Counted from the stretch's first letter, positions 1-64,000 are shown. The stretch: DNA of 64,000 nt from Acidobacteriota bacterium (GCA_045862895.1 BTUO01000006.1:1-64000); one strand, 5' to 3'. Translations and numbers: made by a program. The notes: generated by a model from the letters alone, not told the origin.

Positions 1-55
1 GCTTCGCGGTTCGCCGCCGGTGGCGCGCCGCTCAACTCATGAGCCGTTAGGCGGC
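1..55 (+). repeat. attC-like recombination-site repeat, copy 1 (5' half cut by window edge)
   Basis: 55 bp, 51/55 identical to 441-495. It ends in GTTAGGC (46-52), which fits the integron attC R' core GTTRRRY. It contains an internal stem GCTCA-N5-TGAGC and sits directly upstream of a small low-GC ORF. Confidence 0.35.
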
Positions 56-59
56 ACGA

Positions 60-386
60 TTGGAAATGGAGACTTATTTCGAGTTTCTGGCGACGAGCCT
101 GGGACTTGTCCTTGTACTGTTGCTGTACTTGCGGGGCCGCAGGCGCGCCTCAAGAGTCTCGCGGGAACGCGATTTCGTCGAGAAGTCGGTCGATCTAGTT
201 GTTTCGACGAGTCGTTTCCTGGACAACTTCGTCGCGGTCTTCGCTGTTGGCGTTGTTGTCTACCTGGCCTTCAGAGAGGCGCTGGTCGCGAAGATTCTTC
301 TCGTAACTTTGATTGCTATGGCGGTGATTGCGCTCGTTGCGCGCCTAAGAAGTCGAGTAGATTCCCACGTCGGAGGCGGCGCTTGA
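60..386 (+). CDS. small hydrophobic membrane protein (cassette-like ORF)
   Basis: 108-aa ORF with TTG start and two or three predicted TM helices. Its local GC is clearly lower than the window average, and it is bracketed by the two 55-bp direct repeats. Confidence 0.45.
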   Translation: MEMETYFEFLATSLGLVLVLLLYLRGRRRASRVSRERDFVEKSVDLVVSTSRFLDNFVAVFAVGVVVYLAFREALVAKILLVTLIAMAVIALVARLRSRVDSHVGGGA

Positions 387-393
387 TTGCCGT

Positions 394-495
394 GCCCTCT
401 AACAACTCGTTCGAGGGGACGCGCCCCGCAGCCGTGGCCCGCTTCGCGGTTCGTCGCTGGTGGCGCGCCGCTCAACTCATGAGCCGTTGGGCGAC
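394..495 (+). repeat. attC-like site, copy 2 (possible R'' GCCCTCTAAC at 394-406, R' GTTGGGC at 486-492)
   Basis: Bases 441-495 repeat bases 1-55. GTTGGGC is the GTTRRRY core. The exact reverse complement GTCGCCCAAC appears at 825-834, immediately after the next ORF stop. Confidence 0.4.
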
Positions 496-509
496 ATGAG
501 CAGCGATCG

Positions 510-818
510 ATGAGCGACCGGCGTCCTGAGTCTTTGGGTGAATGGGTTGACTACGACCCGACATGGCTCGTTGTGGAAGCTGCTCAGCGCGCCCCGGAGC
601 GCCCCGACCTGCAAGAGGCGCTTGCGCGATGTAGGCGGGCAAAGTGGGTGAGCGAGGCGTATCTCTATTTCGAAGAGGCCAGCCGACCCAACGAACCGGG
701 TTCCTCGTGGCAGTTTGAAGAGAACGTGATCCTCGAATCGACCCCAGAAGGGGACCTTGTCCTCGACCTGCTCAAGGGCAATAGAGTCGGCGGCATTGAG
801 TTCCTTAGTCGACTTTAG
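510..818 (+). CDS. hypothetical small soluble protein (cassette-like ORF)
   Basis: 102-aa ORF with ATG start, lower GC and a protein-like composition. It starts 15 bp after the attC-like repeat. Confidence 0.5.
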   Translation: MSDRRPESLGEWVDYDPTWLVVEAAQRAPERPDLQEALARCRRAKWVSEAYLYFEEASRPNEPGSSWQFEENVILESTPEGDLVLDLLKGNRVGGIEFLSRL

Positions 819-917
819 TGGCGTGTCGCCCAACACGACGCTCCGGCGGACAAGCGGGCCGCGCCCGCTCGCCGCCGGGCTCATGATCCGTGAGCCGACC
901 GAGGCCGATGGAACGAG

Positions 918-1241
918 ATGGGAGTCAGCATGATCGGTTTCTGGTTGGCTTGCGCCGGCGCTGCGACCGCTGCATTTCTGCTTTGTCGGAGGTGGTCGCA
1001 CCTCGCCCTGTTCGTCTTGCCGCTGTCGGTCGCTTTGCCCTGGGCACTCGCGGCGTCGGAGGGACCGGGCGGACCCCGGTTCCCGGGCGTGCAGATGCTT
1101 CACATTCTTGGCGCCTGTGCGCTGGTCTTGCTGGCCAACCTCGCAGGCATGCTGCTCGGCGGATTCAAGGTCGTGTTCTTTACGCTCCATCGCGGTCGTG
1201 ACGTCGCCTCAACAGGGAGTCGTGAACATGACCCGTCGTGA
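918..1241 (+). CDS. hypothetical membrane protein
   Basis: 107-aa ORF with three hydrophobic helices (an alternative ATG lies at 927). Same strand, ~100 bp spacer upstream. Confidence 0.4.
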   Translation: MGVSMIGFWLACAGAATAAFLLCRRWSHLALFVLPLSVALPWALAASEGPGGPRFPGVQMLHILGACALVLLANLAGMLLGGFKVVFFTLHRGRDVASTGSREHDPS

Positions 1242-1366
1242 CCGGTCGGCAGACCTTTCGTCCGAGCGGAGGCTCGACGCAGTCGTGGGCCGAATCGCGG
1301 CCCGGCACTGGTGGCTCGAGGCTCGGCTCAGGAGACATTGAACGGCATCTCTGACATCGTTGCCTC

Positions 1367-1750
1367 ATGACCGGCAAGCTCCTGCCAGCAGCGCAGCTCA
1401 TTGCCGACCGTCTGGCTCGTGAGATTCCCGAGCTTGCCTGGAGCATCGGTGCCAGCGAGTCCGGAGAGCTGGAGATGTGCGTTGCGGCACCGGACGGTTC
1501 GGCGGCGGGTGCGCTCGTTGTCATCACCCAGGAAGGCGATATCTGGGTGCGCTTTGCACCGCCCCGGCTGTTCTACGCGGTAGAGGACGTTCCCGAGCTG
1601 CTGTCGGTCGTTCGTGGCCTCATCTCGAGAGAGCTCGCCTTCAGGCGAACGTTCGATTCCGACGGATCCTGGCTTGGAACTACCCTGGTCGGCAATGCCG
1701 GCTTGGATCGCTCGGAGCTCGGTGAGCACGAGGTTGTCGTCGAATGGTGA
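1367..1750 (+). CDS. hypothetical protein
   Basis: 127-aa ORF with an acidic, protein-like composition, on the same strand as the array. Confidence 0.45.
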   Translation: MTGKLLPAAQLIADRLAREIPELAWSIGASESGELEMCVAAPDGSAAGALVVITQEGDIWVRFAPPRLFYAVEDVPELLSVVRGLISRELAFRRTFDSDGSWLGTTLVGNAGLDRSELGEHEVVVEW

Positions 1751-1830
1751 TGGCGACATGGCCGCAATGCCGCCTGAAGTTCCCCTCCGACGGACACACT
1801 CCGCGGCCGTGCCCCGCTTAGCGGCTGGAC

Positions 1831-2157
1831 ATGTCGGAGTCGACCATCAGGGACCCGCTGCTCGACGAGGCACTTCAGATCGTCACGCGATTCGGCCCGC
1901 AGCGACTGCGGCCCAAGGAGGAGAGACTGCTCGAGCTGCATCCCGGCACCCCGGAGCACCGGATGCGGGCGCTGTTCGACGAATGTTCGAAAATCGAAGC
2001 GTGGGCCTACGAGCTCGCCGGCCAGATCGACGCGAAGACCCTCGCGCGAGAAGAGGCACTCGAGCTGATTCTCGCCCGCTATCCCGACCTCACTTCCGAC
2101 ACCGCGAAACTGACTCTGTGGCACGGAACCTACTACTGGTGGCGAGACTACGGGTGA
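1831..2157 (+). CDS. hypothetical protein
   Basis: 108-aa ORF with helical, protein-like composition (WHGTYYWWRDYG C-terminus). Confidence 0.45.
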   Translation: MSESTIRDPLLDEALQIVTRFGPQRLRPKEERLLELHPGTPEHRMRALFDECSKIEAWAYELAGQIDAKTLAREEALELILARYPDLTSDTAKLTLWHGTYYWWRDYG

Positions 2158-2366
2158 GAGGCCCTGGCTTCGGCCGGGTCTTGCCATCGAACCTGCGGTT
2201 CCTGCGGCTGCCACGCCGCGCACGTGCGCCGCGGAGCTCGTGGTTCCTGGCGTGACGACTCGCGTCGCGGGGCGCGTTACGCGGGATTGTGACTCGGCAG
2301 CGCGCGGCGCTATCCTGCGGGCGCGCCCCTGAGCTCGAACGCCGTGGGGCGGCACTGGGAGCCCTC

Positions 2367-2921
2367 ATGGCTCGAGCAGCGACAGTCGACGGAGTGACCC
2401 TCGAGATCGCCACGATCGTGGCCCTCCTGACGCTCTCCGTCCCGCTCCCGGCGGTCGGCGACTCTCCTCTGAGGCCTCCTCATCGACACACGCAGTGCTC
2501 GCCGTCCGGGCAGTTCTGCGTCACCAGCGACCCGCAGGGCGGCACGTTCGTCCATCGCGCCGGAGAGGTCGGCGAGCCGCTCTGGTCGATACCGAAGTGG
2601 TTTCGCGTGCTGTACCTCGCGGACGATCCGGATCTCCTGGTGACCGGCTACGATGGCCAGAACCTCGTTCCGCTCGACGCGCCGGGGGACGTCGAGGTCC
2701 TGACCTTCTGGAGCCGCGGCAAGGTGGTCCGCAGCTACGAGCTGTCGGAGCTCGTCGCCGATCTCGGCAGGCTCCAGAGGACGGCGTCCCACTACCACTG
2801 GGGCAACTACCTGGGGTTCGACGACGAGGGGAACTTCAGGGTGACCATCGTCCAGGGCCAGACGCTCGTCTTCGATCCCGCCGAGGGCGCCCTCGTCGAC
2901 CGCTCGCGGAGGATCGACTGA
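2367..2921 (+). CDS. hypothetical protein (start uncertain, alternative 2289)
   Basis: In-frame ATG at 2367 (MARAATVDG...). Predicted beta-rich soluble protein. Confidence 0.4.
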   Translation: MARAATVDGVTLEIATIVALLTLSVPLPAVGDSPLRPPHRHTQCSPSGQFCVTSDPQGGTFVHRAGEVGEPLWSIPKWFRVLYLADDPDLLVTGYDGQNLVPLDAPGDVEVLTFWSRGKVVRSYELSELVADLGRLQRTASHYHWGNYLGFDDEGNFRVTIVQGQTLVFDPAEGALVDRSRRID

Positions 2922-3131
2922 CCGGTCGCGTCGGGACTTCTCCCGCGAGTCGCGCGACGCAGGGTTCCGACGAGGGGCAGGACGGCGGTCGCCTCCGCGA
3001 CCTCTCGTTTCGAGTCGAAGCAGGAGTCCGTCTCGTCGTTCCAGCGGACCGGCACGTTGCGCGTGCGCGCCGCGGATCTCTTGGTTTCGTAGACGACAGG
3101 GCCTCCGGCGGTTCGGAGGCGAGGAGAGGCG

Positions 3132-4010
3132 ATGAACGACGTGAGCGCCAACGCGAAGCAGGACGAGGCAGCCGCTGTCGAGGAGGCGCTGAGGAAGGAG
3201 CGCTACGAGCTCCTTCGACGCGTGGAGGACTTTCTGGAGGCGCCGATGCTGGTCCTCGCCTTCGTATGGTTGGCGCTGCTGGTGGTGGAGCTGACCTGGG
3301 GCGAGAGCCTGTTGTTCGAGAGCGTCGGCACGATCATCTGGATCATCTTCATCCTCGACTTCGCGATGGAGCTCGTGCTGGCTCCGGACAAGGTCGCCTA
3401 CCTGAAATCCAACTGGCTGACCGCCTTGGCGCTCCTGGTACCGGCGCTGCGCCTGTTCCGTGTCTTCCGGGTGTTCCGTCTGCTCCGACTGGCCCGCGTG
3501 GGACGGAGCTTTCGCCTGCTCCGCGTCGTCAGCTCGTTGAATCGCGGAATGCGTGCGCTCGGCGCGAGCCTGAGTCGGCGGGGTTTCGGCTACGTCATCG
3601 CGCTCACGATGCTGGTCACGTTCACCGGCGCGGCCGGAATGTACGCCTTCGAGAACGGATCTCCGGGCGGTATGGAGAGCTACGGTGAAGCGTTGTGGTG
3701 GACCGCGATGGTCCTCACCACGATGGGCTCGCAGTACTGGCCGGAGACGGTCGAGGGGCGCGTGCTGTGCGTCTTCCTGGCGCTGTATGGCTTCGCGGTC
3801 TTCGGTTTCGTGACGGCGACGCTGGCCACCTTCTTCATCGGTCGCGACGCGGACAACGACGAAGCCGAGCTCGCGGGTGGCAGGCAACTGGCCGCACTCC
3901 GGGAGGAGGTCATCGCCTTGCGCGAGGAGCTTCGGCGAGCGGCCGCGGCGGGTTCCGGGGTCGCGAAGCGGGATCCGATGGAGGGGATGACCGGTCGGCA
4001 GGATGGGTGA
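3132..4010 (+). CDS. voltage-gated-type ion channel (ion transport protein family) with non-canonical pore signature
   Basis: RBS GAGGAG upstream. Six TM segments, an S4 helix with Arg every third residue (RLFRVFRVFRLLRLARVGR), and pore helix EALWWTAMVLTTMGSQYW. Confidence 0.8.
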   Translation: MNDVSANAKQDEAAAVEEALRKERYELLRRVEDFLEAPMLVLAFVWLALLVVELTWGESLLFESVGTIIWIIFILDFAMELVLAPDKVAYLKSNWLTALALLVPALRLFRVFRVFRLLRLARVGRSFRLLRVVSSLNRGMRALGASLSRRGFGYVIALTMLVTFTGAAGMYAFENGSPGGMESYGEALWWTAMVLTTMGSQYWPETVEGRVLCVFLALYGFAVFGFVTATLATFFIGRDADNDEAELAGGRQLAALREEVIALREELRRAAAAGSGVAKRDPMEGMTGRQDG

Positions 4011-4387
4011 CGGTCCGGACCGGCATGGCGCGAAGCACCTTCCCGGTCCGGGCGCGCGGTGGACGCCGCTCCGCACCGCAACGGATGCCGGACAACTCGG
4101 CTGCGGAGGACCTGCGGGTGAACAGTGAACGAGGCGCCGACGTCGTGACGGGTCGCCTCTTCGAGGGTCGGCGGCAGTCTCTTCTCTCACCGCCGAAGGC
4201 GCGAACGAACGGCCGTCACGTCGGATGGGTGCCGGCCTCATCGAGCGATGCTCGCGGACGAAGTCTCGCATCGTCCCACGCTCGAGCAAGTCGGTCAGGC
4301 CGGTGTCCTTCGCGCCGGCCGAGCTCGGGATCTCCTCGATCCGGTCGGTCGTCGCCTCCGTGATACGTTCGGCGGCGGCGATTCAGC

Positions 4388-5179
4388 ATGAACAGGAAGA
4401 TCGGTGAGGTGGAGGCGCTCTTCCGCTACCCGGTGAAGTCGATGAGCGGCGAGCCGCTCGAGGCCGCCGCTCTGAGCTGGCACGGTCTCGACGGCGACCG
4501 GCGTCTCGCCTTCCGTCGGGTCGGCGACCGCAGCGGCTTCCCCTGGCTGACCGCCGGAAAGCTCCCGGAGCTGATTCTCCACGCCCCGCGGCGAGCAGAG
4601 GGATCCGACGGCGCAGGCCCGCCGTCGCACGTCCGGACTCCCGATGGGCAGGACCTGGACGTGTTCGGCCCCGAACTGGCAAAGCGGATCGGCGACCGCC
4701 ATGGCTCACCGGTCGAGATGACCTACCTCGATCGCGGGATCTTCGACGAAGCCAGCGTGTCGTTGATCACCTCCGCCTCCGTGGCCGAAGCCGGCCGGCT
4801 CGCCGCGCGTCGCATCGACGTTCGCAGATTCCGACCGAACATCCTGATCGCCTCCGATCGGTCGATTCCTTTCGAGGAAGACCAATGGATCCACGGCGTC
4901 CTCACGTTCGGAGAGGACGCCGACGGTGCGGCCATCGCCGTTACGAACCACGACGAGCGGTGCGCCATGGTCAACTTCGACCCGGACTCCGGCGAGACCG
5001 ACAAGGAAGTGCTGAAGGCGATCGTTCGAGCCAGGAAGAACCGACTCGGGGTCTACGGCACCGTCACCCGGCCAGGCCGACTTGGCGTCGGGCAATCCGT
5101 CTACTTCGAACCCCGACGTGAAGAGGGGCGACTCCGACTCGACGACGGGGATCCGCGGAGGGTGGAGACCGCACCGTGA
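4388..5179 (+). CDS. MOSC domain-containing protein (YcbX-like)
   Basis: N-terminal beta-barrel motif ALFRYPVKSMSGE and a C-terminal MOSC region with a conserved Cys (NHDERCAMVNFDP). Confidence 0.8.
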   Translation: MNRKIGEVEALFRYPVKSMSGEPLEAAALSWHGLDGDRRLAFRRVGDRSGFPWLTAGKLPELILHAPRRAEGSDGAGPPSHVRTPDGQDLDVFGPELAKRIGDRHGSPVEMTYLDRGIFDEASVSLITSASVAEAGRLAARRIDVRRFRPNILIASDRSIPFEEDQWIHGVLTFGEDADGAAIAVTNHDERCAMVNFDPDSGETDKEVLKAIVRARKNRLGVYGTVTRPGRLGVGQSVYFEPRREEGRLRLDDGDPRRVETAP

Positions 5180-5634
5180 GCGAGATCCAGCAGATACGAG
5201 ATCGCGAAGCCGTGATCGAGGTCGTCAACAAGCTGTTCGTCGCGGTCGACACGAGAGACTGGTCCCTCGCGCACCGGTGCCTCGCCGAGCAGGTCCACTT
5301 CGACATGACCTCCCTGGGCGATCCGGGTCCCGCTCTGCGCGCTGCGCACGAGATCACCGCGGCCTGGCAGAGCGGATTGGCCAGTCTGCAGGCCGTTCAC
5401 CATCAATCGGGCAACTTCGTCGTGCGGGTCGCGGGCGACGAGGCGGAGTGCTCCTGCTACGGACTGGCGTACCACTTCCGTCGGGTCCGATCGGGTCGCA
5501 ACACCCGGTTGTTCGTAGGGAGCTACGACTACCGCCTCTCCCGCGCGGGCGAGTCCTGGCGAATCACGCATTTCAGGTTCGACCTGAAGTTCATCGACGG
5601 CAACCTGGAGCTGGACCGCGAGGATCCGGCGTGA
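5176..5634 (+). CDS. SnoaL-like / nuclear transport factor 2 family protein
   Basis: GTGA start-stop overlap with the upstream gene. 152 aa with an NTF2-like fold signature (DxxDW...H...). Confidence 0.6.
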   Translation: MSEIQQIRDREAVIEVVNKLFVAVDTRDWSLAHRCLAEQVHFDMTSLGDPGPALRAAHEITAAWQSGLASLQAVHHQSGNFVVRVAGDEAECSCYGLAYHFRRVRSGRNTRLFVGSYDYRLSRAGESWRITHFRFDLKFIDGNLELDREDPA

Positions 5635-5785
5635 TCGAGACCTCGGCGGGATCGTCGTAACTTCGCACGGGACGACCGCGGCGGGCGCTCGGCCCGGCCG
5701 TCAGGGGCATCGCGATGCCGGGCGGCACCGTCGCGCGCTTCGGCCGGATCTCGACGCCGCGCGTAGGGTCGAACGGAGGGGTGCC

Positions 5786-6283
5786 ATGGCGGTTCGATCG
5801 AAGCTCGCGGATTTCGCCGGACTCGCCGGCTGGATCGGGCTCTGTTTCACCGCGGCGGCGATCGGCGCGGTCGGGTCCGCGTCCGCCGGCGCCTTCTACG
5901 GCGAGCTGGTCCGACCGGCGTGGGCGCCACCAGGCTGGCTGTTCGGGCCGGTGTGGACGGTGCTCTACCTGCTCATGGCGGTCGCGGCCTGGGCGGTCTG
6001 GCGCGCGGCGCCGCTCGCCGCGACCGGCTCCGCGCTCGCGCTGTTCGTCGCGCAGCTCTTCGTCAACGCGCTCTGGAGCTGGCTCTTCTTCGCCTGGCGG
6101 CTCGGCGGCTGGGCGTTGGCCGAGGTGCTCGTGCTCTGGCTGCTGATCGCCGCCACCGCCCTGGCCTTCCGCCGGATCCGCCCGCTCGCGGCCGCGCTGC
6201 TGCTGCCGTATCTCGCCTGGGTGACGTTCGCCGCCCTGCTCAACTGGGCGCTGCTGCGAGCCAACCCCGAGCGTCTGAGCTGA
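5786..6283 (+). CDS. tspO: TspO/MBR tryptophan-rich sensory protein
   Basis: RBS GGAGG upstream. Five TM helices and signature PxWAPPGWLFGPVWTVLY plus W-rich helices. Confidence 0.85.
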   Translation: MAVRSKLADFAGLAGWIGLCFTAAAIGAVGSASAGAFYGELVRPAWAPPGWLFGPVWTVLYLLMAVAAWAVWRAAPLAATGSALALFVAQLFVNALWSWLFFAWRLGGWALAEVLVLWLLIAATALAFRRIRPLAAALLLPYLAWVTFAALLNWALLRANPERLS

Positions 6284-6288
6284 GGGAT

Positions 6289-6322
6289 CCGGTGACAGGA
6301 TGGTCAACCATCCTGTCACCGG
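6289..6322. repeat. perfect 15-bp-arm palindrome CCGGTGACAGGATGG-tcaa-CCATCCTGTCACCGG
   Basis: Read directly, 5 bp after the tspO stop. No U-tract follows. It contains the GGTGACAG core of the recurrent intergenic motif. Confidence 0.8.
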
Positions 6323-6364
6323 ATCTCGCGGGTCGCTGGCGGTCGTGGCAGGATCGGCGGGATC

Positions 6365-6688
6365 GTGCTCGACGACCTGCTGGTCCAGATCCTCGGCGAA
6401 GCGACCCTGGGGCGGCTCGGGGAGTCCGAACGGACGAAGGCGCGCCGGCGCGTCGGGTTCGGTCTGCTCGGCACCGCGCTCGGCGTCGCCGGCGCGGTGC
6501 ACTTCGCGCTGCGCCCCGAGCCGGTGACGAACGGCGCGATGTTCGCCAGCATGATCGCGGTCTTCGTCTTCCTCGCCGCCTTCTTCCTGTTCAACGTCGC
6601 GCTCCACCGGCCGTGGCGCTGGCCGGGGCTCGGCTTCGTCCTGAGCTTCGTCGCGCTGTTCGTTGCCCGGATCCTGTTCGGACCGTGA
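6365..6688 (+). CDS. hypothetical small membrane protein
   Basis: 107-aa ORF with two or three TM helices; start uncertain. Confidence 0.35.
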   Translation: MLDDLLVQILGEATLGRLGESERTKARRRVGFGLLGTALGVAGAVHFALRPEPVTNGAMFASMIAVFVFLAAFFLFNVALHRPWRWPGLGFVLSFVALFVARILFGP

Positions 6689-6695
6689 GGCGCAG

Positions 6696-7061
6696 GTGAT
6701 CTGCCGCTCCTGCGGCGAGGACTACGAGGCCGACCAGGTGGCGGCGTGCCCGTACTGCGGCGCGGCGAACCCGCTCTCGTCGTTGCGCGGCGTCGCGGCG
6801 GACGAGATCGAGGAGCTCGGGCCGCTGGTGATGGTCGCGGAAGCGTGGGGCGACGACGAGCTCGACAGGATGCGCACCGCGCTCGAAGCGGAGGGGATGC
6901 CTCTGCTCGTCCAGCGGCGCAATCTCGCCGAGTCGATCGGCCTGGTCGCGCTGATGCGCCCGGAAGCGGAGCGCACCGAATGTCACGAGATCCTCGTGCC
7001 GGAGGAGCTCGTCGAGCGGGCGGCCGAGATCCTCGACGCGATCGAGCCGGGGGACGAGTGA
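6696..7061 (+). CDS. DUF2007-like putative signal-transducing protein
   Basis: Probable GTG start at 6696. N-terminal CxxC...CxxC zinc-ribbon-like motif, then an EAEGMPLLV-type DUF2007 region. Confidence 0.5.
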   Translation: MICRSCGEDYEADQVAACPYCGAANPLSSLRGVAADEIEELGPLVMVAEAWGDDELDRMRTALEAEGMPLLVQRRNLAESIGLVALMRPEAERTECHEILVPEELVERAAEILDAIEPGDE

Positions 7062-7062
7062 G

Positions 7063-7828
7063 CAGGTCTCCCGGCGAAGCGCCCGCGGGCCGGTTCCTCA
7101 CGGCGCGCTGGATCCACCTGGCGATGCTCAACTACGAGGTCGATCCGGCCGTGCTGGTGCCGCTCGTGCCGGCCGGGACCGAGCTCGACCTGTGGCACGG
7201 CAAGTGCTTCGCGAGCGTCGTCGGTTTCCAGTTCCTCGACACGCGCGTCCTGGGCGTCGCGGTGCCGTTCCATCGCGACTTCGAAGAAGTCAACCTGCGC
7301 TTCTACGTGCGCCGGACGGTCGGCGACGAAACGCGGCGCGGCGTCGTCTTCGTCAAGGAGATCGTGCCGCGGCGCGCGCTGGCCTGGGTCGCCAACGCGG
7401 TCTATCAGGAGAAGTACGTCGCGCTGCCAATGGCGCACGAGGACCGCATGGCCGCTTCGCCGCGGACCCTCGCCTACCGCTGGCGCTACGCCGGCCGCTG
7501 GTCGCAGCTGCGAGTCACCGCGGAAGGGGAGCCCTTCCTGCCCGCCGAGACCGCGGAAGAGACTTTCATCGCCGAGCACTACTGGGGCTACACCGCGCGG
7601 CGCGACGGCTCGACCCTCGAGTACCGGGTCGAGCACCCGCGCTGGCGAGTCTGGCGCGCCACCGGCGCCGAGCTCGACGCCGACGTCGCCGAGCTCTACG
7701 GCCCGGCGTTCGCCCCCTTCCTCCGCGGCCGCCCGGCTTCCGCCTTCGTCGCCGACGGCTCCGAGGTGATCGTCCGGCGCGGCCGGCGGCTCGCGGGCGC
7801 GACGAAGGTCAAGGGAGAGACGCGATGA
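7063..7828 (+). CDS. DUF2071 family protein
   Basis: GTG start directly after the upstream stop. Motif RWIHLAMLNYEVDP is typical of DUF2071. Confidence 0.7.
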
Positions 7829-8349
7829 AGTTCGACCTTGAGGAGACCCTCGACCTGCTCGGGCGCACGCCGGCGGTGCTCGACGCGCTGCTGCGCGGGA
7901 CGAGTCCGGCGTGGCACGCGATCGACGAGGGGCCGGAGACCTGGAGCGCGATCGACGTCGTCGGTCACCTGATCCACGGCGAGGAGACCGACTGGATTCC
8001 GCGCGCGCGGATCGTCCTCGAGCATCGCGACGCCGTGCCGTTCGAGCCGTTCGACCGCTTCGCGCAGCAGTCGCGGTTCGCCGGTTGGTCGCTCGACGCG
8101 CTGCTCGACCGCTTCGCCGGGCTGCGGCGCGCGAACCTCGCGATCGTGCGCGGTTGGCGGCTCACGGCGGAGCAGCTCGACCTGCCGGGGCTCCACCCGG
8201 CTCTGGGCGCGGTGACGTTGCGCCAGCTGCTGGCGACCTGGGCGGCCCACGATCTCAACCACCTCGGGCAGATCTCGCGGGTGATGGCGAAGCGCCACGT
8301 CGAGGAGGTCGGCCCGTGGCGGGCCTATCTCTCGATCCTGCAGCGCTGA
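7825..8349 (+). CDS. DinB/DinB_2 family metal-dependent hydrolase-like protein
   Basis: ATGA overlap with the upstream gene. 174 aa with helical-bundle His motifs (HLIHGEE...HDLNHLGQ). Confidence 0.7.
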   Translation: MKFDLEETLDLLGRTPAVLDALLRGTSPAWHAIDEGPETWSAIDVVGHLIHGEETDWIPRARIVLEHRDAVPFEPFDRFAQQSRFAGWSLDALLDRFAGLRRANLAIVRGWRLTAEQLDLPGLHPALGAVTLRQLLATWAAHDLNHLGQISRVMAKRHVEEVGPWRAYLSILQR

Positions 8350-8362
8350 GCGCCGGTCTTTT

Positions 8363-8823
8363 CTAATCGATCCAGTCGGGTCGTGCGTCCCGCAGGTCGA
8401 GCGTGACCGGCTCGCCCGGGCCGCGCAGGCGGAGGCGGAGTCGATCGCCCTTCGCCTCGAGGACCTCCGCCGGATGGCGGGCGCCGGCCTCGACGAGCGT
8501 CAGCTCGCCGCGCTCGAACTCCCAGCGGCCGAAGGCCGGGGTCGAGCCGGGCGCCGTGAGCACCAGCGTGCGGTCGCCGAGGAAGACGTAGACCGATCCG
8601 ACGGCGACCGCGTTCGAGGCCTCGACCACCCAGACCCGGTTGGTGAAGACCAGGCCGCCGGCGCGAGCTTCGCGCTCGCGCGCCGGAGCCTGGCGGTCGG
8701 TCCCCGGTTCGCGCGCCGGCGGGGCGCAGCCGAGCGCGAGGCCGGTCGCGAGGGCGAGCAGGGCGCCGAGCGCCGTGCCCCACGGGTGAGCGGACCGGAG
8801 CCGGGAGGTCGCGACCTGGCGCA
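8363..8823 (-). CDS. lipoprotein, hypothetical
   Basis: Internal start MRQVATSRL...LALGC gives a signal peptide with a lipobox. The longer ORF reaching 9031 is probably an over-extension. Confidence 0.5.
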
Positions 8824-8856
8824 TGGCCACGAATCTAGCCGAGATCGCGCCGGGCG

Positions 8857-8991
8857 CTACGAACCGAGCCAGAGGGCGGCCGGGACGATCAGCCAGAGCA
8901 GGCCCTTGACCAGGAAGAAGAGGAATCCGGCCAAGCCGAGCCGCGCCCAGGGCGAGCGGCGGCGCGGAATGGAAGTGGCGGTCGTCGTCAT
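8857..8991 (-). CDS. small single-pass membrane protein (44 aa)
   Basis: Not in the >=60-aa track. ATG preceded by GGGAG. Sequence MTTTATSIPRRRSPWARLGLAGFLFFLVKGLLWLIVPAALWLGS. Lies 75 bp downstream of the 9066-9836 gene on the same strand. Confidence 0.3.
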   Translation of the reverse strand: MTTTATSIPRRRSPWARLGLAGFLFFLVKGLLWLIVPAALWLGS

Positions 8992-9065
8992 CGCTGCGGG
9001 CTCCCGGAGGCTCGGGGACCGGTGAGCTCACCCACCGGCCTCCGAGCCCCGATCGATCGCGGTCG

Positions 9066-9836
9066 TCAGGCGGCGGTGGGGTCTTCGACCGGCGTGGTGG
9101 CGGCGCGGCGGGCGGTGCCGGGGACCAGCATCGGCACGCGGCGGCGGTAGCTCGCGTAGCGCTCGCCGTGCTCGGCGAGCAGATCCCGCTCCTCGAGCCG
9201 GATCGCGACCAGGATGTAGGCGGTGGTCATGAGCGCGAACACCAGGTGGGCGGCGGTCATCGTCGGGGTCGCCCAGAAGGCGAGCAGCCAGCCCACGTAG
9301 AGCGGGTGCCTCACCAGCTTGTAGGGGCCCGGCTCGACGAACGAGAGCGGACGGTAGGGCTGGCCGCGCAGGGCGAACCAGACCTGGCGCAGGCCGAACA
9401 GGTCGAAGTGGTTGATCAGGAAGGTGGTCACCAGCACCAGTCCCCAGCCGAAGGCGAAGAGCGCCCAGGCGACGCCGCGCGCGACGGCGGAGTCGGCTTG
9501 CCAGACCACGCCGCCGAGCGGCTGCCAGAGCGCGAACATCGCGATCAGGCAGAGGCTCGAGGCGAGCACGTAGATCGGCCGCTCGAGCTCGGGGGCGACG
9601 ATGCGGGTCCACGCTCGCTTGAACGCGGGCCGGGCCATCACGCTGTGCTGGATCGCGAACAGCGCGAGCAGGCCGAGGTCGATGGCGAGCGCCGGCGCGA
9701 TCGGCATCCGAGGCGCGCCGTCGAGGGTCGTCGGTACCAGCAGGCCGCCGACGAACCCCAGGGCGTAGAGGAAGGTGGCGAGGAAGACGAGATAGGCGAG
9801 AGCGCCGAAGGCGAAGATTGCGATGCGGCGGATCAT
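9066..9836 (-). CDS. ICMT/PEMT-family membrane methyltransferase
   Basis: Multi-TM protein. The C-terminal motif HPLYVGWLLAFWA...EERDLLAEHGERYASYRRRVPMLVP matches the isoprenylcysteine carboxyl / phospholipid methyltransferase family. Confidence 0.6.
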   Translation of the reverse strand: MIRRIAIFAFGALAYLVFLATFLYALGFVGGLLVPTTLDGAPRMPIAPALAIDLGLLALFAIQHSVMARPAFKRAWTRIVAPELERPIYVLASSLCLIAMFALWQPLGGVVWQADSAVARGVAWALFAFGWGLVLVTTFLINHFDLFGLRQVWFALRGQPYRPLSFVEPGPYKLVRHPLYVGWLLAFWATPTMTAAHLVFALMTTAYILVAIRLEERDLLAEHGERYASYRRRVPMLVPGTARRAATTPVEDPTAA

Positions 9837-10035
9837 GGCGAGGGCTCCTTTCGAGAAATCCGGCTCCGGTAGTGGCTACGAAACGGCTCGGCAAGCCCGC
9901 CACCCGGTGCGAAGGCCGCAGTCTGGCGGCGCGGACCGGCCCGCCGCATCCGACCGCTGTCCCGATCCGACTAGAATCCGGTCGCCTGCCCCCGACAGAT
10001 GTCCCGGACCCGGTCGGTGGAGGAGTCAGCAACCG

Positions 10036-11193
10036 GTGAGCGAGCCGCCCCTGCGCCGAACCGTCCCCCCGGCCGTCCGGCAGGTCGTCCGGCAGGCCGT
10101 CCGATACCTGCGCACCCCAGACGGCGTGCGCCTGGCCTGGGCCGAATCGGGGCGCGGTCCGACCCTAGTCAAGGCGTCCAACTGGCTGACCCACCTCGAG
10201 CTCGAGTGGCAGAGCCCGGTCTGGCGCCACTGGATCCGCTTCTTCTCGGACCACTTCCGCTTCGTGCGCTACGACGAGCGCGGCTGCGGCATGAGCGACT
10301 GGGAGGTCGCCGACCTCGGACCGCAGCGCTGGGCCGGCGACCTCGCGGAGGTGGTCACGGCCGCGGCCGGGGCGGAGCCGGTCGCCCTGCTCGGCGTTTC
10401 GCAGGGGGCGGCGCCGGCGATCGAGTTCGCCGTCGCCCATCCGGAGCGGGTCAGCCACCTGGTGCTCTACGGCGGCTACAGCCAGGGCTGGCGGATCCGG
10501 GGCGACGAAGCCAGCCGCCGTCGGTTCGCCGCGATGATCGAGCTGATCCAGCACGGCTGGGGGCGGGAGAATCCGGTTTTCCGGCAGCTGTTCACCTCGC
10601 GGTTCATCCCCGGCGGCACCGACGAGCAGCTCGACTGGTTCAACGACCTGTGCCGCAAGACGACCTCGCCGCACAACGCGGCGCGGCTGCTCGAGGCGCG
10701 CGCCGACGTCGACGTTCGCGGCCGGCTCGGCCAGGTGCGCGTGCCGACCCTCGTGCTGCACGCGCGCAACGACGACGTGGTGCCGCTCGCGTCCGGGCGG
10801 ATCCTGGCGAGCGAGATTCCGGGCGCCGAGTTCGTCGAGCTCGACTCGGCCAATCACATCCTGCTCGAGGACGAGCCGGCGTGGCAGCGCTTCCGCGACG
10901 CCGTGACCGAGTTCGCAGGCGTCGCCGCGCCGCCGGCGGGCACGGGGGACGACGGCGCCTTCGCCGCGCTCTCTCCGCGCGAAAGCGAGGTGCTGGCGCT
11001 GATCTGCGAGGGGCTCGCCAACGCCGAGATCGCCGCGCGGCTCGGCATCCGCGACAAGACCGTGCGTAACCACGTCTCGAACCTCTTCGACAAACTCGGC
11101 GTCTGGACGCGCGCCCAGGCGATGGTCTTCGCGCGCGACCACGGGTTCCCGGGTGCGGGCAGCCGGGCGAAGCCGGGCGCTCCGCGGAGGTGA
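10036..11193 (+). CDS. alpha/beta-hydrolase domain fused to C-terminal LuxR-type HTH regulator
   Basis: GTG start. Hydrolase core (GVSQGA nucleophile elbow, HxxxxE region), then ALSPRESEVLALICEGLANAEIAARLGIRDKTVRNHVSNLFDKLGV, a LuxR HTH. Confidence 0.75.
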   Translation: MSEPPLRRTVPPAVRQVVRQAVRYLRTPDGVRLAWAESGRGPTLVKASNWLTHLELEWQSPVWRHWIRFFSDHFRFVRYDERGCGMSDWEVADLGPQRWAGDLAEVVTAAAGAEPVALLGVSQGAAPAIEFAVAHPERVSHLVLYGGYSQGWRIRGDEASRRRFAAMIELIQHGWGRENPVFRQLFTSRFIPGGTDEQLDWFNDLCRKTTSPHNAARLLEARADVDVRGRLGQVRVPTLVLHARNDDVVPLASGRILASEIPGAEFVELDSANHILLEDEPAWQRFRDAVTEFAGVAAPPAGTGDDGAFAALSPRESEVLALICEGLANAEIAARLGIRDKTVRNHVSNLFDKLGVWTRAQAMVFARDHGFPGAGSRAKPGAPRR

Positions 11194-11364
11194 GCTGCGG
11201 GGGTCGGGAAGCTTCACACGAGGGCCGGAAACGATGCGCATCGCGTCGCCGCCGGCTACCCCCCACCAAAGTGGGGCAACTCCTGGCGTGCCGGCGCGTA
11301 CGAATCCGGTGAGCCGAGGTCGCGGTCGACGCGGCCGTCGGCGAACGGAGGAAGGGAGTCGCAC

Positions 11365-12441
11365 TTGCGGGGATCGGGAGCGATGTTGCTCGGGTTGGCC
11401 CTCGTTGCCGCCGCGGCGGCGGCCGAGGGGGCTCCGGCGATTCCGGAGACCGACCGAATCCGACTGGCGGAGGGGTTCCGGCTCGCCAGCGCTCTCGGCG
11501 ATCGGCTCTGGCCCGGGTGGAGCGAGGCGCCATTCGCGGTCCTGCTGGTCACGCCGGAGCACGAGTTCCTGATGCGGCATCCGCGCCCGACCGGCGACTT
11601 CACCCCCGCGGGCGAGGACGAACGGTTGGGCGGTCGAGTCTGGGTGCGGCCGCGCCGGTTTCCGACCGAATTTCTGGCGACCTTTCCCGCGGTCGCCGGG
11701 GTGCCCACCGTCGTCATCGGCCAGGCGCAGAACACCGAGGCCGCGACCTCGACGCGCTGGGTGATCACGCTGCTCCACGAGCACTTCCACCAGCTGCAGG
11801 ATTCGCGCCCTGGTCACTACGAAGCGGTTGCCGCGCTCGACCTGGCACGCGGCGACACCACCGGCATGTGGATGCTCGATTTCCCGTTTCCCTACGACCG
11901 GCCGGAGGTGGTGGCCGGATTCTCGGCGCTGGCGCGCGGGTTGGGCGCGGCGCTCTTGGCGTCCGAAGGTACCGATCTCGAGCGGGCGTTCGCGAGCTAT
12001 CTCGACGCGCGGGTCCGCTTCCGCGCTCTGCTCGACCCTGCCGAGGCCCGCTATTTCGACTTCCAGCTCTGGAAGGAGGGCATCTCGCGCTACACCGAGG
12101 CCCGGCTCGCGGAGCTCGCCGCCGCGGAGTACCAGCCATCGCCGGCGTTCGCCGCCCTCGACGACTTTCGCCCCTTCGCCGAGGTCGCCGCCGCGATCCG
12201 CCACGGCATCGACCGAGAGCTCTCGAGCGTCGACCTGGCCGCCGCGCGCCGCACCGTCGTCTACAACTTCGGCGCCGCCGAAGGTCTGCTCCTCGATCGC
12301 GTCCGGCCGGACTGGCGGGAGCGCTACTTCGGAGCCGGTCTCACGCTGGAGCGTCACTTCGCGGGGCTCGGCACGGCGCCGACCGCAGCGACGCGACGCG
12401 ACCGTCCCACACCGTCCGACCCGCCCCGCGGCGTGAACTAG
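11365..12441 (+). CDS. secreted hypothetical protein with HExxH motif (possible metallopeptidase-like)
   Basis: Signal peptide MLLGLALVAAAAAAEGA. HEHFHQ zinc-binding-like motif. Confidence 0.5.
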   Translation: MRGSGAMLLGLALVAAAAAAEGAPAIPETDRIRLAEGFRLASALGDRLWPGWSEAPFAVLLVTPEHEFLMRHPRPTGDFTPAGEDERLGGRVWVRPRRFPTEFLATFPAVAGVPTVVIGQAQNTEAATSTRWVITLLHEHFHQLQDSRPGHYEAVAALDLARGDTTGMWMLDFPFPYDRPEVVAGFSALARGLGAALLASEGTDLERAFASYLDARVRFRALLDPAEARYFDFQLWKEGISRYTEARLAELAAAEYQPSPAFAALDDFRPFAEVAAAIRHGIDRELSSVDLAAARRTVVYNFGAAEGLLLDRVRPDWRERYFGAGLTLERHFAGLGTAPTAATRRDRPTPSDPPRGVN

Positions 12442-12527
12442 CGGACGTCGCGCCGGACCGGCGCCCGGTGCCCGAGCCTGGCGGAGCGCTCCGGGGCGTG
12501 GCGAGGTCCGAGCCGCGCGGGCCTCCG

Positions 12528-13103
12528 TCAGGTCAGAGGCAGCGACCGGAATCGGACCACGAGGTCGTGCCAGGGGCGGGTCGGGGCGAAGGTGAACCAG
12601 AGCGTGTGCGCGACGACGAACAGGGCGAACATCGCCAGCAGCGCGCGGCGGGCCGGCACCGGACCGCGGAAGGTGAAGACGAGCGCCGCGAGGAGCAGGT
12701 CGGTGAGCGCGAACGTCAGCACCGCGATCCAGCGCGGGTCGGGCAGCGGAGGAAAGTAGAAGTGGAGGATCCTGCCGACGACGGGGTCGATCATCAGCAA
12801 AGCCGTCGCGACCATGAAGCGGCCGTGGGCGGCCGGCGTCGCGCGGAAGGCGAGCCCGAGCGCGTAGCAGACGACGAACAGCGCCGTGGTGTGGAACGGC
12901 AGGTAGAAGAAGGCAGCCTCGGCGTCGAGCGTCGCCAGGTCCATCTGTGCCGTCCGGCGGTGCGCGAGCAGCGTGCTCGCGAGTGCGAACAGCAGCGCCA
13001 CGATCCAGGTGACTCTGCCGAGCCGGCGGTGCAGCTCGAGCCGGCGTTGCTGGACCAGCAGGGGCTGGACGACGAGCAGCAGCAACCAGGTCACCGCGAC
13101 CAC
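12528..13103 (-). CDS. hypothetical integral membrane protein
   Basis: GTG start; five or six TM helices. Confidence 0.45.
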   Translation of the reverse strand: MVAVTWLLLLVVQPLLVQQRRLELHRRLGRVTWIVALLFALASTLLAHRRTAQMDLATLDAEAAFFYLPFHTTALFVVCYALGLAFRATPAAHGRFMVATALLMIDPVVGRILHFYFPPLPDPRWIAVLTFALTDLLLAALVFTFRGPVPARRALLAMFALFVVAHTLWFTFAPTRPWHDLVVRFRSLPLT

Positions 13104-13396
13104 GGCGTGGAAGTGCGTGTAGCCGTCGATCGCGGCGAACGGTCGCGAGACGTACTTCGGCCAGAACGCCGCGACCGCGAGCGCGAGCAGGAGGGCGACG
13201 AGCGGGACCGTCTTGCGGGCCAGGATTCCTCCGAGCGGCCGCGGGATCGATGGACGGGCATCCTACGGCGGGTGCTCGCCGGGCCGGGTGCGGCGAGGCC
13301 CGCCGGCCCCGGGGCACACGGAATTTGCTATCGTGGTACCAAGGTAGTAAAGTACCCGCCTGCCGGGGAACACTTCCCCCCGGCGCAGGAGGCCCG

Positions 13397-13891
13397 ATGG
13401 GTCCTTACGATTCGGTACCGGTCACCCGCACCTACACCCAGCACATCGAGGCGCCGCCCGCGCGCGTCTTCCCGCTGATCTGCCCCGTCCGCGAGGTGGA
13501 GTGGCTGGAGGGGTGGGGCGACGCCGTCGAGATCGTCCACTCGCGCAGCGGTCTCGCGGAGGAGGGCTGCGTCTTTCGCACCCGTGCCGAGGGGCAGCCG
13601 GAGACGGTATGGATGATCACCCGCCACGAGGCCGACCGCGGCCTGGTCGAGTTCGTCCGCGTCACGCCGGGGCTGGTCGCGACCCGTCTCGTCGTCCGGA
13701 TCGAGGCGGGAGCCGACGGCGGCTCGACGGTCCGGGTGACCTACACGTTCACCCCGCTCGGCGCGGCCGGTGCCGAGCTCGTCCGCGAGAAGCACTCCGA
13801 GGCGGCCTTCCGGCGCAGTCTCGAGTGGTGGGAGCGCTCGATGAACCACTGGCTGCGCACCGGGGAGACCCTGCGCGCCGAGGCGGCCTGA
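13397..13891 (+). CDS. SRPBCC (polyketide cyclase/AHSA1-like) family protein
   Basis: Internal ATG with a perfect AGGAGG RBS. 164 aa with START/Bet v1-like composition. Confidence 0.6.
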   Translation: MGPYDSVPVTRTYTQHIEAPPARVFPLICPVREVEWLEGWGDAVEIVHSRSGLAEEGCVFRTRAEGQPETVWMITRHEADRGLVEFVRVTPGLVATRLVVRIEAGADGGSTVRVTYTFTPLGAAGAELVREKHSEAAFRRSLEWWERSMNHWLRTGETLRAEAA

Positions 13892-13989
13892 GCTTCGGTG
13901 GCCGCGCTCCGCGGCACCGCGCGTCGGCGACCGGCGCGCGCGTCGCGGGGCGCGGCGGGATCGGCCAGGTGCCGCTGTAGGCTCGCGAC

Positions 13990-14268
13990 ATGGTGAAGAA
14001 AGTGAATCCGGGCCCCGCGATCGTGGTCGAACGGGTGCAGACGGGAGTGCGCATCGAGAAGCGCCTGCTCAAGGTGCTCAAGGCGCTCGCCGAGCTCAAG
14101 GACCTCTCGCTCGGCGACCTGCTCGAAGGGATCGTGCTCCATGCCTTCGAAGGCAAGGCGCCGTTCTCGGCCGAGACGCTGCGCGAGATCGAGCGGCTGC
14201 GCGAGGTCTACCGATTGACGCTGCGCGCCGCCGACAGCCACCAGCTCGAGGAGCGCCGGCGCGCCTGA
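13990..14268 (+). CDS. hypothetical small protein
   Basis: 92 aa; charged and helical. Confidence 0.4.
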   Translation: MVKKVNPGPAIVVERVQTGVRIEKRLLKVLKALAELKDLSLGDLLEGIVLHAFEGKAPFSAETLREIERLREVYRLTLRAADSHQLEERRRA

Positions 14269-14326
14269 GATCGCCCGCGACAGAGGCCCGCCGCGCCCTT
14301 CGACGCGAGGTCGAGCGCCGCCGAAG

Positions 14327-15172
14327 TCAGGGCGCGACCGCGCTCCAGATCGCGGTGCTGGCGGACTCGAAGCCGTCGCAGTAGACCCCGATCGGGGAGT
14401 CGCAGTAGAAGCTGTCGTTGACCAGGAGCAGGACGGTGACGGTCTCGCTGCCGCTCGGAGGCAGCAGCAACGAGAACTGCCAGCCACCGGTGAAGTCGGC
14501 CGGACCGAACGGCAGGCCGGTGTTGTCGAACTCGGTGATCGCCGCGTCCGAGAGCAGTGCCGGGACGTCGCCGGCGCCGAGGGGCGCGACGAGGTAGCCG
14601 CTCCACCCGGGCGATCCGGAATAGGCGGCGCGCTGCGAGCCGGAGTCGGAGAGCTCGATCAGCCCGTTGGGCGACCACTGCGCGAGCCGCGCCGAGTCGT
14701 TGCCGAAGTCGGGACGGACGTCGAAGTCGGCGAAGTGGAAGATGTCGAGCGCGAGCGGCTCGACCGCGCTGAGGTTCTCGACGGTCAGACTCATCTGGAC
14801 GAAGCCGCCGGGGGCGCCGATCTGGGGCCCGAGATCGAGCAGGATGGTGATCTCGGTCGCGGCGAACAGGCCGCGACCCGCGACGTCGTCCCACGCGATC
14901 AGCGACTCGTTGCCGACGTAGCTCTGCGAATCGGGTTGCGGCAGCGGGAACTCCCGCGTGTCGCCGGCGACGCGGAACCACCAGCCGGTTTCGAACAGGA
15001 AGTCGTCCGCCGGCGCCGAGCCGACGCCGATCAGGTCGGCGGTCGGCGTCGCGTCGAAGGGCGTCAGCGTCCTCCGGAAGGTCACGTCCCCGGCGGTCGT
15101 CTCCCCCTGCGCGAGCCCGGGGGCGGCCACGAGGGCGCCGAGGACGAGCAGGGTCCCGAATCGAATCCGCAT
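14327..15172 (-). CDS. secreted hypothetical protein carrying the C-terminal DGFE...WS..P tag
   Basis: Signal peptide MRIRFGTLLVLGALVAAPGLAQG. Ends ...YCDGFESASTAIWSAVAP. Confidence 0.7.
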   Translation of the reverse strand: MRIRFGTLLVLGALVAAPGLAQGETTAGDVTFRRTLTPFDATPTADLIGVGSAPADDFLFETGWWFRVAGDTREFPLPQPDSQSYVGNESLIAWDDVAGRGLFAATEITILLDLGPQIGAPGGFVQMSLTVENLSAVEPLALDIFHFADFDVRPDFGNDSARLAQWSPNGLIELSDSGSQRAAYSGSPGWSGYLVAPLGAGDVPALLSDAAITEFDNTGLPFGPADFTGGWQFSLLLPPSGSETVTVLLLVNDSFYCDSPIGVYCDGFESASTAIWSAVAP

Positions 15173-15323
15173 GACGAAGGCTCCCGAAAGCCGACGAACG
15201 ATAGCGCAGCTCGCGCCCGCCGGGCCGGAGCATCCGCGGGCGCGCGGGTCGCGTACGATCCCCGGCGGAGGATCGATCTTGTCGAACGGCTCGGGCGGCG
15301 AATGCGGCGGACGGTGGGGAATC

Positions 15324-16241
15324 GTGGCGAGGCTGGCGCCGGGGGCGCTGGCGGCCCTCGTTCTCGGTGGCTGCGTGACGATGCGGCCCTATGCCGAGGT
15401 GGCGGCGACGCTGCCGGCGGACAGTCTGGTCGAGGTCGAGAGCCGGCGCGTGCACGTGGTCGACGTCGGCGCCGGCGAGCCGCTGGTGTTGCTGCACGGC
15501 TTCGGTGCTTCGACGCTGATCTGGGACGCGGTGATGCCCGAGCTCGCGCGCTCGCGGCGGGTGATCGCGATCGACCTCAACGGCTTCGGCTGGACCGAGC
15601 GACCGCGCGACCCGGCGGCGTACACGCTCGCCGGGCAGGAGCGCCTGGTGCTCGGCGTCGCCGACGCGCTGGGGATCGATCGGTTCGATCTCGCCGGCCA
15701 CTCCTACGGGGGAGCGATCTCGATCTTCCTCGCCTCGCGCCATCCGGAGCGGGTGCGCTCGCTGGTGCTGGTCGACTCGGCGATGCCGGCCTACGGCACG
15801 CTGCGGCGGCGCGACCGATTCGCGAATCGAGGCCTCACCGGGGTCTACGTGCGGACGATCGGGCTGACCCGGCGGCGGGTCCGCGCCGGCCTCGAGGCCT
15901 CGTACGCCGACGACTCGAAGGTCACCCCGGCGCTGGTCGAGGCCTACCTCGAGCGCCTGCGCGTCGAGGGGGTCGAGGACGCCTTCTACGGCCTGACCGC
16001 TCCCTCCGGCGCCCCCCCGGATCGCGTGGAGCTCGCGACGCTCGCGCTGCCGGCGCTCCTGATCTGGGGTTCCGAGGACGAGCTGGTCTCCGTCGCCGAC
16101 GGTCGCGCCGCGGCCGCGGCGATGCCGGACGCGACCTTCGTCGAGCTCGCGGACTGCGGGCACTCGCCGATGGAGGAGTGCCCGGCCGGCTTCGTCGAGG
16201 CGGTCGAGCCGTTCCTCGAGCGGGTCGCGTTCCTCCCCTGA
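15324..16241 (+). CDS. alpha/beta hydrolase lipoprotein
   Basis: GTG start gives MARLAPGALAALVLGGC, a lipobox. HGFG, GHSYGG nucleophile and a C-terminal His. Confidence 0.8.
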   Translation: MARLAPGALAALVLGGCVTMRPYAEVAATLPADSLVEVESRRVHVVDVGAGEPLVLLHGFGASTLIWDAVMPELARSRRVIAIDLNGFGWTERPRDPAAYTLAGQERLVLGVADALGIDRFDLAGHSYGGAISIFLASRHPERVRSLVLVDSAMPAYGTLRRRDRFANRGLTGVYVRTIGLTRRRVRAGLEASYADDSKVTPALVEAYLERLRVEGVEDAFYGLTAPSGAPPDRVELATLALPALLIWGSEDELVSVADGRAAAAAMPDATFVELADCGHSPMEECPAGFVEAVEPFLERVAFLP

Positions 16242-16317
16242 GGGGTGCGTCCTCGCGTCGGGGATTCCGGATCGCCGGGATCCGGCCCGCGGGCGCCGTC
16301 GCGACACGGAGGTCGTC

Positions 16318-17358
16318 ATGTCGAGGAGAGTCGTCGGGTACGGGGCCCTGCTGGCGGCGATGGCGCTCGCCGCGGTTCCGGTGGTGGCGATCCGCGTCGA
16401 GATCCACACCCACTGGATTCCGGAAGCGGAGAACTCGTTCACCTTCCTGCTCGGCGACCGGGAGCTCTGTTCGTTCTCCGGGCGCGCGCCGGCCGGGCGC
16501 AACCTGAGCGACGGCGTCTGCCGTTTCGAGCTGCCCGCGAAGGCTCGCAGCCTGACCGTGCGTGGCAGCATCACCGACCGCGTCTGGGACTCCCGCACGG
16601 ACAGGATCTCGCTGAATGCCGCCGCGGGCTCGCGGACCCTCGAGCTGCGTGACGCCAGCGCGATCACGGCGCCCCTGCGCGACGCCGCGCTGCCGGTGGC
16701 GGAGCGCTGGCGGCGGTCGATCGCGGCCGAGGCGCAGCTGGTCGCCGGCTTCGGGGGCTACTCGTCGCTCTCGCTCGAGGCGGCGGCCTCGGCCGCCGAG
16801 ATCGCCGAGGCCGAGAAGCGCCTCGGCTTCGCGCTGCCGGCGGACTATCGCGAGCTGGTGAGCGCCGCGGGCGTGCCGCAGCTCGGCGACAGCTACGTCG
16901 CCCCGGTCGGGGAGCTGGTGACGGCCGACCGCACGATCCTCCACCAGTGGGGTTACGGCGACGCGGAGGTCCGCAAGTGGATGCCGGAGGCGGCGATCGA
17001 GCGACTGAAGCGGAGCGTCGTCCTCTTCTTCGAGGTCGGCGACGGCATGGGCGGCCAGCTCTTCCTGGCGCCGCCGAACGCGCCGTGCGGCGAGCGCTTC
17101 GCGACGATGTACTTCCACGAGGAGGACGGCATGGCCCCGGCGATGGCGGAGCTCGCCGCGGACCGCCTGACCTGCGCGAGCTTCGACGACACGCTGCTCG
17201 GGCACCTGGAGAGCCTGGTGCTGCTGCAGATCGAGTCGGATCTCGCCACCGAGACCGGCGAGCTCCTGTTCGACTTCTCGGCTCCGGTCCAGAAGCTCAA
17301 CCTGCGCTACTCGGTCGGCGACAAAGGAGAGCTCGAAGTCGATCTCAGTCGGGAGTAG
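16318..17358 (+). CDS. secreted protein with C-terminal SMI1/KNR4 (SUKH-1) domain
   Basis: Signal peptide. The C-terminal half contains EAEKRLGFALPADYRELV, typical of the SUKH family. Confidence 0.6.
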   Translation: MSRRVVGYGALLAAMALAAVPVVAIRVEIHTHWIPEAENSFTFLLGDRELCSFSGRAPAGRNLSDGVCRFELPAKARSLTVRGSITDRVWDSRTDRISLNAAAGSRTLELRDASAITAPLRDAALPVAERWRRSIAAEAQLVAGFGGYSSLSLEAAASAAEIAEAEKRLGFALPADYRELVSAAGVPQLGDSYVAPVGELVTADRTILHQWGYGDAEVRKWMPEAAIERLKRSVVLFFEVGDGMGGQLFLAPPNAPCGERFATMYFHEEDGMAPAMAELAADRLTCASFDDTLLGHLESLVLLQIESDLATETGELLFDFSAPVQKLNLRYSVGDKGELEVDLSRE

Positions 17359-17367
17359 CGCACAAAT

Positions 17368-17390
17368 GGTGACAGCCCCCAATTCTTCAG
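17368..17390 (+). repeat. intergenic motif GGTGACAGCCCCC-AATTCTTCAG (family copy a)
   Basis: Read directly; 34 bp upstream of a sigma70-like -35. Confidence 0.8.
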
Positions 17391-17423
17391 AACTTTGGAC
17401 TGGGAGTTCCTGCGCGGACCCCC

Positions 17424-17452
17424 TTGACAAGCCGCTCCGAGAGGCCCATACT
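17424..17452 (+). promoter_or_regulatory. sigma70-like promoter TTGACA-N17-CATACT
   Basis: Canonical -35 with 17-bp spacing; unusual in this GC-rich context. Sits upstream of a small RBS-led ORF. Confidence 0.45.
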
Positions 17453-17478
17453 CCGCGCCCTTGTTTCGAGGAGCAGCG

Positions 17479-17613
17479 ATGCGACGGTCGATGCAACATT
17501 CTGACAACTTCCTGAACGCGCGGCGCGCGGCGGCCGGAGACCGGGCATGGCCCGGAGTCGTCGGCCGGCAGTGCGCGCTCGGAGTCGAGGTGCGTCCGGA
17601 GGCATCGACCTAG
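17479..17613 (+). CDS. small ORF (44 aa) in a compact standalone transcription unit
   Basis: GAGGAG RBS 5 nt upstream of the ATG. Sequence MRRSMQHSDNFLNARRAAAGDRAWPGVVGRQCALGVEVRPEAST. Followed by a strong hairpin terminator. Confidence 0.25.
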   Translation: MRRSMQHSDNFLNARRAAAGDRAWPGVVGRQCALGVEVRPEAST

Positions 17614-17642
17614 GAAGATCGCGTGAAGCCGCGGGCTGCGCG

Positions 17643-17687
17643 AGAGCCTTCCGGGGTCGCCCCCCGGAAGGCTCTTTCGCTTTTCTG
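17643..17687 (+). terminator. Rho-independent terminator (14-bp perfect stem AGAGCCTTCCGGGG/CCCCGGAAGGCTCT + TTCGCTTTTCTG)
   Basis: Read directly. Confidence 0.6.
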
Positions 17688-18247
17688 CGGCGTTCGCGAG
17701 AAGGATCGCGGGTCCTGTGAGGCCCGCACGGCCCATCGCGATCGGATGGGAGGAAGGGAGCGGTCCGCACGGACCGCGCGGCGCCCGCCGGGCTGGCATG
17801 TCCTGGCGGTCGTTCCGGCGCGGGCTCGGAACCGTGCGGGGGCTCGAGATCACCAGAGGTCAGCTCGCGAGAGCCGGGGTTCGAATCCCCAACCGCGAAG
17901 GACGCGGTCCCTTTGGTACGGGTAATTCGGTCGGGGGGCGCCCGCGAGGCGTCGCCTGCCCGGTGCCGGGCGAGGTCCGGACGACTCTTCGGTATCGGGC
18001 GACACGCGGAGCCGCCCTGCGGGCCGGATGCGGTTCGCGTCCGAGGTCCGCGAAGCGTGGGGCGGAGGGGCGCGCGGTGGAACGTGCGCGCTCCTCCGCC
18101 CCGGGGCAGAGCGGACCGAGGCGCGGCGAGCGCCGGCCTCCGCGGCCACGGGTGCGGCGCGCCGAGCCGGCGCTCTTCGACCGATGTCGTGCGATCTCGG
18201 AGGTTCGTCTTCCCCGCGCCGGGGAAGTTTCGTGAAGGAGGTGTCGT

Positions 18248-19396
18248 ATGTCGCTTCTGAAGTGGATTCGCGTGCTGCACGGCCAGCGGGTAGTCGTCTA
18301 TCGCGACGGTTGCCCGGTCGAGCTGCTGCGTCCGGGGCGCCACCTGCGTCTGGCGCTCGGGGGCGGGCTCGGCATCGAGCGGTTCTCGACGCGCGAGCCG
18401 TGGGTCGAGTCGATCTTCCTCGAGGAGATCGCGCGGTCCGGCGTGCTCGCCGGCGAAGCGGTCGTGCTCGACCTCGCCGCCGGCGAGCGGGCGATCGTGA
18501 AGATCGACGGCCGTTACGCCGGCGTGCGCGGAGAGGGCGTCTGGGCGGTCTGGACCGCCGACCGCAAGGTCGAGGTCGAGCGCTTCGCGATCGGCTTCGG
18601 GGCGCCGGGTGCCGGGCCGGAGCGGGATCCGCTCCGGCTCGAGCACCCGGCCCTGGCGGCGATCGTCCAGCTGCCGGGCGCGCGCGAGCAGCTCGAGGTC
18701 GCGGTCGTGCCGGCCGGCTCGACGGGGCTCGTCCTCGTCGACGGCCGGCCGCTCGCCTCCGGCGCCGAGATCGGCCCGGGCCTGGTCGCGTTCTGGAAGG
18801 GCGCCGGCAAGGTCCAGGTGGTGATCGTCGACCGGCGCGAGCAGACGCTCGACGTCGCCGGTCAGGAGATCCTGACCGCCGACCAGGTGACGCTGCGTCT
18901 CAACGCCCTCGTCGTCCACCGCGTGGTGGACGCCGTGCGCGCGGTGACCGGCGTCGACAATTTCGGGCAGGCGCTCTACCGCCAGGCGCAGCTGGTGCTG
19001 CGCGCGGTGGTGGGGGCGCGCGAGCTGGCGACGTTTCTCGCGGGCAAGGAAGAGGTCGTCTCCGAGCTCCGGGAGTCGCTCGCCGCGCGCGCCGCGGAGT
19101 TGGGGGTCGAGGTACTGGCCTTCGGCATCCGCGACGTGATCCTGCCGGGGGAGATGAAGGAGATCCTGAACCGCGTCGTCGAGGCGCGCAAGCTGGCGGA
19201 GGCGGCGCTGGTCACCCGGCGCGAGGAGACGGCCGCGATCCGCATGCAGGCGAACACCGCCCGGATCTTCGAGTCGAACCCGACGCTGCTCCGGCTGCGC
19301 GAGCTCGAAGTGCTCGAGCGGGTCGCCGACAAGGCGAACCTGACCGTGGTCCTCGGCGAGGGCGGCCTCTCCGAGCGCGTCGTCAAGATGCTGTGA
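18248..19396 (+). CDS. SPFH/band-7 (stomatin/prohibitin-like) domain protein
   Basis: RBS GAAGGAGG upstream. SPFH core (...LEVLAFGIRDVILPGEMKEILNRVVEARKLAEA...). Confidence 0.8.
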   Translation: MSLLKWIRVLHGQRVVVYRDGCPVELLRPGRHLRLALGGGLGIERFSTREPWVESIFLEEIARSGVLAGEAVVLDLAAGERAIVKIDGRYAGVRGEGVWAVWTADRKVEVERFAIGFGAPGAGPERDPLRLEHPALAAIVQLPGAREQLEVAVVPAGSTGLVLVDGRPLASGAEIGPGLVAFWKGAGKVQVVIVDRREQTLDVAGQEILTADQVTLRLNALVVHRVVDAVRAVTGVDNFGQALYRQAQLVLRAVVGARELATFLAGKEEVVSELRESLAARAAELGVEVLAFGIRDVILPGEMKEILNRVVEARKLAEAALVTRREETAAIRMQANTARIFESNPTLLRLRELEVLERVADKANLTVVLGEGGLSERVVKML

Positions 19397-19490
19397 GAAT
19401 CAGGGGCCCGCCCCGGCGCCGGAAGCCCGGAGTCGGGACGGTCCCCGCTCTTTCTGAGTCACCCGATCCTCGAGATCGTGGGGAGGTCGC

Positions 19491-20720
19491 ATGATCGTTT
19501 TCGGTTCGCACGAGAAGAACACCCTCGACCAGCTCGCCGACGTCGCCTCGCGCGCCGAGCGCGTGGCGCTGATGGCGGACGGTCACCTCGGCTACATCAT
19601 GCCGGTGGGCGGGGTCGCGGCGTACCGCGACCGCGTGTCGGTCGCCGGCGTAGGATTCGACATCGCCTGCGGCAACTGCGCGATGCGCACCGACCTCGCG
19701 GTCACCGACTTCCCGCGGCCGCGGCTCGAGGCGCTCGCGGACCGGATCCGGTCGACGATCTCGTTCGGGGTCGGTCGGACCAACCGCGCCGACGACGCGC
19801 CGGTCGACCACCCGTTGTTCGACGACGAGGCCTGGTCGGCGGTTCCGGCGCCGCCGCGGGAGCGCGAGAAGCTGCGCCGCCTGGCGCGCGAGCAGCTCGG
19901 CACGGTCGGGTCGGGCAACCACTACGTCGACGTCTTCGCGGACGAGGAGGGGATCCTCTGGGTCGGCGTCCACTTCGGCTCGCGCGGACTGGGTCACACC
20001 ATCGCTTCCGGCTTCATGTCGATCGGCGCGGGCAGGTCCTGGGGCGAGCGGGTTCCCGAGGCCGAGTCGCTGTTCGAGCTCGGCTCGGACGCGGGCGAGC
20101 GCTACTGGCGGCTGATGGAGCTCGCCGGGCTGTACGCCTACGCCGGGCGCGAGTGGGTCTGCCGCAAGGTGGCGGTCGAGCTCGCCGGCGGCGAGGTCAC
20201 CGAGGTCGTCCACAACCACCACAACTTCGCCTGGCGCGAGAAGCACTTCGGCGAGGAGCTGGTGGTCGTGCGCAAGGGGGCGACGCCGGCCTTCCCGGGG
20301 CAGCCGGGATTCGTCGGCGGGTCGATGACCGACCTGTCGGTGATCCTGCGCGGTGCCGAGGCGACCACGGACGCCCAGCGCTCGGCGCTGTTCTCGACCG
20401 TGCACGGAGCGGGTCGCGTGATGTCGAGGAGCGAGGCGGCCGGCAAGCGCCATCGCTTCGGTCCGAAGGCGGGGCAGCTCGTGCTCGACGAGAGCGGGGC
20501 GCCGAAGCGTCCGGGCAAGGTGAGCGACGAGATGCTGCGCTCGGCGGTCGACGAGGCCGGCATCGTCCTGCGCGGCGCCGGGCCGGACGAGAGCCCGTTC
20601 GTCTATCGCCGGCTCGAGTCGGTTCTCGCCGCCCAGCCGGGCATCGAGATCCTCCACCGCCTGCGCCCCCTGGTCGTCGTCATGGCCGGCGCCGACGAGC
20701 TCGATCCCTACAAGGACTGA
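19491..20720 (+). CDS. rtcB: RtcB family RNA ligase
   Basis: Motifs GHLGYIMPVGGV, DIACGNC, NHYVDV and STVHGAGR. Confidence 0.85.
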   Translation: MIVFGSHEKNTLDQLADVASRAERVALMADGHLGYIMPVGGVAAYRDRVSVAGVGFDIACGNCAMRTDLAVTDFPRPRLEALADRIRSTISFGVGRTNRADDAPVDHPLFDDEAWSAVPAPPREREKLRRLAREQLGTVGSGNHYVDVFADEEGILWVGVHFGSRGLGHTIASGFMSIGAGRSWGERVPEAESLFELGSDAGERYWRLMELAGLYAYAGREWVCRKVAVELAGGEVTEVVHNHHNFAWREKHFGEELVVVRKGATPAFPGQPGFVGGSMTDLSVILRGAEATTDAQRSALFSTVHGAGRVMSRSEAAGKRHRFGPKAGQLVLDESGAPKRPGKVSDEMLRSAVDEAGIVLRGAGPDESPFVYRRLESVLAAQPGIEILHRLRPLVVVMAGADELDPYKD

Positions 20721-20731
20721 GCTCGATCACC

Positions 20732-20754
20732 GGTGACAGCCCCCGATTCTCCAG
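20732..20754 (+). repeat. intergenic motif GGTGACAGCCCCC-GATTCTCCAG (copy b) with inverted partner GGGGGCTGTCAC at 20822-20833
   Basis: Read directly, between rtcB and the phosphoesterase gene. Confidence 0.8.
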
Positions 20755-20848
20755 CGCCTTGGATCGACCCGTCCTCTCGAGAGGTCGGTCCGATCGGGAG
20801 CCTGGCGAACGAAGCGACAGCGGGGGCTGTCACGCATTCTTCAATAGA

Positions 20849-22225
20849 GTGGTGGGCGTGAGCGGCTTCGGGGTCCGTCAGGTCGGGGCGGTCGGCGCAA
20901 TGCTCCTCGCGGTTGCCGCGACTCCGCTCGGCGCCGCGGCCATCACGCGCGGCCCCTACCTGCAGCGGGTGTCGCGCTCCGAGGCGATCGTCCGCTGGCG
21001 GACCGATGTCCCGACCTTCGGGCGGGTCTGGTGGGGGAACGCACCGGGGGCGCTGGAGCTCGACGCGACGTCGCCCTTCGCGACCACCGAACACCGGATG
21101 GTGATCGGTGCCCTCTCGCCCCGGCAGACGGTCTACTACGCGGTCGGCGACGCCACGGGCGTGCTCGCCGGTGACGACGCCGACCACCGGTTCGTCACCG
21201 CGCGCTCGGCCGGAGACTGGCGGCCGCTGCGGCTCTGGGTGCTCGGCGATTCGGGGACCGCCGACGCCGGCGCGATCGCGGTGCGCGACGGCTTCGCCAC
21301 CTTCGCTGGAGGCGCCCCGCCGGATCTCTGGATGATGCTCGGTGACAACGCCTACTCGACCGGCACCGACGCCGAGTACGAGGCGGCGGTCTTCGACCTG
21401 TATCCGGAGACGCTGCGCGCTGCCTCGCTCTGGCCGGCGCTCGGCAACCACGACGCGTTCTCGTCGGATTCTCCGACGCAGTCCGGTCCTTACTTCTCGA
21501 GCTTCTCGCTGCCGCGCGGCGGACAGGCCGGCGGCCGCCCGTCCGGCACCGAGGCCTGGTACTCGTTCGAAGCGGGACAGGCGCACCTGGTGGTGCTCGA
21601 CACCGCCGATTCGAGCCTCGCGCCCGGCTCGCCGATGCTGGCGTGGCTCGACCTGGACCTGGCCGCCAACCGGCGTCCGTGGACGATCGTCGCGTTCCAC
21701 CATCCGCCGTACACCAAGGGCTCCCACGACAGCGACGACCCGGCCGACTCGGACGGCCGGATGATCGCGGTGCGCGAGCGGGTGCTGCCGATCCTCGAGG
21801 CGCGCGGGGTCGACCTGGTGCTCTCGGGGCACAGCCACGGCTACGAGCGCTCGTTCCTGCTCGACGGTCACTACGGACCGTCGGTCAGCTTCGAGCCCTG
21901 GATGCGGCTCGACGCCGGCGACGGCGACCCCGACGGCGACGGCCCCTATCGCAAGTCGCTCGGCGCGCACGGCGGCACCGTCTACGTGGTCGCGGGTTCG
22001 AGCGGCAGCGTCCAGGGGACGATCGAGGCGCACCCGGCGATCGCGGTCGGTCTCGAGGCGCTCGGCTCGGTGGTGATCGACGTCGCCTCGAACCGGCTCG
22101 ACGTCCGCTTCGTGACGGTGACGGGCGCGGTCGCCGACCACTTCGCGCTCCTCGACGGCGACCTCGTCTTCGCGGACGGCTTCGAAGCGGGCGACGGGTC
22201 GGCCTGGGACCCGCCTTCGCCCTGA
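20849..22225 (+). CDS. secreted metallophosphoesterase (purple-acid-phosphatase-like), tagged
   Basis: GTG start. Motifs GDSGTAD, GDNAY, GNHD, HHPPY and GHSHGYER. Ends ...LVFADGFEAGDGSAWDPPSP. Confidence 0.75.
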   Translation: MVGVSGFGVRQVGAVGAMLLAVAATPLGAAAITRGPYLQRVSRSEAIVRWRTDVPTFGRVWWGNAPGALELDATSPFATTEHRMVIGALSPRQTVYYAVGDATGVLAGDDADHRFVTARSAGDWRPLRLWVLGDSGTADAGAIAVRDGFATFAGGAPPDLWMMLGDNAYSTGTDAEYEAAVFDLYPETLRAASLWPALGNHDAFSSDSPTQSGPYFSSFSLPRGGQAGGRPSGTEAWYSFEAGQAHLVVLDTADSSLAPGSPMLAWLDLDLAANRRPWTIVAFHHPPYTKGSHDSDDPADSDGRMIAVRERVLPILEARGVDLVLSGHSHGYERSFLLDGHYGPSVSFEPWMRLDAGDGDPDGDGPYRKSLGAHGGTVYVVAGSSGSVQGTIEAHPAIAVGLEALGSVVIDVASNRLDVRFVTVTGAVADHFALLDGDLVFADGFEAGDGSAWDPPSP

Positions 22226-22300
22226 CCCTCGGGGTCCGCTCCCGGTGTCCCGGCGCTGGTCGAAGCGCGGTGGCTGCACCGAGGACCGGAACTCAGGAAT

Positions 22301-22333
22301 CTGGAGAATGACCGTTCGACGGGGGCTGACACC
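22301..22333 (-). repeat. degenerate inverse copy of the motif (CTGGAGAAT-N11-GGGGGCTGACACC)
   Basis: Read directly; ~130 bp upstream of the 22460 start. Confidence 0.5.
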
Positions 22334-22459
22334 ACTTCTTCTCGCATGACAGGCGACCGGCAGTCCGGGGACGGTCTCCGGGTCGGCGGCGGGGTGGCCG
22401 CAGGGGTCCCCGGATCGCGTACTCCAGGGGTGAGTCACCTCGGGTGGCGGGGAGGGGCA

Positions 22460-23071
22460 ATGCGGAACCCACGCTGGTGGTCGCTGGTTTGGCTCGTCGG
22501 CATCTCGGTATCTCCTTCGGCGGCGCAGAATGCGCTGCTCAACCCTGACTTCGGCGTGGACGTCGCCGGCTGGCAGACCTTTCTCGGCAGCCTCGATCTC
22601 GACCCGATGCACGAAGACGCCGACGGCTGTCCCGAATCGTCGAGCGGCCGGCTGGTCGCCGCATCGCAGTCCGGCCCCGAGTTTCTCGGTCTGCTGCAGG
22701 CGACCGACTCGTGCCTCGACGTCGCTCCCCTCCAGGAGGTATGGATCGACGCGACGCTCTGGCTGCGCAGCGCCGGATTCGTCGCGGTCGGCTTGATCCT
22801 CCTCGAGTACACGGACGATGCCTGTACGACGTTCCTCGATCCGCCGGTCCAGACGGCGATCGAGCTCTCCGTCGGCTCGACTCCGGAGGCAGAGCATCTG
22901 TCGGTCACGACTTCGGCGGGAGTCGAGTCGGTCGGCCTGCAGATCGATACGGGGGCGATCGTCCCGAACGCTCTCCTGCTCGACCGGCTCTATCTCGGCA
23001 CCGCCGAGCGGGTTTTCGCGGACGACTTCGAAGGCGGCTCGACCTGTCGCTGGAGCGCCGGAGCGATCTGA
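22460..23071 (+). CDS. secreted CBM4_9-like jelly-roll domain protein, tagged
   Basis: Signal peptide MRNPRWWSLVWLVGISVSPSAAQ. The mature protein starts NALLNPDFGVDVAGWQ and ends ...VFADDFEGGSTCRWSAGAI. Confidence 0.6.
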   Translation: MRNPRWWSLVWLVGISVSPSAAQNALLNPDFGVDVAGWQTFLGSLDLDPMHEDADGCPESSSGRLVAASQSGPEFLGLLQATDSCLDVAPLQEVWIDATLWLRSAGFVAVGLILLEYTDDACTTFLDPPVQTAIELSVGSTPEAEHLSVTTSAGVESVGLQIDTGAIVPNALLLDRLYLGTAERVFADDFEGGSTCRWSAGAI

Positions 23072-23503
23072 CGGAAGCCGGGGCGACGAGAAACTGCGTG
23101 CACGGCCATCGCAGGGCGGGGGGTCGCAGCTGCGAAGTCTCCGGTCAAGACGCCGCCGGACTCTGAATCGCGAAGGAGCGGTGGAACGGTTGGCCGTTGC
23201 CAGTTCGTCAGCGGCTGCCCATGGCGCCAGCCCCTAATCCGACGAAGCGCCCGAATCGGTTTCCTCGCGGGTCCCCGTCGAGTAGGTAGTCCTGGAGAAC
23301 GGGCAGTCGGTAGGGCAGTCACGATCTCCTGCTCGCGCCAACGGAAGGGTCTCGTGGACGCCAGCCGGAGGTCGGACTTTCAGCCGGAATGGTTCAACAG
23401 TCGCCGATCGTGAACAGAGCCGGTATGCGAGCGAGTAGCGTGGGTCTTTCGTTTCGAGTAGCGTCCATGACGTCGAGAGATCCTCGCACGGAGGAGGTGG
23501 ATC

Positions 23504-24778
23504 TTGCTCCGATTGCATCCATGTGCAAGTCGCATCGCAGCCTTCTCTTGCCTCGCGGGTGCTGTAGGCAGTATTTCGAAGGGCCAGCTACTCGGGCCCG
23601 AGTTTCAAGTGAATACGTACACCACTAGCTCGCAAGAACGGCCGGCAGTTGCCGCGATCGGGGATGAGAGCTTCGTGGTCGTGTGGGAAAGCTACGGCCA
23701 GGACGGTTGGCACCTGGGGGTTTTCGGACAGCGCTTCGGCGACGGAGCGCAGCCAATCGGAAGCGAATTTCAAGTCAACTCGATGACGGTCGGCAGGCAG
23801 TTCCGAGTCGCGGTGGCCGCCGAACCGAGCGGCGAGTTCGTGGTGGCCTGGGAGAGCTACTACGCGAACGACACGGATGTCTTCGCTCGTCGTTTCGATT
23901 CCGAGGGCAACCCAGAAGGGGAGGAGTTCCAGGTCAACAGCCGAACATCGGGTGGGCACTGCTGCGTCGACGTTCATCGGGATGGCCAGGGCGGCTTTGT
24001 TGCTCTCTGGGAGAACACTCTCTATCCCTCTCCATCCGAGATTCTCTTCCGTCGATTCGATTCCAGCGGCGTACCAATGGGCGAAGAGGTCTCCGTTGCA
24101 GGCGGCCATCCGTTGATTGGATCGCCGCGTGCCTCGATGCTCGGAATAGAAGGCTTGGCGGTGGTTTGGGAAGACCGCCCAGGGACCGATTGGGACGTGC
24201 TGGCCCGTCGCTTGGATCCGACGGGACAGCCATTGGGTGAAGCGTTCGTCGTCAGCAGTCAAGCGACGTACAATCAAAGTTCTCCGAGTGTCGGAGCGGA
24301 CTCTGAGGGAAACTTCGTCGTGGTCTGGAACTCGACGATCGGTGGTACGGAGCAAGGCTTCGGGAGGCGATTCAGTTCGACAGGCAGCGCTCTGGGAGAC
24401 GAGTTCGCGATCAACTCCTTCTACCCCTGGAGCGAATGGGAGATAGACCCTGTCGTGGCAGTTGATGGTTCGGGATCCTTCCTGGTCACGTGGCTACCTT
24501 GGGGCGTGGACGAAATCCTTGGTCAGCGGTTTCGTCCGACCGGCGCTCCGGCGGGAAACCGATTTCAAATCAACGAGTACACGCCCGGGCATCAGATGCA
24601 TTCCGCCGTTGCGGCGAACGGCGCCGGGGACTTCGTGATCGTATGGGACAGCTACGGCCAAGACGGTTCACGACACGGAGTGTGGGGGAGACGACTCCGG
24701 ATGCCGTACTTCGCTGACGGCTTCGAATCCGCGGATGTCTGCGAATGGAGTGCGACATTGGGCGGTGACTGCGTGTGA
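23504..24778 (+). CDS. secreted protein of seven ~53-aa repeats (EFQVN-Y-T-G-Q...FVVVW-S-GQDG...GVFGRRF), probable beta-propeller, tagged
   Basis: TTG start plus signal peptide. Seven tandem repeats are readable in the translation. Ends ...MPYFADGFESADVCEWSATLGGDCV. Confidence 0.7.
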   Translation: MLRLHPCASRIAAFSCLAGAVGSISKGQLLGPEFQVNTYTTSSQERPAVAAIGDESFVVVWESYGQDGWHLGVFGQRFGDGAQPIGSEFQVNSMTVGRQFRVAVAAEPSGEFVVAWESYYANDTDVFARRFDSEGNPEGEEFQVNSRTSGGHCCVDVHRDGQGGFVALWENTLYPSPSEILFRRFDSSGVPMGEEVSVAGGHPLIGSPRASMLGIEGLAVVWEDRPGTDWDVLARRLDPTGQPLGEAFVVSSQATYNQSSPSVGADSEGNFVVVWNSTIGGTEQGFGRRFSSTGSALGDEFAINSFYPWSEWEIDPVVAVDGSGSFLVTWLPWGVDEILGQRFRPTGAPAGNRFQINEYTPGHQMHSAVAANGAGDFVIVWDSYGQDGSRHGVWGRRLRMPYFADGFESADVCEWSATLGGDCV

Positions 24779-24936
24779 CCACGGGCTCCTTCGACATCGC
24801 CGTAGTCGCTGACGGACGTCCTACGTCGCATCCTGCAACCGTCGAGGCGTGGCAGAGTCAGGTTCGCGTCAAGGGCCTTCGGTCAGCGTCCTCCTGAGTA
24901 TTCTCGGGGGCCCCAGCGGACGCCCCGGGGATCGAT

Positions 24937-25063
24937 GGTGGCAGCTCCCGATTCTCCGGAGCTCTGGAGTCCCTCTCCTCCAGGGATGTCCTGGATGCCA
25001 GGATTCTGGGAGGTGGGAGCTGTCACCCTTTCAAGGAAATCGGTGGCTGCCCCCGATTCTTCG
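24937..25063 (+). repeat. composite of three motif copies (GGTGGCAGCTCCC-GATTCTCCGG; inverse GGGAGCTGTCACC; GGTGGCTGCCCCC-GATTCTTCG)
   Basis: Read directly, immediately upstream of the 25076 GTG start. Confidence 0.7.
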
Positions 25064-25075
25064 TAGGATCGGAGG

Positions 25076-26224
25076 GTGAGTCTCGAGGAGCGGTTGCGGC
25101 GATGGTTCGGCGACGACGAGCCGACGCGGCTCGGGTCCGGGTGGACGAGCGGCGTGCTGGCGGTCTTCCTCGGCGCGGTCGGGCTCGCGGCGGTGGTCTG
25201 CTTCCATTTCCCGTCGCTGTTGACGATGCCGGAGCTGCGCGCGGTCTATCCGATGCGGCTGGTGCGCACGGCGGTCGAGATCGTGATCGGCGCCGCGTTC
25301 CTGCTCGGGCTGCTGAGCCTCGCGCTGCGCCGGCGCAAGGTGCTCGGGACGACCGGCGTCGCGCTCGCGCTCGCCGCCGGGCTCGCCGGCGGCGGGGCGG
25401 TCGAGGTCGACGGGCCGGTCGCGAGGTCGCCCTACCTCGGGCTCGACTGGTTCCTGCTCAACATCCTGATGCTCTGCGTCGTCTTCGTGCCGCTCGAGAA
25501 GCTGGTCCCGCTGCGCCCGCGCGGCTTCTTCCGCGCCGGCTGGGCGACCGACGGCGTCTACTTCCTCGCCAGCCACCTGCTGGTGCAGGTCTCGACGCTG
25601 CTGACGCTGGCGCCCGCCACCGTGCTGTTCGCCTGGGCGCGCAGCGAGCGGGTGACCGCGGCGGTGGCGGCGTGGCCCGTGCTCGTTCAGTTCGTCGCGA
25701 TCGTGCTGGTCGCCGATCTCGCCGAGTACGGCATCCACCGGCTCTTCCACCGCGTCCCCTGGCTCTGGCCGTTCCACGAGGTCCACCACTCGAGCCGCGA
25801 GATGGACTGGCTGGCCGGCTCGCGGCTCCACCTGGTCGACGTCGTCGCGACGCGCGGCTTCACCTTCCTGCCCATCCACCTGCTCGGCTTCGAGCGCGGG
25901 CCGGTCGTCGCCTACCTCGCGTTCGTGTCGGTGCACGCCGTGTTCATCCACGCCAACGTGCGTCTGCGCTTCGGCGGACTCGAGCGGCTGGTGGTGACGC
26001 CGCACTTCCACCACTGGCACCACGCCGAGGAGCGCGCGGCGGTCGACAGGAACTTCGCCGTCCACTTCCCGTGGATCGATCGCCTGTTCGGCACCTTTCA
26101 CGCGCCGCTCGAGCGCTGGCCCGAGCGCTACGGCGTCGCGCCCGATCGCGTCCCCGACGGCTACCTGGCGCAGCTCGCCTTCCCGTTCGCGCCGACCCCC
26201 GACGAGACCGAACCATCGCGTTGA
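25076..26224 (+). CDS. sterol desaturase / fatty-acid hydroxylase superfamily membrane protein
   Basis: His boxes HRLFHRV, HEVHHSSREMDW and HHWHH; multiple TM helices. Confidence 0.75.
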   Translation: MSLEERLRRWFGDDEPTRLGSGWTSGVLAVFLGAVGLAAVVCFHFPSLLTMPELRAVYPMRLVRTAVEIVIGAAFLLGLLSLALRRRKVLGTTGVALALAAGLAGGGAVEVDGPVARSPYLGLDWFLLNILMLCVVFVPLEKLVPLRPRGFFRAGWATDGVYFLASHLLVQVSTLLTLAPATVLFAWARSERVTAAVAAWPVLVQFVAIVLVADLAEYGIHRLFHRVPWLWPFHEVHHSSREMDWLAGSRLHLVDVVATRGFTFLPIHLLGFERGPVVAYLAFVSVHAVFIHANVRLRFGGLERLVVTPHFHHWHHAEERAAVDRNFAVHFPWIDRLFGTFHAPLERWPERYGVAPDRVPDGYLAQLAFPFAPTPDETEPSR

Positions 26225-26488
26225 AGGCGTCGTGGCCGATCCGCGGAAGCGGACCGGATCTCGAGCTCGCCGGCCTCTCGCACGACTTCCGGGAATCCGC
26301 GACCGGCGGCGTTCCATCCCGCGGCGGGGACTGTCCGAACGACCGAGGGGTGCGCGGTGCCGAAGCCCTCCCCGGCGAGGCGGGCCCCTGCCGCCCCCGC
26401 GGGGCGTGGCGGTGCTCGGCAGAGTCTTCATTCTGTCGAAAGCGACTGGGATCCAGGGGGGGGCGAGGGCACGAAGGAGACCGGCTCA

Positions 26489-27921
26489 TGCGCACGGGCA
26501 TCGCAGCGTCCACGTCCTCGATCCTCACCGCCTTCGTCCTCGTCGGCGCGGCGGGCGCCGAGCTGACTCCCGAGTGGATGACGCGGGTCGCCGTCGGCAA
26601 CTCGCTCGCCGCCGGACCGCAAGGACTGGTCGTCCGCGCCGACGGGGTCTCCTTCCAGACCGGCACCACGGGCTCGTCCTCGAACACCGACGTGACGACC
26701 CAGGCGTTCGACACCGACGGTGCGTCGCTCTGGTCGCACACCTTCGACGGTCCCGCCTCCTGGCACGACCAGGCGCGCGGGATCGCGCTCGGCGTCGACG
26801 GCCACGTCTACGTCACCGGCAACACGCCGGGTCCCGGCAGCTACGCCAACCTGCTGGTGCTCGAGTACGACGCGGCGACCGGCGCCCTGGTCGACAGCAT
26901 CCAGCTCGCCGCCGGACAGTGGACGTCGGAACACGGCGCTTCGATCGCGGTCGATGCCGAGGGCAACATCTACGTCGGCGGCGGCACGGTCGGCGACGGC
27001 GGCGACGCGTTGATCGTGTCGTTCGACGCCGAAGGCGACCTGCGCTGGCGCGAGACCTGGGACGGACCGGCGGAGTCGCCCTATTCCGGAGACACCGTCC
27101 TGGAGGTGCTGCTCGCGCCCGACGGCGACCTCGTGACCCTGATCCACGGGGTGATGGGCTCGCTGCATCCCGACTACGTCGTGCGCAAGTACGCCCGGGC
27201 CGACGGCGCGCTGCGCTGGCACTCGACCTGGGGCGTCAATGGTGGCGACTATCCGCGCGATCTCGAGCTCGACGCGCAAGGCGACGTCTACGTCACCGGC
27301 ACCGGCATCGACTTCGTCGACAAGTACTCGACGGTCAAGCTGCGCGGCAGCGACGGCGCGCTGCTCTGGCAGGGCTACGACACGTACGACCATCACAACT
27401 CGGCGACCGCCCTCGCGCTCGACGGCAGCGGCGGCGTCTACGTGACCGGCTCGGTCGACCCGGACGGCGATCGCTCCAACTCGAACGACAACTTCTTCAC
27501 CATCAAGCGCGACGCCGCGACCGGCGAGCACCTGTGGAGCCACCTCTACGGCGCCAACTGCCTGTACTGCTTCGACGCGCCGGCCGACGTCGCCGCCGAT
27601 CCGGCGGGGCACGTCTTCGTCGCGGGCCGGACCTCGTCGCCGCCTTACGCTGCGGACGCCATCCTGCTCGTACTGGATGCCGAGACCGGGCTGGAGCTGG
27701 ATCGCGGCATCGTGGCCGGCGCCAGCCCGAGCGAGGGCGTCGCTCCCGGCATCCTCCTGTTCGACGCCGACTTCGACCTCTACGACGGCGGCAGCTCGAC
27801 CGACTACGACACCGGCCAGATCCAGATGGGCGTCACGAAATGGACCTCGCTCGTCGATCCGATCCTCCGGGACGGGTTCGACGACGGCAGCACCGCGGCG
27901 TGGAGCGCGGTCGTTCCCTGA
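26489..27921 (+). CDS. secreted SBBP-repeat beta-propeller protein, tagged
   Basis: Signal peptide. Repeated D-x-x-G-N/H-V/I-Y-V-T/G-G blades. Ends ...ILRDGFDDGSTAAWSAVVP. Confidence 0.75.
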
Positions 27922-27984
27922 CCCCGGAAGCGCTCCCGCGACTGCGGTAGTCTGCGCCGCCATGACGGCCGGGCGCGACGCCAG

Positions 27985-29889
27985 GTGTTGAAGCGGCTCC
28001 TCGCCGACCGGCCGGCGGCGCTCGCGGCCGGAATCGGGCTGATCGTGCTCGCGGCCGCGACGGCCTGGTTCTTCACCTCCGCATCCGATCGCGGACCGAC
28101 CGCGGCGCTCAGCGCCGACGGTTTCTACTACCACGCCTGGCTTCCGACGCTGGTCTACGACCGCGACCTCGATCTCGCCGACGAGTACGCCGTCTTCGAC
28201 AATTTCTACTGCTTCGGCGCGGCTCCCTCGGGGCGGCCGGGCAATCCGTTCGGGATCGGGCCGGCGCTCTACGAGCTGCCGTTCTTCCTCGCCGGCGCGA
28301 CCGTGGGGAAGCTCACCGGCGCCGCGCTCGACGGCTTCAGCCGTCCCGAGGTGGTCGCGACGATGCTCGCCTCGCTGGTCGCGTCGTGGGCGGCGATGTT
28401 CTTCGCCTGGCGGCTGATCCGCCGACGGCTGGGCTCGCCGTGGCTGGCGATCGCCGCGCCGCTGCTGATCATGGCGGGCGGTCCGTTCGTCTACTACGCG
28501 ATCCGGCAGCCCGGCTACGCCCACCCGTTCGCGACGCTTTTCGCTGCCTGGCTGGTCGACCTCTGGGACTCGACGTTCGATCGCGAAGCGCCGCGATCGG
28601 TGCGCACCTGGGCGGCGCTCGGCGCGGTCTTCGGTCTGGCGGTGCTGGCGCGCACCCAGCTCGCGACCTGGGGCATCCTGCTCGCGATCGCGATCTTCGA
28701 CGACCTGCGCCGCACCGCGCGCGCGGCGACCGGAAGCGCGGCCGGCGCCGGCGCGCGGGAGCTCGCCCGCGCGCTCGCGCCGGCCTGGCTCGCCGGCGCC
28801 GGCGCGACGCTGCTCGTGATCGCGCCGCAACTTCTTGTCTGGCGCTCGCTCTACGGCCGGTTCTGGCTGGTGCCGCAGGGGGAAGGATTCCTGCGCTGGG
28901 ACGCGCCGGCGTGGAGCGAGACGCTGTTCTCGTCGCGCAACGGGCTGTTTGCCTACGCGCCGCTGCTCGCGTTCGCGCTGGTCGGCCTGGTCGTCGGGCT
29001 CCGCCGGGCGCCTCGCCTTTCGGGTGCGCTGTTCGCGGGCGTCGCGCTCCAGGCGGTCGCCAACGGTGCGGCGTGGGACTGGTGGGCGGGCGGCTCGCTG
29101 GGCGGCCGGCGCTTCGACTCCACCTACGTCGCGTTCGCTTTCGGGCTCGCGGCGCTGGCGGCGCCGATCGGGGGCGCGGTGAAGTCACCGGCGTTCCGCC
29201 TCACCGCGCGCGCCTGGGCTGCCGCGGTTCTGGTCGTCGCGCTCGGGCTGGCGCTCGCCAATCTCCGGCTCGTCGCCGTCACCGCGTCGCACACGGCGCG
29301 CATCGGCGGCGGCAAGCCGGCACCGGTCGTCTTCCGCGAAAGGTTGCCACGACCGCTCGCCCGCCTGGCCGGCGCCGCGTCGTCCGTGGCGACCTGGCCG
29401 GCGCGCGCGCGATTCGCCCGAATTCACGGCGTCTCGGCCGAGGCCTACGACTACGTCGCCGGCGTCCACCTGCTCGAGGAGCGATTTCCCGGCCTCAACT
29501 GCGACCCGAAGCCGCCGCGCCAGCGGCTGCGCCTGTCGAGCCAGCCGCGCCGGCTGGTCGGTCTCGCACGGGCCGCGGAGAGCGACGTCGTCCTGACGGG
29601 CGATCGGGCGCGCGTCCTGCTCGGCTTCAACCGCCATGGCCCGGTCGAGATCGAGCTCGGCGGCATCGTCGCGCCCGCCGGCACCCCGTCGGTGGAGGTG
29701 GTTCTCGACTTCAACGGTGAGCCGATCGCCAGCGCCTGGATCGGTGGCGAGCGCGCGTCGATCCGCGGCACCGCGCGCGAGCTTCGGCGTGGCGTCAACA
29801 TCCTGGAGATCGGGGCGCTTGCCGGCACCCGATTCCGCTGGCTCGAGCTCTCCGGCCCGCCGACCGCGCTCGGTGACCGCGCTCCGTAG
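27985..29889 (+). CDS. large polytopic membrane protein, possibly GT-C-fold (ArnT/PMT-like) glycosyltransferase
   Basis: About 12 TM helices, then a ~200-aa periplasmic C-terminal domain. The family call rests only on architecture and a YYHAW-type loop. Confidence 0.4.
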   Translation: MLKRLLADRPAALAAGIGLIVLAAATAWFFTSASDRGPTAALSADGFYYHAWLPTLVYDRDLDLADEYAVFDNFYCFGAAPSGRPGNPFGIGPALYELPFFLAGATVGKLTGAALDGFSRPEVVATMLASLVASWAAMFFAWRLIRRRLGSPWLAIAAPLLIMAGGPFVYYAIRQPGYAHPFATLFAAWLVDLWDSTFDREAPRSVRTWAALGAVFGLAVLARTQLATWGILLAIAIFDDLRRTARAATGSAAGAGARELARALAPAWLAGAGATLLVIAPQLLVWRSLYGRFWLVPQGEGFLRWDAPAWSETLFSSRNGLFAYAPLLAFALVGLVVGLRRAPRLSGALFAGVALQAVANGAAWDWWAGGSLGGRRFDSTYVAFAFGLAALAAPIGGAVKSPAFRLTARAWAAAVLVVALGLALANLRLVAVTASHTARIGGGKPAPVVFRERLPRPLARLAGAASSVATWPARARFARIHGVSAEAYDYVAGVHLLEERFPGLNCDPKPPRQRLRLSSQPRRLVGLARAAESDVVLTGDRARVLLGFNRHGPVEIELGGIVAPAGTPSVEVVLDFNGEPIASAWIGGERASIRGTARELRRGVNILEIGALAGTRFRWLELSGPPTALGDRAP

Positions 29890-30025
29890 CCGGGGGCGGC
29901 GGCTGCCGGGTGCCCGGAGCGGTCCGAGAGCCTCCCGTCGTTTCTGGCACGTCGTTCGCAGTCTCCTCCTCGCAGCGGGCGCTCCTCACGGAGGGAGTGC
30001 GTGCCAACAGCGATCGGAGGTCCAG

Positions 30026-30397
30026 ATGGCGAACTTGTTGACCCGAACCGAGCGAAAGTTGAAGAACAGTGCAAAAGAGACCGGCGAAGCCCTCGCGCAC
30101 CGGCGAGCCGAGCTGTCGAGCGAGCTCGACGAGCTCCTGGGAACCCTCACCAACAAGGTCACCGACGTGCGCAGGGCGATCGCCGACGCCGCCGACGAAG
30201 GGGCGGAGGCGGCGAGCCACGGGCTCGAGGTGGCCATGCGCAAGGGGCGCAAGGGGGTTCGTCAGCTCGAGTCGAAGTGGAGCTCGATGGACACGCGGCA
30301 GAAGGCCGGTGTCGTCGCCGGCCTGGTGGCGGTGCTCGCCGCGGCCGCCGCGACGCCCACGATCGTGCGCAAGGTGCGCGAGGCGCGCAACCACTAG
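30026..30397 (+). CDS. small membrane-anchored coiled-coil protein (ElaB/YqjD/DUF883-like)
   Basis: RBS GGAGG. Helical, charged N-terminal region and a C-terminal TM (AGVVAGLVAVLAAAAA). Confidence 0.5.
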   Translation: MANLLTRTERKLKNSAKETGEALAHRRAELSSELDELLGTLTNKVTDVRRAIADAADEGAEAASHGLEVAMRKGRKGVRQLESKWSSMDTRQKAGVVAGLVAVLAAAAATPTIVRKVREARNH

Positions 30398-30439
30398 GGG
30401 CGGCCCCCGGTCCGTCGTGAGCTGCGCCTGACCCGGTTG

Positions 30440-31105
30440 TCAGGTCGGATCGAGGACGGGGTCCGTTCTGGCAGTCGGCGCGGAGCCCGGCGGCAGGACC
30501 GGTTGCGCGGCGGGCTCGTCTTTCGGCGGATTGATCATGATGTGCGCGCCGGCCGTGCCGGGGAACATGATCCAGGGCGCGCCCGGAGCCATCGGTGTTT
30601 CGGCGAGCCCGGTCGTCGCCGACGTCGCCCACGGCGTGTAGACGACGTAACGCCGGTACGGTTCGAGGACGGCGCCGTCCGCCGGGTCGATGCCGGTGCC
30701 GGAGAGAACGTAGAGCACCGCGGGCTCTTTCGGCATCGCGAGGGTGCCGGCTTCGGCCTCCTTCCAGCGAAGCTGCTGCCGCTGGACGTCGGGGACGCCC
30801 TCGGCCTTGAGCTCGCGCCCGCGCTTCATGTACGGCTCGAGCGACCGGGCATAGCAGGCGACCCGCACGCCGGGGTCGCCGGGAGGGTGGGCCAGGCAGA
30901 TCAGGTCGTTGCTCCCCTCGCGCAACGTCACCAGAGCGCCCGACGGATCGTAGCCGAGCACCGTCGCTCCCTCGCGCAACGCCTCCGGCGCCGCCTGGAC
31001 CGCGAGCGCGATCTGCCGCGACGCGGCCGGAACTTCGCCGGCGACCGCCGCCGGAGCGACCGCGAACGCTGCCGCGGCGAGCCACCTGGTTGTCATCTTT
31101 CGCAT
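30440..31105 (-). CDS. secreted hypothetical protein
   Basis: Internal start MRKMTTRWLAAAAFAVAPAAVAG gives a signal peptide. The long upstream extension is spurious. Confidence 0.55.
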   Translation of the reverse strand: MRKMTTRWLAAAAFAVAPAAVAGEVPAASRQIALAVQAAPEALREGATVLGYDPSGALVTLREGSNDLICLAHPPGDPGVRVACYARSLEPYMKRGRELKAEGVPDVQRQQLRWKEAEAGTLAMPKEPAVLYVLSGTGIDPADGAVLEPYRRYVVYTPWATSATTGLAETPMAPGAPWIMFPGTAGAHIMINPPKDEPAAQPVLPPGSAPTARTDPVLDPT

Positions 31106-31257
31106 CGAATCCCCTCCTTCGAGGCCGGAACCCCGGCGACGGACCTCCGGCCGGCTGGAGCGCCCATTCTGGCGTGAGTCGAGCGGCGGTGGGGAGGGTC
31201 CGGCACAGGCCGGCGGCGGCGACGCCCGCGTCGCCGCCGCCGCTCGAACCGCCGTCG

Positions 31258-32049
31258 TTACTTGAACCAGGCGGCGATGATCCGCGCGAAGTAGTCGCGG
31301 TGCTCGCCGTTGTCGGTCATGCCGTTCGACGCGGCGGCGGCGGCTTCGCGCTCGCCCTCGGAGCGCTCGCCGCTGGACGCGCGTAGCGCCGCTTCGATCT
31401 GGTCCTCGCCGGCGGCGCTGGTCGAGATCGTCGCGATGTAGCGAACCGTGGGCGGACCGGTGTGGACGTCCTCGTACTGCACCGAGTAGCCCGCGAGCGC
31501 GCCGTCGGCCATCAACTGCTCGTAGACCGGCTTGGTGTAGGCGTTCCACATCTTCAGCCATGCCCCGCCTTCGCCCGGACGCATGACCTGGCGATTGACG
31601 TAGAGGAATCCGCCGTTGATCGCCCCGGAGCGGCGACCGCCGGACGCCGTGCGCAGCAGGAAGTCGTGGTGCCCGGCACCGACCAGCGCCGGGTGCGAGG
31701 GCGCCTTGGCCAGCGCGGCGAGCACCTTGTCCATGTCGGCGAAGCTCGCGGTCGTCCACCAGGTGCCGTGGGTGTTGCCGCCGTCGGTGTGAACGAAGGT
31801 CTCGTAGATGCCCCAGTCGAGGAGCACCCCCTCGCTGGCCAGCCGCTCGAGGATCGGCTTGTCCTGCTTCATCGTCCATTCGTGGTAGCCCTGCCACTGC
31901 GAGCGCGGCAGCGTCCATTCGGCGACGTAGGTGAAGGCCGGCGGCGCCTCGTCCTGGGCGAAGCTCGGGACGGGAACGGCGGCGAGCGTGGCGACGGCGA
32001 GCGCGGCGACGGCGAGACGGCGGAATCTCGGGATGGAATTCGACGACAT
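31258..32049 (-). CDS. secreted hypothetical protein
   Basis: Start MSSNSIPRFRRLAVAALAVATLAAVPVPSFAQ, a signal peptide. Confidence 0.55.
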   Translation of the reverse strand: MSSNSIPRFRRLAVAALAVATLAAVPVPSFAQDEAPPAFTYVAEWTLPRSQWQGYHEWTMKQDKPILERLASEGVLLDWGIYETFVHTDGGNTHGTWWTTASFADMDKVLAALAKAPSHPALVGAGHHDFLLRTASGGRRSGAINGGFLYVNRQVMRPGEGGAWLKMWNAYTKPVYEQLMADGALAGYSVQYEDVHTGPPTVRYIATISTSAAGEDQIEAALRASSGERSEGEREAAAAASNGMTDNGEHRDYFARIIAAWFK

Positions 32050-32339
32050 GGAAACCCCTCCTGCGAAGGACGGGCTCCGAGATGGAGCCCGACCGCCGGC
32101 GTGCGCGTCGAGCGGTCCTCGATGCGTCGCCGCCAGAGCTCCGGCCACGGGCGAGCTACGACCCGTCCGCCGTGCAGGGGGCGGCGTCGAGAGGTGCCGG
32201 ACGCGAATCCACCGGGAAGACCGATCCAGCGTAGTCGTTCGGCCCGCGGAAGTCACGGGAAATCGGAGCGCAGGGCCGGTCGGGGGCGGGATCTGGCCCG
32301 CGCCGGGCCGATCCGTCGCTTTCGGAGGCGGAGGCAGCC

Positions 32340-33590
32340 ATGTCCACGACTTTGCGCACCCTCGCCGCCGCCCTGACGACGACCGTCCTGCTCGCCGCGC
32401 CAGCGGTCGCGGTCAAACGCCGCGCCTTCGTGACCTCGGTCTCGGGCAACGGCAACCTCAACTCCTGGCCGGACGCCGGAGGGCTGTTCGCTCTCGCCGC
32501 CGGTGACGCCATCTGTCGGGCGCGGGCGAACGCCGCCGGCCTGCCGTTCGCGAACTCCTATCGCGTCTGGCTGTCGACGGCGACGACCGACGCCTACTGC
32601 CACGTCCAGGGGCAGACCGGAGAGAAGGCCACCGGCTGCTCCGGCTCCCCGCTGCCGCGGGGTCCCTGGTACCGGGTCGACGGGACCACGGCGTTCGCGG
32701 CGGACCTGGACGAGCTGACCGGCAACCTCCACGAGGTGTACACCGGAGTCCTCCAGGAGGAGGACGGTACGGTGCTGACGGCGACCGACCCCTCCGGTTA
32801 CTGGACCGGCACGTCGGCGAGCGGGGAGGGAGTGTCCGAGACCTGCTCGAGCTGGGTCGTGGCGGCGGCCGACGTCCAGGGCCGCACCGGCACGGCGCTG
32901 TCGAGCGCGGTGCGCTGGACGGAGGCCTTCTCGACGGCCTGCGACCAGGATCGCCGCCTGCTCTGTCTCGAGCCCGGGCTCAGCGACCCGGTGCCTGTTG
33001 TTCCATGGCAGCCAGCGGCGCTCGCGTTCGTGACCAGCATGACGGGCAACGGCAATCTCGGGCAGTGGCCGGTCGCGGGCGACGCCACCGGAATCGAGGC
33101 CGGTGACGAGATCTGCTGCGCCCTGGCCGCTATCGAGCACCTGCCGGCGCCGGAGTCGTTCGTCGCCTGGCTCTCGGACTCGCAGACCGACGCGCGCGAC
33201 CGCCTGACTCTCGCCGGAGTACCCTATCGGCGGCTGGATCATCGGGTCGTCGCGACCTCGAAGGCCGACCTCGTCGACGGCACCAATCTGGACAGCCTGC
33301 ACGTCGACGAGACCGGGAGCTACGTCGACGACTTCCTGGTCGTCGCCACGGGGACGCTCGCCGACGGTACCTGGGAGGGGTCGAGCTGCGACGACTGGAC
33401 CGCGTCGCCTTCGACCAACGTCCGGAGCGGCTACGCCTCTTCGCTGAACGGCGGGACCTGGACCGCCGGCGTCGGCTCCGCCTGCATCACCAGCAAGCGC
33501 CTCTACTGCTTCTCGAACGTGGTCACGATCTTCTGGGACGGTTTCGAGCTCACGGGAGACGCCAGCCGCTGGTCGAGCGCCAGCCCGTGA
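32340..33590 (+). CDS. secreted protein with two DUF1554-like repeats (FVTS-x-GNGNL...W), tagged
   Basis: Signal peptide. Internal duplication readable (AFVTSVSGNGNLNSWPDAGG... and AFVTSMTGNGNLGQWPVAGD...). Ends ...FWDGFELTGDASRWSSASP. Confidence 0.7.
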   Translation: MSTTLRTLAAALTTTVLLAAPAVAVKRRAFVTSVSGNGNLNSWPDAGGLFALAAGDAICRARANAAGLPFANSYRVWLSTATTDAYCHVQGQTGEKATGCSGSPLPRGPWYRVDGTTAFAADLDELTGNLHEVYTGVLQEEDGTVLTATDPSGYWTGTSASGEGVSETCSSWVVAAADVQGRTGTALSSAVRWTEAFSTACDQDRRLLCLEPGLSDPVPVVPWQPAALAFVTSMTGNGNLGQWPVAGDATGIEAGDEICCALAAIEHLPAPESFVAWLSDSQTDARDRLTLAGVPYRRLDHRVVATSKADLVDGTNLDSLHVDETGSYVDDFLVVATGTLADGTWEGSSCDDWTASPSTNVRSGYASSLNGGTWTAGVGSACITSKRLYCFSNVVTIFWDGFELTGDASRWSSASP

Positions 33591-33618
33591 CCTTTCCGAG
33601 GGGATATCCGGAGGTTTC

Positions 33619-33720
33619 GGGGACAGCCACCGATCTTGCTCGATACCCGTTTCGCTGAATCGGATCGTCCTCGAACGGGGACGCTCGATTCAGGAATCTG
33701 GAGAATTGGGGGCTGTCACC
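33619..33720. repeat. motif pair: GGGGACAGCCACC (33619-33631) and CTGGAGAATT-GGGGGCTGTCACC (33698-33720, inverse of the unit)
   Basis: Read directly, between the tagged gene and the NYN gene. Confidence 0.75.
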
Positions 33721-33765
33721 ATCCTGCGTCGGAGCGGGTGACGGGCGCTCGGATAGCCTCGGGCG

Positions 33766-34236
33766 GTGGGTTTCCTGATCGACGGCTCGAATCTCGGCGG
33801 CGTGCTGGGCGGCGGCGCCGGCGCGCGCGACGCGGCCGGCGTGGTGCGCCGGCTGATGCCGTGGGCGCGCGAGCGGCGCGACGAAGTGGTCGTCGTCTTC
33901 GACGGACCGCCGCGCGCCGAGGTCGCGGAGCGCTACGGGGCGCTTTCGGTCGCCTGGAGCGGCGCCACGTCCGCCGACGACCGGATCGTCGAGATGGTCG
34001 CGCGCCAGCCGGCGCGCTGGACCGTGGTCACCGCCGATCGCGAGCTCTCCGCGCGCTGCCGGACTGCCGGCGGGCGGGTGATGACCGTGCGCGAGCTCGC
34101 CGACCGCGCCGCGAGGCCGCCGCGACGGCGCCCGACGGCGCGCGCGGCCGAAGCCGCGACGGAGAAGCCGGCGCCGCACGCCCAGGAGCGCGAGCACTGG
34201 CGACGCATCTTCGGCGTCGGCGACGAGGGCGAATGA
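33766..34236 (+). CDS. NYN/YacP-like PIN-domain protein
   Basis: GTG start. IDGSNL..., VVFDGP and DDRIVEM are typical of YacP. Confidence 0.6.
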   Translation: MGFLIDGSNLGGVLGGGAGARDAAGVVRRLMPWARERRDEVVVVFDGPPRAEVAERYGALSVAWSGATSADDRIVEMVARQPARWTVVTADRELSARCRTAGGRVMTVRELADRAARPPRRRPTARAAEAATEKPAPHAQEREHWRRIFGVGDEGE

Positions 34237-34267
34237 CGGCGGCCCGGGCGCGGCGTCGGAGCCGCGC

Positions 34268-35050
34268 TCAGCGCTTCCAGACCAGCGAGACGCCGGTCGA
34301 GGTGTCGGTCTCCTCGAACCCGGCGGGCGGCTGGTTGTCGCGCTGCACCAGGTAGCTCACGCGCAGCGCCCAGGAGTCGGCGAGGGCGGCTTCGAGGGCG
34401 GTCTCCGAAGTGAGGCGCCAGTCGTCGGAGTCGTCGAAGCTCGGGTAGAGCAGCAGGCGCTCGGAGAGCGCGGCGGCCGGGGTGATCTGCCACGCCCAGG
34501 CGACTCCGGCCACGGCGCCCAGCCAGTCGTCGTCGGTGCTGTCGAGCCGGTCCTCGGTCGTCCAGGTCAGGCCGGCGTCGAACGCGAGCTCGTGGACCGG
34601 TCCGGTGAGCGCGCGCCAGATGGCGCCGCTCTCGACGATCGAGCGCTGATCGAAGCCGGCGAACTCGTCGCGCTCGTGGACCAGGCCGGCGAACAGCTCG
34701 AGCCGGTCCGACAGCGCACGCTTGCCGCGCACCGACGCCAGGTAGCGCTCGGCCGTCGCCTCGCCGTCGGTCTCGGCGCGGTGGGCGAGGGCGCGGATCT
34801 CGACGCCCCACGGCGCCGGCCGGCGATCCCACGCGGTGGAGAATCCGATCGTCTCGGTCTCGCTGTTGCCGGTGGTGGCGAGGTACGACAGCGCGAGCGA
34901 CCCGGTCCAGTCCGGCGGCGGTGGCGCGGGCGGCGGGCAGGGGTAGAGCGCCTCCTGCGGCGTTCCGGCGGAGTCCTGTGCGACCAGGGGCGCGACGCCG
35001 AGCGCGAGGGTCGCGAGGGCGCCGAGCGCGAGCGGGCGGACGTTCTTCAT
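34268..35050 (-). CDS. DUF481 family outer-membrane beta-barrel protein
   Basis: Signal peptide. Alternating amphipathic beta-strand composition, ending in a W-K-R/F-type terminus. Confidence 0.65.
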   Translation of the reverse strand: MKNVRPLALGALATLALGVAPLVAQDSAGTPQEALYPCPPPAPPPPDWTGSLALSYLATTGNSETETIGFSTAWDRRPAPWGVEIRALAHRAETDGEATAERYLASVRGKRALSDRLELFAGLVHERDEFAGFDQRSIVESGAIWRALTGPVHELAFDAGLTWTTEDRLDSTDDDWLGAVAGVAWAWQITPAAALSERLLLYPSFDDSDDWRLTSETALEAALADSWALRVSYLVQRDNQPPAGFEETDTSTGVSLVWKR

Positions 35051-35219
35051 GCGAGCGGTCTCCTCCGTGGGACGAACGGACTTCGAGGGCGCGATGGGTC
35101 ACCCCCGGTCGAGCCCGAGGCTATCCGAAGGTCGCCGCGGGCCGGTGAGCGACTAGGATGAAATCTCACGCGCTCCCGGGCGCCTCGAGGCGCGCGGGGG
35201 GACACGGAGGATCACAGCC

Positions 35220-35699
35220 ATGCCCACGAAGCCGTTGCGTTCGCTCGTCGCTCTCGCCCTGCTGTCGTTTCCCGCTTCGTTCGCGGAGCCCGCCGCGGCC
35301 GCCGACGACGCGCTCGCCGCCGAGCGCGCCGCGGTGGTCGAAGTGGTCACCGCCGCCTATGTCGACGGCATCCACAACTTCCGCGATCCGGTGGCGATCC
35401 GCAAGGGGTTCCACCCCGACTTCGAGATGCTGATCCTGAAGGACGGCAAGCTCGACAAGCTGCCGATCGCGAAGTGGATCGAGAACATCGAGGCGCGCAA
35501 CGCCAAGGAGCCGCCGCCGACCGACGGCGTGCGCACGACCACCGCCGCCTTTCCGCTGGTCGAGGTCACCGGCACCGCGGCGATCTGCAAGGTCGAGCTG
35601 ACCCGCGACGGCAAGCTGGTCTTCACCGACTACCTGGCGCTCTACAAGTTCGAGGACGGCTGGAAGATCGTCGGCAAGAGCTTCTACCGACACCCCTGA
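35220..35699 (+). CDS. secreted NTF2-like (lumazine-binding-like) protein
   Basis: RBS GGAGG. Signal peptide; ~135-aa NTF2-like domain. Confidence 0.6.
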   Translation: MPTKPLRSLVALALLSFPASFAEPAAAADDALAAERAAVVEVVTAAYVDGIHNFRDPVAIRKGFHPDFEMLILKDGKLDKLPIAKWIENIEARNAKEPPPTDGVRTTTAAFPLVEVTGTAAICKVELTRDGKLVFTDYLALYKFEDGWKIVGKSFYRHP

Positions 35700-35801
35700 A
35701 GCTCCGGCCCCGTTGCGCGCCGCGCGACGGCGCGCGGGCGGACGAAGAGCTCGCCGAAGCCGGGGCCTGGCTGGCCGCGCGGGTCCGCCGTGGCCTCGTC
35801 G

Positions 35802-36191
35802 TCAGTTGAGCGCGCCGGGCACGGCGAGGGTGAAAGGGTCGATGCGGGCGCGGAAGCGCTCGCCGCTGCCGGCCAGCTCGAACAGGTAGTGGCCTTCCAT
35901 GGTGCCGACCGGTGTCGGGAGCGGACAGAAGCTGGTGTACTCGAACGCCTCGCCGGGCGCCAGCACCGGCGTCTCGCCGACCACCCCGGGCCCCTCGACT
36001 TCCGAGACCTTCCCGGTGTCGTCGGTGATCACCCAGCGGCGCGACACGAGCTGGGCGGTGTCGGCGCCGGTGTTCTCGATCCGGATGCGATAGGAGAAGA
36101 AGAACTGGCGCTCGGTCGGGGAGCTGCGGTGCGGCTCGTAGCGGCTCTCGGCGACGACGCGGATGCCGCGGGTGGTTGTCTCGCTCATCAT
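35802..36191 (-). CDS. apaG: ApaG (DUF525) protein
   Basis: FFFSYRIRIENTGADTAQLVSRRWVITDDTGKVSEVEGPGVVGETPVLAPGEAFEYTS matches the ApaG consensus. Confidence 0.8.
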   Translation of the reverse strand: MMSETTTRGIRVVAESRYEPHRSSPTERQFFFSYRIRIENTGADTAQLVSRRWVITDDTGKVSEVEGPGVVGETPVLAPGEAFEYTSFCPLPTPVGTMEGHYLFELAGSGERFRARIDPFTLAVPGALN

Positions 36192-36269
36192 GGGGATGCT
36201 AGCCGATCGAGCGCCCGACCCGGCCCTCCGGAATCGAAGGCCGGGTCGGCGCCGCGGCGCGGCGCGGCG

Positions 36270-36815
36270 TCAGTTCGGCAGGACCACCGAGTCGATGACG
36301 TGGATCACGCCGTTCGACTGGTCGAGGTCCGCCGTCGTGACCGTCGCCGAGCCGCCCTTCTCGTCGAACAGGAGGACCTTGCCGCCGTCGAGCTTCGCCG
36401 TCAGCTTGCCCCCCGCCACGGTGGAGATCGCGACGCTGCCGCCCGCGTCCCGGATCATCTTCACCAGCTCGGTGCTCGAAATGTCGCCGGCGACGACGTG
36501 GTAGGTCAGGACCTTGGTCAGCGTCGCCTTGTTCTCGGGCAGGAGCAGCGAGTCGACGGTGCCGGCCGGGAGCTCGGCGAACGCGGCGTCGGTCGGCGCG
36601 AAGACGGTGAAGGGGCCGGCACCCCGAAGCGTGTCGACCAGCCCGGCCGCCGTCACCGCGGCGACCAGCGTGGTGTGATCGGCCGAGGCGGCGGCGCCGT
36701 CGACGATGGTGCCGGCAGCCTTCGGGGCGGTGGAGTAGGAGCCGGCGAACGCCGCGGTGGCGGCGAGCCCGGCGGCGGCGAGCACGGCGAGGAACGGCTT
36801 CGAGGAGTGGCGCAT
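36270..36815 (-). CDS. fasciclin (FAS1) domain protein, secreted
   Basis: Signal peptide. TVFAPTDAAF...VLTYHVV...NGVIHVIDSVL(L)P FAS1 motifs. Confidence 0.8.
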   Translation of the reverse strand: MRHSSKPFLAVLAAAGLAATAAFAGSYSTAPKAAGTIVDGAAASADHTTLVAAVTAAGLVDTLRGAGPFTVFAPTDAAFAELPAGTVDSLLLPENKATLTKVLTYHVVAGDISSTELVKMIRDAGGSVAISTVAGGKLTAKLDGGKVLLFDEKGGSATVTTADLDQSNGVIHVIDSVVLPN

Positions 36816-36952
36816 CGGGTTTCTCCCTTTCGAGGTGTCGGATCGGCCGCGATGGCGGCCGCTCGAAGGGGACTACGCCCCGGCGCGGAGGGCGGATGAG
36901 CGGCGCCTCGATGTGATCCGGAGCGGCGCTGCGTGCGTAGAGCGAGCGGGGC

Positions 36953-37960
36953 TCAGTCGCCTTCGAGCCAGTCCGAAGCCGCTCTGCTGCGCACGAACTC
37001 GATGCGCATCATCGGCTGCCACTCGCCGTCGGCGAGCCTCTCGGTGATCGCGACGTAGCGATCGTCGCCGTCGCGGGTCCAGCGGCTGCGCAGCGTCGTG
37101 GTGCGGCCGCCCATCTCGACGATCTCGTCGGGAAAGGAGAGTCCGTCGGCGGTCGGGTGGATGGCGCCGCGCACGACGCCGCCGGGGGAGTTGAAGTAAG
37201 TGAACTCGATCTGGCCGGCCGCCGAGTTCCAGCCGATCCAGGTCTCCCCCTCGTAGGGACCGGCGCCGTCGAGAACGCGGTGACGGCTGCGCAGCCAGGT
37301 GCCGCCGTAGCGCCAGTCGTAGCAGACGTGGTCGCGGGTCTTGCCGTCGGCAAACGTTCCCATCCAGCACGAACCGGCGAGCCAGTCGAGGGCGGCGAGC
37401 GGCGATTCGGCGGCCGGCCCGGCGGCGGTCACGCCGTCGTCGCGGACTTCGCGCCGGTAGACGACGGTCAGCGCTTCGCGCCACTCGTCGCCGTCGCGGC
37501 GCTCGCGCGTCACGCGAAAGGAGTCGGCGTCGAGGAGGTCCCAGAGACTGCGCGTCGCGGATGCGGTGCCCTCTCCTTCGTCCGTCGGGGGGAAGACCAG
37601 CCGCGCCCCCTCGAAGTGAGCCTCGGCGCGGCCGATGTGTCCGCTGCTCGCCCAGTAAGAGTAGACGAGGCGCTCGCGCGCGGCATCCCAGGCGAAGACG
37701 CTGTCGCCCTCGATCGCGCTGTTGCCGGTCGCGCTGCCGGCGTGAATCTCGATGGTGCCGCGCAGGAAACGGTCGTACTGCAGCGCGTAGCACTGGCGAT
37801 CGGTGGCGCGGCCCTCGGCGTCGGTACCGGTCCAGCACGAGCCGGCGAGCCCGGCGAGCCAGCCGAACGGGGCGAGCGGCGGGGCGGCCGGCGGAGTGGA
37901 GGCCGGGGCGGTGGCCGGGGCGAGCGACAGGGCGAGGACGAAGATCGCGTGGGCGCGCAT
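36953..37960 (-). CDS. secreted protein with internally duplicated ~150-aa domain (L-x-WLAGSCW-x-GT...CY...Y)
   Basis: Signal peptide. Two copies of the same Cys-containing domain are readable. Confidence 0.55.
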   Translation of the reverse strand: MRAHAIFVLALSLAPATAPASTPPAAPPLAPFGWLAGLAGSCWTGTDAEGRATDRQCYALQYDRFLRGTIEIHAGSATGNSAIEGDSVFAWDAARERLVYSYWASSGHIGRAEAHFEGARLVFPPTDEGEGTASATRSLWDLLDADSFRVTRERRDGDEWREALTVVYRREVRDDGVTAAGPAAESPLAALDWLAGSCWMGTFADGKTRDHVCYDWRYGGTWLRSRHRVLDGAGPYEGETWIGWNSAAGQIEFTYFNSPGGVVRGAIHPTADGLSFPDEIVEMGGRTTTLRSRWTRDGDDRYVAITERLADGEWQPMMRIEFVRSRAASDWLEGD

Positions 37961-37990
37961 CGTCGGAGTCTACCCAGACGACCGCCGCGG

Positions 37991-38809
37991 TCAGGCGGCG
38001 CCGAGGACGGCGCGGGCGTAGAGCAGCGCGAAGCCGTGTCGCTGGACGTTCGCCTGCGACTGTGAGCCGGGCGCGGTGGTGACCACCGCGAGATCGCAGC
38101 CGTGACGCGCTGCGTCGGCGAGGCGGGCCGCGAGCAGCGCGCGCTGGACGCCGCGGCGGCGGAAGGCCGCGAGCGTCGTGGCGCCGCAGAGCTGGGCGAT
38201 GCCGCGGTCGAACCGACAGCTCGCGGCGCCCGCCGGCACGCCGTCGACCCGGGCGAGGTAGTGCTCGAGCCCGGGGGCGCCGCCGAAGTCGTCCATCACC
38301 TGGCCGAGCGCGTCGCGCGGCAGCTCGTCCTCGGCGGCGCCGGTGCCGTCCGGCGCGGCGAAGCCCTCGACGGCGACCTCCCGCCAAGCGGCCTCGTCCT
38401 GCGGTCCGCCGGTGCGCGCGACGACGATCCCGGCAGCGGGTTCGCGCGCGGCGAGGTCGCTCGCGATCCGAAGTCCGAGGACGTGCTCGAAGGCTTGCAG
38501 GGCGAAGCCGCGCGCGGAGAACGCGGCGAGGATCGACGGATCGACCAGGGTCGAGATCTCGGCGCGGGCCGGCTCGCCGCCGGCGCGGGCGAGCTCGAGG
38601 ATCGCGTCGACGTCCGCGGCACCGACCGGGCCGGCGAAGCCGAAGCCGATCGCCTTGTTCATGGGCGAATGAGCGCGGGCGAAGGCGGCGACGCCGCCCG
38701 CGAGCTCGAGGACCCGGGCGCCGGGATCGGGAATGGAGCGGACGATGCCGGCGGTGAGCGCGGCCTCGGCGCTCTCGATGCGCGCGGCCACGGCGAGGTC
38801 GGCGAACAT
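37991..38809 (-). CDS. GNAT family N-acetyltransferase
   Basis: C-terminal acetyl-CoA-binding motif (RRRGVQRALLAARL...GCDLAVV). Confidence 0.65.
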   Translation of the reverse strand: MFADLAVAARIESAEAALTAGIVRSIPDPGARVLELAGGVAAFARAHSPMNKAIGFGFAGPVGAADVDAILELARAGGEPARAEISTLVDPSILAAFSARGFALQAFEHVLGLRIASDLAAREPAAGIVVARTGGPQDEAAWREVAVEGFAAPDGTGAAEDELPRDALGQVMDDFGGAPGLEHYLARVDGVPAGAASCRFDRGIAQLCGATTLAAFRRRGVQRALLAARLADAARHGCDLAVVTTAPGSQSQANVQRHGFALLYARAVLGAA

Positions 38810-38904
38810 CCGCCGATCCTAACCGGCGCGGCAGGCGAAGCGATCGCCGGGGACCGTCCTGGATGCGGGCGCTGGCCGCGCGGACCGTCCCCGGCGCGGC
38901 GGGA

Positions 38905-41213
38905 TCAGAAGCGCAGCACGGCCTCGAGCCCGAGCTGACGCGGCTCGTTGGTCATGCCGGTCAGGTTGTTGAAGTCGATGCCGTTCTGGACGATCTCCTC
39001 GTCGAGCAGGTTGCGCGCGAAGGCGGCGAGCTCCCAGGTGCCGGCGGGGAACAGGTAGCCGAAGCGCAGACCGAGCTCGAGCGAATCGCCGTTGAACTCC
39101 TCGGACTCATAGAGGAAGAAGCTCTTCTCGCTCTGGTACGCCCAGTCGACGCTGCCCGAAAAGACGCCGTCGCCGACCGGCCGGCGGTAGTCGACGATGC
39201 CGTTGAAGATCCACTCGGGCGCGTGCGGCAGCGGGTTACCGTCGACGCGCGCCAGCCCCCCCACGATCGGGTCGAGCACCGTGCAGCCGCCGCCGCACGG
39301 CGCCACCGCGAGGTTCGGGTCGTCGATCTCGGTGTGGTTCCAGCTGGTGCCGAGCGTGATCAGCCAGCCCGAGCCCGGCATCCAGTCGAGATCGGCCTCG
39401 AATCCGTAGCCGTTGGTGGTGTCGGCGTTGAGCAGGGTGGCGGTGTTGAACTGGCCACCGACGGCGACCAGCTGCTGGCCGTCGACCTCGAAGGTGTAGC
39501 CGGCGAAGTTGAGTCGGAGTCGCCGATCGAGCAGCTCGGTCTTCACGCCCGCCTCGATCGAGAAGATCTCTTCCTCGTCGGCGATCGATACGCAGTTGGT
39601 CGCCGGGTTGGTGCCGCCTTCGAAGTCGGCGCAGAACAGGATGCGACCCTGGATCGAAGGGGCACGGAACCCGGTGCCGACGCGGCCGTAGAGGTTGACG
39701 TTGTCGTCGAGCGCGTAGGTCGCCGAGAGATCCCAGGTGACGAGGTCGGCATCGGTCGAGGCGCGGATCGGCGCGACGGTCGGCGTCTGGAAGGTCGGAT
39801 CGGGGCGCTCGGCGGCGAAGTCCTTCTCGTCGGTGGTGTAGCGCAGGCCGGCCTTGAGCGTCCAATCTTCGGTCGGCCGCCAGTCGACCGAGCCGAACAG
39901 TGCCCACGACTGTGCGTCCTGGGTCTGGAACGCGAAGCCGTCCTGCGGATTGCCGGGAGCGAGGCTGTTGAAGCTGTAGGTTTCGGCGGTGAGGCTCTCG
40001 TCGAACCAGAAGAAGCCCGCGAGCCAGTCCCAGTCGCCGCCGTCGTCGCTCGCCAGGCGCAGCTCCTGCGTGAACTGGTCGAGGTCCGGAATGCCGTCGG
40101 CGCTCTCGGACGGGAACGGGATGAATCCGGGACCGAACGGCGGCGCGAACGATGCGCCGAAGCCGCCGTCGATGTCGCCTCGGCTGAACATGTTCGTGAT
40201 CGTCTCGTAGCCGGTCACCGAGGTGAGCGTCGCGTCGCCGAAGTCGTGCTCGAGGCGCAGGACCGCGCCCTGCGACTCGATCTTCTGTTCGTTGCGGCCG
40301 TCCTGGAAGACCTCGTCCTGCTCGAAGCCGGTGACCAGGTCGTCCTCGCCCGACTTGAGGATGTTGGCGCGGAAGATGCGCGCGGTGCCGTCGACGTCCC
40401 AGCCGTGGAGGTTGAGCAGGGCGGCGAAGTCGTCGTTGGGCTGCCACGCGAACTGCAGCCGCCAGGCCCAGGTGTCGTGGCCGCCGAGCGCGTCGTCCTC
40501 GCCGGTGAATCGGTTGTCGACCCAGTCGGCCTGCGACTGGTAGAGGACCGACAGGCGCGCCGAGAGGGATTCGGTCAGGCCGCCGCCGACCGCGGCCTCG
40601 AGGTCGATGCTGTCGAAGCTGCCGTAGGAGGCGCGCACGCTGCCGTCGAACTCCGAGGTCGGCTTGCGGGTGTCGAACTTGACGATGCCGGCCGGGGTGT
40701 TGCGCCCGAACAGCGACCCCTGCGGCCCGCGCAGGACCTCGACGCCGTCGAGGTCGAAGAGCGGCATGCCCTTGACGACGGGATTCTCGAGCACGACCTC
40801 GTCGACGATCATCGAGACCGGCTGCGAGGCGTTGAGGTCGAAATCGGTGTTGCCGAGGCCGCGGATGTAGAAGCGCGGGAAGGCGCGGCCGAACGACGAT
40901 TCGAGGGTCAGGCTCGGTACCCGGCCCGCGAGGAACTTGACGTCGGCGCCGCCGGCGGTCAGCAGGTCGAGCTTCTCGGCGTCGAGCGCGGTGATCGAGA
41001 CCGGCACCTCCTGGAGGTTCTCCTCGCGCTTCTGGGCGGTGACGACGATCTCGTCGAGGACGACCGCCGGCTCGCCCTCCGGCGCGGCCTGGGTGGCGGG
41101 CGTCTCCGGCGGACTCTCCTGGGCGCCCGCCGGCACCTGGGCGACGCCGAGCAGGCCGATGGCGACGGCGATCATCGAGCGGACGAACGCGGCGGGGGTC
41201 GAGTGGACGACCA
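38905..41213 (-). CDS. TonB-dependent outer-membrane receptor
   Basis: Signal peptide. Plug region with DEIVVTAQKREENLQEVPVSITAL. The terminal beta-strand ends in RF. Confidence 0.85.
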
Positions 41214-41306
41214 TGGAATCCTCCTCGGAAAAGTGGCGGCAGTGTAGCACCGGGGTCGCGCGGCGACGACGTGGCGGCCTCGACCTCGCGAGGCTACACT
41301 CGCGTG

Positions 41307-41975
41307 ATGCGTGAATCCTCCGTCGCCCGGCGCCGGGCTGCTCGATCGCACGGGCGCCACTCGTGGACCGGCCTGGTCGCGGTCGTGGCGCTGGCGGTTC
41401 CGGTCGCTGCGGCCGCTGCCGATCGCGCGGCCGAAGCGGAACGCCTGCTCGAGTTGCTGCGGCTCGAGCCGGGCCTCGCGGTCGCCGACGTCGGCGCCGG
41501 CAAGGGGGACTGGACGGTCGGGCTCGCGCGCGCGGTCCGGCCGGGGGGACGGGTGTGGGCGACGGAAGTCGACCCCGAGCTGGTCGACGCGATCCGGGAG
41601 CGTGTCGGTCTGGAGGAGCTCGGGCCGGTCGAGGTGGTGCTCGGCGCCGAGCGCTCGACCGGACTGCCGGCTGCGTGCTGCGACGCGATCCTGCTGCGCC
41701 TCGTCTACCACCACCTGAAGGAACCGGCACCGATCCTGGCCGACCTCGCCCGTGCGCTGAAGCCCGGGGGGCGAATGCTCGTGATCGAGACGGTTCCGCA
41801 GAAGGACTGGCGGCGACTCGAAGGAGTCCCGGAGCGGGGCGGGCACGGTATCGCCCGCGAGCGACTGATCCAGGAGCTCGCTAGCGGAGGTTTCGAGGCG
41901 GTCCAGGTCGTCGAGGCGTGGAACGAAGACCCCGAGCGCTACGCCGTGCTGTTCCGCGAGTCGACGGTCCCCTGA
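41307..41975 (+). CDS. class I SAM-dependent methyltransferase, secreted/periplasmic
   Basis: Signal-like N-terminus, then the motif I segment VADVGAGKGDW. Confidence 0.7.
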   Translation: MRESSVARRRAARSHGRHSWTGLVAVVALAVPVAAAAADRAAEAERLLELLRLEPGLAVADVGAGKGDWTVGLARAVRPGGRVWATEVDPELVDAIRERVGLEELGPVEVVLGAERSTGLPAACCDAILLRLVYHHLKEPAPILADLARALKPGGRMLVIETVPQKDWRRLEGVPERGGHGIARERLIQELASGGFEAVQVVEAWNEDPERYAVLFRESTVP

Positions 41976-42110
41976 GCTCGGCAAGCGGCGCGGCGGCGCT
42001 GCGGGACGCGCTGGCGAGCGATTCCGGAGGAAGGTCGGCCGGACGCCGCCGCGCCCTGCCCGTCTCCTACGCAGGCGAGGACGCGGCGGATCTCCCGGTG
42101 CCCCGACGGC

Positions 42111-43145
42111 TCAGGCCGCGTGCAGGTCGGAGAAACGGATCAGGCGCCGGCGCTCTTCGTCCCAGAGCTTGAGACGGGCGCACTTCAGGCTCTCGCGGAA
42201 AGTCAGCCGCGGCGCGCGCTGCAGCAGCGGGCTCGACTCGTAGCACTCGCGCAGCCGGTAGTTCGGCACCTTGGCCGCCAGGTGGTGGATGTGGTGGTAG
42301 CCGATGTTGCCGGTGAACCAGTGGAGCAGGCGCGGCAGGTCGTAGAACGAGCTGCCCTCGAGCGCCGCGCGGTCGGCGTCCCAGCCGTCCTGACGCTCCC
42401 AGTAGGCCTCCTCGAACTGGTGCTGGACGTAGAACAGCCAGACTCCGGCGGCGCCGGCGATCACCAGGATCGGCAACTCGACCGCGAGCAGGGTGCGCCA
42501 ACCGAGCCACTCGAGCAGCCCCCAGCCGATCAGGCCGATCGCCAGGTTGTTCCACAGCACGCTCGCCCACTCCTTCTTCCAGGCGAACGGGATGTCGAAC
42601 GGGAAGCGGTGCTTGAGGATGAACTGGTAGCTGGGGCCGATCAGCAGCAGCACCGGAGCGCTGCGGTAGACGCGATACCCGAGCCGCTTGTACCACGGCC
42701 GCGCCAGGTACTCGCGGACGGTCAGCGTGCGCACGTCGCCGAACTCGCGGCGATCGAGGTTGCCGGAGGTGGCGTGGTGGATGGCGTGGGTCTTCTTCCA
42801 GTAGCCGTAGGGGAACAGGGTGATGACGCCCAGGAAGGCGCCCACCATGTGATCGAGCTTGCGGTTGGCGAAGAACGAGCCGTGCCCGCAGTCGTGCTGG
42901 ATGATGAACAGCCGGACGTAGAGCCCGGCGGTGACGACGGCGGCCGCGAGCGTCCAGGCGTAGGCGCCGCCCGAGGCGACGTTCCACGCCATCAGCGCCC
43001 AGCCGGCGGCGAAGGCGAGGAGGGTGCTCACGAGCTGCCACCAGGCCCGGCCGTGCTGCGGACGGGCGAAGCGCGTGACGAGCTGGCGGAGTTGGGCTTC
43101 GGTGGCGGTCGCTGGTGCTGGCTGCGGATTCGGGTTCTCGGTCAA
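42111..43145 (-). CDS. membrane fatty-acid desaturase
   Basis: His boxes HDCGH, HAIHH and HHIHH. The antisense 1372-aa ORF was rejected. Confidence 0.85.
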   Translation of the reverse strand: MTENPNPQPAPATATEAQLRQLVTRFARPQHGRAWWQLVSTLLAFAAGWALMAWNVASGGAYAWTLAAAVVTAGLYVRLFIIQHDCGHGSFFANRKLDHMVGAFLGVITLFPYGYWKKTHAIHHATSGNLDRREFGDVRTLTVREYLARPWYKRLGYRVYRSAPVLLLIGPSYQFILKHRFPFDIPFAWKKEWASVLWNNLAIGLIGWGLLEWLGWRTLLAVELPILVIAGAAGVWLFYVQHQFEEAYWERQDGWDADRAALEGSSFYDLPRLLHWFTGNIGYHHIHHLAAKVPNYRLRECYESSPLLQRAPRLTFRESLKCARLKLWDEERRRLIRFSDLHAA

Positions 43146-43637
43146 TCGTCCTCCCGTCGAACCCGTTCATTCTATCCGACTTCGCCGCCCCGGCGCACGC
43201 CGCGGCGCGGCCGGAGCCGCGGCGACTCGGTGTCGCCGCGAGCCCCGGCACGGCGAGGCCCCGCCTCAGGCGAACAAGCGCGCGGGGTTCGCGATCGTGC
43301 GGCGCGCCTCGATCGCGAACGCCGCTCCGCGGCGGGAGACACGGCGTGCTTCGCGACGAAGGCGGACGCGACGTCGGGCTCCGAGGTCGGGATCCAGCAG
43401 GTACATGAGGCCGGCGCCGAGGGCGGCGCTGCCGAGGGCGGCGGCGAGGGTCGAGGCGTGCTTCATCTGGGCTCCTTTCGGGTCGCGCCGGCGAGGCGCT
43501 GCTCGAGAAACTCGCCAGCGAGACTCGAAGGGAGCAAGCGCCGTGCCTCCCGCGCCGGGCCGTCCGCGCCGCGTCGAACGCCGGGGGGCGCGACGCGGAC
43601 GGTCCTCGGCGCGGAAGTTCGCAGAAAGTTCCGCGGT

Positions 43638-44711
43638 TCAGTTCTCGACGCCGAGCTTCGCGAGCTCGCCGCGGATGCGTGCGTGCTGCGGCTCGGGCGC
43701 CATGGCGAGCGCCTTGCGGTAGTTGGCGATCGCCTCCTGCTTGCGGCCGGCTGCGGCCTGTCCTTCGGCCAGGCTGTCGTGGACGTTCCACGATTCCGGA
43801 TGCCGGCGGACGTTCTCCTCGAAGGTCGCCACCGCTTCCGCGGTCTTGCCCTGGCCGAGCAGGGTGTAGCCGTACTGGTTGAGCTCGGCCTCGGTCGCGC
43901 GCACTCGGGCGGCGTCGAGGATCGCCTTGGCCTCGTCCGGCTTGCCCTCGAGCTCGAGCAGCTCGGCCTGGGTGCTGCGATTGGTGAAGTTGTCGTTCAT
44001 CGAGATCGAGCGCTCGACCCACTCGGTGGCCCGGTCGAGGTGGACCTTCTGGCCGAGAGCGTAGCGGGCGGCGTCGTTCCAGCGCTGCCAGAAGAACTGC
44101 GGCGCGCCGTGCAGCTGGAGCCGCAAGCTCTCGACGACGAGGTCCGGCGTGTCGACCTCGAGCCGGAACGGGACGCGCAGCTCCGCCCAGCGCAGCGCCG
44201 CGGTCACCGCGCGATCGCCCGGGTCGTCGAAGGAGTACTGGAGGAACTCGACGAAGGGCGCGGCCTCCGGGCGCACCGGCACCCGCAGCGCGTCGTCGGC
44301 CGCGTCGTAGCTGAAGCTGCCCCAGTTGGTCGAGATCTTCGAGACGATCAGCGTCCAGCCCTCCTGCGCCGGGATCATGTGCAGACCGTAGCTGCCGGCG
44401 GGGAGCTCGTGCCCCTCGAGCCGGAAGCGGGTCGAGGCCGTGAGCACGGTGTTCTCGTTGGCGCCGGCGCGCCAGACCTGCCCCCACGGCACCAGGCCGC
44501 CCCAGACCTCGCGGTCACGGACCGCCGGGCGCGAGTAGTTGATGTCGAAATCGGTCAAGCCGACGCGTTGCGTGACCGAGGCGGCCGGACTCGGCCGGGG
44601 CAGGCTGAGCGGGGGTCCCTGGGCGGCGGCGGGGCCGGCGCTCGCGGCGGCGAGGGCGACGGCGGCGGCGAGCGCGGCGACGGCGGACGATCGGCGGATG
44701 CGTGCGATCAC
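43638..44711 (-). CDS. secreted DUF2911-domain protein with C-terminal TPR repeats
   Basis: Signal peptide. DUF2911-like beta region (WGGLVPWGQVWRAGANE), then TPR helices. Confidence 0.65.
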   Translation of the reverse strand: MIARIRRSSAVAALAAAVALAAASAGPAAAQGPPLSLPRPSPAASVTQRVGLTDFDINYSRPAVRDREVWGGLVPWGQVWRAGANENTVLTASTRFRLEGHELPAGSYGLHMIPAQEGWTLIVSKISTNWGSFSYDAADDALRVPVRPEAAPFVEFLQYSFDDPGDRAVTAALRWAELRVPFRLEVDTPDLVVESLRLQLHGAPQFFWQRWNDAARYALGQKVHLDRATEWVERSISMNDNFTNRSTQAELLELEGKPDEAKAILDAARVRATEAELNQYGYTLLGQGKTAEAVATFEENVRRHPESWNVHDSLAEGQAAAGRKQEAIANYRKALAMAPEPQHARIRGELAKLGVEN

Positions 44712-44875
44712 GGTGCCTCCTGTTGTCCCGGGTCGGGAAAGGGTCTGGTGGAAGTACGTGCGCGCCCGCAGCCGGGGTTGCGCGGAGGGACGACGCGGGC
44801 CTGCGGCGTTTCGAATCCGGTCCGAGCCTCGGAGTCAGTCCGGGATCCGGACGGGCTCGCAGTGACCTCATTCCT

Positions 44876-44894
44876 TGTTTTCAAGCGTTTACGG
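44876..44894 (+). promoter_or_regulatory. conserved 5' element TTGTTTTCAAGCGTTTACG, ~110 bp upstream of DUF11 paralog 1
   Basis: A near-identical element, TTGTTTTCAGTGGTTTACG (47832-47850), lies 107 bp upstream of paralog 2. Confidence 0.45.
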
Positions 44895-44985
44895 TGCTTC
44901 CACGATCGGCACCGTGATTGCCCTTCCCGATACTCGATGGCGGGCCGGAGCCCGCCGCGGTTCACAAACGATGGAGGAAGGGACG

Positions 44986-47565
44986 ATGAGAAACAACGTG
45001 AACGCGCGTCGAGTGGCGCTCCTCGGGCTCGCCGGACTGCTGGCTTTCGGGCTCGGGCCGGCCGCAGCAGGTACCGCGCCGCAGATGCCTCCAAACGACA
45101 CCGCACCGGCGCCGCTGTGGCTCGAGGCGTCGGCGACGCAGGTGGTCGAGGGCGAGAGCTTCGAAATCGACGGGCACCTCGGTTTCGCGGTGCCCTACGA
45201 ACTGACCGTCGAGCTGAAGTTCGGCGGCGACGTCGGCGGCAAGGACGTCGCCCCGGCGCCCGCGACCCTGGTCTTCGCCAAGGGGGAGCTCTTCGCCTCG
45301 GCGACCCTGACGGCCACCGAGGATGGCGAGATCGAGGCGGTCGAGACTCTGGTCCTCGCCGTCGACGACCCGCGCGTCGTGCTCCGACAGAAGCAGGCCG
45401 TCGAGATCGCAGACTCGGGCACGGTCCTCACGACCACGGGCTCGACGGTGCCCTCCCGGTTCCCGTGCGGCGAGAACCCGAAGCTCTCGATCGCTACCGA
45501 CACCAAGTTCGTCGCCGAGGGCGGCGGCGCGGCGACGGTGACGCTGACGCTCGCCGAAGCGGGCTGCACCGATCTCTCCTATCCGATCGTCGTCGCGGGC
45601 GACGCGGATGCTTCGGAGATCCTGGTCTCGGCCGGCAGCTTCGAGCTCCCGATGGGAGTCACCTCCGCTTCGATCGTCGTTTCGGCGGTCGACGACGCCA
45701 GCGACGAGCCACTCGAGGCGATCGAGCTGCGGCTGGCGCCGACGCCGGAATCCGACCTCGAGGTGGGCGTCACCCTCAACCTTCTCGACAACGACGCGGA
45801 CATCGCGCTCGCGAACCTCTCGGGTCCGCCACGGCTGGTCGCCGGCGAGCGCGTGCAGTTCCAGATCGCGGTGATCAACCCCGGACACAAGGAGCTGACT
45901 TCGGTGCGTCTGGTCGAGACTCCGATGGCGGGCCTGGTCGACGTCGAGTGGTTCTGCTTCGGCAAGAGCGGCGCCGAGTGCCCGGAGAAGGGCGTCGGAT
46001 TCGTCGACCTCTCGGCGTCGATGCCGGCCTTCTCGGCGATCGTCGTGCTGGTCGACGGCCTGGTGTCGCCGGCGCAGCGCGACGCGCTGAACCACCAAGC
46101 CTCGGTGACGATCGACGACGGCACGTTGTCCGATCCCAACCCGGGCGACAACTCCGCCTTCGCCACCCACGCCGTCGAGGTCGTCGCCGACCTGGCGCTC
46201 GAGCTCGCCGTCGGTCCGTGGGATCCCTCGGCCGCTGAGCCCACGCTCACCTACACCGCCACCGTGCGCAACCTCGGCCCCTCGGACGCCTCGGGCGCCG
46301 AGCTGACCAGCCCGCTCGCGGCGCATCTCGCCTGGTCGGACGGCGATCCGGATTGCCTCGCGACGCCGGAATCCGTGAGTTGCACGGTCGGCGCGCTGGC
46401 CGCCGGTCAGTCGATCGGCCTCGACCTGGTGCTCTCGGTCCTCGAGCCCTATCCGTCCTACACCCTTCAGGAGGTCTGGCTGTCGCCGAGCGATCCCGAT
46501 CCCTCGCCCAAGAACGACGAGGCGTTCCTCGACACCAAGCTCGACATCGTCGCTCCGACGATCGAGGAGATCGTCGCTCTCGGCGATCGCTCGAACACGC
46601 CCCTGGGTGCCTGCAGTCAGCTCGTCGAGACTCCGGTCCGCCTGAACGTCCGCTTCGACGAACCGATGGTGGCCGCCGAGGGCGACGTCCGCGACGGATT
46701 CCGCCTCTACCGCCCGGGTGCCGACGGTGATTTCGAGCTCGAGTCCTGTGGAGACGGCGGCTTCGCCTTGCCCGTGACCGACGACATCGAGGTCCAGATC
46801 CTCGGCGTGCAGTGGAACGAGGAGGCGACGGCGGTCGAGCTGTCGCTCCGCCAGGACCGCGCGATCGACGTCCCGGGCCCGTACCGACTTCTGGTCTGCG
46901 GCTCGCTCTCCGATCGCGGCGACAATCCGCTCGACGGCGACGGCGACGGCACGGGTGGCGACGACGCGATCGTCGGCTACCGGGTCGACGCGGGCAACCT
47001 GGTTCGCAACGGCCATTTCGACTGCGGCCTCGACGGCTGGACCGCCGTCGCGCCGTCGCCGGAAGACTGGACGCTCGGCGAAGACGCGAGCGGCAGCTCG
47101 ATCTCGCGCTCGGCCCGGATCGACAACTCGGCGGCCTGGCCGTCGGTCGGCGCCGGACAGTGCGTGGAGACCGGAGGGGCCAGCCAGATGTCCCTCGAGC
47201 TTCGCCATCGGCTCTCGCCGGTCGTTCCCGACAAGGGCGAAGAGATCGTCTCCGGCGGACTGGTCGAGGCGTCGGTCGACGTCGCTTGCAGCTTCTACGC
47301 CGCGACGAGCTGCACCGAAGCCCTCGCGGGGGCGACCGGGATGGCGTCGCAGTCCGGTAGGACCGCGCCGACGGGCTCGTCGTGGTCGACCTACGGCGTG
47401 AAGCTCCAGGTTCCCTGGGGCGCGCAGTCGGTGCTCTGCACGGTCGCCGCCACGGGCGAGCTCCTCCCCTTCGTGCTCGAGATCGACCAGGTCCGGATGC
47501 TGGCGGTGGAGTGGAGCCCCACGGCCGGCCCGGTGGACGAAATCGGAGGAGCGTCCCTCGACTGA
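44986..47565 (+). CDS. large secreted DUF11/Calx-beta-like repeat protein with C-terminal CBM4_9-like domain
   Basis: RBS GGAGGAAGG. Signal peptide. DUF11-type repeats (...LDLVLSVLEPYPSYTLQEV...). The C-terminal ~185 aa start NGHFDCGLDGWTAVAP. Confidence 0.75.
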   Translation: MRNNVNARRVALLGLAGLLAFGLGPAAAGTAPQMPPNDTAPAPLWLEASATQVVEGESFEIDGHLGFAVPYELTVELKFGGDVGGKDVAPAPATLVFAKGELFASATLTATEDGEIEAVETLVLAVDDPRVVLRQKQAVEIADSGTVLTTTGSTVPSRFPCGENPKLSIATDTKFVAEGGGAATVTLTLAEAGCTDLSYPIVVAGDADASEILVSAGSFELPMGVTSASIVVSAVDDASDEPLEAIELRLAPTPESDLEVGVTLNLLDNDADIALANLSGPPRLVAGERVQFQIAVINPGHKELTSVRLVETPMAGLVDVEWFCFGKSGAECPEKGVGFVDLSASMPAFSAIVVLVDGLVSPAQRDALNHQASVTIDDGTLSDPNPGDNSAFATHAVEVVADLALELAVGPWDPSAAEPTLTYTATVRNLGPSDASGAELTSPLAAHLAWSDGDPDCLATPESVSCTVGALAAGQSIGLDLVLSVLEPYPSYTLQEVWLSPSDPDPSPKNDEAFLDTKLDIVAPTIEEIVALGDRSNTPLGACSQLVETPVRLNVRFDEPMVAAEGDVRDGFRLYRPGADGDFELESCGDGGFALPVTDDIEVQILGVQWNEEATAVELSLRQDRAIDVPGPYRLLVCGSLSDRGDNPLDGDGDGTGGDDAIVGYRVDAGNLVRNGHFDCGLDGWTAVAPSPEDWTLGEDASGSSISRSARIDNSAAWPSVGAGQCVETGGASQMSLELRHRLSPVVPDKGEEIVSGGLVEASVDVACSFYAATSCTEALAGATGMASQSGRTAPTGSSWSTYGVKLQVPWGAQSVLCTVAATGELLPFVLEIDQVRMLAVEWSPTAGPVDEIGGASLD

Positions 47566-47938
47566 CGCGACTCCGACTCCGGTCCGTCCCGCGGCGGCGG
47601 GGCGCCGGCGGCCGATCCGGTCGCCGGCGCTTCGCCGCCGCGGTGTGTCAGGCGCCGGGGGCGGGAGCCAGGAAGCTGCGACCGTGGGCTGCGGCGGACT
47701 CGGGGTTCTCGACGCCGGCCGGTCGAGAGGGACCCTCCGGACCCGGGAGCGGCGCGCGGCGACCCTCCATCGCGGGTCCGGGATTCGGACCGAGTCCCGG
47801 ACCTGGACCGACTCGATTCGACACTTCGGATTTGTTTTCAGTGGTTTACGTCCCTATGCGGGCCGGCATCCCACTTGCGCTTCCAGTGTGCCGACGGGGC
47901 GGATCCCGTCGCAACCCCGTCCACTGGAGGAGCCGAAA

Positions 47939-49462
47939 ATGAGAATCGCCAACCTCGCCGCCGTCGCCCTCGCCGGATCGATTGCCGTACTCGTGCCGTC
48001 GAGCCCGGTTCTCGCGGGCAAGACCATCGGGGCTTCGCCCTCGACCGCGCTCGCCCTGCGCTCGGGCACGAGCGACTGGCTCGGAGCCGACCTCGCGGTC
48101 TCGCTCGGTGCTTCCGCGTGGGATCCCGAGGTTTCGAGCACGCTCGTCTACACCGTCACCGTCACGAACGTCGGCAAGGCCGACGGCTCCTGGGCGACCG
48201 TGCGCAGCCCGCTCGGAGATCACGTGGAGTGGATCGCCGGGGACGACGACTGCCGCTCGATCGGAGACGCGGTGATCTGTGACATCGCGCCGCTCGCCGG
48301 CGGCGAGTCGAGGCAACTCCAGTTCGAGCTCGAGGTCTTCGAGCCCTATCCGCTGGAGACGATCCAGGAAGTGAAGCTGACGGCGACCGATCCCGACCCG
48401 ACGACGACGAACAACTTCGCCCAGATCAGGACGGTTCTCGACGTAGAGGCTCCGGTCGTCGAGATGGTGCGGGCTCGGTACGGCGAATCCGGTCGGAGGC
48501 TCCGCGCGTGTACGCAGCTCGCCGCCGTTCCGAGCCGGCTCGAGGTGACCTTCAGCGAAGCGATGAAGACGGGTCCGACCCCGCGCTTCGTCGACGCCGT
48601 TTCGAGCTACCGCCTGGTGCGGCCCGGAGCGGATGGCGTCTTCGACGAGCTCTCCTGCGCGCAGGCGCGCGCGACCGGTTTCCCGTCCGACGACGTCGAC
48701 GTCAAGATCCTGGCCGTCGCCTGGGACGAGGAGAACCTGACGGCCGAGCTCGCGCTCGACTCGATCTCCAGCGTGTTCGATGGCTCGGGGCACTGGCGGC
48801 TGATCGCCTGCGGCGGCCTGACGGACGTCGTCGGCAACGCGCTCGACGGCGACGGCGACGGCGAGGGCGGCGACGACGCGAAGATCGATTTCCGGGTCGA
48901 CGTGGGCAACCTGATCGACAACGGCCACTTCGACTGCAACGTCGATCACTGGATCTCGGTGGGTGCCGAGCCCGAAGCGTTCGTGCTCGGCGCGGACAGC
49001 GAGCGGAGCGCGCTGTCGCACGCGGGCCGGATCGAGGGCGCGGCCGGCACCTTCACGGTCGGTGCCGGACAGTGCGTGGTGGGACCGGCGCCCGGCGCCT
49101 ACCAGTTCTCGCTCCGGCATCGCCTGTCGCCGTCCTTCGGCGAGCCCGAGTTCGCACCGGTGGCGGGAGCCTGGGTCGGCGTGGCCTGCACCCTCTACGA
49201 GTCGTCGACCTGCGACGGCATGACCCAGCTCGTCGGCGGCGACGTGTCGTCCTCGGTGCCGGTTCCCGGCGACGGGACGTGGGGGAAGTTGGCCGAGAAT
49301 CTCGAGATCCCGGAGAACACGGGCTCGATGCTCTGCACGGTCGCGGCCAGCAGCGAGGGCGAGGCGCTGACCTTCGAGTTCGACGGTATGAGGCTGGCGC
49401 CCGTCGCGGTGGAAAGCAGTACGTTCGGAGGCGGATCGACGTCGATGAATTCGGTGCGCTGA
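47939..49462 (+). CDS. paralog of the 44986-47565 gene (DUF11 repeat + CBM4_9-like domain)
   Basis: RBS GGAGG. Signal peptide. Collinear with paralog 1 (same ...FELEVFEPYP...DGDGDGEGGDDA...NGHFDCNVDHW... blocks). Confidence 0.75.
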   Translation: MRIANLAAVALAGSIAVLVPSSPVLAGKTIGASPSTALALRSGTSDWLGADLAVSLGASAWDPEVSSTLVYTVTVTNVGKADGSWATVRSPLGDHVEWIAGDDDCRSIGDAVICDIAPLAGGESRQLQFELEVFEPYPLETIQEVKLTATDPDPTTTNNFAQIRTVLDVEAPVVEMVRARYGESGRRLRACTQLAAVPSRLEVTFSEAMKTGPTPRFVDAVSSYRLVRPGADGVFDELSCAQARATGFPSDDVDVKILAVAWDEENLTAELALDSISSVFDGSGHWRLIACGGLTDVVGNALDGDGDGEGGDDAKIDFRVDVGNLIDNGHFDCNVDHWISVGAEPEAFVLGADSERSALSHAGRIEGAAGTFTVGAGQCVVGPAPGAYQFSLRHRLSPSFGEPEFAPVAGAWVGVACTLYESSTCDGMTQLVGGDVSSSVPVPGDGTWGKLAENLEIPENTGSMLCTVAASSEGEALTFEFDGMRLAPVAVESSTFGGGSTSMNSVR

Positions 49463-49513
49463 GGCGCCGCGGCGCTCGACGGAGGACGGGGGCCGGCGGG
49501 CCGCTCGCCGAAA

Positions 49514-49541
49514 GGCGGGTGACCCGCCGGTCTTTTTTTTT
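49514..49541 (+). terminator. Rho-independent terminator GGCGGG-tga-CCCGCC + T9
   Basis: Read directly after the paralog 2 stop. Confidence 0.6.
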
Positions 49542-49554
49542 CCGGGGGGGCCGA

Positions 49555-51219
49555 TCAGACGGAAGCGGGCTCGGCCAGATACCCGCGGCAGCGCTCGTCG
49601 GGCACTCCCGGAGCTGCGCTCCCGAGCGCGGCGCAACTGCTCCGGACCCGTTCGCGCGCGGCGTCGACGACCGCTGCCCGCTCCGCCGGGGCGTCGGCGG
49701 CGCCCTGCCAGGCGAGCAGCGCGGCAGCCAGCGACTCGAGCCGGCCCCAGTTGCCGCCGGCGAAGGCGTCCGGCCCGGCGAGCGCGTCGTCGAGCACCTG
49801 CGCGAGGTCGGCCGCGATCACCTCGGTCGCGTCGGGGGTCTGTTTCATCGCCTGGCGCAAGTACGAAGAACCCCACCGCAGCGGCGTCATCCGGCCGGCG
49901 GGTCCGTGGGTTCCGTCGTTGGCGGCGCGGGCCTCCTGCCAGGCGCGCCGGTAGAGCGCCACCGACTCGGCGGTGCGGCCGGCGTCGGCCTCGAGGCCGG
50001 CGAGCCAGCCGGTGTAGTAGTAGGGCGCCACCGTCGACGCCGCCTTCTCGGAGAGCAGCGCGCGCGTCTCGTCGGCGAGGCCGGCGTCCTCGAGCAGTCC
50101 GGCCATCGTGCTCATCACCGCCTGCATCTCCTCGTCGTCCCGGACGCGTCCCTCGGCCCAGCGGACGCGCTCGCGCACGCGGTCGAGCAGCTCGGCGGGA
50201 AGCGGCGCACCGTCGCCCGCGACGAGGCGAGCCAGCTCGATGCGCGGCGCCAGCGCCTCGAGCCGGTCGTTGGTGGTCCAGCTCTCGTCGTCCTCGAGCG
50301 CGCGCGCCGCGGCCTGCCAGGCCGCGATCAGGCGGTCGCGCAGCGCGCCGGGCTCGGGGGCGAGGCGGGCGACGACCCTGCCCGCGCCATAGAGCACGAC
50401 CTCGATGTTGGCGGCGCGCTGCTCGCGATCGGAGAGCAACGTCTCGAGCGCGGCGACGAGCTCGTCGCGTTCGGTGGCGTCGAGCGGCGATGTCGACTCC
50501 TCGCGGGCGAGCTCGCCCAGGTGCGCGGCGAAGAAGCGCGAGCGCACCACCGGCCGATCGGTCGGAGTCTCGCGCCAGAAGCGCTCGAACAGCGCCTTGC
50601 GCCGGGTGTCGTCGAGTCCGGAGCGCTCGTCCTGGTACCAGGCGTGGAAGGCGAGCAGCTCGAGCTCGGCCGGCGCCATGCCGGTCGGTCCGACCCGCTC
50701 GGCCTCGGCGATGCGCTCGGCGAGCGGCTTGGCGGCGTCGAGCGCGGTCGTCAGCAGCTCGGCGAAGTCTTCGACGCCGAGCACGCCGGGCAGCCGCGTC
50801 ACCTCGCGGCCGTCGGGATCGAAGACGATGACGGTGGGGTAGCCCGCGGTGCCGAGCTTCTCGCCCCAGACCTGCGCGCGCTCGGTGTCGCCGTCGAGGT
50901 AGACCGGCACCGCCGCCGCCAGCCGCGCGCGGATCTCGGGCCGCGGGAAGATGCGCGTGCGCAGGGCGTGGCAGGGCGGGCACCAGACCGCGCCCCAGTA
51001 GAGAAAGAGCGGCTTCCTCTCGGCCGCGGCCGTCGCGAACGCCTGCTCGACGGAGCCTTCGAACCAGGCGATGTCGTCCTCGACCGCCACCTGCGCCGGT
51101 GCGGAGTCGGCCGCGGGAGTCGCCGCGGAATCGCCGCGACGGCAGCCCGCGGGCAGCAGCGCGAGCGAAGCGGCTACGACGACGGACGCGACGACTCGGG
51201 TGGCGGGACGAACGATCAT
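49555..51219 (-). CDS. thioredoxin-fold lipoprotein (WCPPCH active site) with long helical C-terminal domain
   Basis: Lipobox LALLPAGC. Thioredoxin CxxC motif. Confidence 0.7.
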   Translation of the reverse strand: MIVRPATRVVASVVVAASLALLPAGCRRGDSAATPAADSAPAQVAVEDDIAWFEGSVEQAFATAAAERKPLFLYWGAVWCPPCHALRTRIFPRPEIRARLAAAVPVYLDGDTERAQVWGEKLGTAGYPTVIVFDPDGREVTRLPGVLGVEDFAELLTTALDAAKPLAERIAEAERVGPTGMAPAELELLAFHAWYQDERSGLDDTRRKALFERFWRETPTDRPVVRSRFFAAHLGELAREESTSPLDATERDELVAALETLLSDREQRAANIEVVLYGAGRVVARLAPEPGALRDRLIAAWQAAARALEDDESWTTNDRLEALAPRIELARLVAGDGAPLPAELLDRVRERVRWAEGRVRDDEEMQAVMSTMAGLLEDAGLADETRALLSEKAASTVAPYYYTGWLAGLEADAGRTAESVALYRRAWQEARAANDGTHGPAGRMTPLRWGSSYLRQAMKQTPDATEVIAADLAQVLDDALAGPDAFAGGNWGRLESLAAALLAWQGAADAPAERAAVVDAARERVRSSCAALGSAAPGVPDERCRGYLAEPASV

Positions 51220-51319
51220 CGGCGACCTCCTCGGCGCGGGCGACTGTAACCGAAACGACGACGGCCCGCCCCCGTCGAGGGGCGGGCCGTCTCCACGGCG
51301 GTCCGGACGAAGCGGGAGC

Positions 51320-52852
51320 TCAGGGCTGCGCGGCGCTCCACTCCGTGAGGTCGTTCTCCTCGAAATCGGAGACGAACGGCATGCCGGTCAGGGCGAGCTG
51401 GACCGCGTCGAGCGCGTCGATGCGGCCAGCGCCGAAGGTGTTGTTCGGGAAGATCCCGGCGCTGACGCCGCACGCCCCGCCGAAGGCCGGTTCGAAAGCG
51501 GTGTCGCGGATGATCTGTTCGATCTCGTCGACCTCGCCGGCGAGCTCGGGCTTGGCCGAGATCAGGAGCGCGACCAGCCCGGCGACGTGCGGGCCGGCCA
51601 TCGAAGTGCCGGAGAACGAGGCGTAGCCGGTTCCCGGAATCGACGAGCGGACGCCGGAGCCCGGTGCCGAGATGTCCGGCTTCATCCGATTCGAGCCGTC
51701 GACGGTCACCGGGCCGCGGCTCGAGAACGAGGAGATCGAATCGGTGCTGGTCGTCGAGCCGACCGAGAAGGAGGCGTCGTAGATGGCGGCCGGAGTGTTC
51801 ACGGTGCTGCACGAGGAGCCGGAGTTGCCGGCCGAGACCACGACCACGATGCCGGCCGCGCGGGTGTTCTCGACGACCTGCTGGAGAATGTCGGGAGCGA
51901 CGCACCCTTCCGAGGGCGGGCAGCTCCACGAGTTGTTGATGACGTGGGGCGCCATCGCGGGGTTCGGATTCTGGCCGGCCAGGTCGGTCGGCGCGATGAA
52001 CCACTCGAAGCACTCCGAGTAGGTCGTGGGGGTGCCGTTGCCCTGGTCCATGTTGCGGCAGCCGATCCAGCGGGCGCCCGGTGCCATGCCGATCTGATTG
52101 ACACCACCGTCGTCGCCGACCATCGTCCCCATGGTGTGCGTCCCGTGCGAATCGTCGTCGCAGGGGACGGTCGAGTTCGCGCCGCAGACCCCGCCCCCCG
52201 AGTGGATCGAATCGTGCCAGTGGTAGTCGTGCGCGGCGGACGAGCCGGTCCAGCCGCGGTACATGTCGCGCAGGGCGGGATGCTCCCAGTCGTAGCCGGT
52301 GTCCTGCCCGCCGATCACGGCGCCCTGGCCGTCGAATCCCAAGGCCCAGACGTCGTCGGCGTTGACCTTGAGGATGTTCCATTCGATCGCCAGCGGCGCC
52401 AGCGGATCGCCGGCCTCGACGCCGTCCTCCACGGGCGCGACGAGGCTCATGCGGGGATTGGCCTCCAGGCGAGCGACCTCCTCGCGCAACGCCAGTCGTT
52501 CGGCGAGCGCGAGGTCGCCCTCGACTGCGAGGAAGTTGGCGACCCAGAAGGAGCGGTGCGGGACCTTGTCGCGCTCGAGCTCGACGATCAGGTCGGCCTG
52601 CATGCGGGCCGCGTGCGCGCTCAGCGTCTCGAAGACGTAGCGCCCCTTGGCCTCCTTGCCGCGGATCGAGGCGGCGGCGGAGAGGTCGGCCTGGTTGGCG
52701 AGGACGACGAGCATCTCGACCTTGCCGTCGGCGGCGTCGGCCATCGCGCGCACCAGCGCCGGGTCGATCTTCGGCGAGAGCTCGGCGGCGGCCGGAATCG
52801 GCGTCGCGAGCGCGGCCAGGGCGAGAGCGGTCACGGCGGAAACGCGTAGCAC
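51320..52852 (-). CDS. secreted S8 subtilisin-family serine protease, tagged
   Basis: Signal plus propeptide. Catalytic D (GQDTGYD), H (DDDSHGTHT) and S (SGTSMAGPH). Ends ...PFVSDFEENDLTEWSAAQP. Confidence 0.85.
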   Translation of the reverse strand: MLRVSAVTALALAALATPIPAAAELSPKIDPALVRAMADAADGKVEMLVVLANQADLSAAASIRGKEAKGRYVFETLSAHAARMQADLIVELERDKVPHRSFWVANFLAVEGDLALAERLALREEVARLEANPRMSLVAPVEDGVEAGDPLAPLAIEWNILKVNADDVWALGFDGQGAVIGGQDTGYDWEHPALRDMYRGWTGSSAAHDYHWHDSIHSGGGVCGANSTVPCDDDSHGTHTMGTMVGDDGGVNQIGMAPGARWIGCRNMDQGNGTPTTYSECFEWFIAPTDLAGQNPNPAMAPHVINNSWSCPPSEGCVAPDILQQVVENTRAAGIVVVVSAGNSGSSCSTVNTPAAIYDASFSVGSTTSTDSISSFSSRGPVTVDGSNRMKPDISAPGSGVRSSIPGTGYASFSGTSMAGPHVAGLVALLISAKPELAGEVDEIEQIIRDTAFEPAFGGACGVSAGIFPNNTFGAGRIDALDAVQLALTGMPFVSDFEENDLTEWSAAQP

Positions 52853-52930
52853 TTGAAAACCTCCGATCGTTCGGGGGGTGGGGACCGGGGCATTCTAGCG
52901 CGCCGGACCTCGTCGCGCTATCGTCCGGCA

Positions 52931-53599
52931 GTGGCCAACGGCCGGGCGCTACAGCGCTGGACCCTCGCCGAGGAGGTCGCGCACGCGGTCTCGCACGGTG
53001 TCGGGGTCGCGCTCGCGATCGGCGGCCTGGCGACACTGGTGACGCTCGCCGCCTTGCGCGGCGACGCCTGGCACGTCGCCTCCTCAGCGATCTTCGGCAC
53101 CACGCTGGTCCTGCTCTACGGCGCTTCGACCGTCTACCACTCGATCCCGGCGTGGGTCCGCTTCCGCCGCACCAAGCGGATCCTGCGCATCCTCGACCAC
53201 TCGGCGATCTACCTGGCCATCGCCGGCACCTACACGCCGTTCACCCTCGGCCCGCTGCGCGGCCCGTGGGGCTGGGCGCTGTTCGGCGTCGTGTGGGGCG
53301 GAGCGGTCGTCGGCATCGTCTTCAAGATCGTCGCCGTCGAGCGCTACCCGGTTTTCTCGACGGCGCTCTACGCGGTGCTCGGTTGGTGCGTGGTCGTCGC
53401 CTTCGAACCGCTGCTCGAGGCGCTGGCGCCCGGCGGCATCGCGCTGCTCTTCGCCGGCGGCCTCTGCTACACCATCGGCATCGGTTTCTACGCCTGGACC
53501 AGCCTGCGCTGGAGCCACTTCGTCTGGCACCTGTTCGTGCTCGCGGGCAGCGTGCTGCACTACCTCGCCGTCCTGCTCTACGTCCTGCCGCGCGGCTGA
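52931..53599 (+). CDS. hemolysin III / PAQR family membrane protein
   Basis: Probable GTG start. EEVAHAVSHGVG, seven TM helices and an H..H motif. Confidence 0.75.
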   Translation: MANGRALQRWTLAEEVAHAVSHGVGVALAIGGLATLVTLAALRGDAWHVASSAIFGTTLVLLYGASTVYHSIPAWVRFRRTKRILRILDHSAIYLAIAGTYTPFTLGPLRGPWGWALFGVVWGGAVVGIVFKIVAVERYPVFSTALYAVLGWCVVVAFEPLLEALAPGGIALLFAGGLCYTIGIGFYAWTSLRWSHFVWHLFVLAGSVLHYLAVLLYVLPRG

Positions 53600-53758
53600 G
53601 GCGAGTGGTTCCGGCCCGCGAAAGACGCCGGGGCAGCCGCTAGATCCGGGCCGGATTTCGCTGGAGCTTCCTGATCCGGCCGATCTTTCCAAGAGGAAGG
53701 TGGCTTTTCAGAGCTGAGAGGCGCTCCTGCCTTGACGTCGCGCAGTGGCCTGAGAGCT

Positions 53759-55081
53759 TCAATCGGTCCACTCGTGACGGAAGGGGCCGGGTGCTGTCGC
53801 CGACCAGCGCGTCGTGTCGCCCGACTCGAAACCGTCGAGCAGCAGGCCGAATCCGCGGAACCGGCGCGCGTAGAGATCCACACTGGCGTCTCCGCCCTCG
53901 TACCACTCTCCGACCAGAACGGGATTTGAGTCGACGTCGAAGTCGGCAACCGGAACACCGAGATTCCAGGAGGAAGCTAGATCGAAAGGTGAGCCGACGA
54001 GTTCTCCTTGGGGAGAGTAGAGCGATCCTCTGACGAGATCGTCCGCGAGACGGGAAAGGAGCAGCCAGCTTCCGTCACGAGCGCGCTCGACGGAAACGTC
54101 GTCTGGTGCGGTGCCCAGGTCGACATCCGCCAGGATCTCTCCCGACGGCGAACAAAGCCGTGCTCGGTACCAAGTAGCGTGGAATATTTCGTTTCCCCAC
54201 GAGACGACGGCCGAGCCGTCGGAGCCCGCGCCGAGCCGCAAGCCGATGATCCCGTAGTCGTCATAGCCTTCGGCGACGTGGATCTCCTCCCCGAGTTCCC
54301 CGTCGGCTTCGAAGGCTCGGACGTAGACGCCGAACCCGGGGCCCGGTTGGCGCGCATACCCCAGGATGAACTGGCCAGGTCCGAAGGCATCGACGTCGAG
54401 CCCACCGAGACGAGAATAGGGTCCGGTGGCGATCGGAAACGCGGGGCCCACGGGCTGGCCGCTTGCTCCCAGTTTCCGCCCGAAGATCGCCATGCCACCG
54501 TCATGGGGCGCTAGCCACACCGCGACGTATCCACCCGCCGGGTCGGCGGCCACGTCCGGTGCCGTGGGCGCGGGCTCGTCGGGCTGGTGAATCGCGAAAG
54601 GCGGGCCGATCGGAGATCCATCCTCGGTGAAGGCACGTCCAAGGACGTTGTGGACAATCTGATCCTTGCTGTGATTCCAGACGACGACGAAACCGTGATC
54701 GTCCGTCGCGACCTTCGGGTAGGTGTAGTGATTTCGTGGGCCGGCATCGACGCGAAACTCCGGCCCCACCGGATCGCCGCTGGTCGAAAAGTAGCGGGCG
54801 AAGACGCCATGATCGACCGGCGGTTGATCGAGAGTCTCCCAGACGACGAGAAACCGCCCGTCGGACATTCGCGCCACGTCGGGCGCGATCTGCAAGCCCT
54901 CGGTGGTCGTGTTGACCAACTGGGCGGGATCGATCGGGGTGATCTGCGCGCGTGCGGATTCGGCGACCGCTCCGACGATCACCGCGGAACCGGCAATCCA
55001 CAGGTTGAGGCGCCGAGGAAGAATCCTGACCGGAGCTGTCGTCTTCCAGAGGGAAAGCGAGGGGCCCGCTTTGTCGACCAC
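53759..55081 (-). CDS. secreted repeat (beta-propeller-like) protein related to 23504-24778, tagged
   Basis: GTG start. Degenerate FxVxW...GxFGRxF repeats. The tail ...LLLDGFESGDTTRWSATAPGPFRHEWTD carries a 10-aa extension. Confidence 0.6.
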   Translation of the reverse strand: MVDKAGPSLSLWKTTAPVRILPRRLNLWIAGSAVIVGAVAESARAQITPIDPAQLVNTTTEGLQIAPDVARMSDGRFLVVWETLDQPPVDHGVFARYFSTSGDPVGPEFRVDAGPRNHYTYPKVATDDHGFVVVWNHSKDQIVHNVLGRAFTEDGSPIGPPFAIHQPDEPAPTAPDVAADPAGGYVAVWLAPHDGGMAIFGRKLGASGQPVGPAFPIATGPYSRLGGLDVDAFGPGQFILGYARQPGPGFGVYVRAFEADGELGEEIHVAEGYDDYGIIGLRLGAGSDGSAVVSWGNEIFHATWYRARLCSPSGEILADVDLGTAPDDVSVERARDGSWLLLSRLADDLVRGSLYSPQGELVGSPFDLASSWNLGVPVADFDVDSNPVLVGEWYEGGDASVDLYARRFRGFGLLLDGFESGDTTRWSATAPGPFRHEWTD

Positions 55082-55259
55082 ATATCGACCTCTCCTTAGA
55101 CAATTGCTGGCGGAAGGAGCATACTCCTTACCGTTCGAACAATCCGTTTCCTGAGCGAAGAGAATGGCGTGGAATGATCTCCTGCTGATCGGCCGGACGT
55201 CATAGACGATTGGAAAGGACCGAATCGGGACACCTTCAGAGTCGCAAGGGAGGTACCAG

Positions 55260-56615
55260 ATGCTCGACCGCCGCAGCTTCCTGTCGTCCGTCGCCGCCGG
55301 GGCGGCCGCGCTGGTCGCGGCGCCGACGGCTTGCGCTGCCGAGCGCGACCAACCCGCCGCCGCCGCGGGACCGCTCGTCGGTCCCGAAGGTGTCGTCGAC
55401 TGGGAGCGCGTCCGCGCCGAGTTCGACCTCGACCCCGACTGGCTCCACTTCGGCAGTTTCTTCCTGGTGTCGCACCCGCGGCCGGTGCGCGTCGCGATCG
55501 AGCGCTGGCGGCGCGAGCTCGACCGCAATCCGCTGGCGCTCGAGCACCTGCTGTTCGACGGGGCGAATCCGGACAACCCGGTCGCGGCGGTCAAGCGCGC
55601 TCTCGCGCGATACCTCGGCGCGCGAGAGGAGGAGATCGCGCTCACCCCCAACACCACGACCGGCCTCGCCCTGGTCTACAACGGGCTGGCGATCGCTCCG
55701 GGCGAGGAGATCCTGACCACCGAGCACGATCACTACGTCCACCACGAGTCGATCCGCTTCGCGGCCGAGAAGTCGGGAGCGACCGTGCGCTTCGTCGCGC
55801 TCCACGACGGCGCCGCGCGGGCGAGCGCCGACCAGATCGTGGCGCGTCTGCGCGGCGCGATTCGCCCCGAGACACGCGCGCTCGGCGTCACCTGGGTGCA
55901 CTCGTCGAGCGGCCTCAAGCTGCCGATCCCGGCGATCGCCGCGATGGTCGCCGAGGTCAACGCCGGCCGCGCGCCGCGCGAGCGCTGCCTGCTGGTGGTC
56001 GACGGCGTCCACGGCTTCGGCGTCGAGGACGTCGACGCCGCCGCGATGGGTGCCGACTTCTTCGTCGCCGGAACCCACAAGTGGCTGTTCGGCCCGCGCG
56101 GCACCGGCGTGGTCTGGGGCAGGCCCGAGGCGTGGCCGCGGGTGCGGCCGACGATCCCTTCGTTCGACCTCTCGGGGGAGATGTGGTCCGCGTGGGTCGA
56201 GCGCAGGCCGTTGCCGTCGACGCGGGCGAACTTCGTGTCGCCCGGCGGCTTCGTTGCCTACGAGCACCAGTTCGCCGTGGCCGACGCGGTCGCCTTCCAC
56301 GAAGCGATCGGAAGAGCGCGGATCGCCGCGCGCCTGGCCGACCTCAACGGTCGCGTCCGGCACGGCCTGGCGGCGATCCCCGGGGTCACCGTCCACACGC
56401 CGCCCGATCCGGCGCTCGCCGCCGGCATCACCTGCTTCGAGGTGGCGGGGCTGGCGCCGGAGGCGGTCGTGGCGCGGCTCGCCGAGCGGCGCATCCACGC
56501 CACGACCTCGCCTTACGCGGTCTCCTACGCGCGCCTCGCGGCCGGCATCATGAACCGACCCGACGAGATCGACGCCGCGCTCGCCGCGGTCGCCGAGCTG
56601 GCGCGCGCGGCCTGA
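55260..56615 (+). CDS. class V aminotransferase (PLP-dependent, cysteine desulfurase / IPN-epimerase-like) with Tat signal
   Basis: Signal MLDRRSFLSSVAAGAAALVAAPTACA has the twin-Arg motif. TGVVWG...HKWLFGPRG is PLP-lysine region. Confidence 0.75.
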   Translation: MLDRRSFLSSVAAGAAALVAAPTACAAERDQPAAAAGPLVGPEGVVDWERVRAEFDLDPDWLHFGSFFLVSHPRPVRVAIERWRRELDRNPLALEHLLFDGANPDNPVAAVKRALARYLGAREEEIALTPNTTTGLALVYNGLAIAPGEEILTTEHDHYVHHESIRFAAEKSGATVRFVALHDGAARASADQIVARLRGAIRPETRALGVTWVHSSSGLKLPIPAIAAMVAEVNAGRAPRERCLLVVDGVHGFGVEDVDAAAMGADFFVAGTHKWLFGPRGTGVVWGRPEAWPRVRPTIPSFDLSGEMWSAWVERRPLPSTRANFVSPGGFVAYEHQFAVADAVAFHEAIGRARIAARLADLNGRVRHGLAAIPGVTVHTPPDPALAAGITCFEVAGLAPEAVVARLAERRIHATTSPYAVSYARLAAGIMNRPDEIDAALAAVAELARAA

Positions 56616-56619
56616 GCGC

Positions 56620-57309
56620 TCAGGGCGCCGTCGCCGACCAGCCCGACGTCGAGCCGTTCTCGAAGCCGTGGATCAACAGCGCGTCGCAGCGGGTGGCCTC
56701 GGGGCAGAAGTAGGCGCGATCGAAATGGAAGGCGATCGAGCCGCCCATCACCGACTTGCGCGCGCGTAGTCCGACGATCGCGCTGCGCGCTCCGGCCGGA
56801 GCCGGAACGGTGAGGAAGTCCGCGTGCTGCCACCCCGTGCCGTCGGTCGACGAGGTCGCCCCAAAGGCCCACTGGTGCAGCGAGGATCCGGTGCAGTTGT
56901 CGCCGTCGAGCCACATCACGCTGAGGCCCGAGGACCCGGCACTCTGGGCGCCCGCGGCGAGCCGGACGTCGGCTCCGACGAGAAAACGCTGGCCGACGTA
57001 GCCGGAGAGGCCGCTCACGCACTGCTTCGCGATGACGGTGATCCCTTCGGCCGAAGTGTCGTTGGTCAGCAGCAGCGAGCCCGACGCCGGGCTGCCGCCC
57101 TGGTCGATCGCGGAGTAGCCGATCGAGCCGACGCCGACGTTGTAGAGCGACCAGCCCGAAGTCGAGCCGTTGAACCAGCCGTTGCTGAGCAGCCCGTCGT
57201 AAGCGGCCCGGGCCGGAACGGCCGCCGCGGCGAGCGCGAACAGGGCGAGGGCGATCCGCCCGTTCGAGCGTCGAGCACGCCCCGAGGGGCGCTGAGGAAA
57301 GAGGGTCAT
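56620..57309 (-). CDS. secreted CBM4_9-like jelly-roll domain protein, tagged
   Basis: RBS AAGGAG. Signal peptide. The mature N-terminus ...LLSNGWFNGSTSGWS and the C-terminus ...LIHGFENGSTSGWSATAP are near-copies of each other. Confidence 0.65.
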   Translation of the reverse strand: MTLFPQRPSGRARRSNGRIALALFALAAAAVPARAAYDGLLSNGWFNGSTSGWSLYNVGVGSIGYSAIDQGGSPASGSLLLTNDTSAEGITVIAKQCVSGLSGYVGQRFLVGADVRLAAGAQSAGSSGLSVMWLDGDNCTGSSLHQWAFGATSSTDGTGWQHADFLTVPAPAGARSAIVGLRARKSVMGGSIAFHFDRAYFCPEATRCDALLIHGFENGSTSGWSATAP

Positions 57310-57320
57310 GTCCAGGGTCT

Positions 57321-57343
57321 CCTTGCGATGTCCCGTCGCAAGG
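57321..57343. promoter_or_regulatory. hairpin CCTTGCGA-tgtcccg-TCGCAAGG overlapping the RBS of the 56620-57309 gene
   Basis: Read directly; 8-bp stem. The RBS lies in its left arm on the minus strand. Confidence 0.4.
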
Positions 57344-57388
57344 GGAACGCGCGGCCCGCCGGAAACGGCTCAGGTGGGGCCGGACGGC

Positions 57389-58312
57389 TCAGGCTTCGGT
57401 CAGTGTCCTGCCGCGGCCCGGGACGACCAGGACCGGGCACGGCGCGAGCCTCGCCACGCGCGCGGCGACGCTGCCGAGCAGCAGCCGGTCGAGCCCGGTG
57501 TGTCCCGAAGTGCCGAGCACGACCAGGTCGGCGCCGGTCTCGGCCGCGCGGTTGAGGATGGTCGGCGCCGGGGCGCCGTGCCAGACCTCGATCGCGGCCC
57601 GGCCCTCGAAGCCCAGCGCGGTGGCGAGCGTGCCGAGCGCATCGCGCGCCGCCGGTACCAGCTCGGTGACGATCATCGAAGTGGCGCCGAGCCCGGCCGG
57701 GTTCATCGGCAACGGTACCTCGAGGTCGGGGACGACGTGGAACAGCTCGAGCGTGGCACCGGTCGCGTCGGCGAGCGCGGCGGCGTCGGCCGCGGCGCGC
57801 TTCGAGGTCGCGGAGAAGTCGACCGGGGCGAGGATCCTGGTGAGCTTGCCAACCTCCCTGCCGTCGCGTCCCGGCACCACCAGCACCGGCCGTTCCGCCC
57901 GCCGCAGGACTTCCGACACGACGCTGCCGAGCAGCAGGTGCGCGGGGCCGCGACGGCCGTGGGTGCCCATCACGATCAGGTCGGCGTCGTCCGCCTCGGC
58001 GGCGTCGAGGATGCCGCGCTCGACCTCGGGGGCGCGCTCGATCGACTCGCGGATGCGCAGCATCCGGTCGCGGTGCGGTTCGAGCAGGGCGGCCATCTCC
58101 GAGCGCGCCAGTTCGCTCAGCCGCTCGTAGAGCTCGTCGGCTTCCGGGAAGTGGTGCTCGGGGTTGAACGGATCGGCGGTCCTGAGCGACAGCACGTGCA
58201 GCAGGTGGAGGTCGGCCTCGCCGAGGTCGGACCAGAGCAGGGCGTGGTCGAGCGCCGGCCGGCTGACCTCCGAGAAGTCGGTGGGGAAGAGAATGTGACG
58301 GAGACGGAGCAT
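57389..58312 (-). CDS. tandem universal stress protein (UspA x2)
   Basis: Two Usp domains, each with a G-x2-G-x9-G-S ATP-binding motif (GTHGRRG...GSV; GTSGHTG...GSV). Confidence 0.8.
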   Translation of the reverse strand: MLRLRHILFPTDFSEVSRPALDHALLWSDLGEADLHLLHVLSLRTADPFNPEHHFPEADELYERLSELARSEMAALLEPHRDRMLRIRESIERAPEVERGILDAAEADDADLIVMGTHGRRGPAHLLLGSVVSEVLRRAERPVLVVPGRDGREVGKLTRILAPVDFSATSKRAAADAAALADATGATLELFHVVPDLEVPLPMNPAGLGATSMIVTELVPAARDALGTLATALGFEGRAAIEVWHGAPAPTILNRAAETGADLVVLGTSGHTGLDRLLLGSVAARVARLAPCPVLVVPGRGRTLTEA

Positions 58313-58490
58313 GGCAGCCTCCTGGCGCCGTCCGGCGCCGGTCCCAGTCTCTCGCGACCGCGGCCGCAGGTCACTACCCGCGAGGGCAGGAAGCGTCGTC
58401 GCGGGGGCCGAGGGCCGTGTGACCGGCTGCGCGGCGGCGGGCCGGCTCGTCGCGATAGCGTGCGCGGCGACCCCGACCCGAGGAGTTCGT

Positions 58491-59450
58491 ATGACGAGCG
58501 CACGCCCCCTCGCCCTCGCACTCGCCCTGCTCGCGCCGACCGCCGCCGCCGCGCGATTCCCGTTCGGCGGCGATCCGGCGGACTGTTCGCTGGCCGAGAC
58601 CGTGCCGGACCCGATCTACGCCCCGTCGAACGGCGTGCTGACGGTCCAGGTCGTGGTTCACGTCATCGCCAACGGCACCTGCGCGCTGGGGGATCTTCCC
58701 GACGACGTCGTCGCCGACCAGATCGAGGTGTTGCGCGAGGACTTCCTGGCGCTGCCCGGGACGCCGGGCGCGGCGGGAGCGGACACCGGCATCCGCTTCG
58801 TGCTGGCCTCGGTCGACCCGGACGGCGAGCCGACCGACGGCATCGAGCACTACTGCGACGAGCTCTGGTACCAGGACGACGCGCCGTACTGGGAGACGAT
58901 CGCCTGGGACCCCGCGCGCTACCTGAACCTCTACGTCAACACCGCGGACAACGCGCGCGGCTACGTGCCGGTGCTGCCGGCGACGCCGGGAGCGCCCAAC
59001 GGCCTGCCGGAAGATCGCGTGGTGATCAACACTCTCGCCTTCGGGCGGCAGAACCCGCCGCCGATCCCTCATCACGCCGGCGGTCGGACCTCGACCCACG
59101 AGATCGGTCACTACCTGGGCCTTTTCCACACCTACTTCGACGGCTGCGGCACGGCCGCCCCTCCGGGCTGCTACACGTCGGGCGACCGCATCTGCGACAC
59201 GGCGCCCGACGCCGCGGCACAGGACGTCTGCCCGGTCGGCGCCACCAGCTGCGGCGGTTTCCTGTCGCCGATCGACAACTACATGCAGCTCACCGACGAC
59301 CCGTGCCTGACCGGCTTCAGCGCGGAGCAGGGGATGCGGATGCGCTGCACGCTGATGCACTACCGCCCCGGGTTGCTCGGCCCGCAGGCGCTCTTCCTCG
59401 ACGATTTCGAGCTCGGCGATCTGTCGCGCTGGAGCTCGACCTCGCCGTAA
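58491..59450 (+). CDS. secreted M43/pappalysin-like zinc metalloprotease, tagged
   Basis: RBS GGAG. Signal peptide. Metzincin motif HEIGHYLGLFH. Ends ...FLDDFELGDLSRWSSTSP. Confidence 0.75.
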   Translation: MTSARPLALALALLAPTAAAARFPFGGDPADCSLAETVPDPIYAPSNGVLTVQVVVHVIANGTCALGDLPDDVVADQIEVLREDFLALPGTPGAAGADTGIRFVLASVDPDGEPTDGIEHYCDELWYQDDAPYWETIAWDPARYLNLYVNTADNARGYVPVLPATPGAPNGLPEDRVVINTLAFGRQNPPPIPHHAGGRTSTHEIGHYLGLFHTYFDGCGTAAPPGCYTSGDRICDTAPDAAAQDVCPVGATSCGGFLSPIDNYMQLTDDPCLTGFSAEQGMRMRCTLMHYRPGLLGPQALFLDDFELGDLSRWSSTSP

Positions 59451-59522
59451 GGACCGGGTCATCACCGCTTCGTGCGGGTCGCGCGCCGACCCCGGGGACG
59501 AGCGCGAAAAAGAGAGAGAACG

Positions 59523-59546
59523 CCAAGGCCAAGGCCAAGGCCAAGG
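59523..59546. repeat. hexanucleotide microsatellite (CCAAGG)x4
   Basis: Read directly; locally GC-poor. Confidence 0.8.
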
Positions 59547-59547
59547 C

Positions 59548-59665
59548 AGAGACGTTCTGTTGAAGGAAGAGACCGCCCTCCCCGAGAGCGCGGGATCTCC
59601 GTGCGCCTCGGACGGGCCGCACGGCGCGGGCTGGCTGGTGCCTTGTTCTTCAACAGAAAGTCTCT
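59548..59665. repeat. 18-bp inverted repeat AGAGACGTTCTGTTGAAG ... CTTCAACAGAAAGTCTCT flanking ~80 bp
   Basis: 17/18 complementary arms at 59548-59565 and 59648-59665. Confidence 0.6.
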
Positions 59666-59767
59666 GTCTTGCTGGGTCTCGGCTCCGAGGCCTCGGTTGG
59701 CGGATGCGGGTTGCGGAATCCGGGTTCTGAAGTACCCGCACGGACTGGAGGGAGCAGCGCCCGAGAA

Positions 59768-60829
59768 TCAGCCCCGCGGCTCGAGGCCGAGCGCGCCGTG
59801 TCCGGCGAGAAATGCCTCCTGGGCCTCGAGCAGACCGCTCGCGCCGTGGAGGCGCAGACCGGCGACGCGTGCCTCGAGTCGCGTGCCGTCCGCGAGCTCG
59901 GTGAAGAAGCGGGTGGCGGAGAGCGCCGCCCCGGAGAGATCGGCGCCCGTCAGATCGGCGCCGGAGAAGTCGGCGCCTTCGACGTCGGCGCCGGCCAGCG
60001 AGACGCCCGAGAGCCTGGCGCCGCGCAGGTTCGACAGCGAGAGGTTGGCGCCCGAGAGATCGCAGCCGGTCAGGTCGGCGTCCGACAGGTCGCACGCCTT
60101 GAGCCGCAGACCGGAGAGGTCGCGCCCGGCCGGCCGCCAGCCGGCGAGATCGACGCCGAGCAGCACGCTCCGGGGGAGCCGCCACGGCGCGAAACTCCCC
60201 GCCGAACGGAAACGGGCGAGCTCTTCGGGGTCGACCGAGCCGGTGGTGAAGCGCTGGTCGCCGGGCCAGGGGTCGCCGGCGTTGTGGTACGCCGAGTCGC
60301 GCTCCCAGAAGCCGAGGCGGTCCTCGGCGAGCAGCTCGATCCGGCGCAGCCACTTCAGGCTCTTGTAGAAATAGCGCGAGGGCGCCACCGTGCGCAGCGG
60401 CCCGCCGTGCTCGAGCTCGAGCGGGCGGCCGTCGATCGCGTCGACCAGCCAGACGTCGGCGCGGGCGAATGCGAGCGGCAGCGAGGTGTCGTGGGCGCGC
60501 TCGGAGTAGGCCTCGAAGCGGACGAAGCGGGCCGCGGCGCGCGGCCGGGCGCGCTCGAGCAGTAACGCGAGCGGAACGCCGGCCAGCCGGGTGTCGAGTC
60601 GCGTCCAGCCGGTGACGCAGTGGATGTCGACGACGCGCTCGGCGCGGGGGAGCGCGAGCCAGTCCGCCCAGGCGAGCTCGAACGGCGCCGCCACCTCGCC
60701 GTCGACGACCAGGCGCCAGCGCTCGCGGTCGAGCGCGGCGGGCGACGGGGCGCGCTCGCCGACCACCGGGAACTTGCGGGTGAGCGCCTGCCCGGGCGGC
60801 AGGCGGAGAGGATCGGGCGCGGAGGTCAT
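59768..60829 (-). CDS. sulfite-oxidase-like molybdopterin oxidoreductase domain fused to C-terminal pentapeptide repeats
   Basis: Internal start MTSAPDPLRL. Moco-domain motif VVDIHCVTGWTRLD. About 17 pentapeptide repeats follow (DLSGLRLKACDLSDADLTGCDLSGANLSLSNLRGARLSG...). Confidence 0.7.
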   Translation of the reverse strand: MTSAPDPLRLPPGQALTRKFPVVGERAPSPAALDRERWRLVVDGEVAAPFELAWADWLALPRAERVVDIHCVTGWTRLDTRLAGVPLALLLERARPRAAARFVRFEAYSERAHDTSLPLAFARADVWLVDAIDGRPLELEHGGPLRTVAPSRYFYKSLKWLRRIELLAEDRLGFWERDSAYHNAGDPWPGDQRFTTGSVDPEELARFRSAGSFAPWRLPRSVLLGVDLAGWRPAGRDLSGLRLKACDLSDADLTGCDLSGANLSLSNLRGARLSGVSLAGADVEGADFSGADLTGADLSGAALSATRFFTELADGTRLEARVAGLRLHGASGLLEAQEAFLAGHGALGLEPRG

Positions 60830-60884
60830 CGCGTCGAGCCTACGACGCCTCCGCGCCCGGCGGCCGTGCGAACCCCACTCGGGC

Positions 60885-61454
60885 TTACGACGCCTTGAGC
60901 TGCAGCACCTTGAGCGGCAGCGGCTCGAAGGCGACGTAGGTGATCTTGCCGTCCGGCGACACCTCGAGGCGCGCCGCCGGGTGGAGCTCGCCGACGCCGA
61001 CGCCGTCGGCGTCGAGGGTGGCGTCGACAACCAGGTACGGATAGCGCGACGAGCGGGCCGAGCCGAAGATCTCGCGGTTCGAGAGCTGCCGTTCGACCAC
61101 GATCAGCAGACGGCGCAGGCCTTCGTCGCGCGTCTCCTGGACGATGGCGATCGGTCGGCCCAGGTTGCCGTCGATCGACAGGCGACCGAGGTCCTCGTCG
61201 CCCAGGCGGTTGTAGAGAGCGCGTTCGCCCTTCTTGCGCGCGAGCGCCGAGTAAGAGGCGAGCTCGCTCTCCGCGGTGGCGCCGGTCAGGCGCAGGGTCA
61301 GGAACGAGCCGCCGACCGGATAGCTGACCGACGGGGCCAGCCACCCTTCGAGCCGGGTGAACTCCTGGGCGGCGGCGGGCGTCGCCAGGACGAGCGGCGC
61401 CGCGACGATCGCGGTGCCGAGAAGCAACGAAGCGAAGCGGTGGGAATATTTCAT
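60885..61454 (-). CDS. secreted hypothetical protein
   Basis: Signal peptide MKYSHRFASLLLGTAIVAAPLVLATPAAAQ. Confidence 0.55.
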   Translation of the reverse strand: MKYSHRFASLLLGTAIVAAPLVLATPAAAQEFTRLEGWLAPSVSYPVGGSFLTLRLTGATAESELASYSALARKKGERALYNRLGDEDLGRLSIDGNLGRPIAIVQETRDEGLRRLLIVVERQLSNREIFGSARSSRYPYLVVDATLDADGVGVGELHPAARLEVSPDGKITYVAFEPLPLKVLQLKAS

Positions 61455-61544
61455 CTCGATCTCCTTTCGCGGGGCTCGTGAGCCCCCGCGTACCAGAGAT
61501 CTAGCAAGGCGCGGACCATGCCCACCGGAGTCGGGGGGCGATCC

Positions 61545-63674
61545 TCACTTTCGGGGGGACTCCGCTTCGAGCTTCGGAACTTCTGTGCCGTAGACATAGC
61601 GTTCGAACCAGGGGCGCCATGGCGAGCCGGTCAACTTCTCGAGGAGGCCGACGACGTCGGCGGTGGCGAGCGGGCGCGTCGCGCCGTGGGCGACGATGGA
61701 GCGGAACCAGGTGAAGAAGAGTCGGTCCCCCAACCCCGCGTCCCCCGCTCGACGCCCGACCTCGGCGCGCAGTGCGTGCAGGACCCAGGGTCCCTTGCCG
61801 TAGAGCAGGTGGTAGCGGGCGTCGGCGTCCGCGTCGGTTCCGGCGAGGAACTCGGCGAGCAGGAGACTGGCGTCGTCGCCGAGAAAGTCCGTGAACTTCT
61901 TCCATTCGACCAGGTTCTGCTCGAAGGCTCGGCGCGCGAGTTGGGGATCGCCGGTCATGCGCTCGACGCACACGGCGGAGAGGTAGTCGGCGAAGCTCTC
62001 GGAGAGCCAGGCGTCCTCCGGCGAGCGAAGACGGACGACGTGCGGGAACCAGCCGTGGGCGACCTCGTGCGCGAGACGCGAGCCCGCTCCCTGGGCGGTG
62101 GCACCGGCCATCCGGCGCGTGCGGTGGCCGACCCGCGAGTTCGCCGCGTTGAGGAACTGCTCGCGGGTCAGGAAGATCAGGCCGGCCGGCGCCTGGCCCC
62201 AACCCCAGGAGTTGACCTCGACGACCTTGAGGTCGGGGAACGGATACGGACGCCCGAGCCACGTCTCGAGGCAGCCGCGGATGGACAGCACGTTGTTGCC
62301 GACCAGGCTCGCTTCGTCGCCCTTGCCGAATGCGTAGCTGGCGACCTCGACCCGCATCCCCTCGTACTCCTGGGCGATGGTGCTGTAGCGCCCGGCGAGC
62401 ACGACGACTCCCCCGGTCGGTCCGGCCAGATCCGTGCGTAAGACATTGCGGTCGCCGGCAGTCGAGCGCTCGATCTCGCGACCCGGCGCGATCGGAGCGA
62501 ACGGCGGCCGGGCGGCGACGCGGATTCGAAAGCTGGCGCGCTCCTCGCCGCCGACGCCGGGACGCGGGTACCACGAGCCGGGTCCGAGCATCCAGTAGCT
62601 GTGTCCCTCCGGACGGAAGAGAAGCTCGCCGCGGGTGCGGACGACGATCTCGACGAGCTCGCCGCGCGCGAGCGCCCGCGGCAGGCGAACGAGCAGCGCC
62701 GATCCGCGCCGGACGTGGTCGGCCGGCGCGCCGTCGACCTCGACGCCGTCGAGCTCGAGCTCGCGCCGGCGACCGCGTCCGTCGTAGCTGCAGTCGAGCA
62801 GGGAGAAGTGGAGCGTCGAGAGCCGTTCTCGCTCCGCGACGATCTTCGTCCGGCTCGAGATCACGGCGAGCTCTTCGCCCGCCTGTTCGACGTCAAGCTC
62901 GACTTCACGGGAGGTGAAGTCGTTTCCGGTCAGCTCGCCCCAGGCGCGGCCGATCGGCTGGGATGCGAGCTCGTCACTGACCAGACGGCCCGGCTCCCGG
63001 GTCCAGCGCGGATCGGTCCTGTGCAGTGCCGACAGCGTCTCGATCCGCGAGGTTCCTGCGCGCGGGTCGACGTCGAGGACGAGCGTCTCGCGACCGGCGT
63101 CGAGCAGCGCCCAGCGGAATCCGACGTCGCCCTGGTCGCGCGACAGGAGGAGGTCGCGCGCCGGATTGGTTCCGAACTGGAGCGACAACGCCCGGCCGAT
63201 CCACTCCGGCAGGGGCGTCGGCCCCGCCGTGGGCGCGGTCTCCGCCACGACGAGATCGTCGCCCCAGATCGCCGCGCCGGCGAGCTCGGCCGCGATCTCG
63301 AGGACTTCGCCGCGCCGCCCGACCTCGAGACCCGCGGCGCGGCGCAGGTTGCGGCTTGCCACCGGCGCCGAGAACCGGTCTTCGATCCGGTACGTCCAGC
63401 GCGCCGGACCGGCGATCAGGACGCCGCAGGCGCGGTCGCCGTCGGTGAGCTCGTAGATGCGGGTACCGGGAAGCGGCCGGAGCTCCGCGCGCCCGATCAC
63501 CAGGGGCGCGGAGAGAGTGATCTCTCCGCCGACCTTCGGTGTCTGGATCGCGTCGTAGCGCTCGGCGAGCGTGCGGCCCGCGGCCACCGCGGATTCGTCG
63601 GCCAGAGCAGGAGCGCCGGGCGCGACCAGCGCCGCGAGGAACGAGACTGCAGTCAGCGCAGAGCGGATTCCCAT
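61545..63674 (-). CDS. secreted M1-family aminopeptidase
   Basis: Signal peptide. HEVAHGWF is the HExxH zinc motif. A downstream Glu and the aminopeptidase N-like layout are present. Confidence 0.75.
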   Translation of the reverse strand: MGIRSALTAVSFLAALVAPGAPALADESAVAAGRTLAERYDAIQTPKVGGEITLSAPLVIGRAELRPLPGTRIYELTDGDRACGVLIAGPARWTYRIEDRFSAPVASRNLRRAAGLEVGRRGEVLEIAAELAGAAIWGDDLVVAETAPTAGPTPLPEWIGRALSLQFGTNPARDLLLSRDQGDVGFRWALLDAGRETLVLDVDPRAGTSRIETLSALHRTDPRWTREPGRLVSDELASQPIGRAWGELTGNDFTSREVELDVEQAGEELAVISSRTKIVAERERLSTLHFSLLDCSYDGRGRRRELELDGVEVDGAPADHVRRGSALLVRLPRALARGELVEIVVRTRGELLFRPEGHSYWMLGPGSWYPRPGVGGEERASFRIRVAARPPFAPIAPGREIERSTAGDRNVLRTDLAGPTGGVVVLAGRYSTIAQEYEGMRVEVASYAFGKGDEASLVGNNVLSIRGCLETWLGRPYPFPDLKVVEVNSWGWGQAPAGLIFLTREQFLNAANSRVGHRTRRMAGATAQGAGSRLAHEVAHGWFPHVVRLRSPEDAWLSESFADYLSAVCVERMTGDPQLARRAFEQNLVEWKKFTDFLGDDASLLLAEFLAGTDADADARYHLLYGKGPWVLHALRAEVGRRAGDAGLGDRLFFTWFRSIVAHGATRPLATADVVGLLEKLTGSPWRPWFERYVYGTEVPKLEAESPRK

Positions 63675-63702
63675 GGCGACTCCGGTCGGATCCGCGGGAA
63701 TG

Positions 63703-64000
63703 CTACTCGACCTGCCGGCCGGGCGAGCCGGATTCGCCGATGCTTCTGCCGGGTTCCGGCGGCTCGCCGGCGCCCTGTTCCTCGTCGTAGCGCCCCTCTT
63801 CGAAGGCACGGCGTTCCTCTGCGGCGCGGGGTCCGCCCGGGCCGAGCTCCTCGCCGAGGGCCTTCATCGACGCCGCCAGGACGCCGCTGCCCGGTGCCGC
63901 TCTCCGGCGCTCGTATTCCTCGTCGCTCCACTCGCGGGGCGCCATCACCAGGCGCGCGAGGCCGAAGATCGCGGCGGCGACGAGCAGGACGACGACGATG
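63703..64000 (-). CDS. partial gene (3' end) for a membrane-anchored acidic protein; start lies beyond the window
   Basis: The ORF runs off the right edge. TM segment IVVVLLVAAAIFGLA, then a charged tail. Confidence 0.35.
   Translation of the reverse strand, partial: IVVVLLVAAAIFGLARLVMAPREWSDEEYERRRAAPGSGVLAASMKALGEELGPGGPRAAEERRAFEEGRYDEEQGAGEPPEPGRSIGESGSPGRQVE

Follow-up and report, generated by a model that had tools for sequence, protein, structure and literature searches.

Why should a phosphoesterase, two peptidases, a propeller and several other unrelated exported proteins end in the same short sequence? This question is raised by a stretch of 64,000 nucleotides (GCA_045862895.1 BTUO01000006.1:1-64000, hereafter the window) from the MAG of a diderm member of the Acidobacteriota. 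Acidobacteriota rank with the most abundant bacteria of soils and sediments, and their secretion and display of proteins is poorly understood.

A C-terminal tag in the window

We observed a motif of ~19 residues, h-F-x-D-G-F-E-x-G-D-x-S-x-W-S-x-x-x-P followed by the stop codon, at the C-termini of nine window proteins, corresponding to about 18% (nine of ~51, about one in six) of the genes. A DNA pattern for F-[DE]-x-G-x4-W gave six matches in the window, where 0.13 were expected, and none of 100 shuffles reached six; the tag is thus genuine, its frequency lying far beyond chance expectation. The original prediction had placed the tag on six proteins. All six pattern matches are indeed located at ORF C-termini, but the count was too low, since a PSSM scan of the window revealed three further tagged proteins (I, J and K). 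The tags are listed below; unless stated otherwise, each runs up to the stop codon.

22166..22222, plus strand: tag of A (metallophosphoesterase, 20900-22225), VFADGFEAGDGSAWDPPSP
23012..23068, plus strand: tag of B (22460-23071), VFADDFEGGSTCRWSAGAI
27862..27918, plus strand: tag of C (SBBP/PQQ-like beta-propeller, 26488-27921), ILRDGFDDGSTAAWSAVVP
53789..53845, minus strand: tag of D (function unassigned, 53759-55081), LLLDGFESGDTTRWSATAP, then nine extra residues (GPFRHEWTD) before the stop codon
56623..56679, minus strand: tag of E (56620-57309), LLIHGFENGSTSGWSATAP
59391..59447, plus strand: tag of F (M43 metallopeptidase, 58491-59450), LFLDDFELGDLSRWSSTSP
14330..14386, minus strand: tag of I (secreted protein, function unassigned, 14327-15172), VYCDGFESASTAIWSAVAP, from the PSSM scan
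51323..51379, minus strand: degenerate tag of J (S8 subtilase, 51320-52852), PFVSDFEENDLTEWSAAQP, from the PSSM scan
33528..33587, plus strand: tag of K (DUF1554-like, 32340-33590), with a one-residue insertion, IFWDGFELTGDASRWSSASP, from the PSSM scan

All nine proteins start with a signal-peptide-like segment and end in one module with the consensus [LIV]-F-x-D-G-F-E-x-G-D-T-S-x-W-S-x-T-V-P-COOH. Their catalytic or binding bodies are unrelated, comprising M43 and S8 peptidases, a phosphoesterase, a propeller, CBM-like modules and proteins without known function. No Pfam or NCBIfam model matched the tag, either in whole proteins or in isolated tails, and no description of it was found in the literature; it is therefore new to the libraries searched. 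A glycosylation sequon was rejected because the motif contains no N-x-S/T, and an OMP beta-signal because there is no terminal aromatic residue. Stop-codon read-through, or a split gene that carries the domain on past the tag, was rejected too, since the downstream genes are unrelated and have signal peptides of their own.

Jelly-roll domains and the origin of the tag

Four window proteins were proposed to carry a related domain of ~170 aa, and this was borne out. The B and E families align by hhalign with a probability of 86% (E 5e-6), and identity amounts to 25% between E and H over 204 aa and to 41% between G and H.

22529..22999, plus strand: CBM-like jelly-roll domain of B, opener NALLNPDFGVDVAGWQ at 22529-22576, last strand LLLDRLYLG
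56704..57195, minus strand: CBM-like jelly-roll domain of E, opener GLLSNGWFNGSTSGWSL at 57145-57195
46996..47502, plus strand: C-terminal CBM-like jelly-roll domain of the DUF11 protein G (44986-47565), opener NLVRNGHFDCGLDGWTA; the C-terminal end of G is without a tag
48908..49399, plus strand: C-terminal CBM-like jelly-roll domain of the DUF11 protein H (47939-49462), opener NLIDNGHFDCNVDHWIS

In a 16-sequence alignment N43, F46, W53, C97, C139, S176 and D197 (E numbering) are invariant. The assignment of these domains to CBM4/9/22 was only partly upheld. They share with CBM4, CBM9, CBM16 and CBM22 modules (galactose-binding-domain-like) the N-x-x-F-...-W opening and the x-D-x-x-x-L closing strand, and in low-confidence models the beta-sandwich jelly-roll topology of B and E superposes on solved CBM4/16/22 structures. 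However, none of B, E, G and H matches Pfam CBM_4_9 (PF02018) at E≤1 as whole proteins (gathering threshold 25.9 bits). Pfam and NCBIfam searches with the four domain proteins and the isolated tails likewise returned no significant family; the first 50 aa of G gave a weak CBM_4_9 match (13.3 bits, E 0.11, profile positions 1-31), and opener regions match the start of the same profile (positions 2-47). The domains further differ from these modules by a conserved Cys pair and by the lack of a glycoside hydrolase partner, none being present among the 30 of ~51 window genes annotated with Pfam. A PDB sequence search with the B-family profile gave nothing relevant. A jelly-roll fold of the CBM4/9/22 class is thus supported by the modelled fold matches, not by profile membership.

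The tag was suggested to copy the first strand of these domains. In E, the N-terminus GLLSNGWFNGSTSGWSL and the tag stretch ALLIHGFENGSTSGWSA are identical at 11 of 17 positions, including NGSTSGWS, and the N-terminal opener is the best non-self match to the tag among 98,996 17-mer windows, so that the near-identity of the two ends of E was confirmed; it is also kept in E homologues. Among the four domains, only the N-terminus of E is closely tag-like. The openers of B, G and H have only N-x-x-F-x6-W in common with the tag, and their F-to-W spacing is 7, versus 8 in the tag, so that they are not tag-like without a gap; the opener and tag of B are only weakly similar. As judged by sequence, the tag is shown to have the general form of the CBM4/9-like openers in B, E, G and H. 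A jelly-roll opener at the C-termini was correctly recognized, but its nearest relatives are found elsewhere.

In other phyla the tag motif opens complete ~200-aa ConA-like (PF14099-like) jelly-roll domains, 154 times among the best 150 of the HMM matches, with intervals of mostly about 180-300 aa (mode ~220) between openers. The opener regions match the start of Polysacc_lyase PF14099 (positions 1-40). Whole domains reach at best 23.4 bits (gathering 29.9; E 6e-5, positions 1-181), an E of about 4e-5 also being obtained over these positions, and four of 12 full-length domains with a tag-motif opener match PF14099 at E<0.1, none at the gathering threshold. The same domains show a sub-threshold match to Laminin_G_3 (PF13385). 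They thus resemble the ConA-like lectin/glucanase domains (PF14099, PF13385) over nearly their full length, but score below gathering thresholds and have no relative in a PDB sequence search with the full-domain profile, and of such a domain the window has only the first ~19 residues. Since both the motif and positions not constrained by the search recur at the start of complete ConA-like domains, the tag is an orphaned jelly-roll opener. By its alignment to these domains, the tag is the detached opening beta-hairpin of a jelly-roll domain, and its closest full-length relatives in the profile comparisons are the ConA-like ~200-aa family, not the window domains of B, E, G and H.

Conservation of the tag beyond the window

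A genome scan gave 129 motif matches in 118 loci, mostly from Acidobacteriota, chiefly Thermoanaerobaculia and Holophagae, with further matches in related lineages. The stop codon follows exactly 16 codons past the Asp in 73 of the 129 matches and 12-19 codons past it in 102 (in 101 of these the locus includes the stop codon). Positions not fixed by the search pattern are nevertheless conserved in the 73 tags, namely Phe at -2 (69), Thr at +7 (55), Val at +14 (50) and Pro at +15 (65). Position -3 is hydrophobic in tags and openers alike, and Phe occupies -2 in 18 of 18 openers; the similarity between tag and opener thus grows when more homologues are aligned. In contrast, residue +7 is preferentially Thr in tags, versus Phe, Leu or Val in 15 of 18 cis openers, which argues against identical packing.

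An exhaustive HMM search with the tag yielded 1,402 protein clusters at E≤1e-3, in which single-copy matches are exact C-termini and multi-copy matches are openers of tandem ~220-aa domains. A word-indexed homologue search with the tail alignment returned three fragments only. A signal-peptide-like N-terminus was found in 64 of 81 tagged ORFs, and the cargo, cytochromes included, is a varied set of typical exoproteins. Tandem tags with a ~21-aa period are present in at least eight proteins, and P0031 contains internal tag-type copies; these arrangements indicate autonomy of the module. With about one in six window genes and at least 1,400 clusters, much of the exoproteome of entire classes would carry the tag. 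Its HMM is an immediate annotation handle, and its definition opens the search for a receptor or machinery by phylogenetic profiling.

Could the tails be non-functional leftovers of decayed C-terminal jelly rolls, or a chance or compositional motif? Degenerate or extended copies do exist (J, K, the nine-residue extension of D and a possible relic in H, see below). Against this speak the excess of motif matches in the window, the strong conservation of sequence and length across classes and hundreds of unrelated proteins, and the tag of B, which is nearly invariant in eight homologues although their bodies have diverged to 36% identity. The tag is also kept in E homologues. Because of these conservation data, this very improbable explanation is effectively refuted. 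That a remnant of a terminal domain turned into a recognition signal, as the original prediction offered as an alternative, fits the data equally well.

Docking, sorting or self-pairing

The tag is probably a docking or sorting tag. Several C-terminal sorting signals are known, such as PEP-CTERM/exosortase (PMC1569441), GlyGly-CTERM/rhombosortase (PMC3237569) and the T9SS CTD (PMC4804311). As with these, a short conserved C-terminal element is found here on many unrelated Sec-exported proteins of particular lineages, with many paralogous cargoes per genome. The tag itself was rejected as a PEP-CTERM, GlyGly-CTERM, MYXO-CTERM or LPXTG signal, since it ends in W-S-x-T-V-P at the stop codon, has no hydrophobic stretch and matches no sorting model in Pfam or NCBIfam. 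It was equally rejected as a T9SS CTD, being ~19 aa long versus a folded Ig-like beta-sandwich of ~70-100 aa, in a host from the Acidobacteriota, not the Bacteroidota, and without a model match.

That the tag is a linear signal for sorting or processing at the C-terminus, read and maybe cleaved by dedicated outer-membrane export or attachment machinery, is nevertheless a serious if somewhat doubtful possibility; the likeness to openers would then reflect ancestry only, with no complementation. This explanation agrees with the constant spacing between tag and stop codon (exactly 16 codons past the Asp in 73 of 129 matches) and with the conserved Val-Pro end; the spacing and the terminal Pro look more like a free-C-terminus signal than a plain strand. 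Thr at +7, where cis openers have a hydrophobic core residue, sets tags apart as a distinct class. The cargo is also numerous and functionally diverse, both in the window and among the 1,402 clusters; when about 18% of the window genes are tagged, docking and a general pathway of export or processing are equally plausible. The lack of a conserved neighbour gene is expected of machinery encoded once elsewhere in the genome. However, the tag has no transmembrane helix, basic tail, folded ~80-aa CTD or Pfam/NCBIfam match, its tandem and internal copies imply that a free C-terminus is dispensable in some cases, and the split gene pairs described below are left unexplained. Candidate machinery in the role that PorU plays for the T9SS CTD, or exosortase for PEP-CTERM, was not found here.

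For docking, an acceptor is needed that lacks its own opener. The window jelly rolls had been proposed for this role but are poor candidates, as B, E, G and H each keep their own first strand. Body HMMs (ConA-like and B/E/G/H type) searched against six-frame ORFs gave no opener-less acceptor in the window, nor next to Acidobacterial tags in about 100 loci of 8 kb. When all ORFs of 150 aa or more in the 118 loci were clustered, no recurrent neighbour family emerged beyond a Ser/Thr kinase in 13 loci, which was judged incidental. The recurrent genes included no chaperone, usher or maturation protease (Pfam on 30 of ~51 window genes, and neighbours in the 118 loci).

An arrangement of the expected kind was observed in a Polyangiaceae lineage. 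In locus L077 the gene 210 bp downstream of a tagged cytochrome c encodes a signal peptide of its own, and its mature product aligns to the jelly-roll domain from column 23 on, only the opener being absent. In L121 a 98%-identical copy of this opener-less jelly roll follows a tagged haem protein that differs from the one in L077, and in L119 a copy is preceded by an unrelated gene. The pairs belong to a single set of closely related contigs, and their phylum and jelly-roll family differ from those of the window. As read from gene order, they provide circumstantial support for strand docking.

It is tempting to speculate that a C-terminal or tandem jelly-roll domain was cut just past its first hairpin, and that the truncated hairpin was then fixed as an autonomous module. 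After Sec export, the exposed hairpin would meet a partner with a matching unsatisfied sheet edge and dock there by beta-strand complementation. The simplest partner would be a jelly-roll protein without its own opener, as found beside the tagged haem proteins in L077 and L121. Potentially, many exoproteins would thereby be tethered or routed through one common receptor, functionally resembling dockerin-cohesin or pilus donor-strand complementation. We hold this reading tentatively, as a good possibility that is somewhat short of probable. Its wider form is rather unlikely: in Thermoanaerobaculia, Holophagae and related Acidobacteriota, possibly hundreds of tagged Sec-exported enzymes per genome (an extrapolation from nine of ~51 window genes) would dock to an opener-less receptor at the surface or in the export route, and the Polyangiaceae pairs would be a minimal one-to-one version.

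Donor-strand complementation or exchange is known from chaperone-usher pili, type V pili (PMC4789730) and archaeal threads (PMC9715654), and in type V pili (Mfa/Fim) the donor strand is C-terminal. Similarly, the tag would be a short terminal beta-strand that completes the incomplete beta-sandwich of another protein, and L077 and L121 encode a predicted sandwich of this kind next to its putative donors. Unlike in these systems, the fold is a jelly roll and not an Ig-like pilin, the donors are many unrelated enzymes and not pilins, and no chaperone, usher or maturation protease is seen. Dockerin-cohesin offers another parallel, as a small C-terminal module, also duplicated in tandem, is carried by many exoenzymes and a beta-sandwich receptor is proposed; in contrast, the tag is a beta-hairpin without a Ca-binding EF-hand-like repeat, and no scaffoldin with repeated receptors was found. 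If true, split-jelly-roll docking would be a new natural case of assembly by fragment complementation and a non-covalent strand-complementation equivalent of cohesin-dockerin or T9SS-type cargo attachment, and the short peptide and its receptor could be engineered as a pair.

Finally, the tag might act in cis or from one copy of a protein to another, by folding back on its own sheet edge or by swapping with the equivalent N-terminal strand of a neighbouring subunit, so that proteins of the B and E types would form head-to-tail oligomers or filaments. Jelly-roll topology usually places the first strand beside the last, and the tags of B, E and P0023 come only ~8-15 residues past the last jelly-roll strand. 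The close match between the two ends of E, kept in its homologues, also fits. On the other hand, most cargo (propellers, peptidases, phosphoesterase, cytochromes) has no jelly roll to pair with, opener and tag of B are poorly matched, and the tag is disordered in AF2 models, which makes self-pairing improbable. The AF2 models of B (9 sequences) and E (16 sequences merged across four families) have a pLDDT of 54-59, and as tag and strand 1 fall below 50 they are uninformative on strand insertion or docking.

At the C-terminus of H, a possible decayed tag was observed.

49418..49459, plus strand: possible decayed tag of H, STFGGGSTSMNSVR, up to the stop codon

It aligns with the F-E-G-G-S-T core of the tag of B and has lost the Trp. 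In a relative, P0023, a canonical tag is present.

The C-terminal tag and its carriers

The window has a G+C content of 71%, and since spurious ORFs are common at this composition, genes were picked by third-position G+C. In six ORFs, the motif F-[DE]-x-G-x4-W stands at the end, with some five residues between it and the stop, and the corresponding DNA pattern was found 6 times in the window against 0.13 expected. A position-specific scoring matrix (PSSM) built from tags found elsewhere revealed three further C-terminal tags, so that 9 of about 51 genes are tagged:

14330-14386, minus strand: tag of protein I, an unknown 281-aa secreted protein (gene 14327-15172)
33528-33587, plus strand: tag with a one-residue insertion, protein K, DUF1554-like (gene 32340-33590)
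51323-51379, minus strand: degenerate tag of protein J, an S8 subtilase (gene 51320-52852)

All nine proteins (9/9) possess signal-peptide-like N-termini, and their bodies are unrelated to one another. The original observation of a shared C-terminal tag was borne out and widened. The tag is near-invariant across homologues of protein B (to 36% identity) and of protein E. B itself is identical to a hypothetical protein in Acidobacteriota MAG AMXMBFR36. Genes adjoining the tagged genes in the window are ordinary housekeeping genes, and a TonB-dependent receptor gene (38905-41250, minus strand) indicates a diderm cell.

A scan for D-G-F-E-[ST]-G-D-x3-W-[ST] across 185,579 species genomes detected at least 118 loci, with 129 hits among the matches listed. 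Thermoanaerobaculia, Holophagae, Multivoradales and unclassified Acidobacteriota account for the overwhelming majority of the listed matches; a few come from Myxococcota and others. Among them, the stop lies 12-19 codons past the Asp in 102/129 and exactly 16 in 73/129. Positions left free by the pattern are conserved as well in these matches: Phe at -2 (69/73), Thr at +7 (55/73), Ala at +9 (51/73), Val at +14 (50/73) and Pro at +15 (65/73), with Leu, Ile or Val at -3. Unlike this usual spacing of exactly 16 residues, protein D carries nine residues, GPFRHEWTD, between tag and stop (53759-53788, minus strand). Of the listed tagged ORFs with a visible N-terminus, 64/81 appear to bear a signal peptide; domains on 54 of the listed tagged ORFs include FG-GAP, S8, beta-helix, GSDH, cytochrome c, BNR, GH8 and others. 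At E<=1e-3, an exhaustive hmmsearch started from the six window tails gave 1,402 representative proteins. In Pfam and NCBIfam the tag has no matching model, and a literature search found no description of it. Ser/Thr protein kinase genes, the only untagged family recurring near tags, occur in 13 of the 118 listed loci (e.g. L102, from 3923 onward), which probably reflects the mere abundance of kinases in those genomes. Some features point away from a donor strand that docks into a jelly-roll acceptor: the fixed tag length, the terminal Pro, the Thr at +7 and the very large share of tagged genes suit a general sorting signal just as well.

Four CBM-like domains and the jelly-roll opener

Four proteins of the window were proposed to carry a CBM4/9-like jelly roll:

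22460-23071, plus strand: protein B, CBM-like domain
44986-47565, plus strand: DUF11 paralogue G, CBM-like domain in the C-terminal ~170 aa
47939-49462, plus strand: DUF11 paralogue H, CBM-like domain in the C-terminal ~170 aa
56620-57309, minus strand: protein E, CBM-like domain

The domains are alignable (16-sequence alignment A5); N, F and W are invariant in the opener, the first strand or hairpin of the domain, as are two Cys and a last-strand Asp. The cysteines, C97 (window ~57019-57021, minus strand) and C139 (~56893-56895, minus strand) in E, are invariant in 16/16 sequences from all four families, which suggests a conserved disulfide and would fit an extracytoplasmic location. hhalign related the B and E families (probability 86%, E 5e-6); E and H share 25% over 204 aa, and G and H 41%. 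The AF2 predictions for B and E are both all-beta, of low confidence (pLDDT 54 and 59) and uninformative on the tag. Therefore, the proposal is supported at the level of fold but not of family membership, as none of the four domains has a Pfam or NCBIfam match at E<=1; the sole Pfam trace is a match of the first 50 residues of the G domain to positions 1-31 of the CBM_4_9 profile (E 0.11).

Within the window, only the N-terminal strand of E is tag-like by score (13.9 bits, the top non-C-terminal 15-mer of 16,260), with 11/17 residues identical to E's own tag. In the B, G and H openers, the F-to-W spacing is one residue less than in the tag. Elsewhere the motif also occurs away from the C-terminus, in 18 of the listed genome hits, where 150 or more residues follow it, and 154 times in the best 150 of the 1,402 HMM hits. 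There it starts a ~190-290-aa domain, often in tandem in giant Chloroflexota-type or Actinomycetota-type proteins. These openers share with tags the hydrophobic -3 and the Phe at -2 (18/18), both unconstrained by the pattern; unlike tags, they have Phe, Leu, Val or Tyr at +7 in 15/18 and lack the V-P end. Opener regions match CBM_4_9 and Polysacc_lyase PF14099 at their beginnings, and whole domains give sub-threshold, near-full-length matches to PF14099 and Laminin_G_3; on this basis the domains are classed as ConA-like jelly rolls. No PDB sequence relative of the ConA-like domain was found. The core observation that the tag corresponds to a jelly-roll opening strand is thus right, as the same motif opens complete domains. 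It needs one correction: its closest full-length relatives are the ConA-like family and not the domains of B, E, G and H. In a Fimbriimonas MAG (L029), a pair of tandem genes codes for a signal peptide, an opener, a jelly roll of ~200 aa and a PEP-CTERM anchor; here the motif is part of an unbroken domain, with a classical sorting signal in use.

G (tail 47503-47562, plus strand) and H are both without a functional tag. The H tail, STFGGGSTSMNSVR before the stop, looks like a decayed tag, its last 14 residues (49418-49459, plus strand) still aligning with the F-E-G-G-S-T core. P0023 is related to H (34% identity) and has a tag-like insert within its jelly roll; its CBM-like domain closes with a canonical tag. 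Together, this suggests that tags were lost from this genome's G and H copies.

Split domain pairs and possible strand complementation

In a Polyangiaceae MAG (L077; locus bases ~2200-4080, minus strand), LIFEDGFESGDTSSWSGTQ forms the C-terminus of a secreted c-type cytochrome, and 210 bp downstream of its gene lies a second gene with its own signal peptide. For the mature product of the latter, the alignment with the ConA-like domain starts at column 23; therefore, exactly the opener is missing. A metagenome search with this protein detected three near-identical copies. At L121 (126-1553), a different tagged haem protein is encoded directly upstream of the opener-less jelly roll, the gap in both loci being about 210-230 bp. 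In this lineage, the tagged haem protein and the opener-less secreted jelly roll together form a predicted naturally split domain. The third copy (L119) has an untagged gene upstream, which from its sequence we take to be isocitrate dehydrogenase kinase/phosphatase (AceK)-like.

Strand complementation is plausible in view of these pairs, which lend it circumstantial support, and is unproven. The notion that the B, E, G and H domains themselves act as acceptors was not supported. Neither the window nor the Acidobacterial loci yielded an acceptor-like ORF, and no conserved neighbour of tagged genes was found. Tandem tags with a ~21-residue period are present at the C-termini of at least eight proteins (P0044, P0057, P0061, P0063, P0085, P0108, P0117 and P0130), and P0031, an S8 peptidase of a low-G+C organism, has two internal tag-type copies near its N-terminus (residues ~145-200). 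Therefore, the unit can work without a free C-terminus. Among known kinds, those nearest to the tag would be C-terminal sorting or docking tags and donor-strand complementation.

Positions 23100-25000 of the window are without a confident gene by third-position G+C; a 424-aa ORF located there (23504-24778, plus strand) failed the coding-bias filter and has no Pfam match. In the 52-56 kb region and the 3' part of gene D, G+C and third-position G+C (0.63-0.83) are below the rest of the window.
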